In this document: in pieces, positions 1 to 64,000 of the stretch
How the letters are laid out: every line of letters begins with the position of its first letter
Position numbering within the stretch: position 1 is the stretch's first letter
From: an uncultured Actinomycetes bacterium
Lineage (GTDB): Bacteria > Actinomycetota > UBA4738 > HRBIN12
Direction of reading: 5' to 3'
Assembly (NCBI GenBank): GCA_963799625.1
Contig: CAWCXU010000013.1
Location: 475,709 to 539,708, forward strand
Length of the DNA stretch: 64,000 bases
The notes under the pieces: model-generated
Database searches by the model: none
Seen by the model: the letters and a program-made list of their open reading frames with translations, nothing else
Told to the model about the DNA's origin: nothing
Made by a program: the position numbers and the translations under genes

Positions 1-110
1 AGATCGACCGTGCGGTGCGAACGGCGGCGTCCCAATCGGCGAGCCGGGCCGCCTGTGACCCGAGTGACCAGTCGAGCTCGACGGCGGGATCTGAGCCCAC
101 CGAGCGGCGC

Positions 111-788
111 CTAGCCTTCGGCTTTCTTGCGCGCGGCGATCATCGCGGTCCGCTTGGCCTTGCCCTCGGCGATGCGCCGGTCGGTGCCGCTCGCGAGCAG
201 CTCTTGCAGCGTCTGCTCGTAGACCTCCTGGTCCAACGACACCTCGGGGCGCTCGGCCGGCGGCGCGGGAGCCGCGGGAGCTGCCGGGGCAGGGGCTGCG
301 GGCGCTGCGGCCTCCGGGGCGGGCGCCGGAGCGGCGGGCGCTGGGGCGGGCGCCGCAGCAGCAGGTGCGGCGGGGGAAGCAGGAGCTGCGGCGGCCGCAG
401 CAGGAGCCGGGGCGGCCGCTACGGGAGCGGGAGCTGCCGCGACGACCGCCGGCGGTTGCGCCACGACCGGCACCGCCTGGGTCACGTCGACCAGCCGCCG
501 CGGGGTCTCGCGGCCCGGCAACACACGATCGGCGCGGACCACTTTGGCCTGGTCCTCGTCCTTGGAGAACCTCGGCGCGAACCGCATGTACGCGGCGATC
601 AGGAACAACAGGAGGAGCAGACCGAGACCGAGGCTGAGGAACGCGAGCCAGTAGATCCATCCGCCGTCGGTTCGCACCGGCGTGACGGTTGGGACGATGT
701 GGGTCTGGGCGAACGCCGCGGTCCCCGAGCCGCCGGCCATGGCCACGGCTCCTGCCGCAACGGCGAGGGCTCGACGGGTCGCCTTCAT
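111..788 (-). CDS. Hypothetical secreted/membrane protein: N-terminal signal peptide, one TM segment, Pro/Ala-rich low-complexity region, charged C-terminus
   Basis: ORF 111..893(-) trimmed to the internal ATG at 788 (MKATRRALAVAAGAVAMAGG signal-like N-terminus), because the upstream part of the ORF overlaps the tRNA. Hydrophobic stretch WIYWLAFLSLGLGLLLLLFLIAAY, then a long (AP)n/AAPA tract. No recognisable catalytic motif. Confidence 0.45.
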   Translation of the reverse strand: MKATRRALAVAAGAVAMAGGSGTAAFAQTHIVPTVTPVRTDGGWIYWLAFLSLGLGLLLLLFLIAAYMRFAPRFSKDEDQAKVVRADRVLPGRETPRRLVDVTQAVPVVAQPPAVVAAAPAPVAAAPAPAAAAAAPASPAAPAAAAPAPAPAAPAPAPEAAAPAAPAPAAPAAPAPPAERPEVSLDQEVYEQTLQELLASGTDRRIAEGKAKRTAMIAARKKAEG

Positions 789-858
789 GTGGCGGGATTC
801 TCGCAAGCTGGGCTGGGTGGCGGCAACCGCGCAGTGCAACGACGATCGCGGCCGGAAG

Positions 859-930
859 AGCCGGAGGGGGGATTCGAACCCCCGACCTACCACTTACGAG
901 GCGGTTGCTCTACCCCTGAGCTACTCCGGC
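859..930 (-). tRNA. tRNA-Thr (anticodon CGT)
   Basis: Reverse complement reads GCCGGAG-TA-GCTCAGGGGTAGAGC-A-ACCGC-CTCGTAA-GTGGT-AGGTC-GGGGGTTCGAATCCCCC-CTCCGGC-T. This gives a 7-bp acceptor stem, D and T arms with the TTCGAAT loop, and an anticodon loop CU-CGU-AA. Coordinates are +/-2. Confidence 0.8.
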
Positions 931-992
931 GGGGCCGTCAGGATACCGGACGCCCCGAGCGCCCTTCTCAGCACCTGTGGAATGATGCGCCG

Positions 993-2744
993 ATGCCCCT
1001 GGCGACATCGCGTCGCGCCGACGGCGCACGCTTCGCCGCAGCGTCCCTCACCGCGGCGGCACTGCTCGCGGCGTTGCCCGTGGTGGTCGCGCTCGTGCGT
1101 CACGACGGAGCCCCGATCGGTGCGGACACGCCCGTGTACGTGTGGTGGGCTCGCCTGGTCGGCAGTGCCGGCGCCTCCGCGGTCGCGATGCGCCCGGGAG
1201 TGCCGGATGTCACCGAGACCGTCGCGCGGGCTGTGGGTCTGTCGGAGCTCGCGACCGTCGCGGGCCTCGGGTGCGCGCTCGTCGCGATGGTCGGACTCGC
1301 CGGAGGCGCGGCCCTGCGATCTGCCGGACGGACCGGTCCGACGCCGCTCCTCGGGCTCATCCTCACCGGGTTGTTCGGTACCTACCTCGCCGCCGGACAC
1401 CTCTCGAACGCCGCGTTCGCGGCCCTGTTCTTGATCTCGATCGCCTTCCTCGTGGACGGTCGCCCCGCCTCGGTGATCGCGGCCGCCCTCGCCCTGGGAG
1501 CCGCCGGCATCGCGCATCCGGACTTCATGTGGCTCTCGCTCGCGATCCTGTTCGGCGCGGCGGCGCTCGCGTTGGTCGCGCGGCGGCGCCCCGAAGCCGT
1601 CATGACCGCCGTGGTGGGGGTCGTCGGGGCCGGCGTGACGGGCGTCGGCCTGCTCGCCGCGTCGACGGGGGGCGTCGCCTTCGACGTCCCCACGTCGCTC
1701 GACGTCTTCTTGCTGCAGACCCGGCAGCTCGCGCGGCTGCACGAGCTGTTCCTCGAGCGCTTCCCCAAGGTGGCGGGCTACGCGCTGTGGGCCTGGCTGC
1801 CGCTCGCCGCCCTCGCGTACGGACGCCTGCGCGGGCACCTCGGCCGTCTGCTCGTGGCGTGGTCTGCCGTGACCGTCGCCGGCGTGGTCGCCGGGCTCGT
1901 CTGGCAGCCGTTCCCCCCGCATCGGATCGTCGCGTTCGCGTTCTGCCTGCCCCTGCTGGCGGCGATCGGCCTCGCAGAGATCCGCGCGAAGATCCCGCGA
2001 TGGGCGACGCCGATCAGCGTGGTCGTCGTCGCGGTGATCGCCGCCGGCGCGGTATGGCTGTGGGTGCAGGCGCCCAGGCCGTACACCGACCCCTCGGCGA
2101 CGCCCCTCGCGGCGGTCGCGCCCGCGGTCGCAGCGACCGCCGGCCCGGTCGTCGTCGATCTGCCCCTGGACGGTCGCGCGACCGCGGTCCAGGTGATCCG
2201 GGCGATCAACCTCCTGCGCGCGGCGGTGCCGGGTGACCGGGTTCGCGACGTGCTGGTGCGGTACCCGGCGCCGGCCGACGGCAACGCCGACGCGATCAGC
2301 TTGTGGCAGACGAACCAAACACAGCTCGCGGCGGCAGGGCCGGCGCCCGAGATGGTGGCTCCGCTCGAGGCCCCCGCGCAGCCGGCCCCCGCTGCCGAGC
2401 TCCTCGTCGCCACGCTGGCATGGCTCGCCGTCTGCGGCGTGGCGGGGGCCGGGTGGTGCGTCGCCCTCGGTCAGCGCGGCGTCCGCCTGGTGGAACGATC
2501 CATCGGGATCGGCCTCGCCGGCCTGATCCTGGCGAGCTCGATCGCCGATCGAGCCGGACTCCGGCTGGGCGATCGGGCCGCGGCGGTGGGCGTCGTGGTG
2601 GCGGTGACGGCGGCCGGAGGGGTCGCCGCGATCGTCGTCGCCTTCCGTGCTCGACGGCGCGGCGCGGAGCCGCCCCGGGGTGCCACCACCACACGGAGCG
2701 CTCACGGAGCCCTCCCTTCCCTGGATCGGTCGGGCACGGCATGA
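993..2744 (+). CDS. Polytopic integral membrane protein (>10 predicted TM helices), function unknown, possibly a membrane glycosyltransferase-like protein
   Basis: In-frame ATG at 993 within ORF 15..2744(+). Many hydrophobic helices (e.g. LFLISIAFLVDG, LAILFGAAALALVARR, FAFCLPLLAAIGLAEIR) and GC3-rich codon usage. The upstream part of the ORF is low-complexity and overlaps the tRNA. Confidence 0.5.
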   Translation: MPLATSRRADGARFAAASLTAAALLAALPVVVALVRHDGAPIGADTPVYVWWARLVGSAGASAVAMRPGVPDVTETVARAVGLSELATVAGLGCALVAMVGLAGGAALRSAGRTGPTPLLGLILTGLFGTYLAAGHLSNAAFAALFLISIAFLVDGRPASVIAAALALGAAGIAHPDFMWLSLAILFGAAALALVARRRPEAVMTAVVGVVGAGVTGVGLLAASTGGVAFDVPTSLDVFLLQTRQLARLHELFLERFPKVAGYALWAWLPLAALAYGRLRGHLGRLLVAWSAVTVAGVVAGLVWQPFPPHRIVAFAFCLPLLAAIGLAEIRAKIPRWATPISVVVVAVIAAGAVWLWVQAPRPYTDPSATPLAAVAPAVAATAGPVVVDLPLDGRATAVQVIRAINLLRAAVPGDRVRDVLVRYPAPADGNADAISLWQTNQTQLAAAGPAPEMVAPLEAPAQPAPAAELLVATLAWLAVCGVAGAGWCVALGQRGVRLVERSIGIGLAGLILASSIADRAGLRLGDRAAAVGVVVAVTAAGGVAAIVVAFRARRRGAEPPRGATTTRSAHGALPSLDRSGTA

Positions 2745-2751
2745 TGCGCCC

Positions 2752-4869
2752 GTGAGCGCAACGCCCGGCATCGACGGCTCCATCCAGCGCGTGATGGTCG
2801 GCACGGACCTCTCGCAGACCGCCTCGCGGGCCGTGGGCTGGGCGAACGACTTCGCCCAGCGGTTCGGGGCCGAGCTCCATCTGGTGCAGGTGATCGTGCC
2901 CGGCAATCCGTCGGACACCGAGTTCGGCGCGGCCGAGCGCACACAGGCGGCGGCGGCCGGGGAGGCCCTCGCGGCGGAAGCCGAGCGCCTCGCCGGCACG
3001 CGCGGCCGCGCGCACGTCGTCGTAGACGAGGACCCCGCGATGGCGATCGTCGGCGCCGCCGACGACGCGCGGATCGACGTGCTCGTGGTGGGCAACGCCG
3101 GGATGGCCGGGCGCAAGGAGTTCCTGCTCGGCAACGTGCCGAACCGGATCAGCCACAACGCCCGCTGCACCGTGATCATCGTCAACACGACCGACGGGGT
3201 CACGACGGCGATGCCGGGGGCGTCCCCGGGCGGCGTCGCGCTGCGCGCCGGAGCCTCGATCCCCGAGACCCAACCGCACCTGATCGCGCGGGGCTCGAAG
3301 ATCGCGACGGTCTTCGCGAAGCACGGCCTGAAGGAGTTGTTCGGCCGGCCCGACGAGGAGGGCACCGCCGGGCGCGCCCGCAGCGCCAAGCGCCTCCGCG
3401 AGGCGCTCGAGGAACTCGGACCGACGTTCTGCAAGCTCGGGCAGATCCTGTCGACCCGTCCGGATCTGCTTCCGCCGGAGTTCATCACCGAGCTCGCGCA
3501 GCTCCAAGAGCACGTGCCGCCGCTGTCCGAGGAGCAGGTCGTCCAGGTGATGGAGCAGGAGCTGGGCGTGCCGTGGGAGGACGTGTTCGACCACGTCGAG
3601 CCCGGGCCGCTCGCCGCCGGCACGATCGCCCAGGTTCACCGGGCGGTGATGGCCGACGGCGCGAAGGTCGTGATCAAGGTGCAGCGGCCCGACGCGCGCG
3701 AGCTGATCGAGCAAGATCTCGCGCTCTTGGAGGTGTTCGCGGACAAGGCCGGCGACCGGCCGGGTCTCAAGCAGGTGATCGACCTGCGGGCCGTGTTCGA
3801 GCACCTGTCGACGTCGTTGCACCGCGAGCTCGACTTCCGCAACGAGGCGCGCAACATGGAGCGGATGCGCGAGGTGATCGCGCCGTTCGATCGGCTCGCC
3901 GTGCCGTCGATCCACTCGGAGTACTCGACGGGTCGCCAGCTGGTGATGGGCGACGTCGGCGGTGGTCCGATCACGATCGCGCCGGAGGGCCCGATCCGGC
4001 AGGCGGCCGCCAAGCAGCTCCTCGAGTCCTTCTACAAACAGGTGATGGTCGACGGGTTCTTCCACGCCGACCCGCACCCCGGCAACCTGATGTGGCAGCC
4101 CGAGGAGGACAAGCTCTACTTCCTCGACCTCGGGATGGCCGGCGAGGTCGGCTCGGAGCTCCGCGAGTCGATGATGTTGCTGCTGATGGCGTTCTGGCAG
4201 GACGACGTCGGCTTCCTCACCGACGTCACGCTGATGATGGCCGGGGCGATCGACCGCAGCGATCTCGACGTGGAGGCCTTCCAGAGCGAGATCGGCACCC
4301 TCGTCACGAGATACCACGGCGCCTCGATCCAGGACATCCAGCTCGGGCCGGTGCTGCAGGAGATGACGGAGATCTCGCTGCGCTACGGCGTGCCGCTGCC
4401 CGCGTCGCTGACGCTGACCGCGAAGGCGCTCGCGCAGATGCAGCTCGCCGCCTCGCAACTCGATCCGACCGTCGACCCGTTCGAAGTCGCGGGCAAGTTC
4501 CTGATGCGAAGCGTCATGACCGGGATGGGCTCGAAGCTCGACCCGAAGGCGATCTTCTATCAGGTGCAGCGGCTGCGGGTCCGCGCGATGCGCGTGATCG
4601 AGGCGGTCGAACGGCTGATCGGCGCACGCCCCGGACAGAAGCTCGAGGTCAACTTCCGCGCCGCCTCGCTCGAACGCACGGTACGCCGCGCCGGCCGCCG
4701 GTTGGCGATCGGTCTGGTCGCGGCCGCGGCGCTGCTCGGCACCGCGATCACTGCGACGTCGACCCGGGTGGACACGTGGGTCCCGCTCACCCTCGGTGCG
4801 GTCGGGCTGCTCTTCGTGGTCGCGCTCGTGGTGGACCTGGTGCGCGACCGGCGCGACCGGATCCTCTAG
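2752..4869 (+). CDS. Fusion protein: N-terminal universal stress protein (UspA) domain + ABC1/UbiB-family atypical kinase domain + two C-terminal TM helices
   Basis: Usp motifs (VMVGTDLSQTASRAV...GNAGMAGRKEFLLGNVPNRISHNARCTVIIV) followed by UbiB/ABC1 kinase hallmarks (KLGQILSTRPDLLPPEFITELAQLQ, FHADPHPGNLMW, YFLDLGMAGEV). C-terminal hydrophobic segments. GTG start assumed at 2752, immediately after the upstream stop. Confidence 0.8.
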   Translation: MSATPGIDGSIQRVMVGTDLSQTASRAVGWANDFAQRFGAELHLVQVIVPGNPSDTEFGAAERTQAAAAGEALAAEAERLAGTRGRAHVVVDEDPAMAIVGAADDARIDVLVVGNAGMAGRKEFLLGNVPNRISHNARCTVIIVNTTDGVTTAMPGASPGGVALRAGASIPETQPHLIARGSKIATVFAKHGLKELFGRPDEEGTAGRARSAKRLREALEELGPTFCKLGQILSTRPDLLPPEFITELAQLQEHVPPLSEEQVVQVMEQELGVPWEDVFDHVEPGPLAAGTIAQVHRAVMADGAKVVIKVQRPDARELIEQDLALLEVFADKAGDRPGLKQVIDLRAVFEHLSTSLHRELDFRNEARNMERMREVIAPFDRLAVPSIHSEYSTGRQLVMGDVGGGPITIAPEGPIRQAAAKQLLESFYKQVMVDGFFHADPHPGNLMWQPEEDKLYFLDLGMAGEVGSELRESMMLLLMAFWQDDVGFLTDVTLMMAGAIDRSDLDVEAFQSEIGTLVTRYHGASIQDIQLGPVLQEMTEISLRYGVPLPASLTLTAKALAQMQLAASQLDPTVDPFEVAGKFLMRSVMTGMGSKLDPKAIFYQVQRLRVRAMRVIEAVERLIGARPGQKLEVNFRAASLERTVRRAGRRLAIGLVAAAALLGTAITATSTRVDTWVPLTLGAVGLLFVVALVVDLVRDRRDRIL

Positions 4870-5146
4870 TCGGTTCTACCCCCCGAGGAGTTCGTCGAGG
4901 TCGACCTCGCCGCCCTTGGAGGTGAGCGTCGTCGGAGCCGTTTCCGTCTCCGGGTGCTTCTTCTTGACCGACCGCAGCACGATCTTCTCGAGCGCGAAGG
5001 CGACGATCCCCATCATCACGCCGACGAACCAACGCTCGAGACGGCGGATGCCCTTCGCAGGGCGGGGAGCAGGTCTGGTGCTCACGCGAGCACCCGCCCG
5101 CGCGAGACGGTCGGTGCGGTCTGCGTCTGCGATCGATCCTCTCTCG

Positions 5147-7235
5147 TCACGGTCGTGTCGCTCCCGTCGGCGCTGTCGGGACTGCGTGCGGCGTCGCGTC
5201 GTCGGCCACCTTCGCATCGGCGGCGCGCGCGGGCAAGGATCCGGTGATCGCGGTTCCGCGTCCCGGCATCGAGGCGACGGCGAGCGTGCCGCCGAGCGCC
5301 GCGAGCCGGTCGGCCATCCCCTGCAGCCCCGTGCCGTAGGAGGTCGCGCCGGCGTCGAACCCGACGCCGTCGTCGCTGATCCGGAACTCGAGCCTGCCCG
5401 GCGCCTCGCGCAACGCAACCGTGGCGGCGGTCGCACCCGCGTACTTCGCGACGTTCTGCAGGGCCTCGAGACACGAGAAGTAGACCGCCGCCTCAACCTC
5501 GGGCGGGTACCGGCCCACGCCGTCGGACTCGACCGTCACCGGGACCGGCGACCTGCGCGCCTGCGCGTCGAGCGCGGCGCCGAGCCCCTGGTCGGCGAGC
5601 AGGGGCGGGTAGATCCCGCGCGCGAGGTCGCGGAGGTCCTCGAGCGCCTGCTGCGTCTCGGACGCCAGCTCGTCGAGCATCGCGTCGACGCGCGCCGGGT
5701 CCTTCTCGAGCACCGATCGTGCCAGCCGCAGCTTCACCGCGAGCGCGACCAGCTGCTGCTGCGACCCGTCGTGGATGTTGCGCTCGAGCTTGCGCCGCTC
5801 CAGGTCCTGCGCGGCGACCAGGCGCCGGCGCGACTCGCGGAGATCCTCGAGCAGGCCGACGTTGCTGAGCACCAATCCTGCTTGCGCCGCGAGGCCGCCG
5901 ACGAGCTCGGCGCGCGGCGCGTCGATCGGATCGTTCGGCGGCATCGTCACCGAGAGCGCGCCCAGCACCTCTCCCTGGTGGCGCACCGGCTCGACGAGAT
6001 CGTCGTCGCCGAGCTCGGGAGCCTCTCGCCGGCCAGGCCGCGACGACGCGGCGGGTGCCGTCGGCGCCGAGCCAGACGCGCGCGCGCTCGGCGCCGACGC
6101 CTTCGCCGAGCACCCGCGCGAGTCGCGCCAAGACGTCGTCGGCGCCGTAGGTCTCGGCGAGGTTCTCGCCGAACTCGGTCAGCACCTCGTAGGGCGTGGC
6201 GCGCTTGCCGTAGACGATGCGGTCGGCCGTCCGCTGCGCCCACCGTCGGACCGGCTGGATCGCGAGCGCGACGACGGCTGCGGCGATCGCGGACGCCACC
6301 GTGCTCGACAGACTCCCGACGACCACGCTGATCCCGGCGACGATCGCGACGTAGACCACCGCGATGAACCCCGCGAGCACCGTGAACACGACCGTCTTGC
6401 GGATCACGACGTCGATGTCGTAGAGGCGGTAGCGCAGGATCGCCATCCCGATCGTGACCGGGATCAAGATGAACGAACCGATCGCGATCTTGGAGACCCA
6501 GTCGTTCCAGTTCGATGTGTCGGTGCCGAACAGCAGCTCGGGGATGAAGGCGAACACGTACGACGCGGCGATGATCCCCGCCGCCCAGGCAAGCCACTTC
6601 AGCTGCTGACGCTCGATCGGATCGGTGGCGCGCCGCAGGCGCCGGATGATCGCGACCGCTCCCCCGACGACGACCAGCGGCGCGAAGATCGTCACGATGT
6701 AGATCCAGCCGCCGAGCGCATCGAGTGCATGCAGCCCCAAGGGGTTCTCGATCTCGGGATGCCCGATGTCGCCGAAGGTGCCCGGGCCGAACAGGACGGC
6801 GAGCGACAACACCACGAGGCCCACGGCGCAGGTCCAGGCGAACCAGCGCCACCGCGGCGAGGGCAGGTGCCCGTCGGGGAACAACAGCAGGAGGAAGCCC
6901 GAGATGCCGATGAACGGCACCCAGGTCGGCTCCGAGAGTGCGAGCCCGACCCCCGCCCCGGGGAGCCCCTTCGCGAGGGCGTACTCGGCGTAGTCCTGGA
7001 ACGGGAGCGTCACCACGAACCCCATCCCGAGCATCAGCCAGGCGAGCGTGGTGCGCGGCCGCTTGTGCAGCACGACGATGGCCGTGACCGGGAACGCCAG
7101 GAGGATCACGGCGAACCCCCAGTCGGTATGGAAGCCGCTGGCCTGGTCGAGGGAGATGCTCACGGCGCCGCTAAGCACCATGAGCCCGAAGATCGACCAG
7201 GCGAGGCGGCGCAAACCTCCGTCGGAGATGGTCAT
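5147..7235 (-). pseudogene. Sensor histidine kinase paralogue A (multi-TM sensor + GAF-like + HisKA_3 + HATPase_c), interrupted by a +1/-2 frameshift near 6025. It may be a genuine pseudogene or an assembly indel.
   Basis: N-terminal part (MTISDGG...RYRLYDIDVVIRKT...ARVWLGADGTRRVVAAWPA) is in the frame of ORF 5493..7580(-). The C-terminal part (EAPELGDDDLVEPVRHQGEVLGAL...IHDGSQQQLVAL H-box, HATPase G-boxes) is in the frame of ORF 5147..5986(-). Alignment to intact paralogues HK-B/C/D shows equal length across the junction, so a single extra base (…ccggcgAgaggctccc…) is the likely cause. ATG at 7235 overlaps the stop of the upstream RR gene (ATGA). Confidence 0.7.
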
Positions 7236-8512
7236 CGGCCCGCGACGAGGATCCGATAGACCTCGACCGGCTCCTCGCGACCCTTCACCGGCCGAGCCCC
7301 GATCGGCTCCGCGTCCTCGATCGACGCGGCGGCCACGGTGCTCGCGGAGGCGACGATCTCCCCGCCCGCTGCCTCGGACTGCAGCCGTTGCGCGATGTTC
7401 ACCGCGTCGCCGATCACGGTGTACTCCAGGCGGCCGCCGCCGCCGATCGCGCCCGCCATCACGACACCCGTGTTCAACCCGATCCCGACATCGAGGCGCT
7501 CGACGTCGTCGATCCCCCACCCCTCGGCGTTCAGCTCTCGTTGCCTGGCCTGCATCTCGAGCGCGCACGCGACGGCGCACCGCGCGTGATCGTCCCTCGG
7601 GACCGGCGCCCCGAACACGGCCATCACGGCGTCGCCCTGGAACTTGTCGATCGTGCCGCCGTGCGAGGCGACGACCTCGGCCATCGCCTGGAGGTGCCGC
7701 CCGATGACCTCCGCGATCTCGCGCGCGGCGAGCCGCTCCGACAGGGTCGAGAACCCGCGGATGTCGCTGAACAGCACCGTGACCTCGACCTCCCGCTGCT
7801 CCGCGATGCTCGCGTCCTCCTCGAGCCCGGCCACGACCTGCTGGGGCACGTAGGAGCGGAGGGTCTCCATGCGGGCGGAGCTCTGCACCACCGCGGCGTG
7901 CAGCCGCTTCAGGTCGTCGACGTTGCCGCTCTCCCCGCCGCCGGCCATCCGCCGGAACAGGTCGGTGATGCGACGGTCGACCGCCTCCTGCGTCGTGCCG
8001 AGCGCGGCCGCCATCTCCTGGTAGCCGAGGCCCTGGGCCATCATGTCGAGGACCTTGCGATCCTGCTCGTCGGCGTGCTGGCTGCCGGTCAGCCGCTCCG
8101 CGATCGTCGGGTCGACCACGCTGCCCCCCTCGTGCACCTGATGGATCGCACGCACGAGCTCGTCGCCCTGCGCGATCCGATCCTTCAGGAGGTAGGCGAG
8201 ACCACTGTGGCCCTCCCCGAGCAGCGCGATGGCGTACTCGGCGTCGTCGTGCGCGGAGAGGACCACCACGCCGGTATCGGGGTGCTGCTCCCGGATCGCG
8301 TGCGCGCAGTCGATCCCCTCGAGCTGGAACGACGGCGGCATCTTGATGTCGGTGACGACGACGTCGGGCACGTGTTCGCCGGCCGCCAACATGAGCGTCG
8401 GCGCGTCCGAGGCGACGCCCACCACCTCGATGTCATCGTAGGAGTCGAGCAGCGCGCGAACACCCTCGCGCACCAGCACGTTGTCCTCGCCGAGCACCAC
8501 CCGGATCGTCAT
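7232..8512 (-). CDS. Response regulator with REC + LuxR-type HTH + class III adenylate/guanylate cyclase (CYCc) domains
   Basis: REC motifs (VVLGEDNVLVREG, VVTDIKMPP, phospho-accepting Asp context). Degenerate LuxR HTH (DRKVLDMMAQGLGYQEMAAALGTTQEAVDRRITDLFRRM). Cyclase core (VTVLFSDIRGFSTLSE...GDAVMAVFGAP...GLNTGVVMAGAIGG...YTVIGDAVNIAQRLQSEA). ATG at 8512. Stop overlaps the HK-A start. Confidence 0.8.
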   Translation of the reverse strand: MTIRVVLGEDNVLVREGVRALLDSYDDIEVVGVASDAPTLMLAAGEHVPDVVVTDIKMPPSFQLEGIDCAHAIREQHPDTGVVVLSAHDDAEYAIALLGEGHSGLAYLLKDRIAQGDELVRAIHQVHEGGSVVDPTIAERLTGSQHADEQDRKVLDMMAQGLGYQEMAAALGTTQEAVDRRITDLFRRMAGGGESGNVDDLKRLHAAVVQSSARMETLRSYVPQQVVAGLEEDASIAEQREVEVTVLFSDIRGFSTLSERLAAREIAEVIGRHLQAMAEVVASHGGTIDKFQGDAVMAVFGAPVPRDDHARCAVACALEMQARQRELNAEGWGIDDVERLDVGIGLNTGVVMAGAIGGGGRLEYTVIGDAVNIAQRLQSEAAGGEIVASASTVAAASIEDAEPIGARPVKGREEPVEVYRILVAGR

Positions 8513-8529
8513 GTCGCCGCTCGCTCCCC

Positions 8530-9213
8530 ATGTACGATGCGGCCGTGCTGCGCATCGTGTTCGCCGAGGATAACTACCTGGTGCGCGAGGGCACCGCGGC
8601 ACTGCTGCACGAGGCCGGCGACGTCGAGATCGTCGGGACCGCTGCGTCCTACGACGAGCTCCTTGCGGCCGTCGCCGATCAGGCGCCCGACGCCGTGCTG
8701 ACCGACATCCGGATGCCGCCGACCGGCACCGACGAAGGCATCCGCGCCGCCCGCCAGATCCGCGCCGCCCACCCCGACACCGGTGTGGTCGTGCTCTCCC
8801 AGTACGCGGACGAGGCCTACGTCTACGACCTGCTGAAGGACGGCGCCGCCGGGCTCGGGTACTTGCTGAAGGAACGGGTCGCCGACCTCGACGAGGTCGT
8901 CCGCGCGCTGCACGAGGTCTCCCGCGGGGGCAGCGTCCTGGATCCCAAGGTCGTCGAGTCGCTCGTCGCGGCGAAGGACCGTCTCGCGCACTCGCCGCTC
9001 GCCCAGCTCACCGACCGCGAACGCGAGGTGCTCTCGTTGATGGCCCAGGGGATGAACAACGCCTCGATCGCGAAGGCGCTGTTCCTCACCGACCGCGCCG
9101 TCGAGAAGCACATCAACTCGATGTTCCACAAGCTCGGTCTCACCGAGGAACCCGACGTGCACCGCCGCGTCATGGCCGTGCTCGCGTTCCTGCGGGAGAC
9201 CGAGCTCGCCTGA
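8530..9213 (+). CDS. NarL/LuxR-family response regulator (REC + HTH_LuxR)
   Basis: IVFAEDNYLVREG...VLTDIRMPPTGTDEGI...GYLLKE; C-terminal LTDREREVLSLMAQGMNNASIAKALFLTDRAVEKHINSMFHKLGL. Divergent from the RR-cyclase gene with only about 17 bp between starts, so the true start may be the internal GTG at about 8545. Confidence 0.85.
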   Translation: MYDAAVLRIVFAEDNYLVREGTAALLHEAGDVEIVGTAASYDELLAAVADQAPDAVLTDIRMPPTGTDEGIRAARQIRAAHPDTGVVVLSQYADEAYVYDLLKDGAAGLGYLLKERVADLDEVVRALHEVSRGGSVLDPKVVESLVAAKDRLAHSPLAQLTDREREVLSLMAQGMNNASIAKALFLTDRAVEKHINSMFHKLGLTEEPDVHRRVMAVLAFLRETELA

Positions 9214-9215
9214 CC

Positions 9216-9623
9216 TCATTGAGCGCGCCTCGTGTCGACGATGTAGACGCTGCACGGCGCGTGGCGAAGCACCAGGTTCGGGACGCTGTCCTTCACCTTC
9301 CACCACGAACCCTTCGTGCCCCGGTTGCCCACCACGATGGTCTCGGCTCTAAGCTCTCCGGCGACCTCACAGATCCGCTCGGCCGCGTCGCCGCGCTCCA
9401 CCCGGGACGTGACGGACACGTCGGGGAAGCGTTGCGCGAGCTCCGCGAGATGCCGCTCGGGGTCCGCGGCCCGGCCGGGATCCACGACCGCGCGGAGATC
9501 GCCCTCGGGCCTGACGAGGAGCACCACCAGCTCCGCGCCGTTGGCCCGGGCGAGCCGCCCGGCCTCGTTCACCGCCAGGTCCGCCGCCGCCGAGGTGTCG
9601 GTCCCAACCACGATCGTCGCCAT
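9216..9623 (-). CDS. Universal stress protein (UspA family)
   Basis: MATIVVGTDTSAAADLAVNEA...ETIVVGNRGTKGSWWKVKDSVPNLVLRHAPCSVYIV. ATG at 9623 preceded by AGGAGG. Convergent with the NarL RR. Confidence 0.85.
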   Translation of the reverse strand: MATIVVGTDTSAAADLAVNEAGRLARANGAELVVLLVRPEGDLRAVVDPGRAADPERHLAELAQRFPDVSVTSRVERGDAAERICEVAGELRAETIVVGNRGTKGSWWKVKDSVPNLVLRHAPCSVYIVDTRRAQ

Positions 9624-9778
9624 CTCTGATCGCCTCCTGTCTCTGGGGCCACCGTAGGACCGCCGACCTGCGAGAACGACCGGGCGGACACCACGGTTCG
9701 CGGGTGGTGCCAGCACGCGCGGAAGGGTGGCAACCTCCTCCTTGGAGGTGCGTCCCGGCGCTGCCACCATCAGCCCGT

Positions 9779-11902
9779 ATGCAGCCCCAGGTAGCGACCC
9801 CGATGCCGGACACGATCCGGCCGGCTCCCTCCAGGCGTGCCCTGGCCTGGGCGCTGTGGTCGTGCGCCGCGTTCGTGTTCGTCGCGTCCCTCGCCTTCGG
9901 GTTCGCCAAGGGGCTTCCGACACCGCTGTCGACGTTCTCGGAGGGCGGCGCCTTCATCGCCTACGGTCTGGTCGGACTGGTGATCGCCCGACGGGAACCG
10001 CGGAACCCGATCGGTTGGATCTTGCTCGCGGTGTGGGCCAGCGTGTCGTTCGTCTTCGCGTTCGTCGGGACCTATTCGCAGTGGGCATCGCTCCACGATC
10101 CCAGCGCGCCGGGCGCGGTATTCGCGAACTGGCTCGGCAACTGGGCGTGGGTTCCCATCTTCGTCCTGCTCCTCACCTACCCGCTCCTGTTGTTCCCGGA
10201 CGGGAAGCTCCCCAGCCCGCGATGGCGGCCCGTGGGGTGGGCGGTCGCGATCCTCACGGTCGCCTGGTCGATGGCATTCGCCTTCGAGCAGAACGACTAC
10301 ACCAACGGGCTCGACCAGCCCGCCACCAACCCGTACGTGTCCCAGCGATTCGCGCCCGTGTTCGACGCCGCACGCATCTGGATCAGTTTCTTCGTGATCG
10401 CCGCGTTCGGCGCGTGCGTGGCCGCCCTCGTGGTGCGGTACCGGCGATCGCGCGGTGTGGAGCGGGAGCAGATCCGGTGGTTGATGTTCGCCGGGGTGCT
10501 GACGGTGGCATGGTTCATGCTGCCGCTCGATCACGGCAACGGTGGCGTCGCGGACTTCATCCAGGGGTTCGTCCTGATGTTGATCCCGATCTCGATCGGG
10601 ATCGCGATCCTCCAGTACCGCCTGTACGACATCGACGTCGTGATCCGCAAGACCTTGGTCGTCGGCGTGCTCGCGGTCTTCATCGGTGCGGTCTACGTCG
10701 CGGTCGTGGTCGGGCTCGGATCGTTCGCCGACTCACCGGCCTTACGGATCGCCGCCACCGCACTCGTCGCCGTCGCGTTCCAGCCGGTGCGCGACCGCGC
10801 GAACCGTTGGGCGAACCGGCTCGTCTACGGGGCGCGCGCGACGCCGTACGAGGTCCTCGCCCGGTTCGGTGATCGCGTCGGCGAGACCTACGCGAGCGAC
10901 GACGTCTTGCCCCGGGTCGCCCGCGTGATCGCCGAGGGGACGGCGGCGGCGAGCGCCGAGGTGTGGCTCCGTCTCGGCGACGAGCTGCGGCTCACCGCCG
11001 CGTGGCCGGTCGCCGGCGAACATACGGCGCTCGAGATCGCCGACGGCGCGCTCCCGATCGAGGCCGACCGGGTCGCGGCGGTCCGCCACCACGGCGAGCT
11101 GCTCGGTGCGATCGCCGTGCACAAGCGGGTGAGCGAACCGCTCACCCACGGCGAGGCCGAGCTGGTCGACCGCCTGGCCGATCAGGCGGGCCTGATCTTG
11201 GCGAACGCTCGGCTGACCGCCGACCTGGAGGCTCGGCTGGACCAGATCGCGGTCCAGGCCGCCGAGCTCCGCGCCTCGCGCCAGCGGATCGTCACCGCCC
11301 AGGACGAGGAGCGCCGCCGCCTCGAGCGCAACATCCACGACGGCGCCCAGCAGCACCTGGTCGCCCTGGCCGTCAAGCTCCGCCTGGCGAAGACCGCGGT
11401 CGCCGCCGACCCGGCGCGGGGCCGCACGATGCTCGACGAACTCGGCGGGGAGATCGACGACGCGCTCGATACCTTGCGCGCGCTCGCGCTCGGGATCTAC
11501 CCGCCGCTGCTCGAAGAGCAGGGCATCGCGCCGGCGCTCGCTGCGCAGTACGTGCGCTCGGGTCTGCCGGTCCGGATGGACGCCGACGCCACGGGGCGCT
11601 ACCCGATCGAGATCGAAGCGGCCGTCTACTTCGCCGCGCTCGAGGCGCTCCAGAACGCCGCCAAGTACGCGGAGGCGGGAGAGATCGCGATCGCGATCCA
11701 GCCGGCCGACGGCGAGCTTCGGTTCTCGGTACGCGACGACGGCGTCGGGTTCGACCCCGCGCGGACCGGTCACGGCAGCGGTCTGGCGGGTATCCGCGAC
11801 CGCCTGGCGGTCTTCGGTGGCGACGCAACCGTGGAGTCCTCACCGGGTAAGGGGACCGTCGTGCGCGGTCGCGTCCCGGTTTCGGGGGTGCGGACACGAT
11901 GA
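9779..11902 (+). CDS. Sensor histidine kinase paralogue B (6-7 TM sensor domain + GAF-like + HisKA_3 + HATPase_c)
   Basis: Within ORF 9704..11902(+). Likely ATG at MQPQVATPMPD (about 9779). Conserved paralogue motifs PRNPIGWILLA, LLFPDGKLPSPRWRP, LQYRLYDIDVVIRKT; H-box RQRIVTAQDEERRRLERNIHDGAQQHLVAL; HATPase (YFAALEALQNAAKYA, DDGVGFDP, GSGLAGIRDRL). Stop overlaps the HK-C start (ATGA). Confidence 0.8.
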   Translation: MQPQVATPMPDTIRPAPSRRALAWALWSCAAFVFVASLAFGFAKGLPTPLSTFSEGGAFIAYGLVGLVIARREPRNPIGWILLAVWASVSFVFAFVGTYSQWASLHDPSAPGAVFANWLGNWAWVPIFVLLLTYPLLLFPDGKLPSPRWRPVGWAVAILTVAWSMAFAFEQNDYTNGLDQPATNPYVSQRFAPVFDAARIWISFFVIAAFGACVAALVVRYRRSRGVEREQIRWLMFAGVLTVAWFMLPLDHGNGGVADFIQGFVLMLIPISIGIAILQYRLYDIDVVIRKTLVVGVLAVFIGAVYVAVVVGLGSFADSPALRIAATALVAVAFQPVRDRANRWANRLVYGARATPYEVLARFGDRVGETYASDDVLPRVARVIAEGTAAASAEVWLRLGDELRLTAAWPVAGEHTALEIADGALPIEADRVAAVRHHGELLGAIAVHKRVSEPLTHGEAELVDRLADQAGLILANARLTADLEARLDQIAVQAAELRASRQRIVTAQDEERRRLERNIHDGAQQHLVALAVKLRLAKTAVAADPARGRTMLDELGGEIDDALDTLRALALGIYPPLLEEQGIAPALAAQYVRSGLPVRMDADATGRYPIEIEAAVYFAALEALQNAAKYAEAGEIAIAIQPADGELRFSVRDDGVGFDPARTGHGSGLAGIRDRLAVFGGDATVESSPGKGTVVRGRVPVSGVRTR

Positions 11903-13884
11903 GGCGAACGCTCGCCATCGCGATCCCGATCGCCTCGGTCGCCCTGCTGCTCGCCGGCGGGACCCTCGAGCGCTCGCCCGGTGACCTGATGTGGGTGCCG
12001 CTCGTTGCCGCGTCGACCGGTGTCGGCGCGCTGCTGTGGTACCGGCGAGCCGGACGGGCGCTCGGCCCGTTGTTCGCGTTCGTCGGCGCATCGGTCGCGC
12101 TCGACGTCGCGCTCTCGGGATACGTGCACGAGGCGGCGATCGACGACCTCCCCGGAGCGAACTGGGTTGCGTGGGTCTTCCAGTCGGCGATCGGGCTGGC
12201 CGGCGCGATCTACTTGATCCTGCAGCTGTTCCCGACGGGGCGCCCGCTCACGCCACGATGGCGGGCGCTCGTGTGGCTCACGCTGGCCGCGATCGCGGTG
12301 TCGATCGTCGGTCCCGCGCTGGGCGTCACCGCCAACTTCACGCAGAACTTCCCGCAGATCACCCACCCGCTGCAGGTGGTCTCCCCGTCGCTGGCCGAGT
12401 CGCTGGTGTCGATCGGCGGCCTCGCGGGTGTGGTGGTGCTCCTGGCGTCGGCCGTCGAGATCGTGCTCCGTTACCGGCGCTCCACGGGGGTCGAACGCGC
12501 GCAGATGAAGTGGTTCACCGCGGCGAGCGCGGTGACGGCGGTCGGGGTCGCCCTCGGCGCGTTCCTCGTGCCGCAACCCGACGTGCCCTTCGCGCTGCTG
12601 ACGCCGTTGATCCCGATCGCCGCGGGGATCGCGATCTTGCGCTACCGGCTGTACGACATCGATCTCGTGCTGTCGAAGACGCTCGTGTTCGCCCTGCTCG
12701 CGGCGTTCATCACGGTGGTGTACGTCCTGGTCGTTGCGGCCATCGGATCGATCACCGGGGCCGGTTCGCTCCTCGCAACGGTGATCGTCGCGGTGCTGTT
12801 CCAGCCCGCGCGTGTGTGGGCGCGACGCTTGGCGAACCGCCTCGTCTTCGGCGAGCGCGCGACGCCCTACGAGGTGATGGCGGGATTCTCCGAACGGGTG
12901 GCCGATGCCGTGTCGACCGAGGAGGTCCTGCCGCAGATGGCCGAGGCCGCCGGCGCCGGTGTTGGCGCGGCCGAGGTCACGATCCGCGTCACGCTCCCCG
13001 ACGGCGGCGAGCGCGTCGAGCGGTGGCAGGGACCGGCCGCCGGGGGCCGTATCGCCGAGCCCTGGGTGACGACGATCGTTCACCAGGGCGAACCCGTCGC
13101 GACCCTCACGGTCACGAAGCCGGCGAACGACCCGCTCACGCCGGCCGAGCGCGGATTGTTGGAAGACCTCGGTGCCCAGGCCGGGCTCGCGGTGCACAAC
13201 GTCCGCCTCACCGAGGAGCTCGCGATCCGGCTGCGGGAGCTCGACGTGCAGGCGGCGGACCTGCGGGTCTCGCGTGAGCGGTTGGTGACCGCCCGCGACG
13301 CGCAGCGTCGCGGGCTCCAGCGCGACATCCAGGAGGGGCCGGAGCGCCAGCTGCTCGACATCGGCCGCGCGCTGGAGACGGTCACCGAGCCCACACAGCT
13401 CGACCCGCTGATCGAGCGCGCGAACGACACCCTCGACGGTCTCCGCGACCTCGCGCGCGGCGTCTTCCCGCCTCTGCTCGCCGACCAGGGGATCGTCCCG
13501 GCGCTCGAAGCACACATCCGCAAGGTCGGCGCGCACGCGACGGTCGACGCACCGGCGCTGGCGGGCCGCCGGTTCGACGCGGACGTCGAGGCGTGCGCGT
13601 ACTTCTGCTGTTTGCAAGCGATCCAGAACGTGCTGCGGCACGCGGGGAACGCACCGAGCCGCGTGCGGCTCGGTCTCGACGGTGAGGAACTGACCTTCGA
13701 GATCGCCGACGAAGGGCCGGGCTTCGACGTGGCACGCACATCGCGCGGCATGGGCCTGCAGATCATCCAGGACCGGGTCGACGCGCTCGAGGGCTCGCTC
13801 GAGGTCCGAAGCGACGCGTCGGGGACCACGGTCATGGGCCGCATCCCGACGGCGGCCCATGATCAGGTACGGGCGGCACGGTGA
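11899..13884 (+). CDS. Sensor histidine kinase paralogue C (same architecture)
   Basis: MRRTLAIAIPIASVALLLAGG...LRYRLYDIDLVLSKT...H-box-like ARDAQRRGLQRDIQEG (degenerate; an E sits where the phospho-His is expected, so it may be a pseudo-kinase)...HATPase FCCLQAIQNVLRHAG, DEGPGFD. Start and stop both overlap neighbours by ATGA. Confidence 0.8.
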   Translation: MRRTLAIAIPIASVALLLAGGTLERSPGDLMWVPLVAASTGVGALLWYRRAGRALGPLFAFVGASVALDVALSGYVHEAAIDDLPGANWVAWVFQSAIGLAGAIYLILQLFPTGRPLTPRWRALVWLTLAAIAVSIVGPALGVTANFTQNFPQITHPLQVVSPSLAESLVSIGGLAGVVVLLASAVEIVLRYRRSTGVERAQMKWFTAASAVTAVGVALGAFLVPQPDVPFALLTPLIPIAAGIAILRYRLYDIDLVLSKTLVFALLAAFITVVYVLVVAAIGSITGAGSLLATVIVAVLFQPARVWARRLANRLVFGERATPYEVMAGFSERVADAVSTEEVLPQMAEAAGAGVGAAEVTIRVTLPDGGERVERWQGPAAGGRIAEPWVTTIVHQGEPVATLTVTKPANDPLTPAERGLLEDLGAQAGLAVHNVRLTEELAIRLRELDVQAADLRVSRERLVTARDAQRRGLQRDIQEGPERQLLDIGRALETVTEPTQLDPLIERANDTLDGLRDLARGVFPPLLADQGIVPALEAHIRKVGAHATVDAPALAGRRFDADVEACAYFCCLQAIQNVLRHAGNAPSRVRLGLDGEELTFEIADEGPGFDVARTSRGMGLQIIQDRVDALEGSLEVRSDASGTTVMGRIPTAAHDQVRAAR

Positions 13885-16016
13885 CCGCGCGACGGATCGC
13901 GATCGGTGTGATCTCGGTCACGGTCGTGCTGTTCGTCGCGCGTTACGTGCTCGCCGTGTCCACCGGCAGCCTCTCGGATCAGTCCGGCCTCGCGTTCAAC
14001 CTGATCTACGGCGTCGGCGTGGTGCTCTTCTGCGCACTGTTCGTGTTCGTCGGGTGGTCGATCGTCACCCGGCGGCCGCGGAACGCGATCGGCTGGATCC
14101 TGTTGGCGATCCCGCTGATCGGTGGGCTGGCGCTGTTCTGCGGCGACTACGCGACGCAGGCGCTGAAGGTCGACCCCGGATCGCTACCGTTCGGCACCGC
14201 CGCCGCCTGGGTGGATCGCTGGCTGATCGTGGTGGTCCTGTGCAGCTTCATCCCGCTGTTCCTGTTGTTCCCGGACGGGCGGTTGCCCTCACGTCGCTGG
14301 CGACCGGTGCTCTGGGTCTCGATCGGGGCACCGATCGTCACGCTGATCGCGTTCGCGCTAACCCCCGGACCGATGACCGGCGCGTTCGCCGATCTCACCG
14401 GCGTCACCGTGATGAACCCGCTCGGCATCGACGCGCTCGAGGGTCCGCTCCAGACGATCACCCTGATCGGCGGGTTCGCGACCTTCCTGATGGTGTTCCC
14501 GGCGTGCGCCGCGATCGTCGTGCGCTACCGCGGGGCGACGGGCGAGGTGCGCCAGCAGATCAGGTGGCTCGCCTTCGTCGGCGTCGTGTTCACGGTCGAG
14601 CTCGTCGTCGGCATCATCGTCACCGCGCTCGTCGGGGACAGCACCCCGTTGGGCGATCTCGTGGGGTCGATCTTCTTCGCCGTGTGGTTCTTGACCCTCC
14701 TCGCCGGCATCCCGATCGCGTGCGGGGTGGCGATCTTGAAGTACCACCTCTACGACCTCGACGTCGTGGTGCGCAAGACCGTGGTGTTCGGCCTGCTCGC
14801 CGTGTTCATCACGGTCGTGTACGCGGCGGTCGTCAGCGGCGTCGGGGCGCTGATCGGCGGCCATGATGCGACCCTCTCGTTCGTCGCCGCCGCCGTCCTC
14901 GCACTGGCGTTCCAGCCCGCGCGGGAACGCGCGCGCCGGGTCGCCGATCGTGTCGTGTACGGACAGCGCGCCACGCCCTACGAGGTCCTGGCGGCCTTCT
15001 CCAGCCGTGTCGGTGAGGCCTACGACGCCGGTGACGTCCTCCCTCGGATGGCGCAGGTGCTGGCCAGCGGCACCGGCGCGACCTCGGCGACCGTCTGGCT
15101 TCGGGTCGGGGCCGACCTGCACCCGATCGCGACGTTCCCCGAGGGAGCCGAGCCAACCCGCGACCACGTGGTCGAGGTCGTGCACCAGGGCACACCGCTC
15201 GGGGAGCTCTCCGTGTCGATGCCGCCGTCCGACCCGTTCGGTCCCGCCAAGGAGAAGCTCATCCAGGACCTCGCGGCCCAGGCCGGGCTCGTCTTGCGGA
15301 ACGTTCGGCTGATCGAGGAGCTGCGGGCGTCGCGGCAGCGGCTGGTCGCCGCGCAGGACGAGGAGCGACGCCGGATCGAACGGAACCTCCACGACGGCGT
15401 CCAGCAACAGCTCGTCGCGCTCAACGTGCAGCTCGGCCTGCTCGGCAAGATCGCCGATCGCGATCCGAGGAAGGTGCCCGCGATGGCCGAACAGCTCCAG
15501 GGCCGCGCCGTCGAGGCGCTGGAGGATCTCCGCGACCTCGCTCGCGGGATCTACCCGCCCCTGCTCGCCGACAAGGGGCTGGCCGCCGCGCTGCAGGCGC
15601 AGGCCCGCAAGGCAGCGGTGCCGACGACGGTGGCGTTCGACGGGATCGGCCGCTACGACCGCGCCGTCGAGGCCGCCGTCTACTTCTGCTCGCTCGAGGC
15701 GCTCAACAACGTGGCGAAGTACGCCGGGGCGAGCGCCGCGACGATCGAACTCACGCAGCAGGACGGCCGGCTTCGCTTCACGGTCCGCGACGACGGCGCC
15801 GGCTTCGACCCGGGCGCCACCGCGTACGGCACCGGCCTGCAAGGCATGGCCGACCGCCTCGACGCGATCGGCGGGTCGCTCCACGTGGCGTCGTCGGTCG
15901 GAGAGGGCACGACGGTGACAGGAAGCGTGCCGGTCGGAAGCGCCGAGGCTCAGACGCTCGCGGCATCCCAGGCCGCCTCGAGCCTGTCCGGCCCGAACGA
16001 CGACTTGGGGATGTAG
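13881..16016 (+). CDS. Sensor histidine kinase paralogue D (same architecture)
   Basis: PRNAIGWILLAIPLIGG, LLFPDGRLPSRRWRP, LKYHLYDLDVVVRKT; H-box RQRLVAAQDEERRRIERNLHDGVQQQLVAL; HATPase motifs. The 3' end overlaps the convergent REC-only RR gene by about 67 bp. Confidence 0.85.
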   Translation: MTARRIAIGVISVTVVLFVARYVLAVSTGSLSDQSGLAFNLIYGVGVVLFCALFVFVGWSIVTRRPRNAIGWILLAIPLIGGLALFCGDYATQALKVDPGSLPFGTAAAWVDRWLIVVVLCSFIPLFLLFPDGRLPSRRWRPVLWVSIGAPIVTLIAFALTPGPMTGAFADLTGVTVMNPLGIDALEGPLQTITLIGGFATFLMVFPACAAIVVRYRGATGEVRQQIRWLAFVGVVFTVELVVGIIVTALVGDSTPLGDLVGSIFFAVWFLTLLAGIPIACGVAILKYHLYDLDVVVRKTVVFGLLAVFITVVYAAVVSGVGALIGGHDATLSFVAAAVLALAFQPARERARRVADRVVYGQRATPYEVLAAFSSRVGEAYDAGDVLPRMAQVLASGTGATSATVWLRVGADLHPIATFPEGAEPTRDHVVEVVHQGTPLGELSVSMPPSDPFGPAKEKLIQDLAAQAGLVLRNVRLIEELRASRQRLVAAQDEERRRIERNLHDGVQQQLVALNVQLGLLGKIADRDPRKVPAMAEQLQGRAVEALEDLRDLARGIYPPLLADKGLAAALQAQARKAAVPTTVAFDGIGRYDRAVEAAVYFCSLEALNNVAKYAGASAATIELTQQDGRLRFTVRDDGAGFDPGATAYGTGLQGMADRLDAIGGSLHVASSVGEGTTVTGSVPVGSAEAQTLAASQAASSLSGPNDDLGM

Positions 16017-16318
16017 GCCGCCGCGCCGCATTCCGCTGCTCGCGGCGCGTATTCGGCCTCCTCGTAGGTGGACAGGAGCAGGACGACCACCGTGTCGGAC
16101 GCGCCGAGGATCTGACGGGTCGCGTCGAGGCCGTTGATCCCCGGGAGGTTCACGTCCATCAGCACGAGGTCGGGCTGCAGGTCCGTCGCCATCGCGACCG
16201 AGTCTTCACCGGTCTCGGCTTCGCCCACCACCTCGAAGCCGTCGGTCAGCTCCACCACCATGCGGGCAGCCTGCCGGAACGGCTCCTGGTCATCGACGAT
16301 CAAGACACGAACGGTCAT
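15950..16318 (-). CDS. Stand-alone receiver-domain response regulator (REC only, CheY-like)
   Basis: MTVRVLIVDDQEPFRQAARMVVE...DLVLMDVNLPGINGLDATRQI...VLLLSTYEEAEY...PKSS. 122 aa with no output domain. ATG at 16318. Confidence 0.8.
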   Translation of the reverse strand: MTVRVLIVDDQEPFRQAARMVVELTDGFEVVGEAETGEDSVAMATDLQPDLVLMDVNLPGINGLDATRQILGASDTVVVLLLSTYEEAEYAPRAAECGAAAYIPKSSFGPDRLEAAWDAASV

Positions 16319-16377
16319 CGTGGTACCCCTGCGACCCAGGCTGGCAGACGCGATGCGAGACGACAGTGGTGCCAGCA

Positions 16378-17598
16378 CTACTGTTCGGATGAACCGTCCT
16401 GCAACGCTTCTCGCTCTTCCTTGCGCTCGCGGGACCCGGGCTTCTTGAGCGCGGCGGTGCGCGCGAGCCGTGCGCGGAGGTCGCGCGGATCGTCGAGCGG
16501 CGCCGGCGACTCCGCTTCGGGCACGAGCCGGTCCAAGACGTCGGTCGCGTCGTCGGGTCCGGCGACCGACTTGGCCGCGACGGGGGCCGGAGCCGGTGCG
16601 GGGACCACGACGACCTCGGGCCGGGCTTCGGGGTCGCGTCCCGCGGGGGGCGGCGGCTTCGAGGTCACGGTCACATCGTCGGCGACGACCGTGACCGGGT
16701 CCGACCGCGGCTTGGGGGTTGGAGCCGGCGTCTCGGCGGGCTCGTCGGCACGGGATCGACGCGGCGTGGGCGTCCGCTCGGCGGCGGGCTTCGCCGTGCT
16801 GCGCTTGGACGTCCGTTTCTTCGGAGCGTGATTCGAGCTGGTCGACGCGACCGCTGGCGCAGCAGCAGCGGCAGCGGCCGGAGCGACGGCGGGCGTGACG
16901 GCCGGTGGGGTCGCGGCGGCGGGCGGGGAGGCGGCGGGCTTGCTCGCCGCGGGCTCCACAAGAGCCGGCTTCGCGCGAGGACCGGGGGTCGCGCGCGTCG
17001 GCAGGGCGGTCGACGAAGGCGGTTCCGGCGGCAGGCCGGGCACGTTTCGCCCGCCGGTCCCGAGCGTGGTGAGCGCCTGTTGCAGACGCGCCTCGGCCTT
17101 CAGCCGCAGACGCTCGCTCTCGTCGAGACGTTGCTGCAAGCTGTCGACCCGCTGACGGACGTGATCGTCCTGGTGCTCGATCACGACGGCCCGCTCGGCG
17201 TCGACGATCGCGAGGTTCGGCGGCAGCGTCGCGGGATAGAACGGCACCCCGACGCCGATGTCGGCGACCGGCTCGCGCATCGACAACAACGCGAGGCCGA
17301 ACAGCAGGAGGAACGCGGCGGCCGCGACGATCCGGTACCCGTTCCAATCGTGGTGCACCTGCGCGAGAAGTGCCGCGTCGCTGACTTCGAACTCGGTCAC
17401 TTCAGGGCTACCGGTCGGACCGTCGATCTTCGTGTAGGCGTGCACCGTGGTCGGTCCCGGATCGCCGGTCGGCAGCCGATCGGTCACCACGAGCCGCGAG
17501 CCGCTCGAGAGCGCGCCCGCGATGTCGTCGTCGTTGAGGGCGGTGCCGAGCCGCAAGGGATCGGGCTGGAGCGAGGACGCGATCAGCAACCGGCTCAC
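16378..17598 (-). CDS. Hypothetical membrane-associated protein with a long Pro/Ala/Lys-rich low-complexity C-terminus. Possibly the 3' part of a frameshifted gene that continues from ORF 17408..17929(-).
   Basis: ORF 16378..17598(-) contains a TM segment (YRIVAAAAFLLLFGLALLSM), a coiled-coil-like stretch, then a PA-rich tail. The overlapping ORF 17408..17929(-) in another frame carries a second plausible TM segment (IWWPLAMVALVALVLTV). The gene model is uncertain. Confidence 0.3.
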   Translation of the reverse strand: MSRLLIASSLQPDPLRLGTALNDDDIAGALSSGSRLVVTDRLPTGDPGPTTVHAYTKIDGPTGSPEVTEFEVSDAALLAQVHHDWNGYRIVAAAAFLLLFGLALLSMREPVADIGVGVPFYPATLPPNLAIVDAERAVVIEHQDDHVRQRVDSLQQRLDESERLRLKAEARLQQALTTLGTGGRNVPGLPPEPPSSTALPTRATPGPRAKPALVEPAASKPAASPPAAATPPAVTPAVAPAAAAAAAPAVASTSSNHAPKKRTSKRSTAKPAAERTPTPRRSRADEPAETPAPTPKPRSDPVTVVADDVTVTSKPPPPAGRDPEARPEVVVVPAPAPAPVAAKSVAGPDDATDVLDRLVPEAESPAPLDDPRDLRARLARTAALKKPGSRERKEEREALQDGSSEQ

Positions 17599-18029
17599 TG
17601 CTCCACAGGCGGATCGCGTCGTACCCGGGGTTCGCCGCCTGGATCCGCGACAGCGCCGCCGAGATGTCAGCCACGGTCGTGCCGTTGGTCGTCAGCGGCT
17701 CGATCTGGGAGGTGCTCAGCACGATCGCGCGCGCGGCGCTCTCGCGGCGGGCGCGGTCGGCGGCATGGTTCGCTGCCGGCACGGTCAGCACCAGCGCGAC
17801 CAGCGCGACCATCGCGAGCGGCCACCAGATCTTGGCGCTCACTTCGTCGAGCGTGAACCTATCCAACACGGAAATGTGCGCCCCCCCGATACACGGACGC
17901 CGCCAACGATACCGCCGCGTTCGGCTCATGCGAACAGCCGAAGGGCCTCGCCGAAAGGCCTACCCCGCCCCGGCGCTCGCCACGACCAACAGGGCCTGCT
18001 CGACCACGAGCTTCGCGTTGCGGTTCACG

Positions 18030-19076
18030 TCATCTGCGAGCTCGGCGCGGGCGCCCTCCAGCGCCGCCAATGACGCGACCAGGCCGCCGACATCGGCCGC
18101 CGGGAGCAGGCTCCCGGTCGAGGTTGAGCCGCACGCCGGGCGGCGCCTGCACCGTGGCCGCGATCCGATCCCGCACGATCGCCGAGGCAGCCAGCAGGAT
18201 CCGGTCGACCTGATCGCGCTCGGCCCGACGCTCCCGGCGCGCGAACCGGGTCTCGATCCGCCGGATCGCCCCCCGGTAGGCCTCCTCCGGCCTGCCCTTC
18301 GCGTCCAGGAACGGGGCGAGTTCCTCGTCCAGCTCGGCGCGCAACCCCTTCTTGTAGGCCGCCGCGGCGTCCAGGATGTCGGCCGCCGCCGCCAGCGCCT
18401 CGCCCGCACCCCGGGTGGCCCGGTCCAGGGCGCTCGCCGCGACGTCGCGGAACGCCAACCCCTCGGGGTCGGTCGCCATCCGGCGCGCGCGGCCCAGGTT
18501 GCCGCCCGACAGACGAGCCACCAGCTGCGCGCGGGTCCGGTCGATCCCCTCTCCCTCGAGCTCCCGCACGACGAACGACTCGGGGAGCGCCGCGAAGACG
18601 ACGACGTGGCAGCGGCTGAGGACCGTGTCGGGCAGCTCCTGGGCCCGGGCCGACAGGAGCAGGAACACGGTGTCGAGCGGCGGCTCCTCGAGCACCTTGA
18701 GCAGGGTGTCCGCGGCGGGGGCGACAGCCGGTCGGCCTCGCGGATCGACGAAGACCTTGCGGCCGGGCTCGGGCGCCGTGCGGTAGGCGTGGTGCCAGAC
18801 CTCGTCGCGGATCGTGTCGATGTGGATGTCGCGCCCCTCGGGCTCGACGACGAACTCGTTCGGGTGATGTTCGCGGAGCGCCAGGGTGCAGTCCCGGCAC
18901 GTGCCGCAGCCGCCGTCGTGGCACAGGAGCGACGCCACGAACGCGCGGGCGACGAGCGACTTGCCCGACCCCTCGGGCCCGGCCAGGACGTAGGCGTGGT
19001 GCGGACGCTCCGCCGCGCGCCGCAGGAACGAGACGGCGGCCTCCTGGCCCGAGACGCGATCGAGGACTGCTCCCAT
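18030..19076 (-). CDS. holB: DNA polymerase III subunit delta' (HolB)
   Basis: AAA+ clamp-loader motifs HAYVLAGPEGSGKS, the zinc-module LLCHDGGCGTCRDC, and SRCHVVVF (SRC motif). Conserved position downstream of tmk. Confidence 0.8.
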   Translation of the reverse strand: MGAVLDRVSGQEAAVSFLRRAAERPHHAYVLAGPEGSGKSLVARAFVASLLCHDGGCGTCRDCTLALREHHPNEFVVEPEGRDIHIDTIRDEVWHHAYRTAPEPGRKVFVDPRGRPAVAPAADTLLKVLEEPPLDTVFLLLSARAQELPDTVLSRCHVVVFAALPESFVVRELEGEGIDRTRAQLVARLSGGNLGRARRMATDPEGLAFRDVAASALDRATRGAGEALAAAADILDAAAAYKKGLRAELDEELAPFLDAKGRPEEAYRGAIRRIETRFARRERRAERDQVDRILLAASAIVRDRIAATVQAPPGVRLNLDREPAPGGRCRRPGRVIGGAGGRPRRARR

Positions 19077-19107
19077 CGCGGGCAGGGTAGCGCGCGGCGC
19101 CGACCCG

Positions 19108-21147
19108 TCAGCCGTGCTCGTGGTCGTGGCGCTCGTTCAGGGCCTTGTCGATCGCGGCCCGCACGTCGTCGAACACGGCCTCCGGCTCCCGCGAAGCGTC
19201 GATCACGACGAACCGCTCCGGGTGCTCCTCCGCGATCCGCAGGTACGCGTTGGCGACGGTCGCGAGGAACGCGCCGCCCTCCCGCTCCATCCGGTCCGGG
19301 GCGCCGGACGATCGAGACAGGCCGAGCTCGGGCTCGATGTGCAACAAGATCACGAGGTCGGGGAACAAGCCCTGCGTCGCCCACACGTTCAACGACAACA
19401 CGTCTGCTTCGCCGAGCCCCCGTCCCGACCCCTGGTAGGCGAGCGAAGAGTCGACGTAGCGGTCGCAGACGACGACCTTGCCCTCCGCGAGCGCCGGCCG
19501 GATCACCGATGCGACCGTCTGCGCGCGGGCGGCGGCGAACAGCATCGCCTCGGCGCGCGCGTCGATGGAGCCGGTCGCCGGGTCGAGCAGCAGATCGCGG
19601 ATCCGCTCCCCCGTGGCCGTCCCGCCGGGCTCGCGCGTCACGAGGACGGGGATGTCCTCCTCGCGCAGGTGCTGCTCGAGCAGCGCGATCTGGGTGCCCT
19701 TGCCCGCGCCTTCAACCCCTTCGAAGGCGATGAACGCTCCGGTGGCGGGTGGTCGTTTGAGTTTCGGCACGAGGGCGAGGGAGACGGGACGCGACAGACG
19801 GTACCGCGTGAGCAACCGCCGCGTGTTGAGCGCGGCGACGATGATCAGACCACCGGCGGTCCACAACGAGAGCCGCGTGCCCGACAGATCGATCCGCTGG
19901 CCGCCGATGTAGAAGTCCCCGCCTCCCAGCGCCTGCGCGATCCACGCGAACACCTGCGCGAGCAGCGGGAACAGGGCCAACGACAGGAACAGCACCATCC
20001 GAGACAACGTCGTGAGCGCCGCGAACGTGCGGCCGCGGTACTCGTCGACGACGTTCTCCTGCAGCAGCGTGTAGCCGCTCACCCACGCGAGCCCGCAGAA
20101 CGCACCGAGCCATACCGTGAACACGACGGTCCACGACAGGTTCGGCATCGCGGCCATCACGATCAGCGCGCCGGCCGCCGCGAGGAGCGACGACACGAAG
20201 ACGCGGTCCCGCTCGAGGATGCGGGCGGCGGGGTTCGCGCTCGCCATCCCGAGCGCCATCCCGACGCCGAAGGCCGTCACCACCAAGCCCCAGCCGGGCT
20301 TGCCGCCGTGGACCGTCGTCGCCACGAAGTCCACACCGACCGCGAGCACGGCCCCCACGGCACCGAAGGCGATCGCGATCCCGCCGGTCATCGCCGCCGC
20401 GATCGTGTCCTCGCGCAGGAACCGGACCCCGTCGCGCGTGTCCCGCCAGACCCTGGACAGGTCCATGCGCTCGTGCTCGGCCGGACGAACCGTGCGGATC
20501 GCGATGCCCGCGACCATCGCCGCCGAGAACAGGAACGTCCCGGCGTCGAACACGAGCGCGAGCGACTCGGGATGGCTCGCGAACAGCGGCACACGCGCGC
20601 TCATGCTCTGCGCGACCCCGTACAGCACCGCGAACGCGGCGCCGCCGACCGGCAGCGTCGCGTACGCGCTCACGAGCACGAGCGAGTTGGCGTTCGCGAG
20701 CTGGCGCCTCGGGACCATGTTCGGCAGCGACGCGTCGCGCGCCGGCCCCCAGAGCAACGACAGGCACTCGATCACGAACGACAGCAGGTAGATCGCCCAC
20801 AGCTTCCCGATGAAGGCCATCGACAGGTACAGGGTCGCTCGGCCGAGGTCGGCCACGATCATGATCTTCTTGCGGTCGAGCCGGTCGATCAGCGAGCCCG
20901 CGATCGGGCCGAACAGGAACGCGGGGAGCGTGCGGGCGAGCATCACGCCCGAGATCGCGAGCGACGCCGACGCGCCGCCGATGCCCTGCACGATCGCGGT
21001 GACCGCGACGAACCCCACCCAGTCGCCGAACGACGACACCGACATCGCCGCGAGCAGTCGCGCGAACGGGCCGTGGGTCAGCAGGTCGCGAAGCGTCGCC
21101 GGGCGGGTCCCGCGGAGGGCGGCGACCTCGTCGGTGATCGACGACAC
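19108..21147 (-). CDS. tmk: Bifunctional MFS transporter / thymidylate kinase (dTMP kinase) fusion
   Basis: N-terminal ~450 aa with 12 predicted TM helices of MFS type. C-terminal Tmk: FIAFEGVEGAGKGTQ (P-loop), REPGGT, DRYVDSSLAYQG. Sits between topA and holB. Confidence 0.85.
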   Translation of the reverse strand: MSSITDEVAALRGTRPATLRDLLTHGPFARLLAAMSVSSFGDWVGFVAVTAIVQGIGGASASLAISGVMLARTLPAFLFGPIAGSLIDRLDRKKIMIVADLGRATLYLSMAFIGKLWAIYLLSFVIECLSLLWGPARDASLPNMVPRRQLANANSLVLVSAYATLPVGGAAFAVLYGVAQSMSARVPLFASHPESLALVFDAGTFLFSAAMVAGIAIRTVRPAEHERMDLSRVWRDTRDGVRFLREDTIAAAMTGGIAIAFGAVGAVLAVGVDFVATTVHGGKPGWGLVVTAFGVGMALGMASANPAARILERDRVFVSSLLAAAGALIVMAAMPNLSWTVVFTVWLGAFCGLAWVSGYTLLQENVVDEYRGRTFAALTTLSRMVLFLSLALFPLLAQVFAWIAQALGGGDFYIGGQRIDLSGTRLSLWTAGGLIIVAALNTRRLLTRYRLSRPVSLALVPKLKRPPATGAFIAFEGVEGAGKGTQIALLEQHLREEDIPVLVTREPGGTATGERIRDLLLDPATGSIDARAEAMLFAAARAQTVASVIRPALAEGKVVVCDRYVDSSLAYQGSGRGLGEADVLSLNVWATQGLFPDLVILLHIEPELGLSRSSGAPDRMEREGGAFLATVANAYLRIAEEHPERFVVIDASREPEAVFDDVRAAIDKALNERHDHEHG

Positions 21148-21156
21148 CCGGCCGCC

Positions 21157-23682
21157 TTAGGGTTCGTCGCTCGAGGACGTCGAGGCGACCGAGGCCGGCT
21201 CGGCGGCAGGCGCGCTCGGCGTCTCCTTCGTCGCGCGCTTCTTCGTTGCGGCGGGCTTCTTCTTGGCAGCGGGCTTCTTCTTCGCAGCCGTCTTCTTCTT
21301 CTTGGCGGCGGGCTTCTTCTTGGCGGCCTTCGCGGCGGCGCGGGCTGCGCGCGCGGCCGACTTGGCAGCGCGGGACTCGGCCTCGGCCTCGGGGTCGCCC
21401 TCTTTGGTCTGGACCATGTCGAGGTCGAACTCAGCGCCGCACCCCCAGCACCGGATCGACTTCGGGCGCTGGACGAGCAGCGAACCGTCGACCGGGCAGC
21501 GCGGCTCCTTCAGCGGCTCGTTGTTCACCGCGAAGTCGCACTCGGGATAGCGGTCACAGCCGTAGAACACGCCGAAGCGCGTCCGCTTCTCGACGATCTC
21601 GCCCTGGTTGCACTGCGGGCACGTGATCTCGAGCGAGCGGGGCGGGTCCTTCTTGATGTAGCGGCAGTCGGGGTAGCCGCTGCACCCGACGAACGGCCCG
21701 AACCGGCCGACCCGGCGCTGGAGCTGCTTCCCGCACTCCGGGCAGCGTTCGTCGAGCAGTTCGGGCTCGGCGCGCTCGGTGCCGTCCATGTTGCGGATGT
21801 AGCGGCACTCGGGGTAGTTCGGGCAGCCGATGAACTTGCCGTAGCGCCCGAGCTTCACCTGGAGCTTGCCCGGCTCGCGGCCCTCGGTCGGGCACAGCGG
21901 GCACAGCTCGTCGAGGTCCTCTTGGTAGCGCTCGAAGGAGTCCTCGGCCTTCTCGAGCGCCCGCTCGAACGGCCCGTTGAACTCGTGGAGCATCTGGACC
22001 TTGCCGATCTGGCCCTCGGCGATGTCGTCGAGCTCCTTCTCCATGTAGCGGGTGAAGTTGACGTCGACGACGTCGGGGAAGTGCTCGATCAGCTTGTCGG
22101 TGACGACGTAGCCGACGTCTTCGGGCTTGAACCGGCGGTCCTCGAGCCGCACGTACCCGCGGTCCTGGACCGTCGAGATGATCGACGCGTAGGTCGACGG
22201 CCGGCCGATGCCCTCCTCCTCGAGCTTCTTGACGAGGGAGGCCTCGGAGTAACGGGGCGGCGGCTGGGTGAAGTGCTGTTCGGGCAGCACCTCGAGCATC
22301 CGCAGCGCCTGCTCGGCCGTGAGCTCGGGCAGGTTCGCCTCGGCGTCCTCGTCCACCTTCTCGTCGTCGCGACCTTCGCGGTAGAGCTTGAGGAATCCGT
22401 CGAACACGAGCGTCTGCCCGGTGGCGCGCAACCCGTACCGCATGTCCCCGTTGACCGCCTCGACGTCGACGCCCACCTGGTCGAAGCGCGCCTCGGCCAT
22501 CTGCGTCGCGACGGTGCGCTGCCAGATCAGCGTGTAGAGCCGGAGCTGGTCGCGGTCGAGCACGCTCGCGAGGCGCGGCGGCGTGCGCATCGCGCTCGTC
22601 GGCCGGATCGCCTCGTGCGCCTCCTGGGCGTTGCGGCTGCGCGTCTTGTACCGGCGCGCCTCCGCGATCGTGTACGCCTCGCCGTATTCGGACTTCACGA
22701 GTCCCGCGATCTCACGCAGCGCCGTGTCGGCGATCGTCACCGAGTCGGTCCGCATGTAGGTGATCAGACCGACCGAGCCCTCGCCGGGAAGGTCGATGCC
22801 CTCGTAGAGGCGCTGCGCGGTCTGCATCGTGCGCCGCGCCCCGAACCCAAGCTTGCGCGCGGCCTCCTGCTGCAGGGTCGAGGTCGTGAACGGGGGGGAC
22901 GGGGAGCGCTTGCGCTGCTTCTTCTCGACCGCGGTCACGCGGTACGTGGCCCCCTGGAGGGCCTCGGCGTGCGTCGCCGCCTCGCCCTCGGCCCCGAGCA
23001 CGAGTCCCTTCTTGTCGGGGTTCGCGGCGAGCTTGCCGTCGGGCACCTGGACCAGCCGTGCGACGAACGGCTGCTCCGGCTCGTCGGGGGTGAGGCGAAC
23101 GTCGATGCTCCAGTACTCGACGGGGTTGAACGCGTCGATCTCGCGCTCGCGCTCGACGATCAGCCGCACGGCGACCGACTGCACCCGGCCGGCCGACAGG
23201 CCCGGCTGCACGCGCTTCCACAACAGGGGCGAGATCTTGTAGCCGACCAGCCGGTCCAAGATCCGGCGGGCCTCCTGGGCGTCGACCAGGTGGCGGTCGA
23301 TCTGGCGCGGGTGCGCGAAGGCATCGAGGATCGCGTCGCGGGTGATCTCGGTGAAGGTCACGCGGTCGGCGCGCTGGGTGTCCTCACCGAGCAACGCGGC
23401 GACGTGCATCGCGATCGCCTCGCCCTCGCGGTCGAAGTCCGTGGCGAGCACGAGCCCGTCGGCGGACTTCATCGCCCGCTTGAGGACGGCCACGTGCTCC
23501 TTCGAGCGCTCGGGCACCTCGTACTCGACCTGGAAGTCCAGCGCCGGGTCGACCCCGAGCTTGGACTTGGGCAGGTCACGGACGTGGCCGTACGAGGCCC
23601 GGACCATGTAGTCCGAGCCCAGGTAGCGCTCGATCGTCTTCGCCTTCGCGGGCGACTCGACCACGACCAACGTCTTCGTCAT
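21157..23682 (-). CDS. topA: DNA topoisomerase I with four C-terminal zinc-ribbon motifs and a Lys-rich tail
   Basis: TOPRIM N-terminus MTKTLVVVESPAKAKTIERYLG...GHVRDLP, catalytic Tyr region, four CxxC...CxxC ribbons (CPLCPTEG...CPNYPEC etc.), and a tail AKKKPAAKKKKTAAKKKPAAKKKPAATKK. ATG at 23682. Confidence 0.9.
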   Translation of the reverse strand: MTKTLVVVESPAKAKTIERYLGSDYMVRASYGHVRDLPKSKLGVDPALDFQVEYEVPERSKEHVAVLKRAMKSADGLVLATDFDREGEAIAMHVAALLGEDTQRADRVTFTEITRDAILDAFAHPRQIDRHLVDAQEARRILDRLVGYKISPLLWKRVQPGLSAGRVQSVAVRLIVEREREIDAFNPVEYWSIDVRLTPDEPEQPFVARLVQVPDGKLAANPDKKGLVLGAEGEAATHAEALQGATYRVTAVEKKQRKRSPSPPFTTSTLQQEAARKLGFGARRTMQTAQRLYEGIDLPGEGSVGLITYMRTDSVTIADTALREIAGLVKSEYGEAYTIAEARRYKTRSRNAQEAHEAIRPTSAMRTPPRLASVLDRDQLRLYTLIWQRTVATQMAEARFDQVGVDVEAVNGDMRYGLRATGQTLVFDGFLKLYREGRDDEKVDEDAEANLPELTAEQALRMLEVLPEQHFTQPPPRYSEASLVKKLEEEGIGRPSTYASIISTVQDRGYVRLEDRRFKPEDVGYVVTDKLIEHFPDVVDVNFTRYMEKELDDIAEGQIGKVQMLHEFNGPFERALEKAEDSFERYQEDLDELCPLCPTEGREPGKLQVKLGRYGKFIGCPNYPECRYIRNMDGTERAEPELLDERCPECGKQLQRRVGRFGPFVGCSGYPDCRYIKKDPPRSLEITCPQCNQGEIVEKRTRFGVFYGCDRYPECDFAVNNEPLKEPRCPVDGSLLVQRPKSIRCWGCGAEFDLDMVQTKEGDPEAEAESRAAKSAARAARAAAKAAKKKPAAKKKKTAAKKKPAAKKKPAATKKRATKETPSAPAAEPASVASTSSSDEP

Positions 23683-23806
23683 GCCTTCTACGTTCCTCTT
23701 TATAGAAACCCTCGGCCCTCGGGGCCTGCCTCCGGGGCCGGACCGTACCACCGCCTCAACACAGAACCGCGACGATTCCATCCATCTCGGTTGGTACGCT
23801 CCCGGC

Positions 23807-24517
23807 GTTCCCGCTGGTCACGAGGGAGGTTTCCCCCTGCTCGCCGTCTTCACCGACACGGTCCAACGGCTGGTCGCCGACAACGGCTACCTGGCGGTGT
23901 TCCTGTTGATGCTGCTCGGCTCGATCTGCATCCCCATCCCTTCCGAGGTGGTGATGGCCTTCGCGGGCGCCCTGTGCGCTCCGGCTTTCGCCGCAAGCAT
24001 CCTCGGCACCCCCGACGCCGCCCTCTCGGTCGGCTGGGTGATCGGCTGGGGCATCGCCGGGAGCATGGTCGGCTCCTGGCTGGCCTATGCCCTGGGGGCC
24101 TGGGGCGGCCGCCCGGCGATCGACCGGTGGGGCCGATACCTCTTGTTGCGCCCCCACGAGGTGGACCGGGCGCACGGATGGTTCGAACGCCGGGGCGAGG
24201 CCGTCGTATTCCTCGGCCGCCTCGTCCCCCTCATCCGAGCCTTCGTCAGCCTCCCCGCCGGCGTCGCCCGCATGGACCTGAAGCGCTTCACCCTGTTCAC
24301 GCTGTTCGGCGTGATCCCCTGGTGCCTCGGCCTCGCCCTCGCCGGCAAAGCCCTAGGCGCCCAATGGCAAACCCTCGAGAACTACTTCGCCCCCGCCGCG
24401 ATCCTGGCCGCCATCGCCCTCATAGGAGCGATCGCCTGGTGGATCTGGAAACGCCGCAGACTGGCAGCGGCCTTGGCAAGCGGAGACGGGCACGGACCGA
24501 GCGACCGTCTGGACTGA
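23807..24517 (+). CDS. DedA/SNARE-associated (TVP38/TMEM64) family membrane protein
   Basis: YLAVFLLMLLGSICIPIPSEVVMAFAG...FLGRLVPLIRAFVSLPAGVARM (DedA signature). The ORF extends to 23681, but the N-terminal 40 aa overlap the divergent topA start. The true, probably non-ATG, start is uncertain. Confidence 0.65.
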   Translation, partial: VPAGHEGGFPLLAVFTDTVQRLVADNGYLAVFLLMLLGSICIPIPSEVVMAFAGALCAPAFAASILGTPDAALSVGWVIGWGIAGSMVGSWLAYALGAWGGRPAIDRWGRYLLLRPHEVDRAHGWFERRGEAVVFLGRLVPLIRAFVSLPAGVARMDLKRFTLFTLFGVIPWCLGLALAGKALGAQWQTLENYFAPAAILAAIALIGAIAWWIWKRRRLAAALASGDGHGPSDRLD

Positions 24518-24573
24518 GCGAGCGAAGCGAAGCGAGGGAAGCAGGGAGCGAGGGCCATGCCCGTCTCCGCGAC

Positions 24574-25062
24574 CTACAGATTCGCCACCATCGTCCAGTG
24601 ATCCCCACCATCACCAGACTCCGCGACCTTCTCGAACCCCGCCTTCTGGTACATCATCCGCGACCGGTTGTGGACCGCGACCGACAGCGACAAGGCCTGG
24701 AACCCTTCCTCGCGTGCCTGGACCATGCACGAGCGCAGGACCGCCTCACCGATCCCCTTGCGCCGGTGCAGCGGCACCACCGCGATCGACAACTCCGGGG
24801 TCTTCTCGTCGACGAAGCCGTAGCCGGGCTTGTCCTCCTCGAAGAGCCGGTACCAGGCCGCGCCGACCGGCTCCCCGTCGATCTCGGCGACGACCCCGCC
24901 GTCGCCACGCCGGCCCCACCCCTGGTGGTAGCGCAGCATGATCGGATCGGCGAGCACCTCTTCGATCGGCTCGCGAGGCCAGTCGGGGTTCCACCGGGCG
25001 GCCTCGTACATCATCTTCCGCAGGAAGGGCAGGTCCTCCGGCATCACGGGGCGGATGTTCAT
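24574..25062 (-). CDS. GNAT-family N-acetyltransferase
   Basis: Acetyl-CoA binding motif A-like VVPLHRRKGIGEAVL, and motif B ...YQKAGFEKV. Confidence 0.8.
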   Translation of the reverse strand: MNIRPVMPEDLPFLRKMMYEAARWNPDWPREPIEEVLADPIMLRYHQGWGRRGDGGVVAEIDGEPVGAAWYRLFEEDKPGYGFVDEKTPELSIAVVPLHRRKGIGEAVLRSCMVQAREEGFQALSLSVAVHNRSRMMYQKAGFEKVAESGDGGDHWTMVANL

Positions 25063-25088
25063 GGCTCGATGCTAGCGCAGCCCATCGC

Positions 25089-27425
25089 TCAGACGGTCTC
25101 GGTCTCGCTGGTCGGCGTGCCCGACACCAGCATCGGCACCGAGGACAGCACCACGCGGTCCTCGTAGAGGAACAGCCGCTTGATGAACAGCGCGTTCTGG
25201 TTGTGCAACGGCAGCTGCCACCAATGGTTCACGATCACCTCGGGCACGATCACGTTGACCACGCTGCCCGGGTCCGACGAGTAGCGCCGCACCTCCTCGA
25301 GCATCGGCCCGGTCAGGTCGCGGAACGGCGCCTCCACGATGTCCAGCGGCACCCCGAGCCCGGCGTCGAACCACGCGGTCTCGAGCTTGTGCGCCGCCTC
25401 GGGATCGAGGTCGAAGTAGATCGCCCGCGTGACGCTCGCGTCCAGGGACCGCGCGTAGTTCACCGCACGGATCGTGAGGTCGTTCACGCTGGACAGGAAC
25501 ACCAGCGCGACCGTGCGGTGCGGGATCAGGGGCTTCCCGTCGACCCCGCGCACACCCTCGTGCGTGACGACGACGGGCACGTCGGTCACCACCACGTGCG
25601 GGATCCGAAGGAGCGACGCCTTGAGCCGCAGGAGATCCGACCGACGCAGCACGTAGGCGGGCAGACCCGATCCGACGAGCTCGGGCACGATCAGGTTCAC
25701 GACGTCGTGCGGGCCGAGATCCATCGACGCGATGGATCGTCGGACGCTCGCCGTCAGGCTCCCGGACCCGGCCGCCACGAGCGGCGGGGCACCGGCGCCG
25801 TACAGGGCCGTCCACTGCTCGGCGAGCTCAGCCGGCACCGAGGCGCGCGGGGTGAGCGCCCGCAGCGAGCGCGGGTGGAACGACCGGACGTAGCCGAGCG
25901 CCTCGGCGACCGCGGCATCGACGTCGCGGACCAGCAACACCACGTGGGTCTGCCCCGTCACACCCACCCGCTCGGTCCCGCGATGCACCGCCGAGCGGAC
26001 CCACGTGTAGTGGCGGTGGATCGCGTAGAACAGCGGCACGAGCAGCGCCATGATCAAGATCGAGAGCCAGGCGCCGTCCTTGAACTTCGACAGGATGACG
26101 ACGATCAGCACCACGAAGGTGGTGATCGCGCCGATGATGTTGATGACGATCGAGCGGCGCCACCCCTTCGCCGCGCCCTCGCCTTTGCGGCCCTCGGCGA
26201 GCCAGTGCCGCACCATCCCGCTCTGCGACAGCGTGAACGACGTGAACACGCCGACGACGTAGAAGTGGATCAGCGTGTTCAGGTCGGCGTCGAAGATGTA
26301 GATCATCAGCGACGACAGCAGCCCGAGCGCGACGACGCCGTTGGAGAACACGAGCCGGTCGCCCCGGTTCACGAACTGGCTCGGCATGAACCGGTCGCGT
26401 CCGAGGATCGAGGCGAGCCGTGGGAAGTCCTGGTACGCGGTGTTCGCCGCGAGGATCAAGATCGCGGCCGTGAACGCCTGCACCACGTAGAACCCGAGCG
26501 AGTTGTTGCCGAAGATCGCGACCGAGATCTGGGCGACGGCGGATCGCTCCTCGCTCGCGACGACCCCGTGCACGTGGGTCGCCAGGTAGGAGATCCCGAG
26601 GAACATCGTGACGGCGATCGTCCCCATGATCGCGAGCGTCGTCGCCGCGTTCCGGGCCTGGGGCCGTTTGAACGCCGGCACGCCGTTCGAGATCGCCTCG
26701 ACCCCGGTGAGAGCGGTCGCACCCTGGGAGAACGCCTTGAGCAGCGCGAAGACCGTGATCCCCGCGACCGCCGCCGGCGCCGCGATCTGCTCGGACGCCG
26801 GCACGACCGCCGGGCACCCGCCGAGGCACCGCACGGCCCCCACCCCGATGAGGACCAGGATCGACACGACGAACCCGTAGGTGGGGACCGCGAACAACGT
26901 GCCGGACTCGCGCGCGCCGCGGAGGTTCGCGATCGTCACGAGGGCGACGAACATGATCGACAGGACGACCTTGTGCTGGTTCGCCCACGGGAACGCCGAC
27001 CCGATCGCGAACACGCCGGCCACGATCGAGACGATCACCGTCATCATGTAGTCGAACAGCAATGCGGCAGCCGCGACGAGCCCCGCGAACGTGCCGAGGT
27101 TCTCCTTGCTCACGATGTAGGCCCCGCCGCCGCTGGGGTAGGCGCGGACGGTCTGCCGATACGAGCTCACGACGATCGCCATCAGCGCCGCGATCGCGAA
27201 CGAGATCGGCATCACGTACTTCGTGGGCGACGTCGTCGCGATCGTCAGGGCGATCAAGATCTCCCCGGTCGCGTAGGCAACCGACGACAACGCGTCGGAG
27301 GCGAAGACCGGGAGCGCGAGGATCTTCGGCAACAGCGTGTGCTCGAGGTGTTGGCTCGAGAACGCGCGGCCCACGAGGAACCGCTTCGCGAGCGATCCGG
27401 TCGAGGACTTGGCTTGGGCGTTCAT
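25089..27425 (-). CDS. KimA-family K+ transporter homologue (APC superfamily, usually annotated 'amino acid permease') with an enlarged, apparently duplicated C-terminal cytoplasmic domain (778 aa)
   Basis: TM core shares KimA/YdaO signature blocks: SDALSSVAYATGEIL, SYRQTVRAYPSGGGAYIVSKENLG, DYMMTVIVSIVAG, LTGVEAISNGVPAFKRPQARNAATTLA, LAANTAY, GVFTSFTLSQSGM, and C-terminal ...LHNQNALFIKRLFLYEDRVV. The cytoplasmic domain region occurs twice. Last gene of the HK1-RR1 operon (40-bp gap). Confidence 0.75.
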   Translation of the reverse strand: MNAQAKSSTGSLAKRFLVGRAFSSQHLEHTLLPKILALPVFASDALSSVAYATGEILIALTIATTSPTKYVMPISFAIAALMAIVVSSYRQTVRAYPSGGGAYIVSKENLGTFAGLVAAAALLFDYMMTVIVSIVAGVFAIGSAFPWANQHKVVLSIMFVALVTIANLRGARESGTLFAVPTYGFVVSILVLIGVGAVRCLGGCPAVVPASEQIAAPAAVAGITVFALLKAFSQGATALTGVEAISNGVPAFKRPQARNAATTLAIMGTIAVTMFLGISYLATHVHGVVASEERSAVAQISVAIFGNNSLGFYVVQAFTAAILILAANTAYQDFPRLASILGRDRFMPSQFVNRGDRLVFSNGVVALGLLSSLMIYIFDADLNTLIHFYVVGVFTSFTLSQSGMVRHWLAEGRKGEGAAKGWRRSIVINIIGAITTFVVLIVVILSKFKDGAWLSILIMALLVPLFYAIHRHYTWVRSAVHRGTERVGVTGQTHVVLLVRDVDAAVAEALGYVRSFHPRSLRALTPRASVPAELAEQWTALYGAGAPPLVAAGSGSLTASVRRSIASMDLGPHDVVNLIVPELVGSGLPAYVLRRSDLLRLKASLLRIPHVVVTDVPVVVTHEGVRGVDGKPLIPHRTVALVFLSSVNDLTIRAVNYARSLDASVTRAIYFDLDPEAAHKLETAWFDAGLGVPLDIVEAPFRDLTGPMLEEVRRYSSDPGSVVNVIVPEVIVNHWWQLPLHNQNALFIKRLFLYEDRVVLSSVPMLVSGTPTSETETV

Positions 27426-27465
27426 CGGCCCACGATGCTACGGCCCCGCCGGGCCGGTCCGGTCG

Positions 27466-28149
27466 TCACGACGCGTCGGCAACCCATCGGTACCCAACGC
27501 CCGGCTCGGTGACGATCAACGCCGGGGCCGAGGCGTCGTCGCCGAGCTTGCGCCGGAGCGCGCGGACGTAGGTGCGCAGGTACGTGGTCTCGGTGCCGTA
27601 CCCCTGCCCCCAGACGCGTCGCAGCAGCCACTGGTGGGTGAGCAGCTTGCCCGGGTTCGTCACCAGGACTTCGAGCAGGCCGTACTCGGTCGGCGTCAGG
27701 TGGACCTGCTCCCCGTCGATCGTCACGAGCTGCTTGGCGAGGTCCACCTGAAGCGCCCCGAAGACGAGGAGTGGGGCGTCGGGCTCACCCGAACCCTTGC
27801 GCCGCAGGGCTGCGCGTGAACGGGCGAGGAGCTCTTCCATCCCGAACGGCTTGGTGACGTAGTCGTCGGCGCCGGCGTCGAGCGCGGCGACCTTGTCGCT
27901 CTGCCCCTCGCGGACCGACAGGACGATGATCGGGACCTCGGAGAAGGCGCGCACCCGGGTGATCACCTCGGTGCCGTCCATGTCGGGCAGGCCGAGGTCG
28001 AGCAGGATCAGCTCGGGGTGCTGGCTCGCGGCGGCGACCACGCCCTCGTCGCCGGTCCCCACGGTCTCGACGACGTAGCCGTGCGCCTCCAGGCTCGTGC
28101 GGAGCGCGCGGCGGATCTGCGGCTCGTCGTCGACCACCAGCACCTTCAC
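27466..28149 (-). CDS. OmpR/KdpE-family response regulator (RR1)
   Basis: VKVLVVDDEPQIRRAL...LILLDLGLPDMDG...DAGADDYVTKPF; winged-helix C-terminus (LTPTEYGLLEVL...GVGYRW). GTG start overlaps the HK1 stop (GTGA). Confidence 0.85.
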   Translation of the reverse strand: MKVLVVDDEPQIRRALRTSLEAHGYVVETVGTGDEGVVAAASQHPELILLDLGLPDMDGTEVITRVRAFSEVPIIVLSVREGQSDKVAALDAGADDYVTKPFGMEELLARSRAALRRKGSGEPDAPLLVFGALQVDLAKQLVTIDGEQVHLTPTEYGLLEVLVTNPGKLLTHQWLLRRVWGQGYGTETTYLRTYVRALRRKLGDDASAPALIVTEPGVGYRWVADAS

Positions 28150-29627
28150 GCAGCCTCCTCCTCGATCGGCAGGTCCAGGACCAGGGCGGTCCCGCCGCCG
28201 GCGGTCTCCTCCACCCAGATCCGGCCGCCGTGCGCGGTCACGACGGCCCGCGCGATCGACAGTCCGAGCCCGCTGCCGGGCCGTTCGGGCTCCTCGCGGC
28301 CACGATAGAAGGGTTCGAACACCTTCTCGCGTTGCGCGAGAGGGATGCCCGGGCCTTCGTCGGCGACCCGCACGCGCACGGACGCGCCCTCGCGCGACAG
28401 GTGGATCCGGACGGTCCCGTTCGGCGGCGAGTGGCGCGCGGCGTTCTCCACGAGGTTGGTGAGCACCTGATCGAGCTGCATCGGGTCGGCCGCGATCTCC
28501 GGGAGCTCGTCGGGCACCTGCAGCTCCACCCGCACGCGCTCGAGCTGGGGCCGCATCCGCGCCACCACCGCGCCGGCGACCTCCTCGACGTCGGTCGGCA
28601 CGCGACGCGGGATCAACGCGCCGGCGCGGATCCGGGCGAGATCCAGGATGTTGCCCACCAGCCGGTTCAGGCGATCGGTCTCCTCGAGGATCGTCGTGAG
28701 GAGCTCGCGCTGCTGCGTCGCGTCGTGCACGGTCGAGGCGTCGAGCAGGCTCGTGACGCCGGCCTTGATGGACGCGAGCGGCGTGCGCAGGTCGTGTGTG
28801 ACCGAGGAGAACATCGCCGCGCGCAGCTGGTTGGTCTCGGCGTCGAGCTGGGCGAGCCGCGCGCGCGCGTCGAGGCGGGCACGGTCCAGCGCCACCGCCG
28901 CCTGGCGCGTCGCCGCCTCCAGGAGCTCGCGCTCGCGCCGCGTGAACGAACGCGCGCGCGCGGGCCGCTCGGTCGTCAGCGTCCCCAAGGGGACCGTCGC
29001 GATCACGACCGGCACGATCTCGGTCGGGCCGCCCAGCTCGGCGCCCTCGCGCCGCGCGATCGCGCTCATCTCCTGCCCGTCGAGCACCACTTGGACGCTG
29101 CAGATCGCCAGCCCGAACGGATCCAGCAACAGCGCGACGAACTCGTCGAGCACCCGATCGGGGACGTCGCCGGACAAGAGCTTGCTCGACAGGAGCGCGA
29201 GCAACCGGGCCTCGCGCTCGCGCTCGGTGGCCCGGCGCCGCTCCGCCGCGGCGTTCCCGACCACCAGACCCACCACAGCGGCGATCGCGAGGAACACCAC
29301 CGAGGCGATCACGTCGCGGAGTTGCTCGAACTGGAACCCGTTCGCGGGCTGCTCGATCCACGGCAGGGCCACCGATGACAGCAGCGCCGTCACGATCCCC
29401 GCCCAGATGCCGCCGCTGACCGCCGCGATCGTGACGGCGAGCATGAAGATCGCGACCCCCGCCCCGGGCCCGAGATCCCTGGTCAGGGCCACCAAAACGG
29501 CGCCGCACAGGGCCGCGCCGACCCCGATCGCGAGGGCGCGCGCCGAGATCTGGTCCACCCGCGGTTCCCTGCGATCCATCGCCACGACGGACACGCTACC
29601 GCCTCTATCTGCGCGATCCGGGCGCAT
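28146..29627 (-). CDS. KdpD-type sensor kinase lacking the N-terminal KdpD/Usp domains (DUF4118-like 4-TM + GAF + HisKA + HATPase_c), HK1
   Basis: Four TM helices then ...SSVTHDLRTPLASIKAG (H-box), N-box NLVENAARHSP, and DEGPGIP, GSGLGLSIARAVVTAHGG. Confidence 0.85.
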   Translation of the reverse strand: MRPDRADRGGSVSVVAMDRREPRVDQISARALAIGVGAALCGAVLVALTRDLGPGAGVAIFMLAVTIAAVSGGIWAGIVTALLSSVALPWIEQPANGFQFEQLRDVIASVVFLAIAAVVGLVVGNAAAERRRATEREREARLLALLSSKLLSGDVPDRVLDEFVALLLDPFGLAICSVQVVLDGQEMSAIARREGAELGGPTEIVPVVIATVPLGTLTTERPARARSFTRRERELLEAATRQAAVALDRARLDARARLAQLDAETNQLRAAMFSSVTHDLRTPLASIKAGVTSLLDASTVHDATQQRELLTTILEETDRLNRLVGNILDLARIRAGALIPRRVPTDVEEVAGAVVARMRPQLERVRVELQVPDELPEIAADPMQLDQVLTNLVENAARHSPPNGTVRIHLSREGASVRVRVADEGPGIPLAQREKVFEPFYRGREEPERPGSGLGLSIARAVVTAHGGRIWVEETAGGGTALVLDLPIEEEAA

Positions 29628-29654
29628 CCGGGGCGGGCCGGAGGGGAGAGGTCG

Positions 29655-29703
29655 TTCACGTTTTCTTCACGCGCCCTCGGGCATCCTTCACGCCCCGCTC
29701 ACG
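29655..29703. promoter_or_regulatory. Phased hexamer direct repeats TTCACG (x3) + CTCACG at 29655, 29666, 29687, 29698 (spacings 11/21/11 bp). Candidate OmpR/KdpE-type response-regulator box in the HK1/trkA divergent intergenic region.
   Basis: Read directly: cgTTCACGttttcTTCACGcgccctcgggcatccTTCACGccccgCTCACGct. The helical-turn phasing is typical of winged-helix RR tandem sites. Lies 28-76 bp upstream of the HK1 ORF start. Confidence 0.35.
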
Positions 29704-29917
29704 CTCATGCGACGACGCTTAGCGGCGGAAAGAGGGTCTCGTTGACCCCGGTGTCGGACCGTCACCCCCGGCACCGGTCGATGCGAGACGGAACACGAAC
29801 GAACCCACTTTCCTCCGAGCCCGTCTGCGGGGCCGGCAGCTCCCTCCAGCTGTCGGCCCGCAGGCATATCTGGGGCCGATCACGCCAAGGTCACGAGGCG
29901 GCGCACGCTGTCAGGCG

Positions 29918-30604
29918 GTGCACACGCGGGTACGCTTCCCGGCCATGCGGGTCCTGATCATGGGATGCGGTCGGGTCGGTTCCGAGCTCTCCCACGCGCT
30001 CGGCGACGCCGGTCACGAGGTCACGGTGATCGACAAACGCGCCGAGGCGTTCGATCGCTATCCCCCCGGCGAGCACGCGCGCACGATCGTCGGTCTCGGG
30101 TTCGACCGCGACGTGCTCGAGGAGGCCGGGATCCGCGAGGCCGATGCGTTCATCGCGGTCTCGAGCGGCGACAACTCCAACATCGTGTCGGCGCGCGTCG
30201 CGCTCGAGCACTACCACGTGCCCAAGGTGATCGCGCGGATCTTCGACCCGCGGCGCGCCGAGATCTACGAGCGGCTCAACATCCCGACGGTCGCGACGAC
30301 CACGTGGGGCGTGAAGCAGTTCCAGCTGATGCTGCTGCACACCGGCAAGGAGGTGCGCGAGAGCCTCGGCGGCGGCGAACTCCTGCGGGTGCGCGTCCCG
30401 GTGCCGAGCCACCTGGTCGGCAAGCCGGTGTCGACGTTGAACGTCGACGGGCACATCCTCGTCGCCGGCGTGTCGCGCGGCGGCAAGGGGTTCATCCCGT
30501 CGATCGACAGCACGCTGCAGGAGGGCGACTTCCTGATCGTCACGATGGGCAAGGACTACATGGACGAACTCGACACATTGCTCGAGCCGACGGAGCACCG
30601 CTGA
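29918..30604 (+). CDS. trkA: TrkA/CeoB-like K+ uptake regulatory protein (RCK/KTN NAD-binding N domain + TrkA_C)
   Basis: MRVLIMGCGRVGSELSHAL (GxGxxG Rossmann) ...C-terminal TrkA_C (LLRVRVPVPSHLVGKPVSTLNVDGHILVAGVSRGG). Stop overlaps the next trkA start (TGATG). Confidence 0.85.
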   Translation: MHTRVRFPAMRVLIMGCGRVGSELSHALGDAGHEVTVIDKRAEAFDRYPPGEHARTIVGLGFDRDVLEEAGIREADAFIAVSSGDNSNIVSARVALEHYHVPKVIARIFDPRRAEIYERLNIPTVATTTWGVKQFQLMLLHTGKEVRESLGGGELLRVRVPVPSHLVGKPVSTLNVDGHILVAGVSRGGKGFIPSIDSTLQEGDFLIVTMGKDYMDELDTLLEPTEHR

Positions 30605-31269
30605 TGCGGGTCGTGGTGACCGGGGGCGGCGCGATCGGACGCCACGTCGCAGGCGACCTCAGCACGCGCGGCCACGACGTCACGCTGATCGAGCAGGACA
30701 AGCAGACCGTCGAGGACCTCCGCGAGGAGATCCCCGAGGTGACGATCATGCTCGGCGACGCGTGCGAGCCGTGGGTGCTCGACGACGCGGAGCTCGCCCG
30801 CGCCGACGTGGTGGTCGCCGCTACCGGCGATGACGAGGACAACCTGGTCACGTCGCTGCTCGCCAAGCAGGAGTTCGCCGTGCCGAGGGTGCTCGCGCGC
30901 GTCAACCACCCGAAGAACGAGTGGCTCTTCACCGATCAGTGGGGTGTCGACACCGCCGTCTCGCCGCCCCACATGCTGACGTCGATGGTGGAGGAGGCCG
31001 TCACGACGGGCGACCTGGTGCAGCTCCTGCGGCTCGAGGGCGGCCAGATCTCGATCGTCGAGATGAAGCTCGCCGCCGACTCGCCGGCCGTCGGCAGGCC
31101 GATCTACGAGCTCCGCCTGCCCAACGACGCCGCGATCGTCGCGATCGTGCGCGACGCGCACGTCGTGATCCCGCAGCCCGAGACCGTGCTCGGCGGCGGC
31201 GACGAGCTGGTGGCGCTCGCCGCGATCGGGACCGAGCAGGCGCTTCGGGCCGCGATCGTCGGCGACTGA
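30604..31269 (+). CDS. trkA: Second TrkA/CeoC-like K+ uptake regulatory protein
   Basis: MRVVVTGGGAIGRHVAGDL...TrkA_C (ISIVEMKLAADSPAVGRPIYELRLPNDAAIVAIVRD). Confidence 0.85.
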   Translation: MRVVVTGGGAIGRHVAGDLSTRGHDVTLIEQDKQTVEDLREEIPEVTIMLGDACEPWVLDDAELARADVVVAATGDDEDNLVTSLLAKQEFAVPRVLARVNHPKNEWLFTDQWGVDTAVSPPHMLTSMVEEAVTTGDLVQLLRLEGGQISIVEMKLAADSPAVGRPIYELRLPNDAAIVAIVRDAHVVIPQPETVLGGGDELVALAAIGTEQALRAAIVGD

Positions 31270-31282
31270 GGCGGTCCGCCGC

Positions 31283-31975
31283 TCAGCCGCTCGGCTCGAC
31301 CTGCCAGCGATACCCGATCCGTGACTCGGTCACGATCGCGCGTGGGTGCCGCGGGTCGGGTTCGATCTTGCGCCGGAGCTGACTGACGAAGACCCGGAGC
31401 GCCTCGACGTCGGGGGCGCCGTCGGCGTCCCACACCTCGGCCAGCAGCCAGTCGTGCGTGCGGAGCACGCCCGGCGCGGTGGCGAGCGCCTCCAGCAGGC
31501 GCCACTCGGTCGGCGTCAGGTGGACCTGGTCCTCGCCGCGCCGCACGGATCGCGCGCCCAGGTCGATCCGGATGTCGTCGACCTCGAACCGGGTGCCGCT
31601 CGGCTCGGGCGCCGCCCGCCGCAGGAGCGCCCGTACCCGGGCCAGGAGCTCGGCAGCGCCGAACGGCTTCGTCAGGTAGTCGTCGGCGCCGAGGTCGAGC
31701 GCGGCGACCTTGTCCTGCTCGGCGTCGCGCACCGACAGCACGAGGATCGGCACCGAGCTGAACCGCCGGATCTCCCGGCAGGCGGTGAGCCCGTCGACGT
31801 GCGGCAGGTTGAGATCGAGCACGACCAGGTCGGGCTCGCGGTCGCGGACCGCGCCGACCGCGGCGCGCCCGTCGGTCGCCGTCGCGACGCGGAAGTCGCG
31901 GGCGAGCAGCGTCCGCTCCACCGCGCGGAGGATCTGGGGCTCGTCGTCGACGACGAGGATCAACGGGTCGCTCAT
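31283..31975 (-). CDS. OmpR/KdpE-family response regulator (RR2)
   Basis: MSDPLILVVDDEPQILRAV...LVVLDLNLPHVDG...winged helix LTPTEWRLLEAL...IGYRW. ATG overlaps the HK2 stop (ATGA). Confidence 0.85.
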   Translation of the reverse strand: MSDPLILVVDDEPQILRAVERTLLARDFRVATATDGRAAVGAVRDREPDLVVLDLNLPHVDGLTACREIRRFSSVPILVLSVRDAEQDKVAALDLGADDYLTKPFGAAELLARVRALLRRAAPEPSGTRFEVDDIRIDLGARSVRRGEDQVHLTPTEWRLLEALATAPGVLRTHDWLLAEVWDADGAPDVEALRVFVSQLRRKIEPDPRHPRAIVTESRIGYRWQVEPSG

Positions 31976-33360
31976 GCCGCCGGGAGCCGGAACCCCATCG
32001 TCGTTCCCCCGCCCGGGGTGTCGGTCGCCCAGATCTCGCCGCCCATCGCGGTGACGAAGCCCTTGCAGATCGCGAGACCGAGCCCGGCACTCAGGCGCGG
32101 CGACCCTTCCTGCAGCTTGTAGAACGGTGTGAAGAGCAGCTGCTGGTCGCCGAACGCGAGGCCGGGCCCGTGGTCGACCACCTGCACGACGACCACGCCG
32201 TCCGCCCGCTCCGCGGCGAGCTCGATCCGCCGGTCGGCGGCGCCCCGCACGGCGCGCGCCGCGTTCTCCACGAGGTTGGTGACGACCCGCTCCACGAACA
32301 GCTCGTCGCCCCGGACGCGGACGGCGTCGTCGGCGACCCGCACGTCGATCTCGACGCCCGGCCAGCGCTCGCGCACGCCGTCGACCGCCGGACCGACGAG
32401 ATCGTCCAGATCGACGAGGTCGGCGTGGGCCACGAGCGTGCCCGACTCGATCCGGGACATGTCGAGCAGGTTCGTGATCAGCTGCGCGAGCCGCCCGGCC
32501 GACGCGCGAACGTCCTCGAGCACGACCCGGGCGCTCTCGGGGTCGAACGTCTCGCGGTCGAGGATGTCGGTGACCGACGCGGTGATGGCGGCGATCGGGC
32601 TCTTCAGCTCGTGCGAGGCGGCCGCCAGCAACGATCGCCGCATGTCCTCGGTCCGCTTGTACAGCTCGGCCTCGCGGAGCTCCTGCTCCAGCCGCTCGGC
32701 CTGCACCACCAGCGCGACCTCGTCGGCGAACGTGCGGACGACACGGGTCTCGGCGGCCGTCAACGCCGGGCGATCCCCGACGAAGACCAACGAACCGACC
32801 CGCGCCGGGCCGACCCGCAGCGGGAACGCGGTCGCCGAGGAGGCGGCCGGATCGTCCTCGTCGCGGACCGAGGCCAGGACGAACCCGAGGCGTTCGGCCG
32901 CGCGACCGAGCGCCGGGGTAAGGCCCTCCGCCCGCTCGGACACCAGCACGTGGCTCAGATCGAACAGCAGCCGGACCTCCGCCTCGCGGTCCTCGGCCGC
33001 GGTCGCGCGCTCGTGCGCGACGCCCACCAGCCACGAGATCAACAGCGACATCGCGATGAACGCGAAGAACGCGACGACGTACTCGGTCCGCTCGAGGTCG
33101 AAGGTGCCGTAGGGGGGGAGGAACCCGACGTTGTACAGCGCCGACCCGACGATCGCGGCGACGATGCCGGGGACCACCCCACCGAGCCACGACGCCACCA
33201 CCACCGGCACGAGGAACGCGAACGCCGTCAGGGTGTGCGACAGCTGCACCCGGAAGGGCTCCATCACGGCGGCGATCGCGAGGGGGCCGAGCGTGGCGAC
33301 GAGGTAGGCGGCGCCGAGCAGCCACGAGGGCCTGCGGACGCCCAGCACACGCGTCGACAC
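31972..33360 (-). CDS. KdpD-type transmitter-only sensor kinase HK2 (4-TM + GAF + HisKA + HATPase_c)
   Basis: TM block ...NVGFLPPYGTFDLERTEYVVAFFAFIAMSLLIS (DUF4118-like FLPPY motif), H-box AAASHELKSPIAAITAS, HATPase motifs. GTG start at 33360 preferred. An alternative ATG at 33465 would overlap the divergent permease gene. Confidence 0.8.
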   Translation of the reverse strand: MSTRVLGVRRPSWLLGAAYLVATLGPLAIAAVMEPFRVQLSHTLTAFAFLVPVVVASWLGGVVPGIVAAIVGSALYNVGFLPPYGTFDLERTEYVVAFFAFIAMSLLISWLVGVAHERATAAEDREAEVRLLFDLSHVLVSERAEGLTPALGRAAERLGFVLASVRDEDDPAASSATAFPLRVGPARVGSLVFVGDRPALTAAETRVVRTFADEVALVVQAERLEQELREAELYKRTEDMRRSLLAAASHELKSPIAAITASVTDILDRETFDPESARVVLEDVRASAGRLAQLITNLLDMSRIESGTLVAHADLVDLDDLVGPAVDGVRERWPGVEIDVRVADDAVRVRGDELFVERVVTNLVENAARAVRGAADRRIELAAERADGVVVVQVVDHGPGLAFGDQQLLFTPFYKLQEGSPRLSAGLGLAICKGFVTAMGGEIWATDTPGGGTTMGFRLPAA

Positions 33361-33398
33361 GGCCGCGGTCCGATCCACGCTCGCAACGATAGTCGCCC

Positions 33399-33418
33399 TT
33401 ACGGAACCCTTATCCCGC
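33399..33418. promoter_or_regulatory. 20-mer TTACGGAACCCTTATCCCGC: two half-sites (TTACGG / TTATCC) 11 bp apart, in the HK2 / kimA-like-2 divergent intergenic region. 17/20 identical to a motif upstream of kdpF.
   Basis: Direct sequence comparison with 38151..38170 (TTACGGATCCCGTATGCCGC). Confidence 0.35.
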
Positions 33419-33437
33419 GCTTCTAGCGTGGACCGTG

Positions 33438-35891
33438 ATGCAGACCGACGACGCACCTCCCGCAACGTCCGCGGCGCCCGAGGCCGCGAGCCCTCCCTCC
33501 CGGCCGGCCGCGCGCCCGCCCTTGCCCCGGAGCTCGAGCTACGGGGTCAAGCGGGCGTTCCTCGGACCGGCGCTCCCGACCGCTCACCTGGTGCACGAGC
33601 GGCTCGGCAAGATCGCCGCGCTCGCGATCTTCAGCTCGGACGCGCTCTCCTCGGTCGCCTACGCCACCGAGGAGATGCTGAAGACCCTGGTGATCGCCGG
33701 GGTCGGCGTGCTCGCGTTCTCGCTGATCGTGCCGTTGTCGGGGGCGATCGTGGCCGTCCTCGCGATCCTCGTCTTCAGCTATCGGCAGACGATCAAGGCC
33801 TACCCGTCGGCGGGCGGCGCCTACATCGTCACGAAGGACAACTTCGGACTGATCCCAGCCCAGGTGGCCGGCGTCGCGCTGCTGACGGATTACGTGCTGA
33901 CCGTCGCGGTGTCGGTGTCCGCCGGCGTCGCGGCGATCATCGCGCTCGTGCCGGTGACCGCGCCGTTCCGCGTCGAGATGGCCGTCGCGTCGATCGCCCT
34001 GATCGCCTACGGCAACCTCCGGGGCGTCCGGGAGTCCGGGAAGATCTTCGCGGCGCCGACCTACGTGTTCATCGGGTGCATCATGTCGCTGCTCATCGTC
34101 GGGGTCGTGCGCGCGGCGACCGGGTCGCTCGCCGTGCCGCCGCCGGTCACGACAGGCGGCGCGCTGTCGGCCTTCGCGCTCGTCCCCGCGTTCGTCGCGT
34201 TGCACGCGCTGGCATCGGGCAGCACGGCGATGACGGGCGTGGAGGCGATCTCGAACGGCGTGCCGGCCTTCAAGCCCGTCGAATGGAAGCACGCGAGGCA
34301 GACGCTCGTCGCGCTCGGGCTGCTTCTGGCCACGATGTTCATGGGGATCTCGTGGCTCGCCGCGAAGCTCCAGGTCGCGCCGGACTTCACCGGGCGCTCG
34401 ACGGTGGTCGCCGACATCGGCAAGGCGGTCTACGGCACGAGCCCGCTCGGGCACGCCGCCTTCGCCCTGCTGCAGATCGCGACGGCGCTGATCCTCGTGC
34501 TCGCGGCCAACACGGCCTACGCCGACTTCCCACGTCTGGCGAACTTCCACGCCGGGGACGACTTCTTGCCGCGGCAGTTCACGACGCGCGGGCACCGGCT
34601 CGTGTTCTCGAACGGGATCTTGGCGCTGTCGGCGGCCGCGATGCTGCTGGTCGTCCTGTTCCGCGCCGACGTGACGCGGCTGATCCCGTTCTACGCGATC
34701 GGGGTGTTCACCTCGTTCACGCTGTCGCAGGCGGGGATGGCCAAGCGGCACCTCAGGCTTCGCGAGGAAGGGTGGCGGGTCGGCCTCGCGATCAACGGGG
34801 TCGGCGCCGTCGCGACGGGGGTCGTGCTCGCGATCGTGGCCCGGACGAAGTTCGCCGAGGGCGCCTGGGTGATCTTGATCCTCGTGCCGGTGATGGTTGT
34901 CCTGCTGGTGCGGATGAACCACCAGTACGAGCGCGAGAAGAGGGAGCTCGAACGGGACCTGAAGGCGTTCACGCCGCCGACCAGCCGGCCCCCGATCACG
35001 ATCTTGCTCGTCGAGGACCTCGACCCCAAGACCGTGCACGCGTTGCAGTACGCCCGGACGATCCGCTCCGAGCGGACGATCGCCGTGCACGTCGAGGAGG
35101 ACCGCGCGCGCACGCAGGCGCTCGAGGCCGCGTGGCAGACCGCCGGACTCGACGCGATCCCGCTGCGGATCGTGCGCGGCCGCGGCGACGAGGCGGCGCG
35201 CCTCGCCGGCTTCCTCGCGGCCTACGAGCGTGAGGACCGGGACGCGATCGTGATCGTGCCCGTCCCTCACGAACGGACGTTGCGCGAGCACGTCGCCGAC
35301 CGGCGCGCAGGCGCGCGGCTGCACCGCGCGCTCCTGTCCTACGGTCATGTGCGGGTCACCATGGTCCGCGACCACCCCGACGGCGTGCACCCCTTGCAGC
35401 GTGACGAGGACGGGCGACCGGTCGTGCGCCTCACCGCCCGGCAGACGCACGACGTCGTCGTGTTGGTCGACAAGCTCGACCGAGCGACGCTGCAGGCCGT
35501 CGCGTACGCGCTCGGGCTCGGCACGCGGTCGGTCCGCGCGGTCCACGCCGCCGTCGACCCCGATCGGGCAACCCGCCTCGCGGAGCGGTGGTCGGAGCTG
35601 CGTGCACCCGTCCCTCTCGACGTGATCGAGTGCTGGGACCGGGACGTGCCCCGCGCGGTCGAGCGCTACGTCGTCGGCATGGCGTCGGAGGGCACCGAGG
35701 TGACGGTCGTCATGCCCCGGCGCGACTACCCGCGCCTGCGCCAGCGGCTCCTGCACGACCGCACGAGCCGGAAGATCGAGCGGGCGCTCGGGCGCTACGC
35801 GCACATCGACGTCGCGGACATCCCGTACTACGTCCGGGGCGTGCCCGAGCCGATCGACGCGCGGGCCGAGGACGTCCTCGAGCCCGTCTGA
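33438..35891 (+). CDS. KimA-family K+ transporter homologue 2 (818 aa) with extended C-terminal cytoplasmic domain
   Basis: Same signature blocks as the paralogue (SSDALSSVAYATEEML, SYRQTIKAYPSAGGAYIVTKDNFG, MTGVEAISNGVPAFKP, LAANTAYADFPRLA, GVFTSFTLSQAGM) plus C-terminal ITILLVEDLDPKTVHALQYARTIRSERTIAVHVEED. Stop abuts the stop of the convergent kdpE-like gene. Confidence 0.75.
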   Translation: MQTDDAPPATSAAPEAASPPSRPAARPPLPRSSSYGVKRAFLGPALPTAHLVHERLGKIAALAIFSSDALSSVAYATEEMLKTLVIAGVGVLAFSLIVPLSGAIVAVLAILVFSYRQTIKAYPSAGGAYIVTKDNFGLIPAQVAGVALLTDYVLTVAVSVSAGVAAIIALVPVTAPFRVEMAVASIALIAYGNLRGVRESGKIFAAPTYVFIGCIMSLLIVGVVRAATGSLAVPPPVTTGGALSAFALVPAFVALHALASGSTAMTGVEAISNGVPAFKPVEWKHARQTLVALGLLLATMFMGISWLAAKLQVAPDFTGRSTVVADIGKAVYGTSPLGHAAFALLQIATALILVLAANTAYADFPRLANFHAGDDFLPRQFTTRGHRLVFSNGILALSAAAMLLVVLFRADVTRLIPFYAIGVFTSFTLSQAGMAKRHLRLREEGWRVGLAINGVGAVATGVVLAIVARTKFAEGAWVILILVPVMVVLLVRMNHQYEREKRELERDLKAFTPPTSRPPITILLVEDLDPKTVHALQYARTIRSERTIAVHVEEDRARTQALEAAWQTAGLDAIPLRIVRGRGDEAARLAGFLAAYEREDRDAIVIVPVPHERTLREHVADRRAGARLHRALLSYGHVRVTMVRDHPDGVHPLQRDEDGRPVVRLTARQTHDVVVLVDKLDRATLQAVAYALGLGTRSVRAVHAAVDPDRATRLAERWSELRAPVPLDVIECWDRDVPRAVERYVVGMASEGTEVTVVMPRRDYPRLRQRLLHDRTSRKIERALGRYAHIDVADIPYYVRGVPEPIDARAEDVLEPV

Positions 35892-36591
35892 TCACGCGTC
35901 GCCGGCCGGATCCTCGCTCCAGCGGTACCCGATCCCCGGCTCGGTGACGATCGCCCGCGGGCGCCGCGGATCGGGCTCGATCTTGCGCCGGAGCTGGCTG
36001 ACGAACACGCGAAGCACCTCGACGTCCTCGCCGTACGGGTCCCCCCAAACGCGTTCGAGCAGCCACCGGTGGGTGAGCAGCTTCCCGGGGTGGGCCGTGA
36101 GCGCCTCCAGCAGCGCCCACTCCGTCTTGGTGAGATGCACGTCGCCGTCACCCCGCGTGACGCGGTGCGCCTGCATGTCGATCGACACGCCGTCGAGCCG
36201 GTACCGCGCCGTCCCGTCGGCGGGGGCCCCCTCGCCCCGGCGCAGCAGCGCGCGGACGCGCGCGAGCAGCTCCCCCGTGCCGAACGGCTTCGTCAGGTAG
36301 TCGTCGGCCCCGAGGTCCAGCGCGGCGATCTTGTCGGGCTCCTCGTCGCGCACCGACAGCACGATGATCGGCACGCTGCTCCACGCGCGGATCCGCCGGC
36401 AGAACTCGAGCCCGTCGAGCACCGGCATGTTGAGATCGAGGACCACGAGATCAGGTGGCGACGCCGCCGCGAGGTCGAGTGCCAACAGCGCCGTCGGGGG
36501 CGAGCTCGACCGCATAGTCTCGCGCGACGAGCGATCGTTCGATCGCCTCGCGGATCTGCGGCTCGTCGTCGACCACGAGGATCTTCGTCAC
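35892..36591 (-). pseudogene. kdpE: KdpE-like OmpR-family response regulator (RR3) with a frameshift near 36503. Possible pseudogene or assembly indel.
   Basis: N-terminus VTKILVVDDEPQIREAIERSLVARDYAVELAPDG in one frame. The remainder (ALLALDLAAASPPDLVVLDLNMP...winged helix...GIGYRW) is in the frame of ORF 35892..36515(-). A 2-nt loss in a gcgc context fits. GTG start overlaps the kdpD3 stop (GTGA). Confidence 0.7.
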
Positions 36592-38087
36592 GAGGCCTCC
36601 TGCAACGAGAAGGCGAAGGTCGCGCCCCCGCCAGGGGTGTCCTCGAGCCAGATCTCCCCGCCCATCAGATCGACGAACCCCCGCGCGATCGCGAGCCCGA
36701 GGCCGGAGCCGAGTTTCGTCGTCCGCTCGTCGAGCCGGGCGAAGGGCAGGAACAGCTGGGTGCGCTCCCGCGTGGTGAGTCCCGCCCCGTGGTCGACGAC
36801 CTTGACCGCCACCTGGGCGCGCCGTTGCCCGTGGTCGGTCGGACCGATCTCGATCTCCACCGACGGGCTGCCGGCGGCCACGGCCGACCGCGCCGCGTTG
36901 TCCAGGAGGTTCGACACCACCCGGGGGAAGAAGACCGGGTCGGCGACCGCGACCTCGTGCCCGTCGTCGATCGCCATGGCGATGTGCACGTCGGGCCAGC
37001 GCAGCGCCGCCGCGTCGACCTCGGCCGTGACGGTCTCCGCGAGATCGACGTGCTCGAGGTGCGCCTGCACGACGCCGGCCTCGATCCGCGACAGGTCCAG
37101 GAGGTTCGCGACGAGCGCGTCGAGCCGGTCGGCCTCGCTGTCGACCACGTGCAGGACGGCCGCACGCTCCGCCGTCGAGCGCTCCACCTCGGGATCGAGC
37201 AGATCGGTGACCGACGCCTTGATCGCCGCCAGGGGGCTCCGGAGGTCGTGCGAGACCGCGGCGAGCATCGTTCGGCGCGCCGTCTCGGTCTGCCGGAGGA
37301 TCTCGGCGTCGGTCGCGGTGCGCAGCAGCCGGTCGCGCTCGAGCACCAGCGCGAGCTGGTCACAGACCGCACGCAGCACCCGCACCTCCGCGGGGTCCAG
37401 CGCGGGCCGCGACCCGGTGAGCACGATCAGGCCCAGCGTTCGGTTGCCGACCGACAACGGCAGCCGTTGCGGCGCGCGTCCCGGGTCGGCCGGGTTCCAC
37501 GACGGGCTGATCGACCCGGCCGGAGCGCCGACGACCACCCGCTCGTCGAGCCCACCCTCGGCGCCGCTCACGAACAGGGCGCCCGCGTCGAATCCGAACC
37601 GCGTGACGACGTCGCCGAGCAGCGCGCCGTACATCTCCTCTCCCGGACCCCGCACCACGAGGTCGCGGCTCAGCTCCTGCAGCGTCTGCAGCTCGCGCTC
37701 CTTCGCCTCGGCGACCTCCGCCCGCTCCACCGCACGGGAGTAGAGCGAGGAGATCAGCACCGACAACGCGAGGAACACGACGAGCGCGACCACGTGCTCG
37801 CCCCGTGCGATCACGAACGAGTCGTACGGCGGCAGGAAGAAGAAGTTGAACGTCAGGAACGACACGACCGCCGCGAGCAACCCCGGTCCCAGCCGCCCGA
37901 CGATCGCCGCGGCGACCACGACGACCAGGAAGGTGAAACCGATCGTGAGCGGCTGCAAGGTGTCGCGGAACGGGAGGAACACGAGCACGACAGCCGCCGG
38001 ACCGGCGACCGCGATGAGGTACCCGATCGCGCGAAGACGTCCTCTCGGCGCCGCGCGGAGCAGCGCGAGGGTGCGTGCGGTGCGCAT
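36588..38087 (-). CDS. kdpD: KdpD-type transmitter-only sensor kinase HK3, divergent from kdpFABC
   Basis: FLTFNFFFLPPYDSFVIARGEHVVALVVFLALSV (DUF4118 signature), GAF-like middle, H-box AAVSHDLRSPLAAIKAS, HATPase (LLDNAARSAV, DHGAGL, GSGLGLAIARGFVDLMGG). Confidence 0.85.
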   Translation of the reverse strand: MRTARTLALLRAAPRGRLRAIGYLIAVAGPAAVVLVFLPFRDTLQPLTIGFTFLVVVVAAAIVGRLGPGLLAAVVSFLTFNFFFLPPYDSFVIARGEHVVALVVFLALSVLISSLYSRAVERAEVAEAKERELQTLQELSRDLVVRGPGEEMYGALLGDVVTRFGFDAGALFVSGAEGGLDERVVVGAPAGSISPSWNPADPGRAPQRLPLSVGNRTLGLIVLTGSRPALDPAEVRVLRAVCDQLALVLERDRLLRTATDAEILRQTETARRTMLAAVSHDLRSPLAAIKASVTDLLDPEVERSTAERAAVLHVVDSEADRLDALVANLLDLSRIEAGVVQAHLEHVDLAETVTAEVDAAALRWPDVHIAMAIDDGHEVAVADPVFFPRVVSNLLDNAARSAVAAGSPSVEIEIGPTDHGQRRAQVAVKVVDHGAGLTTRERTQLFLPFARLDERTTKLGSGLGLAIARGFVDLMGGEIWLEDTPGGGATFAFSLQEAS

Positions 38088-38150
38088 GGTCGAAGGATAG
38101 CCAGCGCGGCAACGACGCTCGACCGTCCGGACCGCCCGCGGACGAGACCT

Positions 38151-38170
38151 TTACGGATCCCGTATGCCGC
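38151..38170. promoter_or_regulatory. 20-mer TTACGGATCCCGTATGCCGC in the kdpD3 / kdpF divergent intergenic region. Conserved with 33399..33418. A further TCACGG hexamer lies about 25 bp downstream.
   Basis: Read directly; 17/20 identity to the HK2-permease2 intergenic motif. Confidence 0.35.
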
Positions 38171-38234
38171 ACGCGTCGTTCCTCACGGTTGCCTGATGTC
38201 CGCTGACTACGGTCGGGGCCAGGAGGTGAGGACC

Positions 38235-38318
38235 GTGTGGGATCTCTGGGTCGGCGTCATCACCGCGGTGTTCTTCGTGGTGGCCTTCGCCCTCGTCCGC
38301 TGGTTCGACGCGATATGA
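38235..38318 (+). CDS. Small hydrophobic leader peptide (27 aa, single TM) preceding kdpF/kdpA
   Basis: AGGAGG then GTG..., VWDLWVGVITAVFFVVAFALVRWFDAI*. Stop overlaps the next small ORF (ATGA). Confidence 0.4.
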   Translation: MWDLWVGVITAVFFVVAFALVRWFDAI

Positions 38319-38403
38319 ACATCGCCGATGCGCTCGAGCTCGCGCTCGCGCTCGCGCTGCTCGTCTATCTCGTGTACGTGTTGATCCGCCCGGAGCGATT
38401 CTG
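38314..38403 (+). CDS. kdpF: KdpF-like K+-transporting ATPase small subunit (29 aa)
   Basis: MNIADALELALALALLVYLVYVLIRPERF*. The LVYLVYVLI core resembles KdpF (…LGYLVYALI…). Its TGA overlaps the kdpA ATG. Confidence 0.55.
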
Positions 38404-40073
38404 ATGGGCACGATCGTCGTCTACACGCTCCTGTTGATCGTGCTGACGCCGCCGCTGGGCGCCTACCTGTACCGCGTCTACACGAGCGAGCGCACCGGCC
38501 GGATCGAGGGCGTCTTCTATCGGGTGCTCGGCGTGAACCCCGACGCCGAGCAATCGTGGCGCCGGTACGCGACGGCGGTCCTGTGGTTCAGCGTGATCAG
38601 CATGGTGTTCGTCTACCTCGTGCTGCGGTGGCAACAGCATCTACCGCTGAACCCCGAAGGCTTCGCGGGCGTGAACCCGTACCTGTCGTTCAACACCGCC
38701 GCGAGCTTCATGACCAACACGAACTGGCAGTCCTACGGCGGCGAGACGACGATGAGCTACCTCTCCCAGATGCTCGCGCTGACGTTCCAGAACTTCGTGT
38801 CGGCCGCGGTGGGCATCGCGGTCGTGATCGCGATGATCCGCGGGTTCACGCGCGCCGGCACCGACAACGTCGGGAACTTCTGGCGCGACCTCGTGCGCGG
38901 CGTCGTCTACGTCCTGTTGCCGATGTCCGTGCTGGTCGCGATCGTCCTCATGAGCCAGGGTGTCGTGCAGACCCTCAGCCCCTCCGCGTCGGTCACCGGG
39001 ATCCAGGGGTTCGCGCAGGTGATCGCGCGCGGTCCGGTCGCGAGCCAGATCGCGATCAAGCAGCTCGGCACGAACGGCGGCGGGTTCTTCAACGTGAACT
39101 CGGCGCACCCGTTCGAGAACGCGACGCCGATCTCGAACTTCGTCGAGGCGTTCGCGATCCTGTGGATCGCCGCGGCGCTGACCTACACGTTCGGCAAGAT
39201 GGTCGGCAACGTCCGCCAGGGCTGGGTGCTGTTCGGCGTGATGTGGATCCTGCTGGTCGCCGGTCTGGCGCTCACCGTCCCCGGCGAGCGGACCGCCACC
39301 CCCGCGATGCAAGCGGCGGGCGTCGCCGGCAGACCGCGCCCAACCTCGAGGGCAAGGAGGTGCGCTTCGGACCCGACGCGTCGTCGCTGTGGTCGGTCGC
39401 CACCACCGACGCCTCGAACGGGAGCGTCAACTCGATGCTCGACTCGTACCAGCCGCTCGGCGGGCTCGCGCCGATGTTCAACATCGCGATCGGCGAGGTG
39501 ATCTTCGGCGGGGTCGGCAGCGGGCTGTACGGGATGATCTTCTACGTCGTGATCGCCGTGTTCATCGGCGGGCTGATGGTCGGCCGCACCCCCGAGTACC
39601 TCGGCAAGAAGATCGGCGCGCGCCAGGTCAAGATCGTCGTGATCGCCGTGCTCGTGCCGTTCCTGGTGGCGCTCGCGTTCACGGCGTTGGCGGTGGTGAC
39701 ACCGTCGGGCCTGGCCGGGCCGCTCAACACCGGCCCTCACGGGTTCAGCGAGATCTTCTACGCGTACCTGTCGCAGGGGAACAACAACGGTTCGGCGTTC
39801 GCGGGGCTCACCGCGAGCTCGCCGTACTACACGATCACCGGCGGCATCGCGATGCTCGTCGCCCGCTTCGTGCCGCTGATCGCGGCGCTCGCGCTCGGCG
39901 CGAGCGTGGGCAGGGAGCGCACCGTGCCGTTCACGGCGGGGACGCTGCGGACCGACACGGGACTGTTCGCCGGCCTGCTGACCGGCGTGATCGTGATCAT
40001 CGGCGCCTTGACGTTCCTGCCCGGGCTCGCCCTCGGTCCGATCGTCGAGCACCTGCAGAAGGGGCTGAGCTGA
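38404..40073 (+). pseudogene. kdpA: KdpA (K+-transporting ATPase subunit A) with a -1 frameshift near 39330. Possible pseudogene or assembly indel.
   Basis: N-terminal 300 aa (MGTIVVYTLLLIVLTPPLGAYLYRVY...) are in ORF 38404..39501. The remainder (NLEGKEVRFGPDASSLWSVATTDASNGSVNSMLDSYQPLGG...EVIFGGVGSGLYGM...) is in the frame of ORF 38556..40073. The junction …AGVAG|QTAPNLEGKE aligns with KdpA if one c is restored in gccggc(c)agacc. Confidence 0.8.
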
Positions 40074-40074
40074 G

Positions 40075-42142
40075 ATGTCGGTGACCGCCCCGCCGCAGAC
40101 AGCGCCCACCACGCAGACGACGATCCGCTCGCGTCCCTTGTTCGACGGACCGATCGTGCGTCAGGCGATCGTCGACAGCTTCACGAAGCTGAACCCGCGC
40201 ACGCTCCTGCGCAACCCGGTGATCTTCGTCGTCGAGGTCGTGTCCATGGTGGTCACGATCCGGATCGTCGCCGACGCCGTCAACGGCGGTGCGGTCGCGT
40301 TCGACACCGCGATCGGACTCGGGCTGTGGTTCACGGTGCTGTTCGCGAACTTCGCCGAGGCGATGGCGGAAGGGCGCGGCAAGGCGCAGGCCGAGACCCT
40401 GCGGCGCACCCGCGCCGACCTCGTGGCCCGGCGGCTCACCGCCGACGGCACCGAGGAGACCGTGCAGGCGTCCGACCTGCGCGCCGGCGACGTCGTGATG
40501 GTGTCGGCCGGCGAGCTGATCCCGGGCGACGGCGAGATCGTCGAAGGGATCGCGTCGGTCGACGAGTCGGCGATCACCGGCGAGTCGGCCCCCGTGATCC
40601 GGGAGTCCGGCGGCGACCGCTCGGCCGTGACCGGCGGCACCAAGGTGCTCTCGGACTGGATCAAGGTCCGGATCACGGCCGAGCCCGGCGAGGGCTTCAT
40701 CGACCGGATGATCCGGCTCGTCGAAGGCGCCGAGCGCCAGAAGACGCCGAACGAGATCGCGCTGTCGCTCCTGCTCGTGAAGTTCACGATCATCTTCCTG
40801 ATGGTGATCGTGGCCCTCCAGCCGTTCGCCATCTACGCGGGCAACCGCGTGAGCGACGCCGTGCTGATCGCCCTGTTCGTGTGCCTGATCCCGACCACGA
40901 TCGGGGGCCTGCTGTCCGCGATCGGGATCGCCGGGATGGACCGGCTCGTCCAGCGCAACGTGCTCGCGATGAGCGGCCGCGCGGTCGAGGCCGCCGGCGA
41001 CGTGTCCGCGCTGCTGCTCGACAAGACCGGCACGATCACCCTCGGGAACCGGCAGGCGGTGGCGTTCCTCCCGGCGCCCGGCGTCGACGAGCGGCGAGCT
41101 CGCCGAGGTCGCGCAGATGGCCTCGCTCGCCGACGAGACCCCCGAGGGTCGCTCGATCGTCGTGCTCGCGAAGGAGCGCTTCAACCTGCGCGAGCACGAC
41201 TTCATGGAGGCCCACGCCGAGTTCGTCCCGTTCACCGCGCAGACGCGGATGAGCGGCGTGAACCTCAACGGCAGCGAGATCCGCAAGGGCGCCGTCGACG
41301 CGATCCGCGGCTGGTCCGGGCGGGACCTGCCGCCCGAGCTCGACGAGGCGGTCGAGCGCATCTCGCGCGCGGGCGGCACACCGCTCGCGGTCGCGAAGGA
41401 CCACGTCCCGATGGGGGTCGTCGAGCTCAAGGACATCATCAAGGACGGACTGGTCGAGCGGTTCGACCAGCTGCGGCGGATGGGGATCCGCACGGTGATG
41501 ATCACCGGCGACAACCCGCTGACCGCGGCCGCGATCGCGCAGGAGTCCGGTGTCGACGATTTCCTCGCCGAGGCGACGCCCGAGACCAAGATGGCGCTGA
41601 TCCGCAAGGAGCAGGAGGGCGGCGTGCTCGTCGCGATGACCGGCGACGGCACGAACGACGCCCCCGCGCTCGCGCAGGCGGACGTCGGGGTCGCGATGAA
41701 CACCGGCACGTCGGCGGCGAAGGAGGCCGGCAACATGGTCGACCTCGACTCGAACCCCACGAAGCTGATGGACATCGTCGAGATCGGCAAGCAGCTGCTG
41801 ATCACCCGTGGCGCGCTCACAACCTTCTCGATCGCGAACGACGTCGCGAAGTACTTCGCGATCATCCCGGCGATGTTCGTGACGACGTATCCGGCCCTCG
41901 ATCGGTTGAACGTGATGCACCTGACCTCGCCGCAGTCCGCGATCTTGTCGGCGGTGATCTTCAACGCGCTGATCATCGTGGCGCTCGTGCCGCTCGCGCT
42001 CCGCGGCGTGCGCTACCGGCCGGTCGGCGCCGAGGGTCTGCTGCGCCGCAACCTGCTGATCTACGGTCTCGGCGGGATCATCGTGCCCTTCATCGGCATC
42101 AAGCTGATCGACATGTTCCTCGGGCTGGTGCATTTCCCGTGA
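40075..42142 (+). pseudogene. kdpB: KdpB (P-type ATPase catalytic subunit) with a frameshift near 41092. Possible pseudogene or assembly indel.
   Basis: N-terminus through [24 protein letters not shown] is in the frame of ORF 40075... The C-terminus ([29 protein letters not shown]...[22 protein letters not shown]...[25 protein letters not shown]...) is in ORF 41117..42142. The 4-nt stretch cggc between the frames indicates a +1/-2 indel. Confidence 0.8.
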
Positions 42143-42726
42143 TCCGCACGATCGTCCGCGCGCTGCTCGCCACGCTCGTGCTCGCGGCCCTGACGGGGAT
42201 CGCGTACCCGCTGGTGATGACCGGGATCGGCCAGGTTGCGTTCGCCCACGACGTGAACGGCTCGCTCGTCGACGTCAACGGTCAACCGGTCGGCAGCTCG
42301 CTCATCGGACAGACCTGGAACGGCCCGGAGTGGTTCTACGGGCGACCGTCGGCGGTCGGCGACGACGCGTCGACGTCGTCGGGCTCGAACCTCGGGCCTC
42401 GGTCCCAACAGCTCGCCGACGACATCGAGACGCAGGCGCGCCAGATCCTCAAGATCGAGTCGCCCTACACACCCGGCCTCACGACGGCCAGCATCCCGGT
42501 CGACCTGGTGACCTCCTCGGGCAGCGGCCTCGACCCCGATATCTCGGTCGCCGCCGCCCGGTTCCAAGCGCCGCGGATCGCGGCCGTTCGCGGGCTCCCG
42601 CTCGACCAGGTGCTGAGCCTGATCGACGCGCACACCGCCCACGAGACCCTCGGGTTCCTCGGAGAGCCGCGGGTGAACGTCCTGGAGCTCAACCTCGCGC
42701 TGCAGGGGGTGGCGCCACGAGCGTGA
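42139..42726 (+). CDS. kdpC: KdpC (K+-transporting ATPase subunit C)
   Basis: [35 protein letters not shown]...[25 protein letters not shown] (KdpC signature). GTG overlaps the kdpB stop (GTGA). Confidence 0.8.
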
Positions 42727-43038
42727 CCACCGCCCTGCAGCGCACCGTCCTCGTGATGGGACGCCACGTCACGGAGCCACCACGGCTCTACCCGGGCGAC
42801 GTCGCCGGGTCGATGGCCGTCGTCGTGATCACGGTCGGGTGGCCGGTCACGTCGGCCCAGTCGATGGCGGTCGAACAAGCGCTCGAACTCGCGCGCGAGC
42901 GTCGCGTCGCGTTCGACGCGTTCCTGGTCGGCTCGATCACCGAGGGACTCGAGGTGGTCGACACCCGTGACCGGGTGCTGTTCGCCGGCGACCGACGCGA
43001 GGGGAAACGGATCGTGCGCGGCCTCGGCCCGCGCGGGA

Positions 43039-44226
43039 TCACCGCGCGCGCTGCGCGATGACGTGGATGTCGACGTTCGCGGCCTGCCTGATCAGCTCGG
43101 TGACGAACGATCCCCGCAGGATCTCCTTCCACCGCGAGCGGCGTGATTCCCCGACCACGAGCTGCGTGACGTACTGGGTGTAGGCGACGTTCAGCACGCC
43201 CGCGACCGGGTCCTCGTCGTCGATCACGAGGAGCTCTCCGCCGAGGTCGGCCACCAGTTGCTTGAGCTCGACGAGCCACGCGGTCGCCTCGGGCTCGTGC
43301 CGCTCGCGCGCGTGGACCACGAGGAAGTCGCCTCGGGCCCGCTGGGCGATCCGCGCGCCGCGCCGCACGAGGTCGTCGGCGGAGTCCGGCTCGCCGACGC
43401 AGACCAGGACGCGTTCGCGGGTCTCGGGCGTGCGCCCCTTCGACCATCGCGACAGGAGCGTCTCGTCGACCTGGTTCGCGACCCGCATCAGCGCCAGTTC
43501 GCGGAGCGCCGTCAGGTTGTCGGTCGTGAAGTAGCGCTGCAGCGCGAGCTCCGCTTTCGCGGGATCGGGGTAGACGTTGCCGTGCAGCATCCGACGTCGC
43601 AGGGCGTGCGGCGACATGTCGACGAGCTCGATCTGGTCGGCCAGCTCGACCACCCAATCGGGAACCGTCTCGCGCTGCTGCACCCCGGTCACGTCGGCGA
43701 CGACGTCGTTCAGGCTCTCGAGATGCTGGATGTTGACCGTGGTGATGACCTCGATCCGTGCCGCCAGCAGGTCGATCACGTCCTCCCAGCGCTTGCCGCG
43801 CCGGGCGCCCGGGACGTTCGTATGCGCGAGCTCGTCGACGAGCGCGATCTCGGGCTGGCGCTGTACCACCGCGTCGGTGTCCATCTCGTCGAAGATGGCG
43901 CCGCGGTACTCGATCGTGCGCTCGGCGACGGTCTCGAGGCCTTGGAGCATCTCGAGCGTGCGTGGCCGGCCGTAGGTCTCGACGCACGCGACGACGACCC
44001 GGCTTCCGCGCTCGGCGCGACGACGCCCCTCCGACAGCATCGCGTAGGTCTTGCCGACACCGGGCGCGGCGCCGAGGTAGATCCGAAGCGGCGCCGACTT
44101 GGCCGCGCGCGCCTCGCTCCGGTTCCACTGCGGCGGCGCCGACGGCTCCGCGACGACCGTATGCCCGATCAGGGCCTCGACCGACTCCACTCCCCGCTCT
44201 GGCCCGCGCTCGGCGCTCGTCGCCAT
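43039..44226 (-). CDS. Stand-alone KdpD N-terminal sensor domain protein (KdpD_N P-loop domain + Usp domain), no TM or transmitter domains
   Basis: RIYLGAAPGVGKTYAMLSEGRRRAERG (KdpD Walker A) ...VITTVNIQHLESLNDVV..., then Usp-like ERVLVCVGEPDSADDLVRRGARIAQ...LLVIDDEDPVAGVLNVAYTQYVTQLVVG. Convergent with kdpC. The overlapping ORF 42788..44128(-) is an R/G-rich artefact. Confidence 0.85.
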   Translation of the reverse strand: MATSAERGPERGVESVEALIGHTVVAEPSAPPQWNRSEARAAKSAPLRIYLGAAPGVGKTYAMLSEGRRRAERGSRVVVACVETYGRPRTLEMLQGLETVAERTIEYRGAIFDEMDTDAVVQRQPEIALVDELAHTNVPGARRGKRWEDVIDLLAARIEVITTVNIQHLESLNDVVADVTGVQQRETVPDWVVELADQIELVDMSPHALRRRMLHGNVYPDPAKAELALQRYFTTDNLTALRELALMRVANQVDETLLSRWSKGRTPETRERVLVCVGEPDSADDLVRRGARIAQRARGDFLVVHARERHEPEATAWLVELKQLVADLGGELLVIDDEDPVAGVLNVAYTQYVTQLVVGESRRSRWKEILRGSFVTELIRQAANVDIHVIAQRAR

Positions 44227-44255
44227 GGCCGAAGCGTACGCCCGCGCCGGTCGGT

Positions 44256-44615
44256 TCAGACGGTGAGCTCGAGGCGCGGGTTCATCATCAGCACCCGGCC
44301 GTGCTGCTCGCCGATCACGCCCTCGACCACCACGCGCGTACCCAGCGTGAGCCCGCGGATCGCCCGGCGTCCCATGAACTGGATCGAGACCTCGCCGGTC
44401 CCGTCGGAGATCACGACCTCGAGCGACTCGTTGTCCTGCATCGGCAGCACCGTGAGCCGCCGGATCACCCCGGCGATCTTCACACGCTCGCGCGCGTGCG
44501 CATCGCCGATCCGCACCGAACCCGGCACGGCCTCGGCCCAGTCCCGGATCTCCGCATCTAGGCGCGCCTCATCGGACTCGGTGAGCCGGGCGAGCCAGCG
44601 GCGGAGCGGTCCCAT
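44256..44615 (-). CDS. OB-fold nucleic-acid-binding domain protein (tRNA_anti-like)
   Basis: LEVVISDGTGEVSIQFMGRRAIRGLTLGTRVVVEGVIGEQHGRVLMMNP, typical of the small OB-fold family. Confidence 0.55.
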   Translation of the reverse strand: MGPLRRWLARLTESDEARLDAEIRDWAEAVPGSVRIGDAHARERVKIAGVIRRLTVLPMQDNESLEVVISDGTGEVSIQFMGRRAIRGLTLGTRVVVEGVIGEQHGRVLMMNPRLELTV

Positions 44616-44618
44616 CGA

Positions 44619-46895
44619 CTAGGCCGAGGTGGTGGTGGCCTTCGCCCGCTCGACGTCGCCCTCGAGCCCCGACTCGCGGCTCTTCGACACCCAGATCATC
44701 GCGCCGAGCACGACCGAGCCGACGATCACGATCCCAGCGCGCAGCGCCGTGTCGTCGATGTGGGTGACCACGAGCGGCGCGATCAGCAGCGCGACCAGGT
44801 TCATCACCTTGATCAGCGGGTTGAGCGCCGGACCGGCCGTGTCCTTGAACGGGTCGCCGACCGTGTCGCCGATCACGGCGGCCTTGTGGCTCTCCGAACC
44901 CTTCCCGCCGTAGTGGCCCTCCTCGATGAACTTCTTGCCGTTGTCCCAGGCGCCGCCGGCGTTGGACAGCATCACCGCGAGCAGCTGTCCCGTGAGGATC
45001 GCGCCGGCCAGGAACGCGCCCAGCGCCTCGGGCCCGAGGAAGAAGCCCGCGATGAGCGGGGCGAGCACGGCGAGCAGCCCCGGCGTCATCAACTCCCGCA
45101 ACGACGTGCGCGTGCAGATGTCGACGACCGCGCCGTAGTCCGGCTTCTCGGTGTAGTCCATGATCCCCGGGTGCTCGCGGAACTGGTTCCGCACTTCGAC
45201 CACGACCTGCGCCGCCGCCCGACCGACCGCGCGGATCGCGAGCGAGCTGAACAGGAAGGCGACGCACCCGCCGATCAGGAGCCCGACCAGCACGTTCGGT
45301 TGATCGACCCGGATCGGGAACTCGCCGTTGATCGCGAGCGACGCGTCGGCCTTGATCACCGCTTCGGCGAACGAGCCGAACAGCGCCGTCGCCGCGATCA
45401 CCGCGGTGGCGATCGCCACGCCCTTCGTGATCGCCTTCGTCGAGTTCCCGATCGCGTCGAGGCCGCCGAGGACCTCGGCCGGCCGGCCCTCGAACTCGCC
45501 CGACATCTCCGCGATGCCCTGCGCGTTGTCCGAGATCGGGCCGAAGGTGTCCATCGAGACGATCACCCCGACGGTCGTGAGCATCCCCATGCCGGTGAGC
45601 GAGATGAAGTACAACGACTCCCGCGTCGTGTCACCGAGGAAGTACGACCCGATCATCGCGGCGCCGACCACGAGGGCCGACCAGACGGTCGACTCGAGGC
45701 CGATCGAGAACCCCGACAGGATCGTGGTCGCCGGCCCGGTCACGGTGGAGGCCGCGATCTCCTGCACCGGCTTGTACTTCGTGTCGGTGAAGTACTGCGT
45801 CATCTTCTGGATCACCGAGGCGAGCACCAGGCCGATCAACACGGCGACGCCCGGCTTGTACGTGTCCATGTAGACCCCGGAGATCACCAACGCGGCCGCC
45901 GCGGAGATCGCCGCCGAGACGAAGAACCCACGGTTGATCGCGCGCATGCCGTGCTCCTCCTCGGAGCGCGGGGCGACCGCGACGATCCCGATCATCGACG
46001 TCACGACGCCGACCGCGCGCACGAACAGCGGGAACATGACGCCGATGATCGCGCCCTTCGGCGAGCCGGCGAACGCGGCCGCGCCGAGGATCAGCGACGC
46101 GATCAGCGTGATCTCGGAGGACTCGAACAGGTCGGCCGCCATGCCGGCGCAGTCCCCGACGTTGTCGCCCACGTTGTCGGCGATCGTCGCGGCGTTGCGC
46201 GGGTCGTCCTCGGGGATCCCCTGCTCCACCTTGCCGACGAGGTCGGCGCCGACGTCGGCCGCCTTCGTGAAGATGCCGCCGCCGACCCGCATGAACATCG
46301 CGAGCAGGGCGCCGCCGAACCCGAAACCGACCAGCACGGCCGTCGCGTCGCCTTGGTAGATGATCAAGATCGCCACGGCGCCGAGCAGCCCGAGCCCGAC
46401 CGTGAACATCCCGGCGACGCCCCCGGCGCGGAACGCGATCCGCATGGCCTTGCGCAGCCCGCCCTCCCGCGCGGCGTTCGCGGTGCGCACGTTGGCGCGC
46501 ACGGCGAGCCACATCCCGACGTACCCGGTGAGCGCCGAGAAGCTCGCCCCCAGGATGAACGCGATCGAGCGCCCGAACTTGATCGAGAACGCGGAATGCT
46601 CGGCGTTGGCCGGTGCCGGCAGCACGAAGAACAGTGCGACGGCGAGCACGGCGAGGAACACGGCGACCGTGCGGAACTGGCGCGACAGGTAAGCCTTCGC
46701 GCCCTCCTGGATCGCCAGGGCGATCTCGCGCATCTTGGGGGTGCCCTCGGGGGCCGACAGGACCTCCCGCACCAGGTACCACGCGAAGAGCAAGGCGACG
46801 ATCGAGATCCCGAGGATGACCCACAACGCGGTCTTCTCGGAGCTGCCGAACACGGCCTCGATCGTCCCGCCCTCCTGGGCAAGCCAACCGACCAT
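44619..46895 (-). CDS. hppA: Membrane-bound proton-translocating pyrophosphatase (H+-PPase)
   Basis: GGKGSESHKAAVIGDTVGDPFKDTAGPALNPLIKVMNLVALLIAPL, DNVGDNVGDCAGMAADLFES, EKTALWVILGISIVALLFAWYL. ATG at MVGWLAQEG (46895). Confidence 0.9.
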   Translation of the reverse strand: MVGWLAQEGGTIEAVFGSSEKTALWVILGISIVALLFAWYLVREVLSAPEGTPKMREIALAIQEGAKAYLSRQFRTVAVFLAVLAVALFFVLPAPANAEHSAFSIKFGRSIAFILGASFSALTGYVGMWLAVRANVRTANAAREGGLRKAMRIAFRAGGVAGMFTVGLGLLGAVAILIIYQGDATAVLVGFGFGGALLAMFMRVGGGIFTKAADVGADLVGKVEQGIPEDDPRNAATIADNVGDNVGDCAGMAADLFESSEITLIASLILGAAAFAGSPKGAIIGVMFPLFVRAVGVVTSMIGIVAVAPRSEEEHGMRAINRGFFVSAAISAAAALVISGVYMDTYKPGVAVLIGLVLASVIQKMTQYFTDTKYKPVQEIAASTVTGPATTILSGFSIGLESTVWSALVVGAAMIGSYFLGDTTRESLYFISLTGMGMLTTVGVIVSMDTFGPISDNAQGIAEMSGEFEGRPAEVLGGLDAIGNSTKAITKGVAIATAVIAATALFGSFAEAVIKADASLAINGEFPIRVDQPNVLVGLLIGGCVAFLFSSLAIRAVGRAAAQVVVEVRNQFREHPGIMDYTEKPDYGAVVDICTRTSLRELMTPGLLAVLAPLIAGFFLGPEALGAFLAGAILTGQLLAVMLSNAGGAWDNGKKFIEEGHYGGKGSESHKAAVIGDTVGDPFKDTAGPALNPLIKVMNLVALLIAPLVVTHIDDTALRAGIVIVGSVVLGAMIWVSKSRESGLEGDVERAKATTTSA

Positions 46896-47032
46896 CGAAC
46901 CTCCCACAGGGATACGAGCTCCCCGGGCTTTGAGCCGCGGGGTCAAGGACCGGAGAAGGATACCGGACCTCGTGGTACGTGACCTGCGGAAGAAGGTCTC
47001 CCGGGGGCCCGGCTGCCGCTACGATGCAGCGC

Positions 47033-47407
47033 ATGCGGACGGTCCTGGCGGTCGCGCTCGCCGGCGCTCTGGGGGCGCTCGCACGCTGGGGCATCGGCTC
47101 GTGGTTCGGCCACCGCTTCCCGTCGTTCCCGTGGGGCACCCTCGTCATCAACGTGAGCGGCTCGTTCATCCTCGGCGTGCTGTTCGCGGTGCTCGTCCAA
47201 CGGAACGCCGGCTCACCCACGATGCGCGTCGCGCTGATGACCGGGCTTCTGGGCGCCTACACGACGTTCTCGACGTTCTCGCTCGAGACGTTCCGGCTCT
47301 TCGAGGACGGCGCGACCGGCTCGGCGCTCGCGAACATCGGGCTCAGCGTGTGCTTGGGGTTGCTCGGCGTGTGGCTCGGCATCACGGCCGGGAGGGCCTT
47401 CGCCTGA
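47033..47407 (+). CDS. crcB: Fluoride ion channel CrcB/Fluc
   Basis: MRTVLAVALAGALGALARWGIGSW...FPWGTLVINVSGSFILGVL...GLLGAYTTFSTFSLE (CrcB signature). No fluoride riboswitch recognised upstream. Confidence 0.8.
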   Translation: MRTVLAVALAGALGALARWGIGSWFGHRFPSFPWGTLVINVSGSFILGVLFAVLVQRNAGSPTMRVALMTGLLGAYTTFSTFSLETFRLFEDGATGSALANIGLSVCLGLLGVWLGITAGRAFA

Positions 47408-48783
47408 CGCCCTCGTGACGGCCGAGTAGCCGGAACGTCAACCAGCTGGCGGCGCCGGCGAGCATCGCCGCGACGATGATGCCGACCTTAGCCGCATCCA
47501 GCAGCAACGGCTGGTCGGCGAACGCCAGATCGGCGATGAACAGCGCGACCGTGAACCCGATCCCCGCGGTGACGCCGAGGCCGAGGACCGCGCCGTTGTC
47601 GACGTCGGCCGGGAGCGTGCCGGCGCGTGTGCGCACGGCGAGCCGGGTCGCCGCGACCACCCCGATCGGCTTGCCGAGCACGCGGGCCACCACGATCGCC
47701 CCGGCGACGGTGATCCCGGTGACGGTGAACAGCGACGACGGCGTCAGGTGCACGCCCGCGTTCGCCAACGCGAACAACGGCACGAACACGAACGACGTCC
47801 ACAGGAGCAGCGCGTGCTCCACCCGCGCGATCGGCGAGACGGCCTCGCGCGACAGGTCGGCGAGCTCGAGCCACAGCGGCGCGTCGGCGTCGGGCGGCTC
47901 GGGGTCATCGACCGTCGCCTCCGCGATCCGGCGTGCCTCCGCGCTCACCGCGCGCGGCCGCTGGAACGGCGCGGCCGGAGCAAGCACGCCCATCACCACC
48001 CCGGCGATGGCCGGCTCCACGCCGGCGCGCCACAGCGCGAACCACAGGAGCGCGCCGAGCCCCACGTACACGACGATGCTGCGGACGTGCGCGCGATCGG
48101 CGACGAGCACGGCGGCGACCGCCGCGGCCGCCCAGACGAGGCCCACCAGGTCGCCGCGGTGGCCGTACGCGAACGTCACCACCACGATCGCCCCGATGTC
48201 GTCGACGATCGCGAGGGTCAAGCAGCAGCGGCTTCAACCCGGTGGGCACGAACGGGGCGGCCAGCGCGAGGGCGCCCAGCGCGAGCGCGATGTCGGTCGC
48301 CATCGGGATCGCCCATCCGTGGGCGCCCGCGCCGCGCCCGGCGATCGCGACGTAGAGCAACGCCGGCACGACCATGCCGCCGACCGCCGCGATCGCCGGC
48401 AGCGCAACGGCCCGCGGGCTGCGGAGCTCCCCGCTCGTGACCTCACGCTTGATCTCCAGCCCGACCAGTAGGAAGAAGAAGGTCATCAGGCCGCTGCCGA
48501 CCCAGAACCGCAGGTCGGTGCCGATCGACAGCTGCCCGACGCGCACCACGAGCGGCGTGCGCCACAGGCGTTCGTACGCAGCCGGCCACACGTTCGCCCA
48601 CACGAGCGCGATCGCGACCGCCGCGAGCAAGACGTAGCCGGACGACGTCGAGGCGGCGAGGAACCGCTGCAGCGGTCGAACGACCGTTCGTGGGATGCGC
48701 CGTTCCGACCGGGACCACGGCGCTCGGAGGTCTGGGTGCTCGGGCACGGATAAGATCCTTCCGCCGACCAGTCTTCCCGGCAC
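47382..48783 (-). pseudogene. nhaA: Na+/H+ antiporter NhaA with a +1 frameshift near 48219. Possible pseudogene or assembly indel.
   Basis: N-terminal half (...MTFFFLLVGLEIKREVTSGELRSP...IPMATDIALALGALALAAPFVPTGLKPLLL) is in the frame of ORF 47905..48783. The C-terminal half (TLAIVDDIGAIVVVTFAY...) is in the frame of ORF 47382..48221. The junction KPLLL|TLAIVDD matches E. coli NhaA KIFLM|ALAIIDD in length, with one extra base in ctgctgctt-g-accctc. Confidence 0.75.
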
Positions 48784-48906
48784 ACCTTCGGAACCAGCGC
48801 AAGGCTACTCGTTGCCGGGTACGGCGCGCGGGATGCGCAAGCGTTACAGCTTCGTCACGAGTCGCCTACCGATTTCCCAGGGGGCGGCTGGTAGCCTCGA
48901 CCCGCT

Positions 48907-49648
48907 TTGGCCAACGAGAAGACCCCCCTGCGGGATACCGCCCCGACGACGCCCGAGCGAGTCCAGAAGAACGTGGATCGTTCGACGGTTGCTCGCCGCC
49001 GCGTGATCGCCGGCGTCGTCGTCGCGCTCGTCGTGATCGGCGGCCTGTGGTTCCTGTTCGGCCGCGGCAAGGACAGCCCCCTCGCGGACATCATCGGCTC
49101 GACGCCCGCCCGTCCCCACGTTCTCGTTCAAGACCGTCGTGCCGAAGTACGAGGCCCTCGCAACCAACCTCGACAAGAAGAAGCTCGAGAAGGCAGCGAA
49201 GCACGCCGCGCCGACGATCCAGCACGTCACCACGCAGTTCCTGCAGGCCGGTTACGTGGACCCCGACGGCTGGGGCGACGCCGGCTCGATCAACGACTTC
49301 TTCACCGACGACGCGAAACAACAGGTCGACGCCAACATCGACACCCTCACGCTCGGCAAGAACGCCTCCGACACGGTCGACACGTTCACGCCGGCGAAGA
49401 AGGGCAACGTCATCAAGGTGACGTCGCTCATCGACGGCAACCTGAACGTCATCCGCGCCAACGCCGAGTTCACGTTCAAGGGCACGACCGCCAACACCGA
49501 CGGAACCACCTCGAAGGTCACCGTCACCGGCACGCTGTTCCTCGTGCCCGACGGCAACGATTGGAAGATCGAAGCCTTCCACATCAACCGGGAAGAGAAA
49601 CCCCACAAGGCACCGGCCTCCGCGTCGGCGTCGGGAGCCACGTCATGA
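48907..49648 (+). pseudogene. Membrane-anchored hypothetical protein (N-terminal TM + secreted domain) with a 1-nt frameshift in a C4 homopolymer near 49115
   Basis: MANEKTPLRD...VVVALVVIGGLWFLFG...STPARP in the frame of ORF 48907, continuing as TFSFKTVVPKYEALATNLDKKKLEKAAKH...VTGTLFLVPDGNDWKIEAFHI in the frame of ORF 49139..49648. The two frames diverge exactly at cgtCCCCacg. Confidence 0.5.
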
Positions 49649-50589
49649 CCAAGAAACTGCTGGCGGTCGTCCTCGGGCTGTCCGCATGGATCGGCGGCAC
49701 GGTCGCCGCGACGATCGGCAACGGCACCGCCGCGCAGGCCTCGCCGCTGTTCGTGCTCCAACAGGCGCATGCCGACTACACCCCGTCGCTCGACGGCAAC
49801 ACGCCGCTCTTCATCCTGCTGTTGGGCTCGGACTCCCGGCCCGGCGTCACGCCGATGAACCGTGGGCGTTCCGACTCGATCCACATCCTCGGTATCAACC
49901 CCGCCGCGCACCGCGCGACCGTGTTCGGGATCCCGCGCGACTCCTACGTGCCCCTGTCGACCGGCGGAACCGACAAGATCAACGCGGCGATGCCGATCGG
50001 CGGCCCCGAGGCCGAGGTGCAGACGGTCGAGAACGTCACCGGCATCAAGTTCGCCTACTACGTGCTGACCGGGTTCCAACAGGTCACGCAGGCCGTGAAC
50101 CAGATCGGCGGCCTCGAGGTCAACGTGCCGTACTCGGTCGTCGGATACCAGCAGACGTTCCCGTCCGGCCTGCACCGCATGACGGGCCAGGAGGTCCTCG
50201 GCTATTCGCGCACCCGGCATTCGCTGCCGCTCGGCGACTTCGACCGCTCGCTCAACCAGGGCGTCGTGCTGACGAGCGCCCTGACCCAGTTCCGCAACGA
50301 GTACGCGAAGGATCCGACGCGGCTCTATGACTGGCTCGGCGCAGGCCTCCGCACCGTCGAGACGACGGTGCCACTCGACGAGCTGATCAAGCTCGCCGGC
50401 CTCGCCCAGTCGATCCCGGCGAGCCGCGTGACGAACCTCGTCGCCCTCGGGACCAGCGCGATGCAGGGTACGCAGAGCATCGTGAACCTTTCCCCCGAGA
50501 ACCAGGCGCTCTGGCAGGACATGAACCAGGACGGGTACATCCTCTCGAAGGACATCCCGAAGGAAGCCACGCCCGCGCCGCTCCCGTAG
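49645..50589 (+). CDS. LytR-CpsA-Psr (LCP) family cell-envelope phosphotransferase
   Basis: N-terminal TM/signal, then LFILLLGSDSRPG...RSDSIHILGINP...IPRDSYVPLSTGGTDKINAA...GLEVNVPY (LCP signature). ATG overlaps the upstream stop (ATGA). Confidence 0.8.
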   Translation: MTKKLLAVVLGLSAWIGGTVAATIGNGTAAQASPLFVLQQAHADYTPSLDGNTPLFILLLGSDSRPGVTPMNRGRSDSIHILGINPAAHRATVFGIPRDSYVPLSTGGTDKINAAMPIGGPEAEVQTVENVTGIKFAYYVLTGFQQVTQAVNQIGGLEVNVPYSVVGYQQTFPSGLHRMTGQEVLGYSRTRHSLPLGDFDRSLNQGVVLTSALTQFRNEYAKDPTRLYDWLGAGLRTVETTVPLDELIKLAGLAQSIPASRVTNLVALGTSAMQGTQSIVNLSPENQALWQDMNQDGYILSKDIPKEATPAPLP

Positions 50590-50595
50590 CTCGGA

Positions 50596-51665
50596 TCAGA
50601 GCTTCGTCAGCACGTACCCCACGTAGCCGACGTAGAACACGCCCTGGATCAGCAACAGCGGCGCGGACAGCCCGCCGCGGATCCGAAGCGTCAGGTACAT
50701 CACCGACCCGGCGAGCAGCGCGACGAGCGCGGCGACCAGCGCCTCGTGGCTCAGCTCCCACGGCGTGAACAGCAGCCCCACCGTCACCGGGAACGACGAC
50801 TGGAACACCATCGCCCCGGTCATGTTCCCCATCGCGAGGGTGTCCTTGCGCCGCCGCACCCAGAGCACGCTGTTGAACTTCTCGGGGAGCTCGGTCGCGA
50901 GCGGCGCGACGAGCAGCGAGAACGCGAGCGTCGGGATCCCGGCAGCCTTCCCGATGTCGCCGACCGAGCCGACGAAGATCTCGGCGCCGAGGACGATCAA
51001 CCCGAGCGCGAGCGCGACCTGCACGAACGGCGCCGCGGTCGGACCGTCCTTCGTCCATGCCGGCAGGCTCGACCGGAGCTTCCGCAGCCAATCCCACACG
51101 TAGAGCGCCCGGATCTCGTCGGACTCCTCGCGTCCTCCTCGCCGTCGCCCTGGAAGTGCCGGCGCACGTAGTAGACGTAGCCCACCATCAGCACGATCAC
51201 GAGGGCGTAGTCGAACGGCTTGCTGTGCAGCAGCCCGGCCACCACGGCCAGCGAGTACATCACGAGGAAGTAGCCGAGGTCCTGGCGGATCACGCGGTGG
51301 TCGATGTCGAGCTCGAGCGGGCGGCGTCCCCCGCGCGCGAAGATGAACACCGCGACCGCGACGACCACCATCGCGAGCGTCGTCAGCATGAACGGCGCGC
51401 CGAGGATCGCGCCGACCCCGATGTCCTCGCCGGCAGCGTGTCCCGACGCGATCGCGATGATCGGCAGGAGCGTCTCGGGGAGCGCCGTGCCGACCGCGGC
51501 GAGCACCGAGCCGACCGCGCCCTCCGACAGACCGAAGCCCTCGCCGACCCATTCGACGCCGTTCGTGAACAGCTCGGCGCCGGCCAAGATCACCAACAGG
51601 GAGATGACGAGCAGCACCCAGTCCATCTGGCTGGGGATGCTCCCAGGTCCTGTTAGGGTCGCCAC
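50596..51665 (-). pseudogene. CaCA-family cation/Ca2+ exchanger (YrbG/ChaA-like) with a -1 frameshift near 51130-51138
   Basis: Alpha-1 repeat GAELFTNGVEWVGEGFGLSEGAVGSVLAAVGTALPE in the frame of ORF 50997..51665. The alpha-2 half (GSVGDIGKAAGIPTLAFSLLVAPLATELPEKFNSV) is in the frame of ORF 50596..52107. The junction ...GDGEEDA|EESDEIRALY lies in a gaggag repeat. Confidence 0.7.
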
Positions 51666-51670
51666 AAGCG

Positions 51671-52996
<1,326 letters not shown>

Positions 52997-53007
52997 CCTG
53001 AGCCTCG

Positions 53008-55278
53008 ATGCAGGCACAGGCGTTCCTCGACTCGCTCACCGCCGATCCGGCCGAGGCGGACAACCTCGTCCACGTCGAGGACCTGCCGGCGCGCGATCCC
53101 AAGCCGCTGCCCTTCCCCGATGACCTTCCCGAGGTGCTGGTCTCGCGCCTGTCGCTGCTCGGCGTGGAGGGTTTGTTCGAGCACCAGCGCCAGGGGCTCG
53201 AGGTCCTGCGCTCCGGGCGCAACGTGATGCTCGCGACCGGGACGGCGAGCGGGAAGTCGCTCGTGTACCAGATCGCTGCCGCCGAGTCGGCGCTCGTGAC
53301 GCCGAAGGCGACCGCGCTGTTCCTGTTCCCGACGAAGGCGCTCGCGCGCGACCAGCTACGCGCGATCCGCGGGTTCAAGCTGCCGCAGGTCCGAGCCGCT
53401 GTGTACGACGGCGACACGCCGCAGGCCGAACGGCCGCTGATCCGGCGCAACGCGAACCTCGTCCTGACGAACCCGGACATGCTGCACCTGGCGTTGCTCG
53501 CGGACCATGCGCGCTGGGCGGACTTCATGCTGCGCCTGGCCGTCGTCGTGGTCGACGAGGCGCACGTGCTGCGCGGCGTGTTCGGGTCGCACGTCGCGAT
53601 GGTGCTGCGGCGGCTGCGACGGCTGATCGCGCTGCACGGCGGCGACCCGCGCTGGTGCCTGTCCAGTGCCACGATCGGGAACCCTGGCGAGCTCGCCGAA
53701 CGACTGACCGGGCTCGACATCGAGGTGATCGAAGCCGACGCGGCGCCGCGCGGCCGCAAGCTCTTCGCGATGTGGAACCCGCCGATCGTCGACGACGAGA
53801 CGGGCGCACGACGGAGCGCCCTCGCCGAAGCGGCGACGGTGATGACACAGCTAGTCGACGACGGCGCGCGCACGATCGGGTTCACGCGGTCGCGTCGCGC
53901 GGCCGAGCTGCTCGCGGAGTTCACACGGCGCGGGGTCTCGGACGCCCAGTCACGCGACCGGATCCGCGCCTACCGAGCGGGCTACCTGGCCGAGGACCGA
54001 CGCAAGATCGAGCAGGAGCTCGCCGACGGCGACCTCGTGGCGGTTGCCGCCACGAACGCGCTCGAGCTCGGGATCGACATCGGCTCGCTCGACGCGGCGG
54101 TGCTGACCGGCTACCCGGGGACTCGCGCCTCGATGTGGCAGCAGGCCGGGAGGGCGGGCCGCCGCAGCGACGAGTCGCTCGCCGTGCTCGTGGCGCAGGA
54201 CGACCCGCTCGACCAGTATTTGGTGCAGCACCCCGACGAGCTGTTCGAGCGGCCGTCCGAGGCCGCCGTGATCGACCCGACGAACCCGTACGTGCTCGAG
54301 CCGCACCTGCGGTGCGCAGCTCGCGAGTACCCGCTGACCGACGAGGAGGCGGCGGCGTTCTTCGGTCCGGAGGCCATCGACGCGCTCGGGCGGCTCGCCG
54401 AGCAAGAGCTGGTGAAGCACCGCAAGGAACGCTGGCATGACATCGGCGCCACCCCCCCGCACCGCGACCTCGACATCCGTGCGGGCGGTGGCCACGTCTA
54501 CCGGATCGTGCAGGAGGACACCGGTCAGGTGATCGGGACCGCCGATGAGCACCGCGCGTACGGGACCCTGCACCCGGGCGCGATCTACCTGCATCAAGGC
54601 GAACAGTTCCTGGTCAGAAGGCTCGACCACGTGCACCGGGTCGCCCTGGTCGAAGAGGCGGATCCGGATTACTACACGCAAGCCCGCGACATCACGGATA
54701 TCGTGATAGTCAACTTGATTGACCATCGGGCGCTGGGCGATGCCGAACTCTGCTTCGGTGACGTCGAGGTCACGAACCAGGTCGTCGGGTTCGTCCAGAA
54801 GCTCGTCTCGTCGAACGAGATCGTCGGCGAGCAGCAGCTCGCGCTGCCGCCGGTGACCCTGCGGACCCGCGCGGTCTGGTGGACGCTCCCCGGGCGGTTG
54901 ATCGATGCGGCCGGCGTCGGCACGAAGGAGCTCGCGGGCGGGATCCACGGCGCCGAGCACTGCGCGATCGGGTTGCTGCCCTTGGTCGCGACCTGCGACC
55001 GCTGGGATATCGGCGGCGTCTCCACGCCGCTGCACCCGGACACCGGGCTCACCACGATCTTCGTCTACGACGGGTACCCCGGCGGCGCGGGGATCGCGGA
55101 ACGCGGCTACCACGCCGCGGAGCGCTGGCTCCGAGCGACGGCCGACCGACTGCGCGACTGCCCGTGTCGCGACGGCTGCCCGTCCTGCGTGGTCTCCCCC
55201 AAATGCGGCAACGGCAACGAGCCATTGGACAAGGCCGCCGCGGAGTCGCTCACCCGAACGATGCTCGATGGGCGATGA
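53008..55278 (+). CDS. DEAD/DEAH-box helicase with C-terminal DUF1998 zinc-binding domain (MrfA/YprA-like DNA repair helicase)
   Basis: Motif I ATGTASGKS, II VVVDEAHV (DEAH), III SAT, VI QQAGRAGRR. C-terminal four-Cys cluster CPCRDGCPSCVVSPKCGNGNEPLDK. Confidence 0.85.
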   Translation: MQAQAFLDSLTADPAEADNLVHVEDLPARDPKPLPFPDDLPEVLVSRLSLLGVEGLFEHQRQGLEVLRSGRNVMLATGTASGKSLVYQIAAAESALVTPKATALFLFPTKALARDQLRAIRGFKLPQVRAAVYDGDTPQAERPLIRRNANLVLTNPDMLHLALLADHARWADFMLRLAVVVVDEAHVLRGVFGSHVAMVLRRLRRLIALHGGDPRWCLSSATIGNPGELAERLTGLDIEVIEADAAPRGRKLFAMWNPPIVDDETGARRSALAEAATVMTQLVDDGARTIGFTRSRRAAELLAEFTRRGVSDAQSRDRIRAYRAGYLAEDRRKIEQELADGDLVAVAATNALELGIDIGSLDAAVLTGYPGTRASMWQQAGRAGRRSDESLAVLVAQDDPLDQYLVQHPDELFERPSEAAVIDPTNPYVLEPHLRCAAREYPLTDEEAAAFFGPEAIDALGRLAEQELVKHRKERWHDIGATPPHRDLDIRAGGGHVYRIVQEDTGQVIGTADEHRAYGTLHPGAIYLHQGEQFLVRRLDHVHRVALVEEADPDYYTQARDITDIVIVNLIDHRALGDAELCFGDVEVTNQVVGFVQKLVSSNEIVGEQQLALPPVTLRTRAVWWTLPGRLIDAAGVGTKELAGGIHGAEHCAIGLLPLVATCDRWDIGGVSTPLHPDTGLTTIFVYDGYPGGAGIAERGYHAAERWLRATADRLRDCPCRDGCPSCVVSPKCGNGNEPLDKAAAESLTRTMLDGR

Positions 55279-55928
55279 TGCGGCCCGGATGAAGGAGCGG
55301 GCGCTCATCGTCGGCGGGTTCGGCTGCGTCGCGGCAGCCGTCGCCACCTTGGTCCTGGGCAGCGCGTCCGCCGCGATCCTCACGTTCGTCTTCCTCGCGC
55401 TCGGTGCGGGTCTCCTGCTCTTCGGTCTCGTCCGCATGCGGAAGACGGAACAGATGGAGAAGCCCGAGGGATCCGCCGCGCGTCCCGGAAGCGGTGACCG
55501 CCTCGTCTGGATCGTCGCCGCGGTCCTCGCCGGGTTCGCCGTCATCGCTGGCGCTGTCGCGGCAACGGTCGCGGTCGGCGAGGCTATCGGCCACGCGACC
55601 GCCCATCTCGTTACCGGACTCGCGTGCCTCGCGATCTACGTCGGGCTCGCCGCCCTCTGGCACCCGCAACCGGGGTCGGGCAAAGCGTCGTTACGGGGCA
55701 TGGCGCTGCTCGTCCTGGCGATCGGCGCGCTCGGGTCGTTCATCGAGTCCCTCGGCGGCGCGGGCTATGACGCCGCGAACCTCGAGCCCCGGATCCCCAC
55801 CCTCGCGTCGCTCCACGACATCGGCATCCTCTTCGCGCCGGTCGCGCTTGCTCGCCGTCCCGATCGGTCTCGCGACCATCGTCGTGATCGGCGTCGTCGG
55901 CCTCGCGCGTCGGATCAAGCCTGCGTGA
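55268..55928 (+). pseudogene. Hypothetical multi-TM membrane protein with a frameshift near its 3' end (about 55848)
   Basis: MGDDAARMKERALIVGGFGCVAAAVATLVLG... five or six hydrophobic helices. The last helix (LLAVPIGLATIVVIGVVGLARRIKPA*) is in the frame of ORF 55404..55928. Confidence 0.45.
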
Positions 55929-55933
55929 CAGCC

Positions 55934-56773
55934 TTACCCCAACGCGTACCGGCGCTCGGTCCTGCGGCGGCCGATCTCGGCGGCAACAACCATGATCACG
56001 GATGCGAGCAGGATGATCGACGACACCGCGACGAGCTCCGGCAGCTGGCTCGGCACACGGAGCTGTGTGAACAGGAACACCGGCCACGTGGGCGACGACC
56101 CCGCCAGGAACGAGGCGATCGCGTACTCGTCGAACGACAACGTCAGCGCGATCAGGAACGCCGAGATCAGCGCCGGATAGAGCAGGGGGAACGTCACACG
56201 CCAGAACGTGCCCCAGGGGCTCGCGCCCAGATCGTGCGCGGCTTCCTCCAGCGAGATGCTCAACCGTTCTAACAACGGTGTGACCACCAGGATCGTATAC
56301 GGCAGGGCCACCACTACGTGGCCGATCGTCACCGCGTGCAGACCGAGTCCGATGTAGGTCCCCATCGTCACGGTTAGCAACTTGTCGAACGCGCTGAACA
56401 ACACGAGCAACGAGATCCCGAACACCAGGTACGGGATCACCAGCGGCGCGAACACCAGCCCCGAGAAGGCTGGCTTGCCCCAGAACCCCCGACGGACCAG
56501 CGCATACGAGGCGAGTACGCCGAGCACGACGGTGATCAGGCTCGAGGCGATCGCCACGAACGCGCTCCGTTCCAGCGACGTCAGCAGCGCCGGATTCGAC
56601 GCCGCCCGCGAGTACCACTGCGTCGTGAAGTGCTGCAACGGGAAGGTCACGTCGCCGCTGTTGAACGAGAAGACCACGAGCACCACCAGCGGGAAGTAGA
56701 GGAACGCAACCAGCGCCACGAAGAACACGCGCAGGCCCCACTGCGCGCGAGGAGACGCCGCGAGCTCGCTCAT
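55934..56773 (-). CDS. ABC transporter permease (PotC-like, polyamine-type)
   Basis: MSELAASPRAQWGLRVFFVALVAFLYFPLVVLVVFSF... EAA-loop region LEEAAHDLGASPWGTFWRVTFPLL. ATG at 56773 overlaps the potB-like stop. Confidence 0.8.
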   Translation of the reverse strand: MSELAASPRAQWGLRVFFVALVAFLYFPLVVLVVFSFNSGDVTFPLQHFTTQWYSRAASNPALLTSLERSAFVAIASSLITVVLGVLASYALVRRGFWGKPAFSGLVFAPLVIPYLVFGISLLVLFSAFDKLLTVTMGTYIGLGLHAVTIGHVVVALPYTILVVTPLLERLSISLEEAAHDLGASPWGTFWRVTFPLLYPALISAFLIALTLSFDEYAIASFLAGSSPTWPVFLFTQLRVPSQLPELVAVSSIILLASVIMVVAAEIGRRRTERRYALG

Positions 56774-57645
56774 CGCTGCACCGTCCTGAGCTGGAGGAAC
56801 CGCCCGAACACGGCCATGATCGCCGCCACCACGAACAGCAGGAAGAACGCGTGCACCGACCCGGTCTGCCAGTCCAGCGCGTGCGTGAACTGGTCCTGGA
56901 TCGCGTTGCCGAACAGGGTGCTGCTCGGACCGCCGACCAGCTGCGGGGTGACGAACTCCCCGATCGTCGGCACGAACACGAAGATGAACGCGGCGATCAC
57001 GCCGGGGAACGACACCGGCAGCGTGACACGCAGGAACGTTCGCCACCGGTTCGCGCCGAGGTCCCCCGCCGCCTCGAGCAGCGAGAGATCCATCGTGTCG
57101 AGGCTGACGAAGATCGGCAGCGCGACGAACGGGATCCAGATGTAGGCGAGCACGAGCATCACGGCGAACTGGCTGTAGATCAGCCACGACACCGGGTCGT
57201 CCGGGCTCCGCAGATGCAGCGAGTACAGGGCGCTGTTGATCACCCCGCGGTTGCCCAAGATCACCTTCCAGGCCAGCACCCGGAGCAGGTAGCTCGTCAG
57301 GAACGGCGCGATGATCACCAGCAGCAGCACGTACTTGCGCTTCTTCACGCAGAGCGCGAGGAAGTAGCCCACCGGATAGGCGAGCAGCACGACCACCACC
57401 GAGACGATCAGCGAGACCCTGATCGACTTCCAGAACAGCCCGAGGTAGATCGAGTTACCGGTGAGGAACCGGTGCCACGCGTCGAACGACACCGCTGTCG
57501 GATCGGTCGGCAGGATATGGATCGCACCGATGCTGTACGCGGCGATGAACCCGACCGGGATGACGAAGAACACGAAGAGCCACAGCAGCGGCGCTGCGAG
57601 TAGACCGGCCGTGACGTGCCAGGTGCGAGGCTCCGCCGACGCCAC
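56770..57645 (-). CDS. ABC transporter permease (PotB-like)
   Basis: EAA loop LLEAAGDLGANRWRTFLRVTLPVSFPGVIAAF, six TM helices. Confidence 0.8.
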   Translation of the reverse strand: MASAEPRTWHVTAGLLAAPLLWLFVFFVIPVGFIAAYSIGAIHILPTDPTAVSFDAWHRFLTGNSIYLGLFWKSIRVSLIVSVVVVLLAYPVGYFLALCVKKRKYVLLLVIIAPFLTSYLLRVLAWKVILGNRGVINSALYSLHLRSPDDPVSWLIYSQFAVMLVLAYIWIPFVALPIFVSLDTMDLSLLEAAGDLGANRWRTFLRVTLPVSFPGVIAAFIFVFVPTIGEFVTPQLVGGPSSTLFGNAIQDQFTHALDWQTGSVHAFFLLFVVAAIMAVFGRFLQLRTVQR

Positions 57646-57648
57646 GGC

Positions 57649-58812
57649 TCAGGCGGATTTCACCTGTTCCCACGCGTCGGCGTAGACCGAACGGCGTGGG
57701 ATCCAGGTCTCCACCTGGGAGTTGGGCGGCTCAAGGATCGACAGGTCGTCCAGGCTCAGCGCCTTGACGATGTCGGGCGACACGTTCGACAGATCCACGT
57801 CCGTGTTCGCGTGGCCGTAGAAATAGGTCCCGATGAGGAACTCGGCCGCCTTCGAACTCGACCACGAGTCCACGTACGCGTGCGCGTGATGGTAGTTCGG
57901 CGAGTCGTTGAACAGCCCCATCCCGCACGACCAGGTGATCCGCCCCTGCTTCGGGTTCATGTAGATCACGTCGAGCCCTGCGCCCTTGGCGTATGCGTAG
58001 GCGTCGGGCCACGCGTAGCCGATGTAGACGTCCTCACGCTTGAAGGCCTGGAACAGCTCGTAGGACTGCTGCCAGAAGAACCGCACGAGGCCCTTCTTCG
58101 AGATCAGGAAGTCGCGCATCTGGTTGAGCTCGTCGTCGCTCATGTCCCACGGGTTGTCGACGCCCTGCAGGTAGCCGGCGATCACCAGCATCTCGAGGGT
58201 GTCGATCCACGCGATCTTCCCGGAGTACCGGTCGTCGAACAGCAGCGACCACGAATCCTCCTGCGGCTGCACCTTGTCGGCTCGGTACAGCGGCGCGATG
58301 AACCCCCAGTCCTCGACGATGAAGTACTGCTGGCCGTTGACCTGCCCGAACTTCTCGAGGGTGGGGTTCAGCTTCGAGAAGTTCGGGATCTGGGAGGTGT
58401 CCCACGGCTGCATCACGCCGAGCTGCACGTAGTCGGGGAACCGGTACGCGCACGGGTGAACGATGTCGAAATGGGTGCCCGAGGCCACTTTGGAGAAGCC
58501 CTGGTCGTCGTCGGGGAACAGTGTGAACTTCGGGGTGTCGCCGGTCGCGTCCTGGTATTGCTGCCACAACGCGGCCTGTTCCTTCGTCGGGTAGTAGCTG
58601 CCGTCGCCGTATCCCGCCCAGTCGAAGACCGACAGGTGACCGGGCTCCTGATCCATCGCGGGGCGCGATGCCCCCGAGGGCAATGCGCCGGTGGAGGAGG
58701 CTTGCTTGCAGGCCGCGAGGACGGCGCTGACGCCGACCCCCATGCCGGTGTACCGGAGCAGGTCGCGACGACCCATCGTGCTCCGGAACAGATGTCCAAG
58801 TTCGTCCGGCAT
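57649..58812 (-). CDS. ABC transporter substrate-binding lipoprotein (PotD/PotF-like), Tat signal + lipobox
   Basis: MGRRDLLRYTGMGVGVSAVLAACKQ (RR motif, LAAC lipobox). Periplasmic binding-protein fold residues (SVFDWAGYGD..., WIDTLEMLVIAGYL). Confidence 0.75.
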   Translation of the reverse strand: MPDELGHLFRSTMGRRDLLRYTGMGVGVSAVLAACKQASSTGALPSGASRPAMDQEPGHLSVFDWAGYGDGSYYPTKEQAALWQQYQDATGDTPKFTLFPDDDQGFSKVASGTHFDIVHPCAYRFPDYVQLGVMQPWDTSQIPNFSKLNPTLEKFGQVNGQQYFIVEDWGFIAPLYRADKVQPQEDSWSLLFDDRYSGKIAWIDTLEMLVIAGYLQGVDNPWDMSDDELNQMRDFLISKKGLVRFFWQQSYELFQAFKREDVYIGYAWPDAYAYAKGAGLDVIYMNPKQGRITWSCGMGLFNDSPNYHHAHAYVDSWSSSKAAEFLIGTYFYGHANTDVDLSNVSPDIVKALSLDDLSILEPPNSQVETWIPRRSVYADAWEQVKSA

Positions 58813-58903
58813 CTTCCCCCCTCGTTCACGGCGCCTGTCGGCGCGACCCACCCCGTGGGTCGGGCCGTATCATCCGCTGATGGGGCAGGGGGTGCAACAC
58901 AGG

Positions 58904-59458
58904 ATGCTGCGCACGAGTTTCGCCCTCATGGTGCTCCTCGCGCTGACCGCGTGCGCCTCTCCGAGCACGCCGAGCGCCTCCTCCGACGTGTCGATGACCG
59001 CGTCCATCCCCGACCTCGGCCTCGGGCACATGCACACGACCGAGAGCACAGACACAGGCGAGCAGGCGTCGCTCGACGCGACCGATCCCCAAGCGATGCA
59101 GGCGATCTTGAACGATGCCGGATTGGTCGGTGTCCGCGAACGCGTCTACACCGGCGGCCGAGGCTCGTATTCGAGGGTGGTCGTCCGCGCGTGGGAGTTC
59201 ACATCGGCCGACGGCGCCGGCACGTTCCACGACTGGCTCGTGACGAACGCGACGCACAGCGTGATCGGCGAAGCCAGGCCCGTGGGTGGAACCGGCCTGT
59301 TCGTGCACGAGCCGAGCGGGTGCTGCCACGAAGAGACGCCGGTCTACCTGTCGGCCTGGCAGAAGGGCGACGTGGTGTGGACGGTAGTGGCGAGCGGGCC
59401 TCGGATCCAAACCCCGCCCGTCATGCAGCTGGTCAAGCAGATCGAGCAGGAGGTCTAG
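58904..59458 (+). CDS. Hypothetical lipoprotein
   Basis: MLRTSFALMVLLALTACASPSTP (lipobox LTAC) with AGGA 6 nt upstream. No family assignment. Confidence 0.55.
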   Translation: MLRTSFALMVLLALTACASPSTPSASSDVSMTASIPDLGLGHMHTTESTDTGEQASLDATDPQAMQAILNDAGLVGVRERVYTGGRGSYSRVVVRAWEFTSADGAGTFHDWLVTNATHSVIGEARPVGGTGLFVHEPSGCCHEETPVYLSAWQKGDVVWTVVASGPRIQTPPVMQLVKQIEQEV

Positions 59459-60286
59459 GTGGAGTTCGAGACGTTCGCGGAGGGGCTCGACCATCCGGAA
59501 GGCGCCGCCGTGGGGCCGGACGGGACGGTGTACGCCGGCGGCGAGGCCGGCCAGATCTACCGGATCGGGAGCGACGGCACGCCGGAGGCGTACGCCGACA
59601 CCGGCGGGTTCCTCTATGGGGTGACGGTCGACGGCGGCGGCAACGTCTACGGCTGCGACATGGGCCGGGCAGAGGTCGTGCGGGTCGATCCGGCCGGAAC
59701 GGTCACGACGTACTCCCGCGGGACCCAAGAGCGTCCGCTCCGGGTGCCGAACTTCTCGGCGTTCGACGAGGTCGGCAACCTCTACGTGACCGACTCCGGC
59801 GAGTGGGGCGCCGACGACGGGTTCGTGTTCCGGGTCGCGCCGGGCGGAGAGACGACGATGTGGAGCGACGCGGTGACCGCGTTCCCGAACGGGTGTTGCC
59901 TGACCGCCGCGGGCGACGCGCTGCTCGTGGTCGAGTCGCATACCCGCCGCGTCGTGCGGGTGCCGATCATGGACGACGGGAGCGCGGGCGTCCCGGAGCT
60001 CGTCGCCGATCTCATCGGGAGCCAGCCCGACGGGATCGCGCTCGCCGCCGACGGCACGTTGTTCGTCGGCTGCTACCGGCCCGACAGGGTGTGGCGGATC
60101 CCACCGGATGGTGCCCCGGAGATCTGGTTCGAGGATCCCGACGGCGTGGTGCTGAACCAACCGGCGAACCCGGTGTTCGTCGGTGACGGGCTCGGTCGGT
60201 TGCTGCTCTCGAGCCTCGGCGGCTGGAGTCTCGTGACGACCGACCCCGGCGTCGCCGGCCTGCCGCTGCGCTACCCGGTGTTCTGA
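59459..60286 (+). CDS. SMP-30/gluconolactonase/LRE-like beta-propeller protein
   Basis: Repeated blade motifs (PEGAAVGPDGTVYAG, GNVYGCDMG, GNLYVTDSG, PNGCCLTAAGDALLVVES, PDGIALAADGTLFVG). GTG overlaps the upstream stop. Confidence 0.75.
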   Translation: MEFETFAEGLDHPEGAAVGPDGTVYAGGEAGQIYRIGSDGTPEAYADTGGFLYGVTVDGGGNVYGCDMGRAEVVRVDPAGTVTTYSRGTQERPLRVPNFSAFDEVGNLYVTDSGEWGADDGFVFRVAPGGETTMWSDAVTAFPNGCCLTAAGDALLVVESHTRRVVRVPIMDDGSAGVPELVADLIGSQPDGIALAADGTLFVGCYRPDRVWRIPPDGAPEIWFEDPDGVVLNQPANPVFVGDGLGRLLLSSLGGWSLVTTDPGVAGLPLRYPVF

Positions 60287-61419
60287 GTCGCCGGCAGCCG
60301 CACCTCGGCGCGGAGACCGCCGAGCGGGCTGTCGGCGAGGGTGACCTCGCCGCCGTGGGCCCGCGCCACCTCGCGCGCGATCGCCAAGCCGAGGCCGCTG
60401 CCCCCTTCGCCGCGATCGCGGCCCTCGTCGAGGCGGACGAACCGCTCGAACACCCGGTCGCGGTCCGCCGCGGGGATGCCGGGGCCGTCGTCATCGACGA
60501 TGAGCGACACGTGCCCGTCGCTCGCGGCGAGCGACAGGTCGACGCGACCCGCGGCGTGGTGCGCTGCGTTGTCGCCGAGGTTGCGCACCAGTCGATCGAG
60601 GTACCGCGGGTCGCCGAGCACGCGCGCCGCGTGCACTTGGGTCGTGCCGACGGTCGCGTGCGCGCTCGCCCGCAGCCGGTCTGCCTCCGCGAGCACGACG
60701 TCGTCGAGATCCACCTCGTCGCGCGCGATCGGCGACGCGCCCTCGTCGAGCCGGGCGAGCAGCAGCAGGTCGTCGACGAGCGCCTGCAGGCGGACGCCCT
60801 CGGCGCCGACCGTCGTCGCGAGCTCCTGCACGTCGGTGGTCGACGGATGCGCGCTCGCGACCTCGGCGTGTTGCCGGATCGAGGCGACCGGCGAGCGCAG
60901 CTCGTGCGCCGCGTCTGCGACGAAGCGCCGCTGCCGTTCGTTCGCCGCACGCACCGGGCGCAGCGTCACGCCGGCGATCGCCCACGTCACGACGCCGACC
61001 AGGACCAGCAGCACGGGGATCGCGATCCACAGCGCGTGCGCGACCGCTCGCTGCGCGTCCTGCACGTCGTCGATCCCGCGCGAGACCACGATCGTGCGAT
61101 GCGCGCCCGACGGCAGCACGAGATCGGTCGACTCGGTCACGTAGTCCCCCTCGATCGTGACCGGCCCGAGGGACTCACCCGGCCCGAGCAGCTGCACGGT
61201 CTCTTCCTGTGGGTCGGCGGGAACCGGCGTGCCGTCGCCGGCCAAGATCCGGTCGGCGACCTGCGCGGTCCGAGCCTGGGCGGCCTCCCGCACCGAGTTC
61301 GTCATCGACCGGCCCACCCAGCTCACGGTCGCGATGGCCGCGACCACCAGGGCGACGCCCACCACCAGCACCGCGGTCGCGGTCAGGCGGATCCGGAGCC
61401 GGCGCAGCCCGTCAGCCAC
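60271..61419 (-). CDS. Sensor histidine kinase (OmpR-partner type: 2 TM, HAMP, HisKA, HATPase_c)
   Basis: H-box ADAAHELRSPVASIRQHAE, N-box LVRNLGDNAAHHA, DDGPGIP, GSGLGLAIAREVARAHGG. Start at GTG 61419 or ATG 61449. Confidence 0.85.
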   Translation of the reverse strand: MADGLRRLRIRLTATAVLVVGVALVVAAIATVSWVGRSMTNSVREAAQARTAQVADRILAGDGTPVPADPQEETVQLLGPGESLGPVTIEGDYVTESTDLVLPSGAHRTIVVSRGIDDVQDAQRAVAHALWIAIPVLLVLVGVVTWAIAGVTLRPVRAANERQRRFVADAAHELRSPVASIRQHAEVASAHPSTTDVQELATTVGAEGVRLQALVDDLLLLARLDEGASPIARDEVDLDDVVLAEADRLRASAHATVGTTQVHAARVLGDPRYLDRLVRNLGDNAAHHAAGRVDLSLAASDGHVSLIVDDDGPGIPAADRDRVFERFVRLDEGRDRGEGGSGLGLAIAREVARAHGGEVTLADSPLGGLRAEVRLPATQNTG

Positions 61420-62089
61420 CGTCGGCCGCCAATCGGTAGCCGGCGCCACGGACGGTCTCGATCGCCGTGCGTCCGAAGGGCCGGTCGATCTTGCTCCGCA
61501 GGTGCCCGATGTAGACCTCCACGATGTTGAGATCGCCGTCGAAGCTCCCGTCCCACACGTGGTCGACGATGTCGGTCTTCGAACAGACCGAGCCGCCGCG
61601 CCGCAGGAGGAACTCCAACAGCGACAGCTCGCGCGCGGTCAGCGACAGCTCGACGTCGCCCCGCCACGCGCGGCGCTCGGCCGGGTCCAGCCGGAGGTCG
61701 CCCGCCTCGAGCACCGCCGGGCGCTCCTGCGCGCCGCGCCGGATCAGCGCACGCAACCGCGCGACCAACGCGACGTAGGAGAACGGCTTCGTGACGTAGT
61801 CGTCGGCGCCGGTGTCGAGCGCCTCGGCCTCGTCGAGCTCGCCGTCCTTGGCGGTGAGCATCAGGATCGGGGTCCACACGCCCGCGGCGCGGAGTTCCGC
61901 GCACACCTTGTAGCCGTTCATGCCGGGCAACAGGATGTCGAGCACGATCGCGTCGTAGGGGTGCTCGGTCGCCATCCACAGACCGTCGACGCCGTTGCGC
62001 GCGACATCGGTCGCGAACCCCTCCGCCTCCAGTCCGCGACGCACGCCCTCGGCGAGGGCGGCTTCGTCTTCGACCACGAGCACCCGCAT
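61412..62089 (-). CDS. OmpR-family response regulator
   Basis: MRVLVVEDEAALAEGV...IVLDILLPGMNG...DTGADDYVTKPF; winged helix LTARELSLLEFL...GAGYRL. Confidence 0.85.
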   Translation of the reverse strand: MRVLVVEDEAALAEGVRRGLEAEGFATDVARNGVDGLWMATEHPYDAIVLDILLPGMNGYKVCAELRAAGVWTPILMLTAKDGELDEAEALDTGADDYVTKPFSYVALVARLRALIRRGAQERPAVLEAGDLRLDPAERRAWRGDVELSLTARELSLLEFLLRRGGSVCSKTDIVDHVWDGSFDGDLNIVEVYIGHLRSKIDRPFGRTAIETVRGAGYRLAADGG

Positions 62090-62226
62090 GTGCGTTCCTT
62101 CGCATCATCGTGCATCGCTCCCCTGAAGAGGTGCTGAACGTGTGGCGCCGGTTCAGCGCGACTTCAGGAGCGCCCCGCGAGGGTAGGCAGGTCAAGAGGA
62201 AGGCCACGAGAGGAAGGGAGGACCCG

Positions 62227-62931
62227 ATGCGCGTCAAGGCGCTCATCATCACGGTCGCCGCGCTGACCGCCGGCGGCCTGTTCGCGATCCCCGATGCACC
62301 CGCGAGCGCGGGGATCAACCCGGCCGACTTCAGCAGTCCGGTCGCGAACCCGTACTTCCCGCTGAAACCCGGGACGGTGTTCGTGTACCGAGGGTCGGAG
62401 GGACGCCAACAGCTCGTCGAACACCTCCGGGTCACGCACGACACGAAGACGATCCAAGGCGTGCAGACGATCGTGATCAGCGACGTGCTCCACTCCAACG
62501 GGCGCCTCGCCGAGGCGACCCACGACTACTACGCCGACGACAACGGCGGCACCACGTGGTACTTCGGCGAGCAGACCGCGACCTACGACAAGCACGGGCA
62601 CGTGAAGAGCCGTGAGGGCTCGTGGCTCGCCGGCCGCAACGGTGGGGTGGCGGGGATCATCATGCCCGCCCATCCCAAGCCGACCGACGCCTACCGGCAG
62701 GAGTTCCTGTTGAACCACGCCGAGGACCAGGCGTGGATCGTGCGGAACAACGGACGGGTGCGGGTGCCCTACGGGCGGCTCGACCACGTCGTGCGGTCCT
62801 ACGAGTGGACGCGGCTGGAGCCCAACGTCGTCTCGCTGAAGCTCTACGCGCCGCACCTCGGGATCGTGATGGAGAAGGACGTCGCGGGCGGCAGCGAGTT
62901 CATGCAGCTGGTCGCGGTGCATCACCACTGA
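62227..62931 (+). CDS. Hypothetical secreted protein
   Basis: AGGAAGGGAGGA RBS then MRVKALIITVAALTAGGLFAIPDAPASA signal peptide. No family assignment. Confidence 0.55.
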   Translation: MRVKALIITVAALTAGGLFAIPDAPASAGINPADFSSPVANPYFPLKPGTVFVYRGSEGRQQLVEHLRVTHDTKTIQGVQTIVISDVLHSNGRLAEATHDYYADDNGGTTWYFGEQTATYDKHGHVKSREGSWLAGRNGGVAGIIMPAHPKPTDAYRQEFLLNHAEDQAWIVRNNGRVRVPYGRLDHVVRSYEWTRLEPNVVSLKLYAPHLGIVMEKDVAGGSEFMQLVAVHHH

Positions 62932-62967
62932 GGCCCGCGGTCATCCGGGCTGCGATACTCGGCGGCG

Positions 62968-63450
62968 ATGGCCTCGCCGTACATCGCCGTGATCGGCGCG
63001 AGTAACGCGACCGACTGGGAGCTCGCCACGGCGGAGGCGCTCGGACGCGCCCTCGCCGAGGCCGGATGCGTCCTCGTGTGCGGCGGGCTCGGCGGCGTGA
63101 TGAACGCCGCGGCCCGCGGCGCCGAGGGCGTCGGCGGCGTCTCGATCGGGATCTTGCCCGGCGACGACCGCGACAACGCCTCGCGGCACCTGACGGTCGC
63201 GATCGCCACCGGCTTCGGCGAGGCCCGCAACGCGATCGTCGCCCGCAGCGCCGACGCCGTCGTCGCGGTCGGAGGCGAGTTCGGGACGCTGTCCGAGATC
63301 GCGCTCGCCCTCAAGATGGGCACCCCCGTGATCGGGATCGGCACCTGGGAACTCGGGCGCGACGACCTCGATCGCGATCCGATCGTGCGGGTGAACGACG
63401 TGGCGGAGGCCGTCGCCTCCCTCCGCGGGCTCCTGCCGCAGATGCGGTAG
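62968..63450 (+). CDS. TIGR00725/LOG-like Rossmann-fold protein (SLOG superfamily)
   Basis: VCGGLGGVMNAAARGA and AVGGEFGTLSEIALAL resemble the LOG GGGxGxMG / PGGxGTxxE motifs. Confidence 0.65.
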   Translation: MASPYIAVIGASNATDWELATAEALGRALAEAGCVLVCGGLGGVMNAAARGAEGVGGVSIGILPGDDRDNASRHLTVAIATGFGEARNAIVARSADAVVAVGGEFGTLSEIALALKMGTPVIGIGTWELGRDDLDRDPIVRVNDVAEAVASLRGLLPQMR

Positions 63451-63520
63451 GCGTCTCGGCGGTTGACCGAAGGTCTCGGCCGCCTCACCATCCAGCGCAC
63501 ATGTTGTCCCTCCCCATCGT

Positions 63521-63940
63521 GTGTGCCTCTGTGTGGTGCGCCGTCTCGATCGAGATGGTGTGGGAGAGCGCGCGTGCTGCAGGGGCGTGGGTTGGTGCGT
63601 GTTCGGCCACGTCGTGGCGACGCCACCGGTCGACGCCACGATCGTGATCTTGTGTGCGGTGTCGGCCGCCGCAGCGCTCGCCATGGCGATCGCGGTCGCG
63701 TGTGCCCGCGGACGCCGGCTCGAGCGCCGGATGGCCGCGGAGCTCGACGCACGCTGGGCGGAGCTCGCCCAGCGTGACGCCGGTGACACAGCTCGTCGGG
63801 AGCTGCTCAACTGGCGGCTCGCCGAGCTCCAAACGTTGGTGGATCGCTTGCTCATGGACCGGCGGTTGGCCGTCGAGGCGCGGCAACGGCACCTCGTCGT
63901 CGTGCCGGACCTGCAGACCTCGGCGCCGCCGCGACGCTAG
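63521..63940 (+). CDS. Hypothetical small membrane protein
   Basis: ORF with one hydrophobic segment (IVILCAVSAAAALAMAIAVA) and a charged helical C-terminus. Weak evidence only. Confidence 0.25.
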   Translation: MCLCVVRRLDRDGVGERACCRGVGWCVFGHVVATPPVDATIVILCAVSAAAALAMAIAVACARGRRLERRMAAELDARWAELAQRDAGDTARRELLNWRLAELQTLVDRLLMDRRLAVEARQRHLVVVPDLQTSAPPRR

Positions 63941-64000
63941 TCCTCGGACGATCGCGCGGCGGCCCGCGGCAGCGAGAACGAGAACGACCCGCCGGAGCCC

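Follow-up and report, generated by a model that had tools for sequence, protein, structure and literature searches.

A predicted phosphorylation-controlled class IIIb adenylyl cyclase with a retained, degenerate NarL-type HTH region in uncultured soil Actinomycetota

Receiver-controlled adenylyl cyclases and NarL-type response regulators are each already known. Among the former, CyaC of Spirulina platensis and Anabaena (PDB 1WC0 and related) is a class IIIb adenylyl cyclase built as a large hybrid, a single chain that unites GAF, kinase and two receivers, and its activity is reportedly raised by phosphotransfer to a receiver domain (Kasahara and Ohmori 1999, cited in PMC1183210). CyaB of Pseudomonas aeruginosa has a membrane MASE2 domain for N-terminal regulation in place of a receiver, and is not known to belong to a two-component system. 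Regulators of the NarL/FixJ family (NarL, DosR/DevR, VraR, LiaR, DesR) have helix alpha10 as their last element and exert their function through DNA binding; the usual partners of NarL-type receivers are HisKA_3 kinases. In Mycobacterium tuberculosis, single proteins (Rv0386, Rv1358 and Rv2488c) combine a LuxR-type HTH with a class III cyclase, and a 2012 census of actinobacterial LuxR architectures recorded the cyclase and LuxR combination only in the form of the Rv0386 type. We found no description of a REC-LuxR-cyclase protein in the literature searched.

We analyzed such a protein encoded in a window of 64,000 nucleotides, i.e., the whole stretch of DNA from an uncultured Actinomycetes bacterium. 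Its gene runs on the minus strand from an ATG at 8512 to the TGA stop at 7232–7234, and the product consists of 426 aa. A longer ORF from GTG 8602 was ruled out, since the divergent gene begins at 8530 and M(T/S)IRVV opens all orthologues. Orthologues of the same length are 92–93% identical. The feature is no chance match: relatives were detected in at least 199 GTDB species genomes and the 80 retained loci share 70–92% identity with the regulator over essentially its full length. We found that the REC-HTH-cyclase regulator is nearly universal within its lineage (uncultured soil Actinomycetota), while the architecture forms only a handful of clusters at 50% identity; its designation as uncommon in the preliminary description is thus right for the number of families, but not within the lineage. 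The NCBIfam scan returned only names far below threshold (MctR/MadR, MctS). Proteins with seemingly different outputs after the same REC-HTH module (P0175, P0226, P0230, P0201 and others) were rejected as frameshifted gene calls with out-of-frame tails. In one relative, P0132, the HTH is missing altogether. The locus comprises the following features.

7232..8512, minus strand: gene of the REC / HTH-like / cyclase regulator (ORF and translation, Pfam, orthologues)
8159..8506, minus strand: receiver (REC), residues 3–118 (PF00072, invariant residues, NarL-family receiver fold)
8069..8158, minus strand: helix alpha6 and linker, residues 119–148, ELVRAIHQVHEGGSVVDP... (BLASTP alignment, hhalign)
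7943..8068, minus strand: degenerate LuxR/NarL-type HTH, residues 149–190 (profile matches, hhalign, AF2, fold search)
7847..7942, minus strand: Gly-rich loop (191–197) and long amphipathic helix (~198–221) (AF2, column conservation)
7802..7846, minus strand: cyclase transducer element, residues 223–237, with the preceding LRSY (HMMER alignment to 6FHT)
7253..7801, minus strand: class III cyclase domain, residues 238–420 (PF00211, PDB sequence matches, Foldseek, invariant residues)
7232..7235, minus strand: ATGA, overlap of the regulator stop and the HK-A start (sequence)
5147..7235, minus strand: HK-A, a HisKA_3 and HATPase_c kinase with a GAF-like region and a multi-pass membrane sensor (C-terminal half by Pfam)
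8530..9213, plus strand: divergent canonical NarL-type response regulator, REC and GerE (Pfam GerE 54 bits)
9216..9623, minus strand: universal stress protein (Pfam Usp, conserved gene order beside the regulator pair)
9704..16016, plus strand: three paralogous kinases, HK-B, HK-C and HK-D (Pfam, tblastn, H-box alignment)
9704..11902, plus strand: HK-B, same sensor type as HK-A
11899..13884, plus strand: HK-C, His-less by H-box alignment, same sensor type as HK-A
13881..16016, plus strand: HK-D, same sensor type as HK-A

The domain order proposed in the preliminary description (REC, then a degenerate LuxR-type HTH and last a complete class III cyclase) proved correct in Pfam, profile and fold comparisons, and the cyclase motifs quoted there, i.e., FSDIRGFS, GDAVMAVFGAP and GLNTGVVMAGAIGG, are all present in the translation. 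Judging from the sequence, we think it quite probable that the protein is a phosphorylation-controlled class IIIb adenylyl cyclase, in which the inherited HTH is kept as a relay and not as a DNA reader.

The catalytic domain matches Pfam Guanylate_cyc (PF00211) over residues 238–418 (E 1.5e-26, 93.5 bits where the cutoff is 21.9). Its sequence matches in PDB include 6FHT/2W01 (1e-38) and 3R5G (6e-32), and Foldseek comparison with Cya2, CyaB and CyaC gives TM values of 0.83–0.88. Alignment to class III cyclases, suggested earlier as a check, allowed us to assign the catalytic residues, which occupy canonical positions relative to Cya2/6FHT and CyaB: metal-binding Asp250 and Asp294, substrate-specifying Lys290 (codon 7643–7645) and Thr365, and transition-state Asn372 and Arg376. 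Five of them do not vary among 81 orthologues, and the sixth, Lys290, is retained in 80 of the 81. The cyclase core is therefore complete, as had been stated, and with none of the six catalytic residues missing, a pseudo-cyclase could be ruled out. By profile and fold, and by the two metal Asp and the transition-state Asn/Arg, the domain belongs to the class III cyclases; the substrate-specifying Lys and Thr assign it to class IIIb adenylyl cyclases, in which Thr occupies the position held by Asp in class IIIa. The same Lys/Thr pair is carried by CyaC and by the sequence of CyaB, deposited as adenylyl cyclase. Since Lys290 and Thr365 are present, the substrate is predicted to be ATP, not GTP, and the product cAMP; of the outputs initially listed (cAMP/cGMP or another NMP cyclisation), our results favor cAMP and speak against GTP as substrate. 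That the product is cGMP or another cyclic nucleotide seems very unlikely, even though a guanylyl cyclase, Cya2, scores best by sequence among the natural structural relatives and two-residue specificity predictions are fallible. Lys290 aligns with Glu488 of Cya2, and we rejected guanylyl cyclase activity on the Lys290/Thr365 pair of the target as opposed to Glu/Gly in Cya2. Moreover, Thr365 is conserved in 81/81 and Lys290 in 80/81 orthologues, and the single change E488K is enough to turn the Cya2 guanylyl cyclase into an adenylyl cyclase (PMC5995499).

At the other end of the protein, the receiver matches Pfam Response_reg (PF00072) over residues 6–110 (E 1.8e-15, 57.5 bits where the cutoff is 30.2) and possesses the full residue set of two-component receivers: the acid pocket Glu9/Asp10, the phospho-acceptor Asp55 (codon 8348–8350), Ser86, Tyr107 and Lys110, all invariant in 81 orthologues. 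In the fold search, it matches NarL-family receivers with TM values of 0.82–0.87 on the target, and its conservation (0.895) is the highest among the domains of the protein. The subsequent alpha6/linker segment is typical of NarL-family regulators and 9 residues shorter than in the neighboring paralogue, as seen from a gap in the BLASTP alignment.

An adjacent kinase of the matching class (HisKA_3), HK-A, overlaps the regulator stop; it is frameshifted here, but intact in close relatives. The ATGA overlap at 7232–7235, which the preliminary description took to couple the two genes, is real, and in ~30 of 85 related loci there is likewise an (A/G)TGA overlap that leads into an unbroken ORF of ~677–722 aa. 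The DNA alignment shows HK-A to be split by a 1-nt indel at ~6025–6030, with its halves in different frames: when compared by tblastn with the orthologue of locus L002, which is intact at 694 aa, residues 1–402 fall in one frame and 404–692 in the next (80–83% identity). As kdpA and kdpB are likewise frameshifted within the window, assembly indels are indicated, and the HK-A frameshift is probably an assembly error. The broken reading frame, along with fragmentation of HK-A in several related loci, would also agree with a constitutive or otherwise regulated cyclase, whose receiver no longer signals and whose partner kinase is broken, leaving control to expression or to a ligand, e.g., bicarbonate, which regulates other class IIIb enzymes. 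We hold this to be decidedly unlikely, as the receiver residues are all invariant within the most conserved domain of the protein, the closest relatives (L002, L006, L007, L008) have an intact HK-A of 693–698 aa, the kdpA/kdpB frameshifts point to the assembly, and HK-B offers a helix after the phospho-His almost identical to that of HK-A (H-box alignment).

The HK-B, HK-C and HK-D kinases share 36–49% identity with HK-A (tblastn). The gene order around the regulator is conserved among those related loci whose gene calls were examined. The universal stress protein finds its best PDB match in 5AHW (3.3e-7), followed by Rv1636. No gene for a cNMP-binding receptor was found among the ~45 window ORFs scanned.

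Between receiver and cyclase lies a region which is demonstrably a true homologue of LuxR/NarL HTHs (alpha6–alpha9), despite its sub-threshold scores in Pfam. The GerE score of the target is 13.5 bits against a cutoff of 23.5, Sigma70_r4_2 gives 19.9 bits, and all HTH models, GerE/LuxR_C included, stay below threshold; none of 21 family members reaches 23.5 in GerE (13.5–15.9 bits). An HMM scan alone, put forward earlier as a means to refute the HTH, would thus say that there is none. Yet, BLASTP against the neighboring canonical regulator gives 45% identity over residues 1–189 (E 3e-54), through the recognition helix, the family profile retrieves from PDB sequences DosR (7.9e-9), DesR, VraR, NarL and the NarL C-terminal domain (1.7e-5), and hhalign pairs the region with the NarL-type HTH at a probability of 98.5% (E 3.5e-15). 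We accept the homology because all three comparisons agree. In line with them, the fold search returns full-length NarL-family regulators (DesR, VraR, LiaR, NarL), and the helices are placed by AF2 at 149–159, 164–171 and 175–189/191 with pLDDT of 86–89.

The conserved basic DNA contacts of the NarL/FixJ family on the recognition helix and alpha10 were not found in the target. In the profile alignment, DosR K179/K182 correspond to Glu176/Asp179, and NarL K188/K192 to Asp179/Thr183, while alpha10, the dimerising helix of NarL-type proteins, was not aligned in the target by hhalign. The canonical paralogue also carries Glu at the NarL-K188 position, so that this exchange by itself is not diagnostic. 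Among 81 orthologues, the acidic residues of the HTH are invariant or nearly so and the recognition-helix arginines vary (R180: R58/G12/S7; R181: R41/Q38); net charge of the HTH averages -2.9, compared with ~0 in the canonical paralogue, whose recognition helix is almost invariant among 76 orthologue sequences. The conservation of domains is also reversed between the two, with REC at 0.895 and HTH at 0.733 in the target, and 0.79 and 0.876, respectively, in the paralogue. In distant subfamily members, the first two turns of the recognition helix are devoid of basic residues (TPEAVADAVEELF). In turn, no HTH of the family is less acidic than that of the window, which has net charge 0 and keeps Arg180, Arg181, Arg187 and Arg188; this copy may therefore still bind DNA weakly or in a non-canonical manner.

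The contact positions being acidic or variable and the domain net negative, DNA binding alongside the cyclase, as initially entertained, is disfavored, and the leftover HTH has probably lost its ability to read DNA. A bifunctional protein, transcription factor and cyclase with both activities under Asp55 phosphorylation, would account for the retained HTH fold, kept by purifying selection at 0.733 identity with many invariant surface residues, for the four recognition-helix arginines of the window's copy, and would be in keeping with the canonical paralogue, which shares the Glu at NarL-K188 and yet scores as a normal GerE in Pfam. We nevertheless judge it unlikely in view of the variable basic and invariant acidic residues, the mean charge of -2.9, the GerE scores below threshold in 21/21 members, the unaligned alpha10, which dimerises NarL-type domains on DNA, and the existence of distant members with an acidic recognition helix and of one without HTH. 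A transcription factor making cAMP at its own binding site appears equally improbable. On the best reading of the alignments, purifying selection would maintain the HTH for a role as structural or allosteric relay, free from the constraints of a DNA reader.

Downstream of the HTH, the helix following the Gly-rich loop contains a KRLHAAVV motif, in which His205, Ala207 and Val208 are invariant and Leu204 occurs in 74 of 81 orthologues. AF2 predicts this helix (196–221) at low confidence (pLDDT ~50), as it does the interdomain arrangement with the helix (pLDDT ~35–55); the amphipathic stretch ~198–221 is likely a dimerising signaling helix. It leads into the region of similarity with Cya2: the HMMER alignment to 6FHT begins at query residue 216 and pairs ETLRSYVPQQVVAGL with NTFGRYLTDQVVATL, so that the target transducer element is aligned with the FGRY-containing element of Cya2. 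The cyclase transducer element has been described previously (PMC5995499).

Taken as a phosphorylation-controlled cyclase with a relay HTH, the regulator would be one of two output branches in a multi-kinase two-component cluster. Membrane kinases with a shared sensor (HK-A and probably HK-B and HK-D) would phosphorylate Asp55 and so alter the conformation or dimerisation of the receiver, a change that would pass through alpha6, the LuxR-type three-helix module and the amphipathic helix to the transducer element. This relay would set the geometry of the homodimeric catalytic domain and thereby the conversion of ATP to cAMP, with phosphorylation presumably activating the cyclase. The link between kinases and regulator draws on the ATGA overlap, the HisKA_3 pairing, the conserved gene order and sensor-cyclase fusions such as the one-component protein P0139, in which the sensor (40% identity, 2e-71) and the cyclase (60% identity, 8e-71) are joined. 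As for its origin, the regulator probably arose when a duplicate of the neighboring NarL-type regulator, located 17 bp away and the closest paralogue of its N-terminal half, became fused to a cyclase. The LuxR-type module may even have been exapted as an obligatory allosteric clamp, the closed NarL-like REC-HTH parting the cyclase dimer until Asp55 is phosphorylated; if so, this would be a previously undescribed coupling of receiver to class III cyclase.

Domain exaptation can be followed in this family as in a natural experiment, with the canonical paralogue 17 bp off as an internal control and the one-component sensor-cyclases and an HTH-less version as further points of comparison. At least 199 species of uncultured soil Actinomycetota have conserved the module, through which, in this lineage without a cultured model, a membrane signal is therefore probably converted to cAMP on a major scale. 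It also provides a test case for how signals reach the cyclase transducer element across an insert that is not a coiled coil. Its practical value is modest, that of a candidate phosphorylation-switchable cyclase.

Among the known systems, CyaC matches the target catalytic domain in sequence and fold. In the CyaC hybrid, the receiver is not of NarL type, and no HTH lies between it and the cyclase. CyaB (3R5G) aligns over 184 residues (E 6e-32), is identical in all six functional residues including Lys and Thr, and its fold agrees with the target catalytic domain at Foldseek TM 0.84–0.88. The highest sequence match (1e-38, transducer element included) is shown by Cya2 of Synechocystis (2W01) and the engineered E488K fusion (6FHT); yet Cya2 carries a CHASE2 sensor and is a guanylyl cyclase whose specificity positions are occupied by Glu/Gly, and the target resembles the engineered Lys (adenylyl cyclase) variant. 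Residues 1–190 are homologous to NarL/FixJ regulators and similar in fold over REC and HTH, but alpha10 is replaced by a long helix into the enzyme. Proteins of the Rv0386 type share the combination of cyclase and LuxR-type HTH, but in reversed order (cyclase N-terminal, HTH C-terminal), with a large ATPase/TPR region in between, no receiver and a canonical HTH. The metagenome one-component sensor-cyclases (P0139, P0137, P0143) join a cyclase of the target's subfamily (60%) to the membrane/GAF-like sensor of the kinases (40%), the sensor being fused straight to the cyclase without kinase, receiver or HTH. Against this background, a NarL-type regulator that has retained its HTH and gained a cyclase is an architecture apparently new to the literature searched.

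The gene for the regulator-cyclase, a response regulator with an HTH-like segment between a receiver and a class III cyclase, reads on the minus strand from ATG 8512 to TGA 7232-7234 and encodes 426 aa. As proposed in the preliminary description, whose quoted motifs were all found in the protein, its TGA and the ATG of the gene that follows, kinase HK-A, overlap (ATGA at 7232-7235). The mechanically longest ORF, starting at GTG 8602, was ruled out because every orthologue has the N-terminus M(T/S)IRVV and the divergent gene, encoding a canonical NarL-type regulator (REC plus GerE), begins at 8530. The two start codons are separated by 17 bp (8513-8529). This spacing ranges from 14 to 41 bp in most of the related loci, which number more than 80, and 17 bp is its commonest value. 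Given a 17-bp gap, both promoters must lie within the opposite gene's coding sequence, and the transcript 5' ends should overlap. The protein is organized as follows:

Residues 6-110, receiver (REC; Pfam, E 1.8e-15, well over the curated cut-off)
Residues 149-159, 164-171 and 175-191, HTH helices (AlphaFold model)
Residues 191-197, Gly-rich loop, the least conserved segment (0.445)
Residues 196-221, long amphipathic helix after this loop (AlphaFold, low confidence)
Residues 238-418, class III cyclase domain (Pfam, E 1.5e-26, well over the curated cut-off)
Asp250 (FSDIRGF) and Asp294 (QGDAVM), metal binding (HMMER alignments)
Lys290 and Thr365, substrate specificity (HMMER alignments)
Asn372 and Arg376, transition state (HMMER alignments)

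The receiver is the most conserved part (mean pairwise identity 0.895; catalytic domain 0.771, HTH 0.733), with Glu9, Asp10, Asp55, Ser86, Tyr107 and Lys110 invariant in 81 orthologues; judged by its sequence, it is a bona fide receiver and not a pseudo-receiver. The long helix, marked by the conserved motif KRLHAAVV with invariant His205, Ala207 and Val208, leads into the cyclase transducer element, where ETLRSYVPQQVVAGL aligns with the FGRY-containing element of Cya2. The natural reading of the long helix would be that of a dimerising signalling helix.

Functional residues of the cyclase were placed by HMMER alignments to Cya2/6FHT and P. aeruginosa CyaB. All six were assigned and are present, which bears out the complete core described previously; five are invariant in 81 distinct orthologues and Lys290 is retained in 80. 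Lys290 aligns with Glu488 of Cya2, a guanylyl cyclase converted into an adenylyl cyclase by the single exchange E488K (PMC5995499). CyaB carries the same Lys/Thr pair, and Foldseek comparison of the cyclase with Cya2, CyaC and CyaB gave TM values of 0.83-0.88. Taken together, the residue set, the E488K parallel, the CyaB pair and the TM values predict a catalytically competent enzyme with cAMP as its product. Of the cAMP or cGMP output suggested earlier, Lys290/Thr365 predict cAMP rather than cGMP. The Lys/Thr pair is the hallmark of class IIIb, in which some enzymes are bicarbonate-responsive; by analogy, such a response could be considered a lead. In a distant subfamily of relatives (proteins P0132, P0128, P0130, P0204) the substrate Lys is replaced by Gln (MQFVGD), which resembles the Gln/Asn pair of Rv0386, and P0128 bears an extra C-terminal receiver.

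HMM scans alone give no HTH: GerE (13.5 bits; cutoff 23.5) and Sigma70_r4_2 (19.9 bits) stayed sub-threshold, and the GerE threshold was reached by none of 21 diverse family members. Four independent comparisons nevertheless reveal a genuine NarL/LuxR-type HTH domain, degenerate as originally recognized. Pairwise, residues 1-189 are 45% identical to the canonical regulator (E 3e-54), the alignment continuing through the whole recognition helix. When residues 118-240 were searched as a profile, the solved structures matched were DosR (7.9e-9), DesR, VraR and NarL, along with DNA-binding domains solved on their own for NarL (1.7e-5) and DosR. Profile-profile comparison with the canonical regulator's orthologues (probability 98.5%, E 3.5e-15) spans alpha6 to alpha9, leaving alpha10 uncovered. 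Finally, the AlphaFold model of residues 1-237 (pTM 0.73, HTH pLDDT 86-89) found its best PDB matches in full-length DesR, VraR, LiaR, ChrA, RcsB and NarL, over 184-212 aligned columns.

This HTH, however, probably no longer reads DNA. In the 118-240 alignment Glu176, Asp179 and Thr183 align with the base-contacting K179/K182 of DosR and K188/K192 of NarL, although the canonical paralogue also has Glu at the NarL K188 position. Across the 81 orthologues D156, E176 and D179 are invariant or almost so, and the recognition-helix arginines are the variable positions: R180 (R58/G12/S7), R181 (R41/Q38), R187 (R52/G10) and R188 (R60/G14). The mean HTH net charge is -2.9 in the family, of which the window's copy is the least acidic, versus about 0 in the paralogue. 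Used as a control from the same genomes, the paralogue shows the opposite conservation pattern (REC 0.79, HTH 0.876, alpha10 0.926), its recognition helix TERAVEKHINSLFHKL being nearly invariant over 76 sequences. In the more distant P0128, P0130 and P0204 the first two turns of this helix are without a basic residue, and P0132 is without the HTH, alpha6 being joined straight to the transducer element. The DNA binding once considered possible is therefore disfavoured by acidic contact positions, variable arginines and net charge. Still, the HTH is conserved on par with the catalytic domain and many of its polar surface residues are invariant, so it must be constrained for something, most simply packing against REC or signal transmission.

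The surrounding locus comprises:

5147 to 7235 (-), kinase HK-A
8530 to 9213 (+), canonical regulator
9216-9623 (-), universal stress protein (USP)
9704-11902 (+), kinase HK-B
11899-13884 (+), kinase HK-C
13881-16016 (+), kinase HK-D

HK-D, HK-C and HK-B lie on one side, then the USP and the canonical regulator; divergent from the latter are the regulator-cyclase and HK-A, with a USP-ABC1 kinase gene farther on. Where gene calls of related loci were read (L001, L002 and L004/L005, which derive from metagenomes of soil and other sources), they showed the same arrangement. The protein is encoded in at least 199 GTDB species genomes, virtually all of them MAGs of uncultured Actinomycetota; the 80 loci retained share 70-92% identity with it. 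Common to the kinases are a HisKA_3 core and an uncharacterised sensor that pairs a multi-pass membrane part with a GAF-like region. Since the helices following the phospho-His are almost identical between HK-A and HK-B, several kinases may feed both regulators. HK-C has RDIQEG where HK-A, HK-B and HK-D have RNIHDG, so that the phospho-acceptor His is replaced by Gln; neither HK-C nor its orthologues (L002 141-2126, L004 2341-4449) gave a HisKA_3 Pfam match, and HK-C reads as a conserved His-less pseudo-kinase within the array. In P0139 a kinase-type sensor (40% identity, 2e-71) is fused straight to a regulator-cyclase-type cyclase (60% identity, 8e-71). The one-component P0139, P0137 and P0143 (loci L086, L087), which directly join the HK-A to HK-D sensor to this cyclase subfamily, are the fused counterpart of the two-component route and support a functional link between the sensor type and cAMP output. 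The best solved relative of the USP is 5AHW (3.3e-7), the M. smegmatis USP with bound cAMP, followed by Rv1636. The window's USP has GNRG-x9-DS in place of the GNVG-x9-GS of Rv1636; it is a possible candidate cAMP binder by analogy.

HK-A is broken in the window: residues 1-402 and 404-692 of the intact L002 orthologue align in two frames, switching at about 6025-6030. In the closest relatives the kinase is intact (693-698 aa), and an unbroken HK-A is seen in relatives assembled from short reads. Single-base frameshifts also split kdpA (about 39300-39500, at Pfam positions 306/307) and kdpB (kdpB/kdpC region 40075-42726). Because of these, an assembly indel is more likely than a pseudogene for HK-A; the window looks indel-prone, and all three breaks may be technical. 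Other features of the window include:

15-2744 (+) and 16378-17598 (-), large ORFs with coding-like GC3 and no Pfam/NCBIfam match
19108-21147 (-), one 679-aa ORF joining an MFS transporter (residues 32-384) and a thymidylate kinase (475-661)
25089-27425 and 33435-35891, two long amino-acid-permease-like genes near the kdp operon
28146-29627, 31972-33465 and 36588-38087, all (-), three paralogous DUF4118-HisKA-HATPase kinases, like the KdpD C-terminal half, flanking the kdp operon
43039-44226 (-), separate KdpD-N+USP ORF, also flanking it

The literature searched yielded no account of a REC/LuxR-HTH/cyclase protein; automated JGI names for it read 'class 3 adenylate cyclase / DNA-binding NarL/FixJ family response regulator'. 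Among 1.84 billion representatives the full architecture occurs in a handful of 50%-identity clusters (P0121, P0127, P0128, P0130, plus fragments), in agreement with its having been called uncommon. The family is real, lineage-wide and uncharacterised, and its architecture modifies a known type in a new way. Mycobacterial Rv0386-type proteins likewise carry both a cyclase and a LuxR HTH, but arranged the other way round and lacking a receiver. By descent, the N-terminal half belongs to the NarL/FixJ regulators, although it fails their profile threshold and DNA-contact criteria. In its manner of working the protein would, by analogy, resemble class III cyclases under the control of a receiver, CyaC among them.

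Follow-up and report, generated by a model that had tools for sequence, protein, structure and literature searches.

The window analysed here is the whole 64,000-nucleotide stretch of DNA from an uncultured Actinomycetes bacterium of soil, and it derives from a noisy long-read metagenome assembly. The region of interest covers about 19 kb of it, where the ORF ends coincide exactly with the limits 25089 (stop side of KimA1) and 44226 (start of KdpD_N). Every gene class that a preliminary description had named for this region and its neighbours was found using Pfam and NCBIfam domain searches, and two KimA-type permease genes, a TrkA pair, a kdp operon and three KdpD/KdpE-like systems do lie side by side, as it had claimed. 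In the first of three transcription unit layouts, HK1-RR1-KimA1 on the minus strand is divergent from TrkA1-TrkA2 on the plus strand. HK1 (28146-29594; 482 aa by gene call) is a kinase of the KdpD C-terminal-half type, and RR1 (27466-28149; start from gene calls in contig L001) is an OmpR-family regulator with Response_reg and Trans_reg_C domains. Only 40 nt separate the RR1 stop from KimA1 (25089-27425; 778 aa), the last gene of the unit. TrkA1 (29945-30604; CeoB-like, 219 aa by gene call) and TrkA2 (30604-31269; CeoC-like) encode RCK proteins with TrkA_N and TrkA_C domains, recognized by Pfam and by NCBIfam TrkA.

In the second layout HK2 (31972-33360; start from the L002 gene call, 462 aa) and RR2 (31283-31975; assigned with Pfam and NCBIfam), both on the minus strand, are divergent from KimA2 on the plus strand (33438-35891; 817 aa by gene call). 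In the third, HK3 (36588-38087) and kdpE (RR3; 35892-36591), on the minus strand, are divergent from a 27-aa ORF (38235-38318) and kdpFABC on the plus strand. The small ORF encodes a conserved single-TM peptide, overlaps the start of kdpF, is annotated as a 40-aa gene in sibling contigs, and had no Pfam family match. It is followed by kdpF (38315-38404; 29 aa, PF09604 E=1e-9), kdpA (38404-40073), kdpB (40075-42142), with the TGES and DKTGT motifs, and kdpC (42139-42726; 195 aa, PF02669 E=4e-65, gene call in L004). A separate KdpD N-terminal sensor protein had been proposed, and such a protein, KdpD_N+Usp, is encoded at 43039-44226 on the minus strand (395 aa; PF02702 E=2e-86 plus Usp) with intact Walker A (GAAPGVGKT) and Walker B (LVDELAH) motifs.

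Beyond KdpD_N+Usp the order is an OB-fold protein (44256-44615, minus; 119 aa), an H+-translocating pyrophosphatase (44619-46946, minus; PF03030 E=9e-251), the fluoride channel CrcB (47024-47407, plus; PF02537, 127-aa gene call), the Na+/H+ antiporter NhaA (47382-48747, minus), a 215-aa ORF, LytR, and two CaCA (Na_Ca_ex) exchangers (50596-51626, minus, and 51671-52996, plus; 441 aa for the second). All the downstream genes listed earlier are thus present, but the series is interrupted by the OB-fold gene, ahead of the H+-PPase, and by LytR, which separates NhaA from the CaCA pair.

The two permeases share 40% identity. When searched with phmmer, KimA is their sole match in the PDB (6S3K; E=2.9e-124 for KimA1, E=7.3e-105 for KimA2). 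All eight residues of the K+/H+ site (D36, Y43, D117, T121, S125, T230, E233, and Y377; PMC6994465) are kept in both proteins and are invariant throughout the KimA family alignment. Among the amino-acid transporter models of NCBIfam none matches KimA2, and the sole match of KimA1, at 26.6 bits, is far under its cutoff of 284.

Each of the three kinases has a DUF4118-HisKA-HATPase architecture in Pfam and its own regulator, and each regulator has KdpE as its best NCBIfam match, as expected if there are three KdpD-transmitter/KdpE pairs. All six proteins score far under the KdpD/KdpE equivalog cutoffs; RR1, for instance, reaches 242 bits against KdpE, where the cutoff is 325. The best NCBIfam match of HK1 is KdpD, over residues 596-884 alone, and KdpD is also the best match of HK3 (DUF4118 E=8e-25), the only one of the three kinases in which Pfam finds a GAF domain, a weak one. 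The three membrane kinases are paralogous, with 42% identity between HK2 and HK3, and RR2 and RR3 are likewise paralogues (68%). The recognition-helix region is identical in RR2 and RR3, while that of RR1 differs.

Every divergent promoter holds OmpR/KdpE-style direct repeats with 11-bp phasing. The candidate RR1 operator (29655-29703, plus), in the region between HK1 and TrkA1, consists of four TTCACG-like half-sites, arranged as two pairs with 11-bp phasing whose starts are 32 bp apart. Exact TTCACG-N5-yTCACG sites occur twice within 50 bp in this spacer and nowhere else in the 64 kb. The same four-half-site layout is found upstream of HK1 orthologues in six other species (L025, L036, L033, L011, L010, and L018), where the spacers have diverged; no comparable repeats were found in the KimA/TrkA1 spacers of Streptomyces-like lineages. 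A candidate RR2/RR3 box, CTTACGGAACCCTTATCCCGC (33398-33418, plus), precedes the start of KimA2 by 20 bp, and a candidate KdpE box, TTTACGGATCCCGTATGCCGC (38150-38170, plus), lies around 65-85 bp upstream of the first ORF of the kdp operon. These two are identical at 17 of 21 positions, and a pattern built from the same two sites had no further match with three or fewer mismatches in the 64 kb. L010 and L018 have related boxes in their kdp promoters; of the two boxes, only that of kdp is supported across species, and less strongly than the TTCACG sites are. The suggested co-regulation thereby gains support from conserved operator-like repeats, which, as far as sequence can tell, favour control of the KimA, TrkA, and kdp genes by the regulators of the island.

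Gene order recurs in independent assemblies, in a sister species and in many related MAGs, and by this recurrence the clustering is beyond chance. A KimA-TrkA-TrkA-OB-H+-PPase core is present in around 15 MAG loci; in relatives, TrkA2 always comes after TrkA1, and the OB-fold gene invariably neighbours TrkA2 and the H+-PPase. Counting only loci that extend 3 kb or more in both directions, 11 of 20 from Actinomycetota and none of 28 from other phyla have a TrkA pair next to KimA, and the corresponding figures for a DUF4118 kinase/regulator pair are 13 of 20 and two of 28. Four loci (L010, L016, L018, and L033) display the layout KimA1-RR1-HK1/KimA2-TrkA1-TrkA2, and the kdp module adjoins the island at differing positions in L010, L018, L021, and L033. 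The sister species (90% KimA1 identity) has HK1-RR1-KimA1, two TrkA genes, and HK2-RR2/KimA2, with KimA2 abutting the OB-fold gene and no kdp module at the equivalent position; we infer that the module (35892-44226) was either inserted later in the window species or lost from this position in its sister. An 82% relative has one two-component system and two tandem KimA genes.

The pairing of each KimA gene with its own system is therefore true of the window species and its sister, but not of the layouts closer to the ancestral one, which have one two-component system for two KimA genes. Likewise, the concentration of cation genes is nothing out of the ordinary within this phylum, as the core with one kinase/regulator pair is conserved in Actinomycetota; it is the three-system layout that, among the sampled relatives, is found in the window species alone. 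The 19-kb region is an expanded version of a K+-uptake locus conserved in Actinomycetota and is built from known parts, although the wiring of KimA genes to KdpDE-like systems has not yet been described. A literature search gave no published account of such a pairing, in agreement with the earlier claim on this point. The best explanation, and probably the correct one, is a species-specific expansion of an Actinomycetota K+-uptake/ion-homeostasis island. Two outcomes had been named beforehand as counting against an island, namely assignment of the permeases to an amino-acid permease subfamily and lack of synteny or co-occurrence in related genomes; neither was found, and the genes are both syntenic and co-occurring. 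In sum, the earlier interpretation is supported in part, for KimA identity and synteny and, from sequence, for co-regulation, but not for unusualness or for the intactness of kdpA, kdpB, and kdpE.

Other explanations differ in how well they fit these data. Pfam gives the permeases as AA_permease_2 alone, and they carry the source annotations 'amino acid transporter' or 'APC family permease'; were both proteins ordinary APC-superfamily amino-acid/polyamine transporters, there would be no K+ island beyond kdp and trkA. This is highly improbable given the full-length similarity to a K+ transporter of solved structure (E=3e-124 and 7e-105), the invariant K+/H+ residues, the low NCBIfam scores, and the persistent linkage to TrkA, Kdp, and KdpD-type genes, and the proteins are best regarded as KimA-family members, as first proposed. 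The grouping might also be incidental, with the kinase/regulator pairs controlling other targets or kdp only. KimA homologues of other phyla are mostly isolated, 29 of 42 independently sampled TrkA loci have no adjoining KimA, and island gene order is fluid. Yet several rearrangements have left the same set of components together, HK1-RR1-KimA1 is tightly packed, the conserved repeats fall precisely within promoters that KimA/TrkA genes share, and similarity between regulator recognition helices parallels similarity between candidate boxes, so that clustering without regulatory meaning is quite unlikely.

A further question is whether the Kdp part is decaying, with kdpA, kdpB, and kdpE as pseudogenes and K+ uptake left to KimA alone. 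All of kdp(F)ABC is present, as had been claimed, but in the window frameshifts break the ORFs of kdpA, kdpB, and kdpE, as well as those of nhaA (+1 at 48222) and the first CaCA gene (a base missing at 51296). In kdpE the shift lies near 36481, in kdpA it is +2 at 39327-39328, placing Pfam KdpA positions 2-306 and 307-548 in two frames, and in kdpB it is a +1 (C) at 41095. The window was compared with eight near-identical contigs from other samples, each with different scattered indels. These siblings are 98-99.6% identical, and every affected gene has an intact copy among them: kdpE in L001, L004, and L006 (232 aa), kdpA in L005, L006, and L008 (555-556 aa), nhaA in L004, L006, and L008 (454 aa), and kdpB (688 aa) and the CaCA gene (343 aa) in L004. 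Private indel columns number 13-277 per 20 kb per assembly and are spread over all genes. One base of the kdpA insertion occurs in the window only, the kdpE shift is chimeric, combining two alleles that are each in frame, and neither the GC3 coding signal nor the catalytic motifs are disturbed on either side of any shift. Since the scattered indels differ and intact siblings exist, the shifts in kdpE, kdpA, nhaA, and CaCA appear most simply to be assembly noise. The kdpB insertion, the sole frameshift shared, is common to four of seven assemblies from different samples, among them the three closest to the window, and together with the sister species lacking the module it speaks for decay; its distribution does not match SNP distance cleanly, and should it be real, the pump could be inactive in the dominant strain. 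Decay of the Kdp part as a whole is considered unlikely. As regards the TrkA pair, the balance tips slightly towards its being mechanistically unrelated to KimA, gating instead a subunit of TrkH/KtrB type or a channel subunit encoded at another locus, and adjoining KimA by shared regulation or ancestry only. RCK proteins classically partner TrkH or KtrB, KimA is already equipped with a regulatory domain in its cytoplasmic part, the 29 TrkA loci without KimA point the same way, and a Streptomyces locus has a double-TrkA_N protein between TrkA1 and KimA. Against this, neither the window nor the surroundings of the TrkA pairs examined contain a TrkH/KtrB gene, TrkH, KtrB, and KtrD are reportedly absent from S. 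venezuelae, and KimA-TrkA1-TrkA2 are co-directional with gaps of 40-60 bp in L009, L010, L018, and L033.

With the region taken as an expanded K+-uptake island, a scheme for its working can be proposed. By analogy with E. coli KdpD, each kinase would sense K+ availability or turgor/ionic strength via its TM/GAF region and phosphorylate its own regulator. RR1 would bind the four TTCACG half-sites and control the HK1-RR1-KimA1 operon and TrkA1-TrkA2; in relatives, the same site would control KimA2-TrkA1-TrkA2. RR2 and RR3, via identical recognition helices, may bind near-identical TTACGG-N5-kTAT boxes and switch on KimA2, driven by the proton motive force, and KdpFABC, driven by ATP, with possible cross-talk between the two. 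KdpD_N/Usp would act post-translationally as a serine kinase shutting off KdpB at the TGES serine, its cue probably being c-di-AMP, and the TrkA pair would add nucleotide-dependent control. Judging from adjacency only, the H+-PPase and NhaA might supply and balance the proton and sodium gradients used by KimA.

The closest known relative of the permeases is Bacillus subtilis KimA (YdaO; PDB 6S3K, 8B70, 8B71), a KUP-family K+/H+ symporter. They share its 12-TM APC/LeuT-fold, its K+-binding, gating, and proton-coupling residues, and a PPAT-like cytoplasmic domain after the TM domain, but measure 778-817 aa instead of 607 aa, owing to tandem duplication of the cytoplasmic domain. Such tandem C-terminal domains are present in both KimA1 (internal repeat E=3e-7) and KimA2. 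The c-di-AMP contact residues are kept in part only: KimA1 retains HNQ(N) but has S for R337, and KimA2 retains R337 but has HDRT. No c-di-AMP or other riboswitch, the ydaO type included, was found in the sequence searched here, so that transcription is not controlled in the manner of Bacillus kimA; dedicated two-component systems accompany the genes instead.

The free-standing KdpD_N protein belongs to a class already catalogued by Silberberg et al. (2024; PMC11018627), the split 'KdpD/Usp serine kinase + TM/GAF/DHpCA histidine kinase'; the serine-kinase role of the KdpD N-domain is also in the published literature. As in that class, KdpD_N+Usp is its own polypeptide with Walker A/B motifs, HK3, the histidine-kinase half (TM(DUF4118)/GAF/HisKA/HATPase), is encoded with kdpE divergently from kdpFABC, and KdpB has the TGES serine. 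The candidate promoter box, with direct repeats in 11-bp phasing, resembles that of KdpD/KdpE-KdpFABC systems. Unlike the split class, the island has two further kinase/regulator paralogues without kdp genes, operonic with or divergent from KimA/TrkA genes, one KdpD_N for three kinases, and the extra 27-aa ORF before kdpF.

Like the 'Trk' system CeoB/CeoC of Mycobacterium tuberculosis, the island has two neighbouring TrkA_N+TrkA_C genes without a TrkH-type gene beside them, but differs in that KimA genes and KdpDE-like systems flank the pair. Some metagenome loci have TrkA1-TrkA2 between a trmA-like gene and DUF3710-dut, a context which we take to resemble the ceoB/ceoC neighbourhood, where an APC-type membrane protein, Rv2690c, presumably adjoins ceoB. 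Rv2690c goes under the description 'probable integral membrane protein' with no function assigned, and in the papers examined on this species 'Trk' consists simply of two TrkA proteins, with no membrane subunit named. The same island components are found in a Streptomyces-type locus, in the cultured genus as well as in Streptomyces-like metagenome contigs, in the order KdpD-KdpE, OB-fold, DUF3159, TrkA2-TrkA1/KimA-like. This locus differs in having a full-length KdpD, one two-component system, a shorter KimA (around 680 aa), and neither kdp pump nor H+-PPase; the KimA-like genes of S. venezuelae are unstudied according to a 2023 review. KdpDE is thus placed inside a TrkA/KimA island here as well, with no kdpABC within 8 kb.

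Raw ORF lists are crowded with spurious frames because the window has a G+C content of ~70%, and genes were defined by GC3 and frame plots and then refined with the genes called on public contigs of near-identical sequence. From 25089 to 44226 the genes are, in order, KimA1 (a permease, minus strand), the regulator RR1 and its partner kinase HK1 (both minus), the CeoB/CeoC-like RCK pair TrkA1 and TrkA2 (both plus), the second regulator and kinase, RR2 and HK2 (both minus), the second permease KimA2 (plus), the third pair, kdpE/RR3 and HK3 (both minus), a 27-aa ORF followed by kdpF, kdpA, kdpB, and kdpC (all plus), and finally KdpD_N+Usp (minus), the free-standing N-terminal half of a split KdpD. 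Downstream of 44226 follow an OB-fold gene, an H+-PPase, CrcB, NhaA, a 215-aa ORF, LytR, two CaCA exchangers, and an Hrq1/MrfA-type helicase. The island of potassium genes reported in the preliminary description is thus confirmed, and its borders at 25089 and 44226 match real gene ends.

Some neighbouring genes deserve mention. The 27-aa ORF (38235-38318), VWDLWVGVITAVFFVVAFALVRWFDAI, is conserved, encodes a single TM segment, and overlaps the kdpF start codon with its 3' end. Homologues ending in W(F/L)DRI are found 5' of kdpF in three related loci (L010, L018, and L021), and no Pfam family matched the ORF. The ORF may encode a leader peptide of actinobacterial kdp operons or an additional small subunit. 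The OB-fold protein (44256-44615, 119 aa) matches tRNA_anti-codon below threshold. Its gene is a near-constant neighbour of TrkA2 both in the window's clade, where the H+-PPase adjoins it, and in Streptomyces-like loci, where it is separated from TrkA2 by a DUF3159 gene. In one related locus (L089) a DUF190 gene follows CrcB. At 19108-21147 (minus strand), flanked by topA and the gene for DNA polymerase III delta', an odd 679-aa fusion of MFS transporter domains and a thymidylate kinase domain is encoded (Pfam on the identical gene of the sibling contig L001). The 2017-aa open frame at 19114-25167 (plus strand), which runs across several real minus-strand genes, was rejected as a high-GC artefact since GC3 gives it no support.

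The two permeases had been described as KimA homologues, the alternative being that they belong to a genuine amino acid permease subfamily. When PDB was searched with phmmer, KimA1 (E=2.9e-124) and KimA2 (E=7.3e-105) gave full-length matches, in both cases solely to B. subtilis KimA (6S3K/8B70/8B71). The K+ sites, gates, and proton coupling of that protein depend on D36, Y43, D117, T121, S125, T230, E233, and Y377, with E233 as the proton-coupling residue (PMC6994465). HMMER alignments showed that 8/8 of these residues are kept in both KimA1 and KimA2, and in the family alignment D69, Y76, D152, T156, S160, T267, E270, and Y420 (KimA2 numbering) are invariant. None of the NCBIfam amino-acid-transporter models came near its own cutoff for either protein. 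The amino acid permease alternative fails because the PDB match, the conserved residues, and the NCBIfam scores all favour KimA, and on this basis KimA1 and KimA2 are considered members of the KimA subfamily of KUP K+/H+ symporters. The analysis also shows that a large actinobacterial family is systematically mis-annotated as 'amino acid transporter/APC family permease'.

According to Pfam, each of the kinases HK1, HK2, and HK3 consists of DUF4118 (4-TM), HisKA, and HATPase_c, while a GAF domain was detected, weakly, in HK3 only. Their top NCBIfam match is KdpD, with 164-197 bits over model positions of about 593-884. These scores lie far below the KdpD equivalog cutoff (NF007793, 1123 bits), as expected for half-proteins, and the kinases are therefore filed as KdpD-C-like and not as KdpD equivalogs. 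RR1, RR2, and RR3 are OmpR-family proteins with a receiver and a winged-helix domain. KdpE is their best NCBIfam match (242, 197, and 206 bits, respectively, all under the 325-bit equivalog cutoff), and for RR2 the MtrA model scores nearly as high. HK2 and HK3 (42% identity) and RR2 and RR3 (68%) are paralogues, while HK1 and RR1 are more distant. HK3/RR3 is divergent from kdpFABC, whereas HK1/RR1 and HK2/RR2 are instead linked to the KimA and TrkA genes. KdpD_N+Usp (43039-44226) is a separate polypeptide of 395 aa containing PF02702 (E=1.6e-86) and Usp (E=1.5e-7), with the Walker A motif GAAPGVGKT and the Walker B motif LVDELAH. An exact-sequence look-up of this ORF gave no match, for which a differing called start is the probable cause.

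All four subunits of KdpFABC were found (KdpF, PF09604; KdpA, PF03814; KdpB, E1-E2 ATPase and hydrolase; KdpC, PF02669), and KdpB has the catalytic motifs DKTGT and TGES (with serine). The reading frames of kdpA and kdpB are interrupted in the window and whole in sibling assemblies. Mid-gene frame changes, each due to an indel of one or two bases, are found in kdpE (36481), kdpA (39327-39328, +2), kdpB (41095, +1), nhaA (48222), and a CaCA exchanger gene (51296). The locus is present on eight contigs of 40 kb to 2.5 Mb from other ENA assemblies, which are 98.0-99.6% identical to the window and differ from it by 11-41 gaps per about 20 kb. Three of these contigs (L005, L006, and L008) have an intact kdpA, and L004 has intact copies of kdpB, kdpE, and nhaA; which genes are broken differs between assemblies, topA in L001 being one example. 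The +2 change in kdpA involves one base unique to the window, and in kdpE two in-frame alleles are joined as a chimera, producing the shift. Except for the one in kdpB, the frameshifts are most simply explained as artefacts of long-read assembly or polishing. The source is shown by this to be a noisy long-read metagenome assembly, and because of the noise any pseudogene call in the window would need confirmation at the read level. The additional C in kdpB (41095) occurs in the window and in L006, L007, and L008 (four of seven assemblies, from different samples), is missing from L003, L004, and L005, and is accompanied by no compensating indel. Both a systematic error in basecalling and a genuine allele that inactivates kdpB in the dominant strain could explain the extra base, which is assigned to neither since its distribution tracks SNP distance only loosely. 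Misassembly of the whole layout was also considered and rejected: every junction recurs in two or more independent assemblies, and some also in the sister species, a relative with 90% KimA1 identity. The gene order is not a misassembly, as it is reproduced independently.

An alignment scan with KimA1 and KimA2, using one genome per species, gave 80 loci, which were annotated by tblastn with the proteins of the window. About 15 Actinomycetota MAG loci share a core made up of the genes for KimA, TrkA1, TrkA2, the OB-fold protein, and the H+-PPase. The order KimA1-RR1-HK1 / KimA2-TrkA1-TrkA2 occurs in L010, L016, L018, and L033, and in L010, L018, L021, and L033 the island has a kdp module next to it, at varying position. 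When adjacency was counted in loci flanked by 3 kb or more on either side, a DUF4118-type kinase/regulator pair adjoined KimA in 13 of 20 loci from Actinomycetota as compared with 2 of 28 from other phyla; for the TrkA pair the numbers were 11 of 20 and 0 of 28. KimA is also found beside KdpD_N-HK-RR without kdpABC (L030, L078, and L080), and beside kdpABC-KdpD_N-HK-RR (L046 and L086). The sister species has the order H+-PPase, OB, KimA2 / HK2-RR2 / TrkA2-TrkA1 / HK1-RR1-KimA1. There KimA2 directly abuts OB, and the kdp module, which in the window spans 8.3 kb (35892-44226), is absent at that position. In an 82% relative, two KimA genes in tandem follow a single system. Judged from the synteny of these relatives, the KimA/TrkA/OB/H+-PPase core is old, and the second two-component system arose in the common ancestor of the window's species and the sister species, while the 8.3-kb module was either inserted in the former or lost in the latter. 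The preliminary description is thereby borne out with respect to synteny and co-occurrence in neighbouring genomes, the opposite outcome, lack of synteny, being contradicted by the core in about 15 loci and by the sister species. Its account of the gene content and of a probable co-regulation also largely stands. The unusualness it ascribed to the clustering was overstated, since the island is a trait of the phylum.

The spacer between HK1 and TrkA1 contains a candidate operator (29655-29703) composed of TTCACGTTTTCTTCACG and TTCACGCCCCGCTCACG, which start 32 bp apart and are the sole two matches to the pattern in 64 kb. This layout of four half-sites is found in unrelated spacers upstream of HK1 orthologues in six other species, and in four of the six it lies 50-100 bp upstream of KimA2-TrkA1-TrkA2. 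In sequence the half-sites are similar to the E. coli KdpE site, TTTATA-N5-TTTACA. The promoters of KimA2 (33398-33418) and kdp (38150-38170) contain the candidate boxes CTTACGGAACCCTTATCCCGC and TTTACGGATCCCGTATGCCGC, which agree at 17 of 21 positions, and boxes related to that of kdp are found in L010 and L018. RR2 and RR3 are identical in the region of the recognition helix while RR1 is different, which matches the pattern of similarity between the boxes. Mainly from the conserved boxes and the recognition-helix match, we infer that the adjacent regulators would control transcription of the KimA, TrkA, and kdp genes through these candidate operators. A scan of the cluster for sigma-70 promoters and intrinsic terminators gave fewer matches than shuffled sequence. 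Direct-repeat operators were not found in the KimA/TrkA1 spacers of Streptomyces-like lineages, which share just a -10-like GTGTAGCkT. In L141, L143, and L145 this element is located immediately upstream of TrkA1, and the spacer also contains a conserved ORF for a hydrophobic peptide of ~30 aa (M..TAELIGA.AAL.GLG.LTLASVRSI.RR).

The two TrkA proteins both contain the NAD-binding domain TrkA_N (E=2e-24 and 8e-29) and TrkA_C (E=3e-11 and 1e-13) according to Pfam, and no TrkH/KtrB-type partner was found either within the window or next to the TrkA pairs surveyed. In papers on M. tuberculosis, CeoB and CeoC, two soluble TrkA proteins, make up what is called 'Trk'. No membrane partner is named in the main CeoBC paper, which mentions neither TrkA, TrkG, nor Rv2690c, the last of which is described in papers only as a probable integral membrane protein. 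According to a 2023 review, S. venezuelae lacks TrkH, KtrB, and KtrD and has two KimA-like proteins, and none of its K+ transporters have been studied. For the chromosomal context in cultured organisms, three large plasmid-labelled records that evidently are chromosomes were used. Nonomuraea gerenzanensis has TrkA2-TrkA1 / KimA, while Streptomyces sp. BHT-5-2 has full-length KdpD, KdpE, OB, DUF3159, and TrkA2-TrkA1 / a two-TrkA_N protein and a KimA-like gene. The two-TrkA_N protein (681 aa; L093, 5699-7744), encoded between TrkA1 and the KimA-like gene, is a further RCK component of the island that is absent from the window. The KimA-like genes on plasmids of Rhodococcus and Streptomyces have no two-component system or TrkA genes as neighbours.

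A reciprocal metagenome scan starting from TrkA1 showed that the TrkA1-TrkA2 pair is whole wherever the contig reached far enough. Of the 42 loci with sufficient upstream sequence, just 13 had KimA adjacent; the remaining loci have the order RNA methyltransferase / TrkA1-TrkA2 / DUF3710-dUTPase. The link between TrkA and KimA is therefore ancient but often broken. In three Streptomyces-like contigs KdpD-KdpE lies within the island and kdpABC is not found within 8 kb. A wider reading of these data is that the KdpD/KdpE machinery and the orphan TrkA (CeoB/CeoC) pair of actinobacteria mainly serve KimA symporters, that the membrane component of 'Trk' in M. tuberculosis and Streptomyces is a KimA-family protein and not TrkH/KtrB, and that KdpDE-like systems control kimA/trkA and not kdp alone. 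As a whole we regard this as rather unlikely. The ancient and often operon-like KimA-TrkA-TrkA adjacency and the reported lack of TrkH/KtrB in S. venezuelae are consistent with KimA as the Trk partner, and KdpDE in islands without kdpABC in the Streptomyces-like loci is consistent with a role in serving kimA/trkA. That the orphan TrkA pair works with KimA is itself held to be a doubtful proposition, because the adjacency has been lost in most independently sampled TrkA loci.

No paper treating KimA together with CeoB or CeoBC, and no description of KimA genes paired with KdpDE-like systems, was found in the literature searched. What seems to be new is the wiring, in which KdpD-C/KdpE-like systems with candidate operators would be dedicated to KimA symporters and TrkA genes, together with the multiplication of such systems to three in the window's species and the tandem arrangement of the regulatory domain in the long KimA forms. 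As no part is a new kind of protein, the value lies in this wiring and in the hypotheses it offers, not in a new mechanism. K+ uptake in Actinomycetota is poorly understood, and the two-component systems proposed to be dedicated to KimA, with their operator candidates defined at the sequence level, provide a lead. Through the near-identical candidate boxes RR2 and RR3 may cross-regulate proton-driven and ATP-driven importers, and the conserved genetic link between the TrkA pair and KimA could identify the missing membrane partner.

Some features of the island have counterparts in known systems. The N-domain of KdpD has been shown to be an atypical serine kinase that inhibits KdpB, and in the same study the split form 'KdpD/Usp ASK + TM/GAF/DHpCA HK' was catalogued and c-di-AMP was found to stimulate a KdpD/Usp-only protein (Silberberg et al., 2024; PMC11018627). 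KdpD_N+Usp is the same kind of separate KdpD_N/Usp polypeptide, and the split KdpD is thus not new, as the class is already published. While kimA of Bacillus is riboswitch-associated, the KimA genes of the window are not: no riboswitch (c-di-AMP ydaO, fluoride, or other) was found by Rfam in the whole window at the gathering threshold or in 24500-49500 at E<=1. Apart from a tRNA-Thr located far upstream, these scans gave just one chance match, below threshold, and even at E<=1 no fluoride riboswitch was detected upstream of CrcB (46947-47023). KimA1 (778 aa) and KimA2 (817 aa) are longer than B. subtilis KimA (607 aa) because their cytoplasmic C-terminal domain occurs twice, as a tandem duplicate (E about 3e-7 for the internal repeat). 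Homologues from Actinomycetota typically have this long form, while those from cyanobacteria and Chloroflexota are ~600 aa. The c-di-AMP contacts in KimA are R337, H579, N580, Q581, and S582 (PMC10284832), and they are partly retained: KimA1 has a serine at the R337 position and LHNQN in the second domain copy, while KimA2 retains R337 and has LHDRT. In B. subtilis KimA the PPAT-like cytoplasmic domain binds c-di-AMP and mediates dimerisation; the KimA proteins of the window have two such domains in tandem, an arrangement of the long actinobacterial forms that is not part of the solved KimA.

Follow-up and report, generated by a model that had tools for sequence, protein, structure and literature searches.

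A probable KimA-type potassium transporter gene with a duplicated cytoplasmic domain downstream of a KdpDE-like two-component system in an uncultured actinobacterium

KimA serves as the structural model for KUP transporters as a whole; its one cytoplasmic domain acts both as c-di-AMP receptor and as dimer clasp. Within a 64,000-nt stretch of DNA from an uncultured Actinomycetes bacterium (the whole of which we call the window), a reading frame named KimA-L1 resembles this transporter and encodes a markedly longer protein. The locus thus raises the question of whether KimA-L1 is a K+ importer of the KimA type, where its additional residues come from and what controls it. A preliminary description, made from the letters alone, had proposed a KimA-like transporter with a duplicated C-terminal domain, encoded as third gene of a KdpD/KdpE-like operon. 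The reading frame, motifs, length, repeated segments and spacing it listed are all present where it placed them, and we consider the reading as a whole, i.e., a KimA-type K+ importer with a duplicated tail in an operon linked to the two-component system TCS1 (HK1/RR1), to be likely. Table 1 collects the respective features.

Table 1. Positions of KimA-L1, its parts and the neighbouring features within the window.
Feature	Positions	Strand	Description and basis
GNAT acetyltransferase gene	24574..25062	-	Pfam Acetyltransf_1; 26 bp downstream of KimA-L1, same strand
KimA-L1	25089..27425	-	KimA-like K+/H+ symporter gene, 778 aa; intact ATG ORF
D2 (residues 630-770)	25116..25538	-	equivalent of KimA's only cytoplasmic domain; KimA alignment, HMM comparison
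D1 (residues 486-622)	25560..25970	-	diverged KimA-type cytoplasmic domain, inserted copy; hhalign, profile search, AF2, Foldseek
Transmembrane core (residues 13-480)	25986..27389	-	12 helices, LeuT/APC fold; KimA alignment, AF2 helices
40-bp spacer	27426..27465	-	RR1 stop codon to KimA-L1 ATG
RR1	27466..28149	-	OmpR-family response regulator, best match KdpE; Pfam Response_reg and Trans_reg_C
HK1	28146..29627	-	truncated KdpD-type histidine kinase; DUF4118 membrane domain, GAF-like, HisKA, HATPase
Three phased direct repeats	29655..29692	-	candidate RR1 operator upstream of HK1; CGTGAAG-N14-CGTGAAG-N4-CGTGAA
Two TrkA/RCK genes	29918-30604 and 30604-31269	+	Pfam TrkA_N and TrkA_C; divergent from HK1
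TCS2	31283..33465	-	paralogous to TCS1; HK2 31972-33465, RR2 31283-31975
KimA-L2	33435..35891	+	another tandem-domain paralogue (40% full-length identity); uncertain start codon
TCS3	35892-38087		adjoins kdpFABC
Stand-alone KdpD-N/Usp protein gene	43039-44226		

The resemblance of KimA-L1 to B. subtilis KimA (YdaO; PDB 6s3k, 8b70, 8b71) is far beyond chance, with an E-value of 2.9e-124 for the whole protein against 6s3k and an identity of 38-40%. The alignment pairs residues 13-477 with KimA 5-458 and residues 623-764 with KimA 459-602. The 12-TM LeuT-fold core is common to both proteins. The four motif blocks quoted in the preliminary description all align to KimA, and the matching parts read SDALSSVAY, YRQ..AYP.GGGAYIVSKENLG, LTGVEAISN..PAFK and LHNQ. 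According to the alignment, the K+ site of KimA (D36, Y43, T121, T230, Y377) corresponds to D44, Y51, T129, T240 and Y389 in KimA-L1, the proton-coupling E233 to E243 and the trans-inhibition residue D117 to D125, where the roles of the KimA residues are those given in PMC6994465 and PMC10284832. D44, Y51, D125, T129, T240, E243 and Y389 are invariant across 83 homologues. This supports the placement of KimA-L1 in the KimA subfamily of the KUP transporters (APC superfamily), and homology together with residue conservation suggests that it transports K+. It would thus act as a proton-coupled K+ importer with the complete KimA core machinery, in line with what had been proposed from the motifs.

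Two alternative explanations of the gene itself have to be weighed. KimA-L1 could be an amino-acid or polyamine permease rather than a K+ transporter, since AA_permease_2 is its sole Pfam match, the source annotations read 'amino acid transporter' and most databases also list an 'APC family permease'. We regard this as highly improbable, given that the identity of 38-40% with KimA drops to 12-15% with amino-acid transporters, that all K+-site residues as well as the proton-coupling residue are invariant, that some relatives also match Pfam K_trans (PF02705) and that the neighbours are all K+ genes. An assembly or gene-calling artefact as source of the extra domain, e.g., a fused or duplicated read region, has practically no probability left: the architecture of 775-830 aa is found in hundreds of independent contigs from many species at 36-92% identity, and the two domain copies are just 28% identical, which excludes a recent repeat. 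Apparent frameshifts elsewhere in the window (kdpA, RR3) do point to imperfect sequence quality, but recurrence and low identity of the copies rule this origin out. The codon bias of KimA-L1 is like that of real genes of this DNA (GC3 of 0.96) and a database cluster of 42 members is 100% identical to it.

With 778 aa against the 607 aa of KimA, KimA-L1 carries 171 additional residues, close to the roughly 170 noted before. Judged from sequence and predicted structure, they arose by tandem duplication and give the protein one more KimA cytoplasmic domain. The repeated segments read THVVLLVRD... at residue 492 and TVALVFLSS... at residue 638, and D1 and D2 can be aligned over 135 aa (BLASTP E-value of 2e-7). 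When profiles built from 245 homologues are compared, the hhalign probability is 99.4% (E-value of 4.7e-21, 125 columns). In the PDB, the D1 profile matches only the C-terminal domain of KimA (KimA residues 465-600, E-value of 1.8e-5). That is, the C-terminal extension, for which we checked whether it might be unrelated to the KimA domain, is homologous to it.

Structure prediction agrees with the profiles. In the full-length AF2 model (pLDDT of 81), D1 and D2 show the same beta-alpha-beta-alpha-beta-alpha-beta-alpha-beta order, and both have the KimA-type PPAT-like domain, i.e., a five-stranded parallel sheet with four helices. Modelled alone, D1 reaches a pLDDT of 84.9, and the top three Foldseek matches of this model are all KimA, with query-normalised TM-scores of 0.65-0.67. 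The suggested tandem of KimA cytoplasmic domains is thus borne out by sequence, profile and predicted structure. To decide which copy is the original one, we refer to the single-domain relatives: the D2 HMM outscores the D1 HMM in 83/88 of them and D2 is therefore the ancestral copy, while D1 is the faster-diverging one, inserted between TM12 and D2. Cross-profile scores are 69.6 between the D1 domains of the L1 and L2 types, 67.1 between L1-type D1 and its own D2, and 109 between L2-type D1 and its own D2. These scores are ambiguous as to whether one duplication preceded the L1/L2 split. On a more speculative view, the tail may have been duplicated more than once, since D1 resembles the D2 of the same chain most closely in each case.

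The two copies differ in what they keep of the c-di-AMP pocket. D2 shares the PPAT/USP-like alpha/beta fold with the C-terminal domain of KimA as well as its LHNQ motif, where H741-N742-Q743 (following L740) correspond to H579-N580-Q581, i.e., to the HNQ motif among the c-di-AMP contacts of KimA (PMC10284832). D1 reads LRRSD at this position and has lost the motif. Two pocket positions are changed in KimA-L1, i.e., KimA S582 is replaced by N744 and the c-di-AMP contact R337 by S349; the equivalent of R337 is an Arg both in the paralogue KimA-L2 and in the family consensus. The D2 of KimA-L2 in turn reads LHDRTS at the HNQ position. A c-di-AMP-type pocket, if any remains in KimA-L1, would be located in D2 alone.

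How the two domains of one chain are arranged is suggested by the full-length model. In KimA, one domain from each of the two protomers contributes to a ten-stranded sheet that clasps the domain-swapped dimer. Rather than one swapped cytoplasmic domain per protomer, the model of KimA-L1 pairs two domains within the chain. Taken jointly, D1 and D2 can be overlaid both on universal stress proteins of the tandem type and on the C-terminal domains of cation-chloride cotransporters, which have two lobes; this suggests an intramolecular pseudo-dimer. Based on this D1-D2 packing, taken from one monomer AF2 model, D1 and D2 most likely form a KimA-like pair intramolecularly, such that the pairing found between protomers in KimA would be moved into one chain.

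Both structural matches have their limits. The cotransporters (SLC12: NKCC, KCC, NCC; C-terminal domain of the archaeal MaCCC, PDB 3g40) share with KimA-L1 an APC core and a two-lobed C-terminal domain, the latter consisting of two related five-stranded subdomains (PMC4301019). On the other hand, a PDB sequence search with KimA-L1 has KimA as its only match, sequence identity to the cotransporter structures is just 9-14% and the ion-site residues of KimA-L1 are of KUP/KimA type and not of CCC type. We thus rejected an SLC12 membership and keep the architectural parallel alone. The tandem universal stress proteins (TTHA0350, 3ab7; Rv2623, 3cis; UspE, 4wy2) are soluble and stand-alone, while D1 and D2 derive from a KimA tail; Pfam Usp has no match in either domain.

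Concerning the genetic context, the interval between the RR1 stop codon (27466) and KimA-L1 is exactly 40 bp, as had been stated, and it shows no promoter-like or terminator-like site in a consensus scan whose models do not cover actinobacterial promoter types. HK1 and RR1 overlap by 4 bp, and the true start codon of HK1 may be a GTG or ATG located some 40-55 bp downstream of the start given in Table 1. The order of kinase, regulator and transporter recurs in the related loci L001, L002, L009, L011, L012 and L020, and in its co-directional form it is kept in six species at 44-90% protein identity. Synteny, the short gap and conserved repeats upstream of HK1 agree with the proposal of a third gene in a KdpD/KdpE-like operon, i.e., KimA-L1 is most likely co-transcribed with HK1 and RR1. 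The GNAT gene, which follows a KimA-like gene also in L001 and L011, probably belongs to the operon as well, as its fourth gene.

The similarity of TCS1 to KdpD/KdpE is partial. The best NCBIfam match of RR1 is KdpE with 242.6 bits (cut-off 325), and HK1 scores 196.7 against KdpD (cut-off 1123). HK1 corresponds to the C-terminal half of KdpD, with which it has the DUF4118, GAF-like, HisKA and HATPase parts in common; the N-terminal module of KdpD and its Usp module are missing. KdpD/KdpE controls kdpFABC, and TCS1 is likewise a candidate for controlling a K+ uptake gene; however, its downstream gene encodes a KimA-type symporter and not the Kdp ATPase, and it is TCS3 rather than TCS1 that is located beside kdpFABC. 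Given the sub-cut-off scores and the missing N-terminal module, we only infer K+ as the signal of HK1. In such a scheme, HK1 would sense K+ shortage, RR1 would be phosphorylated and KimA-L1 would be induced.

A candidate site of RR1 action is found upstream of HK1. The repeats are spaced by 21 and 11 bp, and the window contains their composite phased pattern just once (0.00 expected by chance). This pattern is located directly upstream of the kinase gene also in L002, L011, L012, L017 and L029, where the intergenic sequences of these five species have diverged apart from the motif. Gene order and motif are hence conserved, and phosphorylated RR1 may be expected to bind the three helically phased repeats at the promoter region. 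A point against this reading is that the distance from the repeats to a candidate TAGCGT -10 element is about 60 nt larger here than in L002, L011 and L012. Counting the plain 7-mer CGTGAAS was uninformative, since its 58 matches in the window are mostly intragenic owing to codon usage; the composite pattern alone is specific. A 20-bp motif common to the upstream regions of HK2 and HK3 is absent upstream of HK1, thus TCS1 has a different operator. AT-rich half-sites are reported for E. coli KdpE (PMC3264566), while the candidate TCS1 operator consists of GC-rich CGTGAAG repeats.

The preliminary description had further implied a switch from riboswitch to two-component control. B. subtilis kimA has a c-di-AMP (ydaO) riboswitch in its 5' leader, while KimA-L1 has none and a two-component system upstream instead: no riboswitch match from Rfam is found in the window, neither at the gathering threshold nor at E-values up to 1. 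This part of the claim holds. An ancestral riboswitch is not supported: 16 further KimA-like loci of actinobacteria, some next to a two-component system and some not, also lack one, and its absence is therefore the general actinobacterial state.

We also compared the tandem form with its relatives. Single-domain KimA-like proteins of cultured Actinomycetota belong to the same subfamily and phylum and have about 600-655 aa with one cytoplasmic domain. Streptomyces venezuelae encodes two of them, Vnz_27465 and Vnz_15480; none of these single-domain proteins has been studied experimentally, and functional data are reported for no actinobacterial KimA-like protein (PMC10117811). The tandem form accounts for 32/149 of the best-matching cluster representatives at 50% identity and is seen only in uncultured Actinomycetota, Gaiellales, Acidimicrobiia and a few MAGs labelled Acidobacteriota. 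A two-component system adjoins 15/30 tandem-type but 3/49 single-domain genes (raw counts, uncorrected for kinship). Among the 30 tandem-type genes, six have a co-directional regulator gene directly upstream and nine a divergent kinase/regulator pair. Single-domain actinobacterial genes often adjoin a trkA pair, which is found next to 32/88 KimA-like genes surveyed.

The correlation of the tandem form with two-component systems bears on the role of D1, for which two further ideas can be compared with that of a mere structural partner of D2. D1 might be a new ligand-sensing domain (for a nucleotide or other effector) that provides a second allosteric input and might also dock the kinase. We see this as a possibility with clearly less than even chances: D1 has conserved residues of its own (W538, D503, L606) and a conserved R-L-K stretch, and the tandem architecture goes along with an adjoining kinase without USP module (15/30 vs 3/49), but the HNQ motif is lost, no ligand-binding motif was found in D1 and the adjacency counts are raw and include shared ancestry. 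Still more speculative, and in our view doubtful, is that the doubled tail re-creates the SLC12 body plan within the KUP family as an intramolecular pseudo-dimer, with D1 perhaps as docking partner of the kinase. D1 may then have co-evolved with a kinase that lacks the KdpD-N/USP module, and may dock or signal to it. If so, the transporter would assemble with the truncated KdpD-like kinase into a transporter-sensor complex reporting on K+ flux.

A similar weighing applies to the link with TCS1. KimA-L1 could be expressed independently, with the adjacency reflecting clustering of K+ genes and RR1 targeting others, e.g., the divergent trkA genes. The retained order of kinase, regulator and transporter in six species and a gap of only 40 bp without terminator-like site argue against this, as does L029, where trkA is absent and the motif lies in the interval that separates the kinase gene from a tandem-type transporter gene in divergent orientation. 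A promoter inside the RR1 end or the 40-bp gap could nevertheless be present, since the consensus scan skips actinobacterial types. Two more points favour independent expression: the repeat array is located in a region that HK1 and the divergent trkA genes have in common, and no two-component system adjoins the other half of the tandem-type genes. Taken together, we rate independent expression as rather unlikely and retain the TCS1-linked operon.

A tandem-tail KimA behind a K+-sensor-like two-component system is common in uncultured soil Actinomycetota and apparently not yet described. The locus suggests that in poorly known soil Actinomycetota (Gaiellales, Acidimicrobiia, unnamed classes) a KdpDE-type system and not a riboswitch controls KimA-type uptake, and it offers a candidate operator. 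With its doubled domain, this large natural subfamily amounts to an experiment already made by nature on tail control of the transporter, and it shows how a two-lobed regulatory domain like that of CCCs can be gained by an APC transporter. That KimA-like genes and trkA are paired across the phylum raises the question of a TrkA-permease partnership. A KimA-like permease may be the missing membrane partner of the mycobacterial 'Trk' system (CeoB/CeoC), for which literature searches on Rv2690c and on CeoB/CeoC with TrkH gave no functional information on the permease or on a membrane partner.

Finally, KimA-L1 belongs to a K+ island as one of its arms; the island further comprises KimA-L2 (divergent from HK2/RR2), two further two-component systems, two TrkA proteins and kdpFABC. 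KimA-L2, the presence of three paralogous two-component systems in the window and the probable inclusion of the GNAT gene in the operon had been missed in the preliminary description. The ORF at 44619-46946 (775 aa), considered as a third paralogue based on its size and codon profile, actually encodes an H+-pyrophosphatase.

The analysis supports that KimA-L1 belongs to the KimA family of transporters, has a tandem tail and is linked to a KdpDE-type system in truncated form. Its gene is intact, has an ATG start and shows a third-position GC of 0.96, as in genuine genes of the window (window GC 70%); 42 sequences form a database cluster whose representative is identical to the protein. When all PDB sequences were searched with phmmer, B. 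subtilis KimA was the sole protein matched (6s3k, 8b70, 8b71; E 2.9e-124), with KimA-L1 residues 13-477 and 623-764 aligned to KimA 5-458 and 459-602. Every signature block quoted for the core in the preliminary description falls inside this alignment. The excess over KimA, put there at about 170 aa, amounts to 171 aa (778 vs. 607 aa) and corresponds to residues ~478-622, which follow TM12 and precede the KimA-like tail.

Four agreeing lines of evidence identify this extra stretch as a second KimA tail, and the duplication described before is thus confirmed. BLASTP of residues 478-622 vs. 623-778 yields E 2e-7 (28% identity, 135 aa), and the profiles of the first (D1, ~486-622) and second tail domain (D2, ~630-770), built from 245 homologues, align over 125 columns (hhalign probability 99.4%, E 4.7e-21). 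With a profile of D1 only, the PDB gave a single significant match, to residues 465-600 of KimA in its cytoplasmic domain (E 1.8e-5); a designed Rossmann-fold protein (E 0.09) is the one further match listed. When D1 is modelled by itself with AF2 (pLDDT 84.9), the three KimA structures top the Foldseek list (TM-score 0.65-0.67), followed by nucleotide adenylyltransferases, whose fold class the KimA tail is reported to share (PMC6994465). In the full-length model (alignment of 83 sequences, pLDDT 81.2, pTM 0.75), D1 (strands 493-621) and D2 (637-766) show the identical beta-alpha-beta-alpha-beta-alpha-beta-alpha-beta order. That is, structure prediction reveals tandem KimA-type domains and contradicts an extension unrelated to KimA. 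Pfam holds no model for the KimA-type tail.

The doubled tail of the model also matches C-terminal domains of cation-chloride cotransporters (CCCs), namely NKCC1 8ste (13.1, 223), MaCCC 3g40 (12.8, 215) and KCC-1 6vwa (12.0, 221). Foldseek ranks KimA first for KimA-L1, directly followed by full-length CCCs ahead of tail-less APC transporters. The CCC tail consists of two related five-stranded subdomains in inverted arrangement (PMC4301019). We consider the tandem tail to be probably CCC-like or tandem-USP-like (universal stress protein). D1 and D2 would pair inside one chain, forming a pseudo-dimer in place of KimA's intermolecular pair; for this arrangement, taken from one monomer AF2 model that carries no PAE, the balance tips slightly in favour.

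Searching 1.84 billion cluster representatives with KimA-L1 gave 12,109 relatives for E <= 1e-3, of which 2,092 reach E <= 1e-30. The best 149 of the 12,109 comprise 32 with two tail domains, 88 with one and 29, many of them short, with no full-length tail domain. D2 is the ancestral copy: its HMM outscores that of D1 in 83/88 single-domain relatives, the exceptions being four shorter sequences (495-645 aa) that lack a second full domain match and an 885-aa protein with fragmented matches. In both paralogue groups, D1 lies no farther from the D2 of the same protein than from the other group's D1. In 4/32 tandem representatives (P0276, P0325, P0353, P0269) the first domain is D2-like, which hints at independent, more recent tail duplications. 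Five relatives of 750-810 aa (P0287, P0291, P0300, P0311, P0314) have one tail domain; their KimA-core match starts at about residue 120-160, so that an N-terminal extension of ~110-150 aa results.

Within GTDB contigs (one genome per species), the tandem form, i.e., a match of ~2,210-2,330 nt, is limited to uncultured Actinomycetota, Gaiellales/Gaiellaceae, Acidimicrobiia and a few MAGs labelled Acidobacteriota. The single form (~600-655 aa) occurs in Streptomyces, Nocardia, Micromonospora, Actinoplanes, Nakamurella, Nonomuraea and a Mycobacterium MAG; a review names the Streptomyces proteins as unstudied (PMC10117811). No mention of the tandem-tail form was found in the literature searched. 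The variant is not categorically new, yet it is apparently undescribed, and it is widespread among soil Actinomycetota that have received little study.

Concerning transport, we took residue roles from two KimA structure papers and KimA-L1 positions from the phmmer alignment. The K+ site residues D36, Y43, T121, T230 and Y377 of KimA correspond to D44, Y51, T129, T240 and Y389, the proton-coupling E233 to E243 and the trans-inhibition residue D117 to D125; all seven are invariant in the family alignment of 83 sequences. Identity to same-fold amino-acid transporters is merely 12-15%. Databases therefore very probably mislabel the protein as an 'amino acid transporter'; the function is best inferred to be K+/H+ symport. 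The c-di-AMP pocket seems to be retained in part: L740-H741-N742-Q743 of D2 match KimA L578-H579-N580-Q581, while S582 is replaced by N744 and the membrane-domain contact R337 by S349. D1 has L-R-R-S-D where KimA and D2 carry LHNQ.

Features of the window around the KimA-like genes
Feature	Position	Strand	Remark
GNAT acetyltransferase gene	24574-25062	-	26 bp downstream of KimA-L1
KimA-L1	25089-27425	-	778 aa
RR1	27466-28149	-	Response_reg + Trans_reg_C
HK1	28146-29627	-	DUF4118, GAF-like, HisKA, HATPase
KimA-L1, RR1, HK1	25089-29627	-	
TAGCGT hexamer	~29590		
CGTGAAG-N14-CGTGAAG-N4-CGTGAA	29655-29692		upstream of HK1; repeat spacing 21 and 11 bp
trkA, trkA	29918-31269	+	
RR2, HK2	31283-33465	-	
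TTACGGAnCCCnTATnCCGC	33399-33418	+	HK2/KimA-L2 intergenic
KimA-L2	33435-35891	+	second tandem-domain paralogue, divergent from HK2/RR2
RR3, HK3	35892-38087	-	
RR3	35892-36590	-	appears frameshifted
TTACGGAnCCCnTATnCCGC	38151-38170	+	HK3/kdpF intergenic
kdpFABC	~38236-43000	+	
kdpA	38404-40084	+	appears frameshifted
Stand-alone KdpD-N/Usp protein	43039-44226	-	adjoins kdpFABC
H+-pyrophosphatase	44619-46946	-	
NhaA	47382-48221	-	

The gene had been placed third in a KdpD/KdpE-like operon behind histidine kinase HK1 and response regulator RR1 (TCS1), which synteny supports, with a truncated kinase: the RR1 stop codon at 27466 leaves the 40-bp spacer noted before, HK1 and RR1 overlap by 4 bp, and the order recurs. 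A survey of 80 related loci shows a same-strand regulator directly upstream of 6/30 tandem-type genes and a divergent kinase/regulator pair for 9/30, compared to just 3/49 single-domain genes with either arrangement. The best NCBIfam match of RR1 is KdpE (242.6 bits, under the 325 cut-off); HK1 differs from KdpD in that the KdpD match spans the C-terminal third only and the KdpD-N/Usp module is missing. Since the GNAT gene also follows the transporter gene in L001 and L011, it may be a fourth operon gene. Consensus scans of 24400-30100, which do not cover actinobacterial promoter types, gave no promoter-like or terminator-like sites.

In B. subtilis, riboswitch control of kimA is documented (summarised in bioRxiv 10.1101/2023.07.05.547876). 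We found no Rfam match for the c-di-AMP riboswitch in the window at the gathering threshold, none at E <= 1 within 24400-38500, and none in eight single-type loci of cultured genera and eight tandem-type loci; its absence is therefore the general state of actinobacterial KimA-like genes. Two-component control in place of a riboswitch describes the locus fairly, but the evolutionary switch between them that had been suggested is not borne out, as all 16 single- and tandem-type loci examined lack the riboswitch.

The composite CGTGAAG pattern occurs once in the window (chance expectation 0.00). It also directly precedes the kinase gene in five other loci (L002, L011, L012, L017, L029), and L009 carries a degenerate version; the intergenic sequence around it is not conserved in these loci. 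Given that an OmpR-family regulator is expected to bind phased direct repeats, the array is a good candidate operator for RR1, which would bind it with K+ as the presumed signal. In L002 (5790-5800), L009, L011 and L012, a conserved TAGCGT hexamer precedes the GTG/ATG start of the kinase gene by 6-8 nt; the window has it at ~29590. The hexamer is compatible with a leaderless transcript from an actinobacterial -10 box (TANNNT); in that case, the true HK1 start would lie downstream of the ATG annotated at 29627.

Overall, the window represents a K+ island. KimA-L2 shares 40% identity with KimA-L1 along the full length, both tail domains included; its earliest possible start overlaps the HK2 ORF, which leaves the actual start uncertain. 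Of the two-component systems, TCS2 and TCS3 are closely paralogous (kinases 42%, regulators 68% identical), while TCS1 is more distant from both (31% and 49-54%). This is consistent with the 20-bp motif TTACGGAnCCCnTATnCCGC, which has just two copies in the window (0.07 by chance), at HK2 and HK3, and is absent upstream of HK1. Its TTAYSS half-sites, 11 bp apart, resemble KdpE boxes, which suggests that KimA-L2 and kdpFABC share a regulator type. The RR3 N-terminus lies in one frame, followed by a stop and another frame, and kdpA changes frame near 39350-39400; both are either pseudogenes or assembly indel errors. As the KdpD-N/Usp part is encoded apart and all three kinases lack it, KdpD appears split here. 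In two Acidimicrobiaceae loci (L073, 4731-11184; L079, 464-5554), full-length kdpD and kdpE precede a same-strand single-domain KimA-like gene with no kdpFABC in between; L073 adds trkA1 and trkA2 after it.

A trkA/RCK pair adjoins the KimA-like gene in 26/56 single-domain and 6/32 tandem genes surveyed, including Streptomyces, Micromonospora, Nakamurella and a Mycobacterium MAG (loci L039-L078). For the M. tuberculosis CeoB/CeoC 'Trk', PMC6375644 names no membrane subunit, and none of the papers listed on this system mentions these proteins plus TrkH. Based on gene pairing and this literature, a KimA-like permease could therefore be the membrane partner of CeoB/CeoC.
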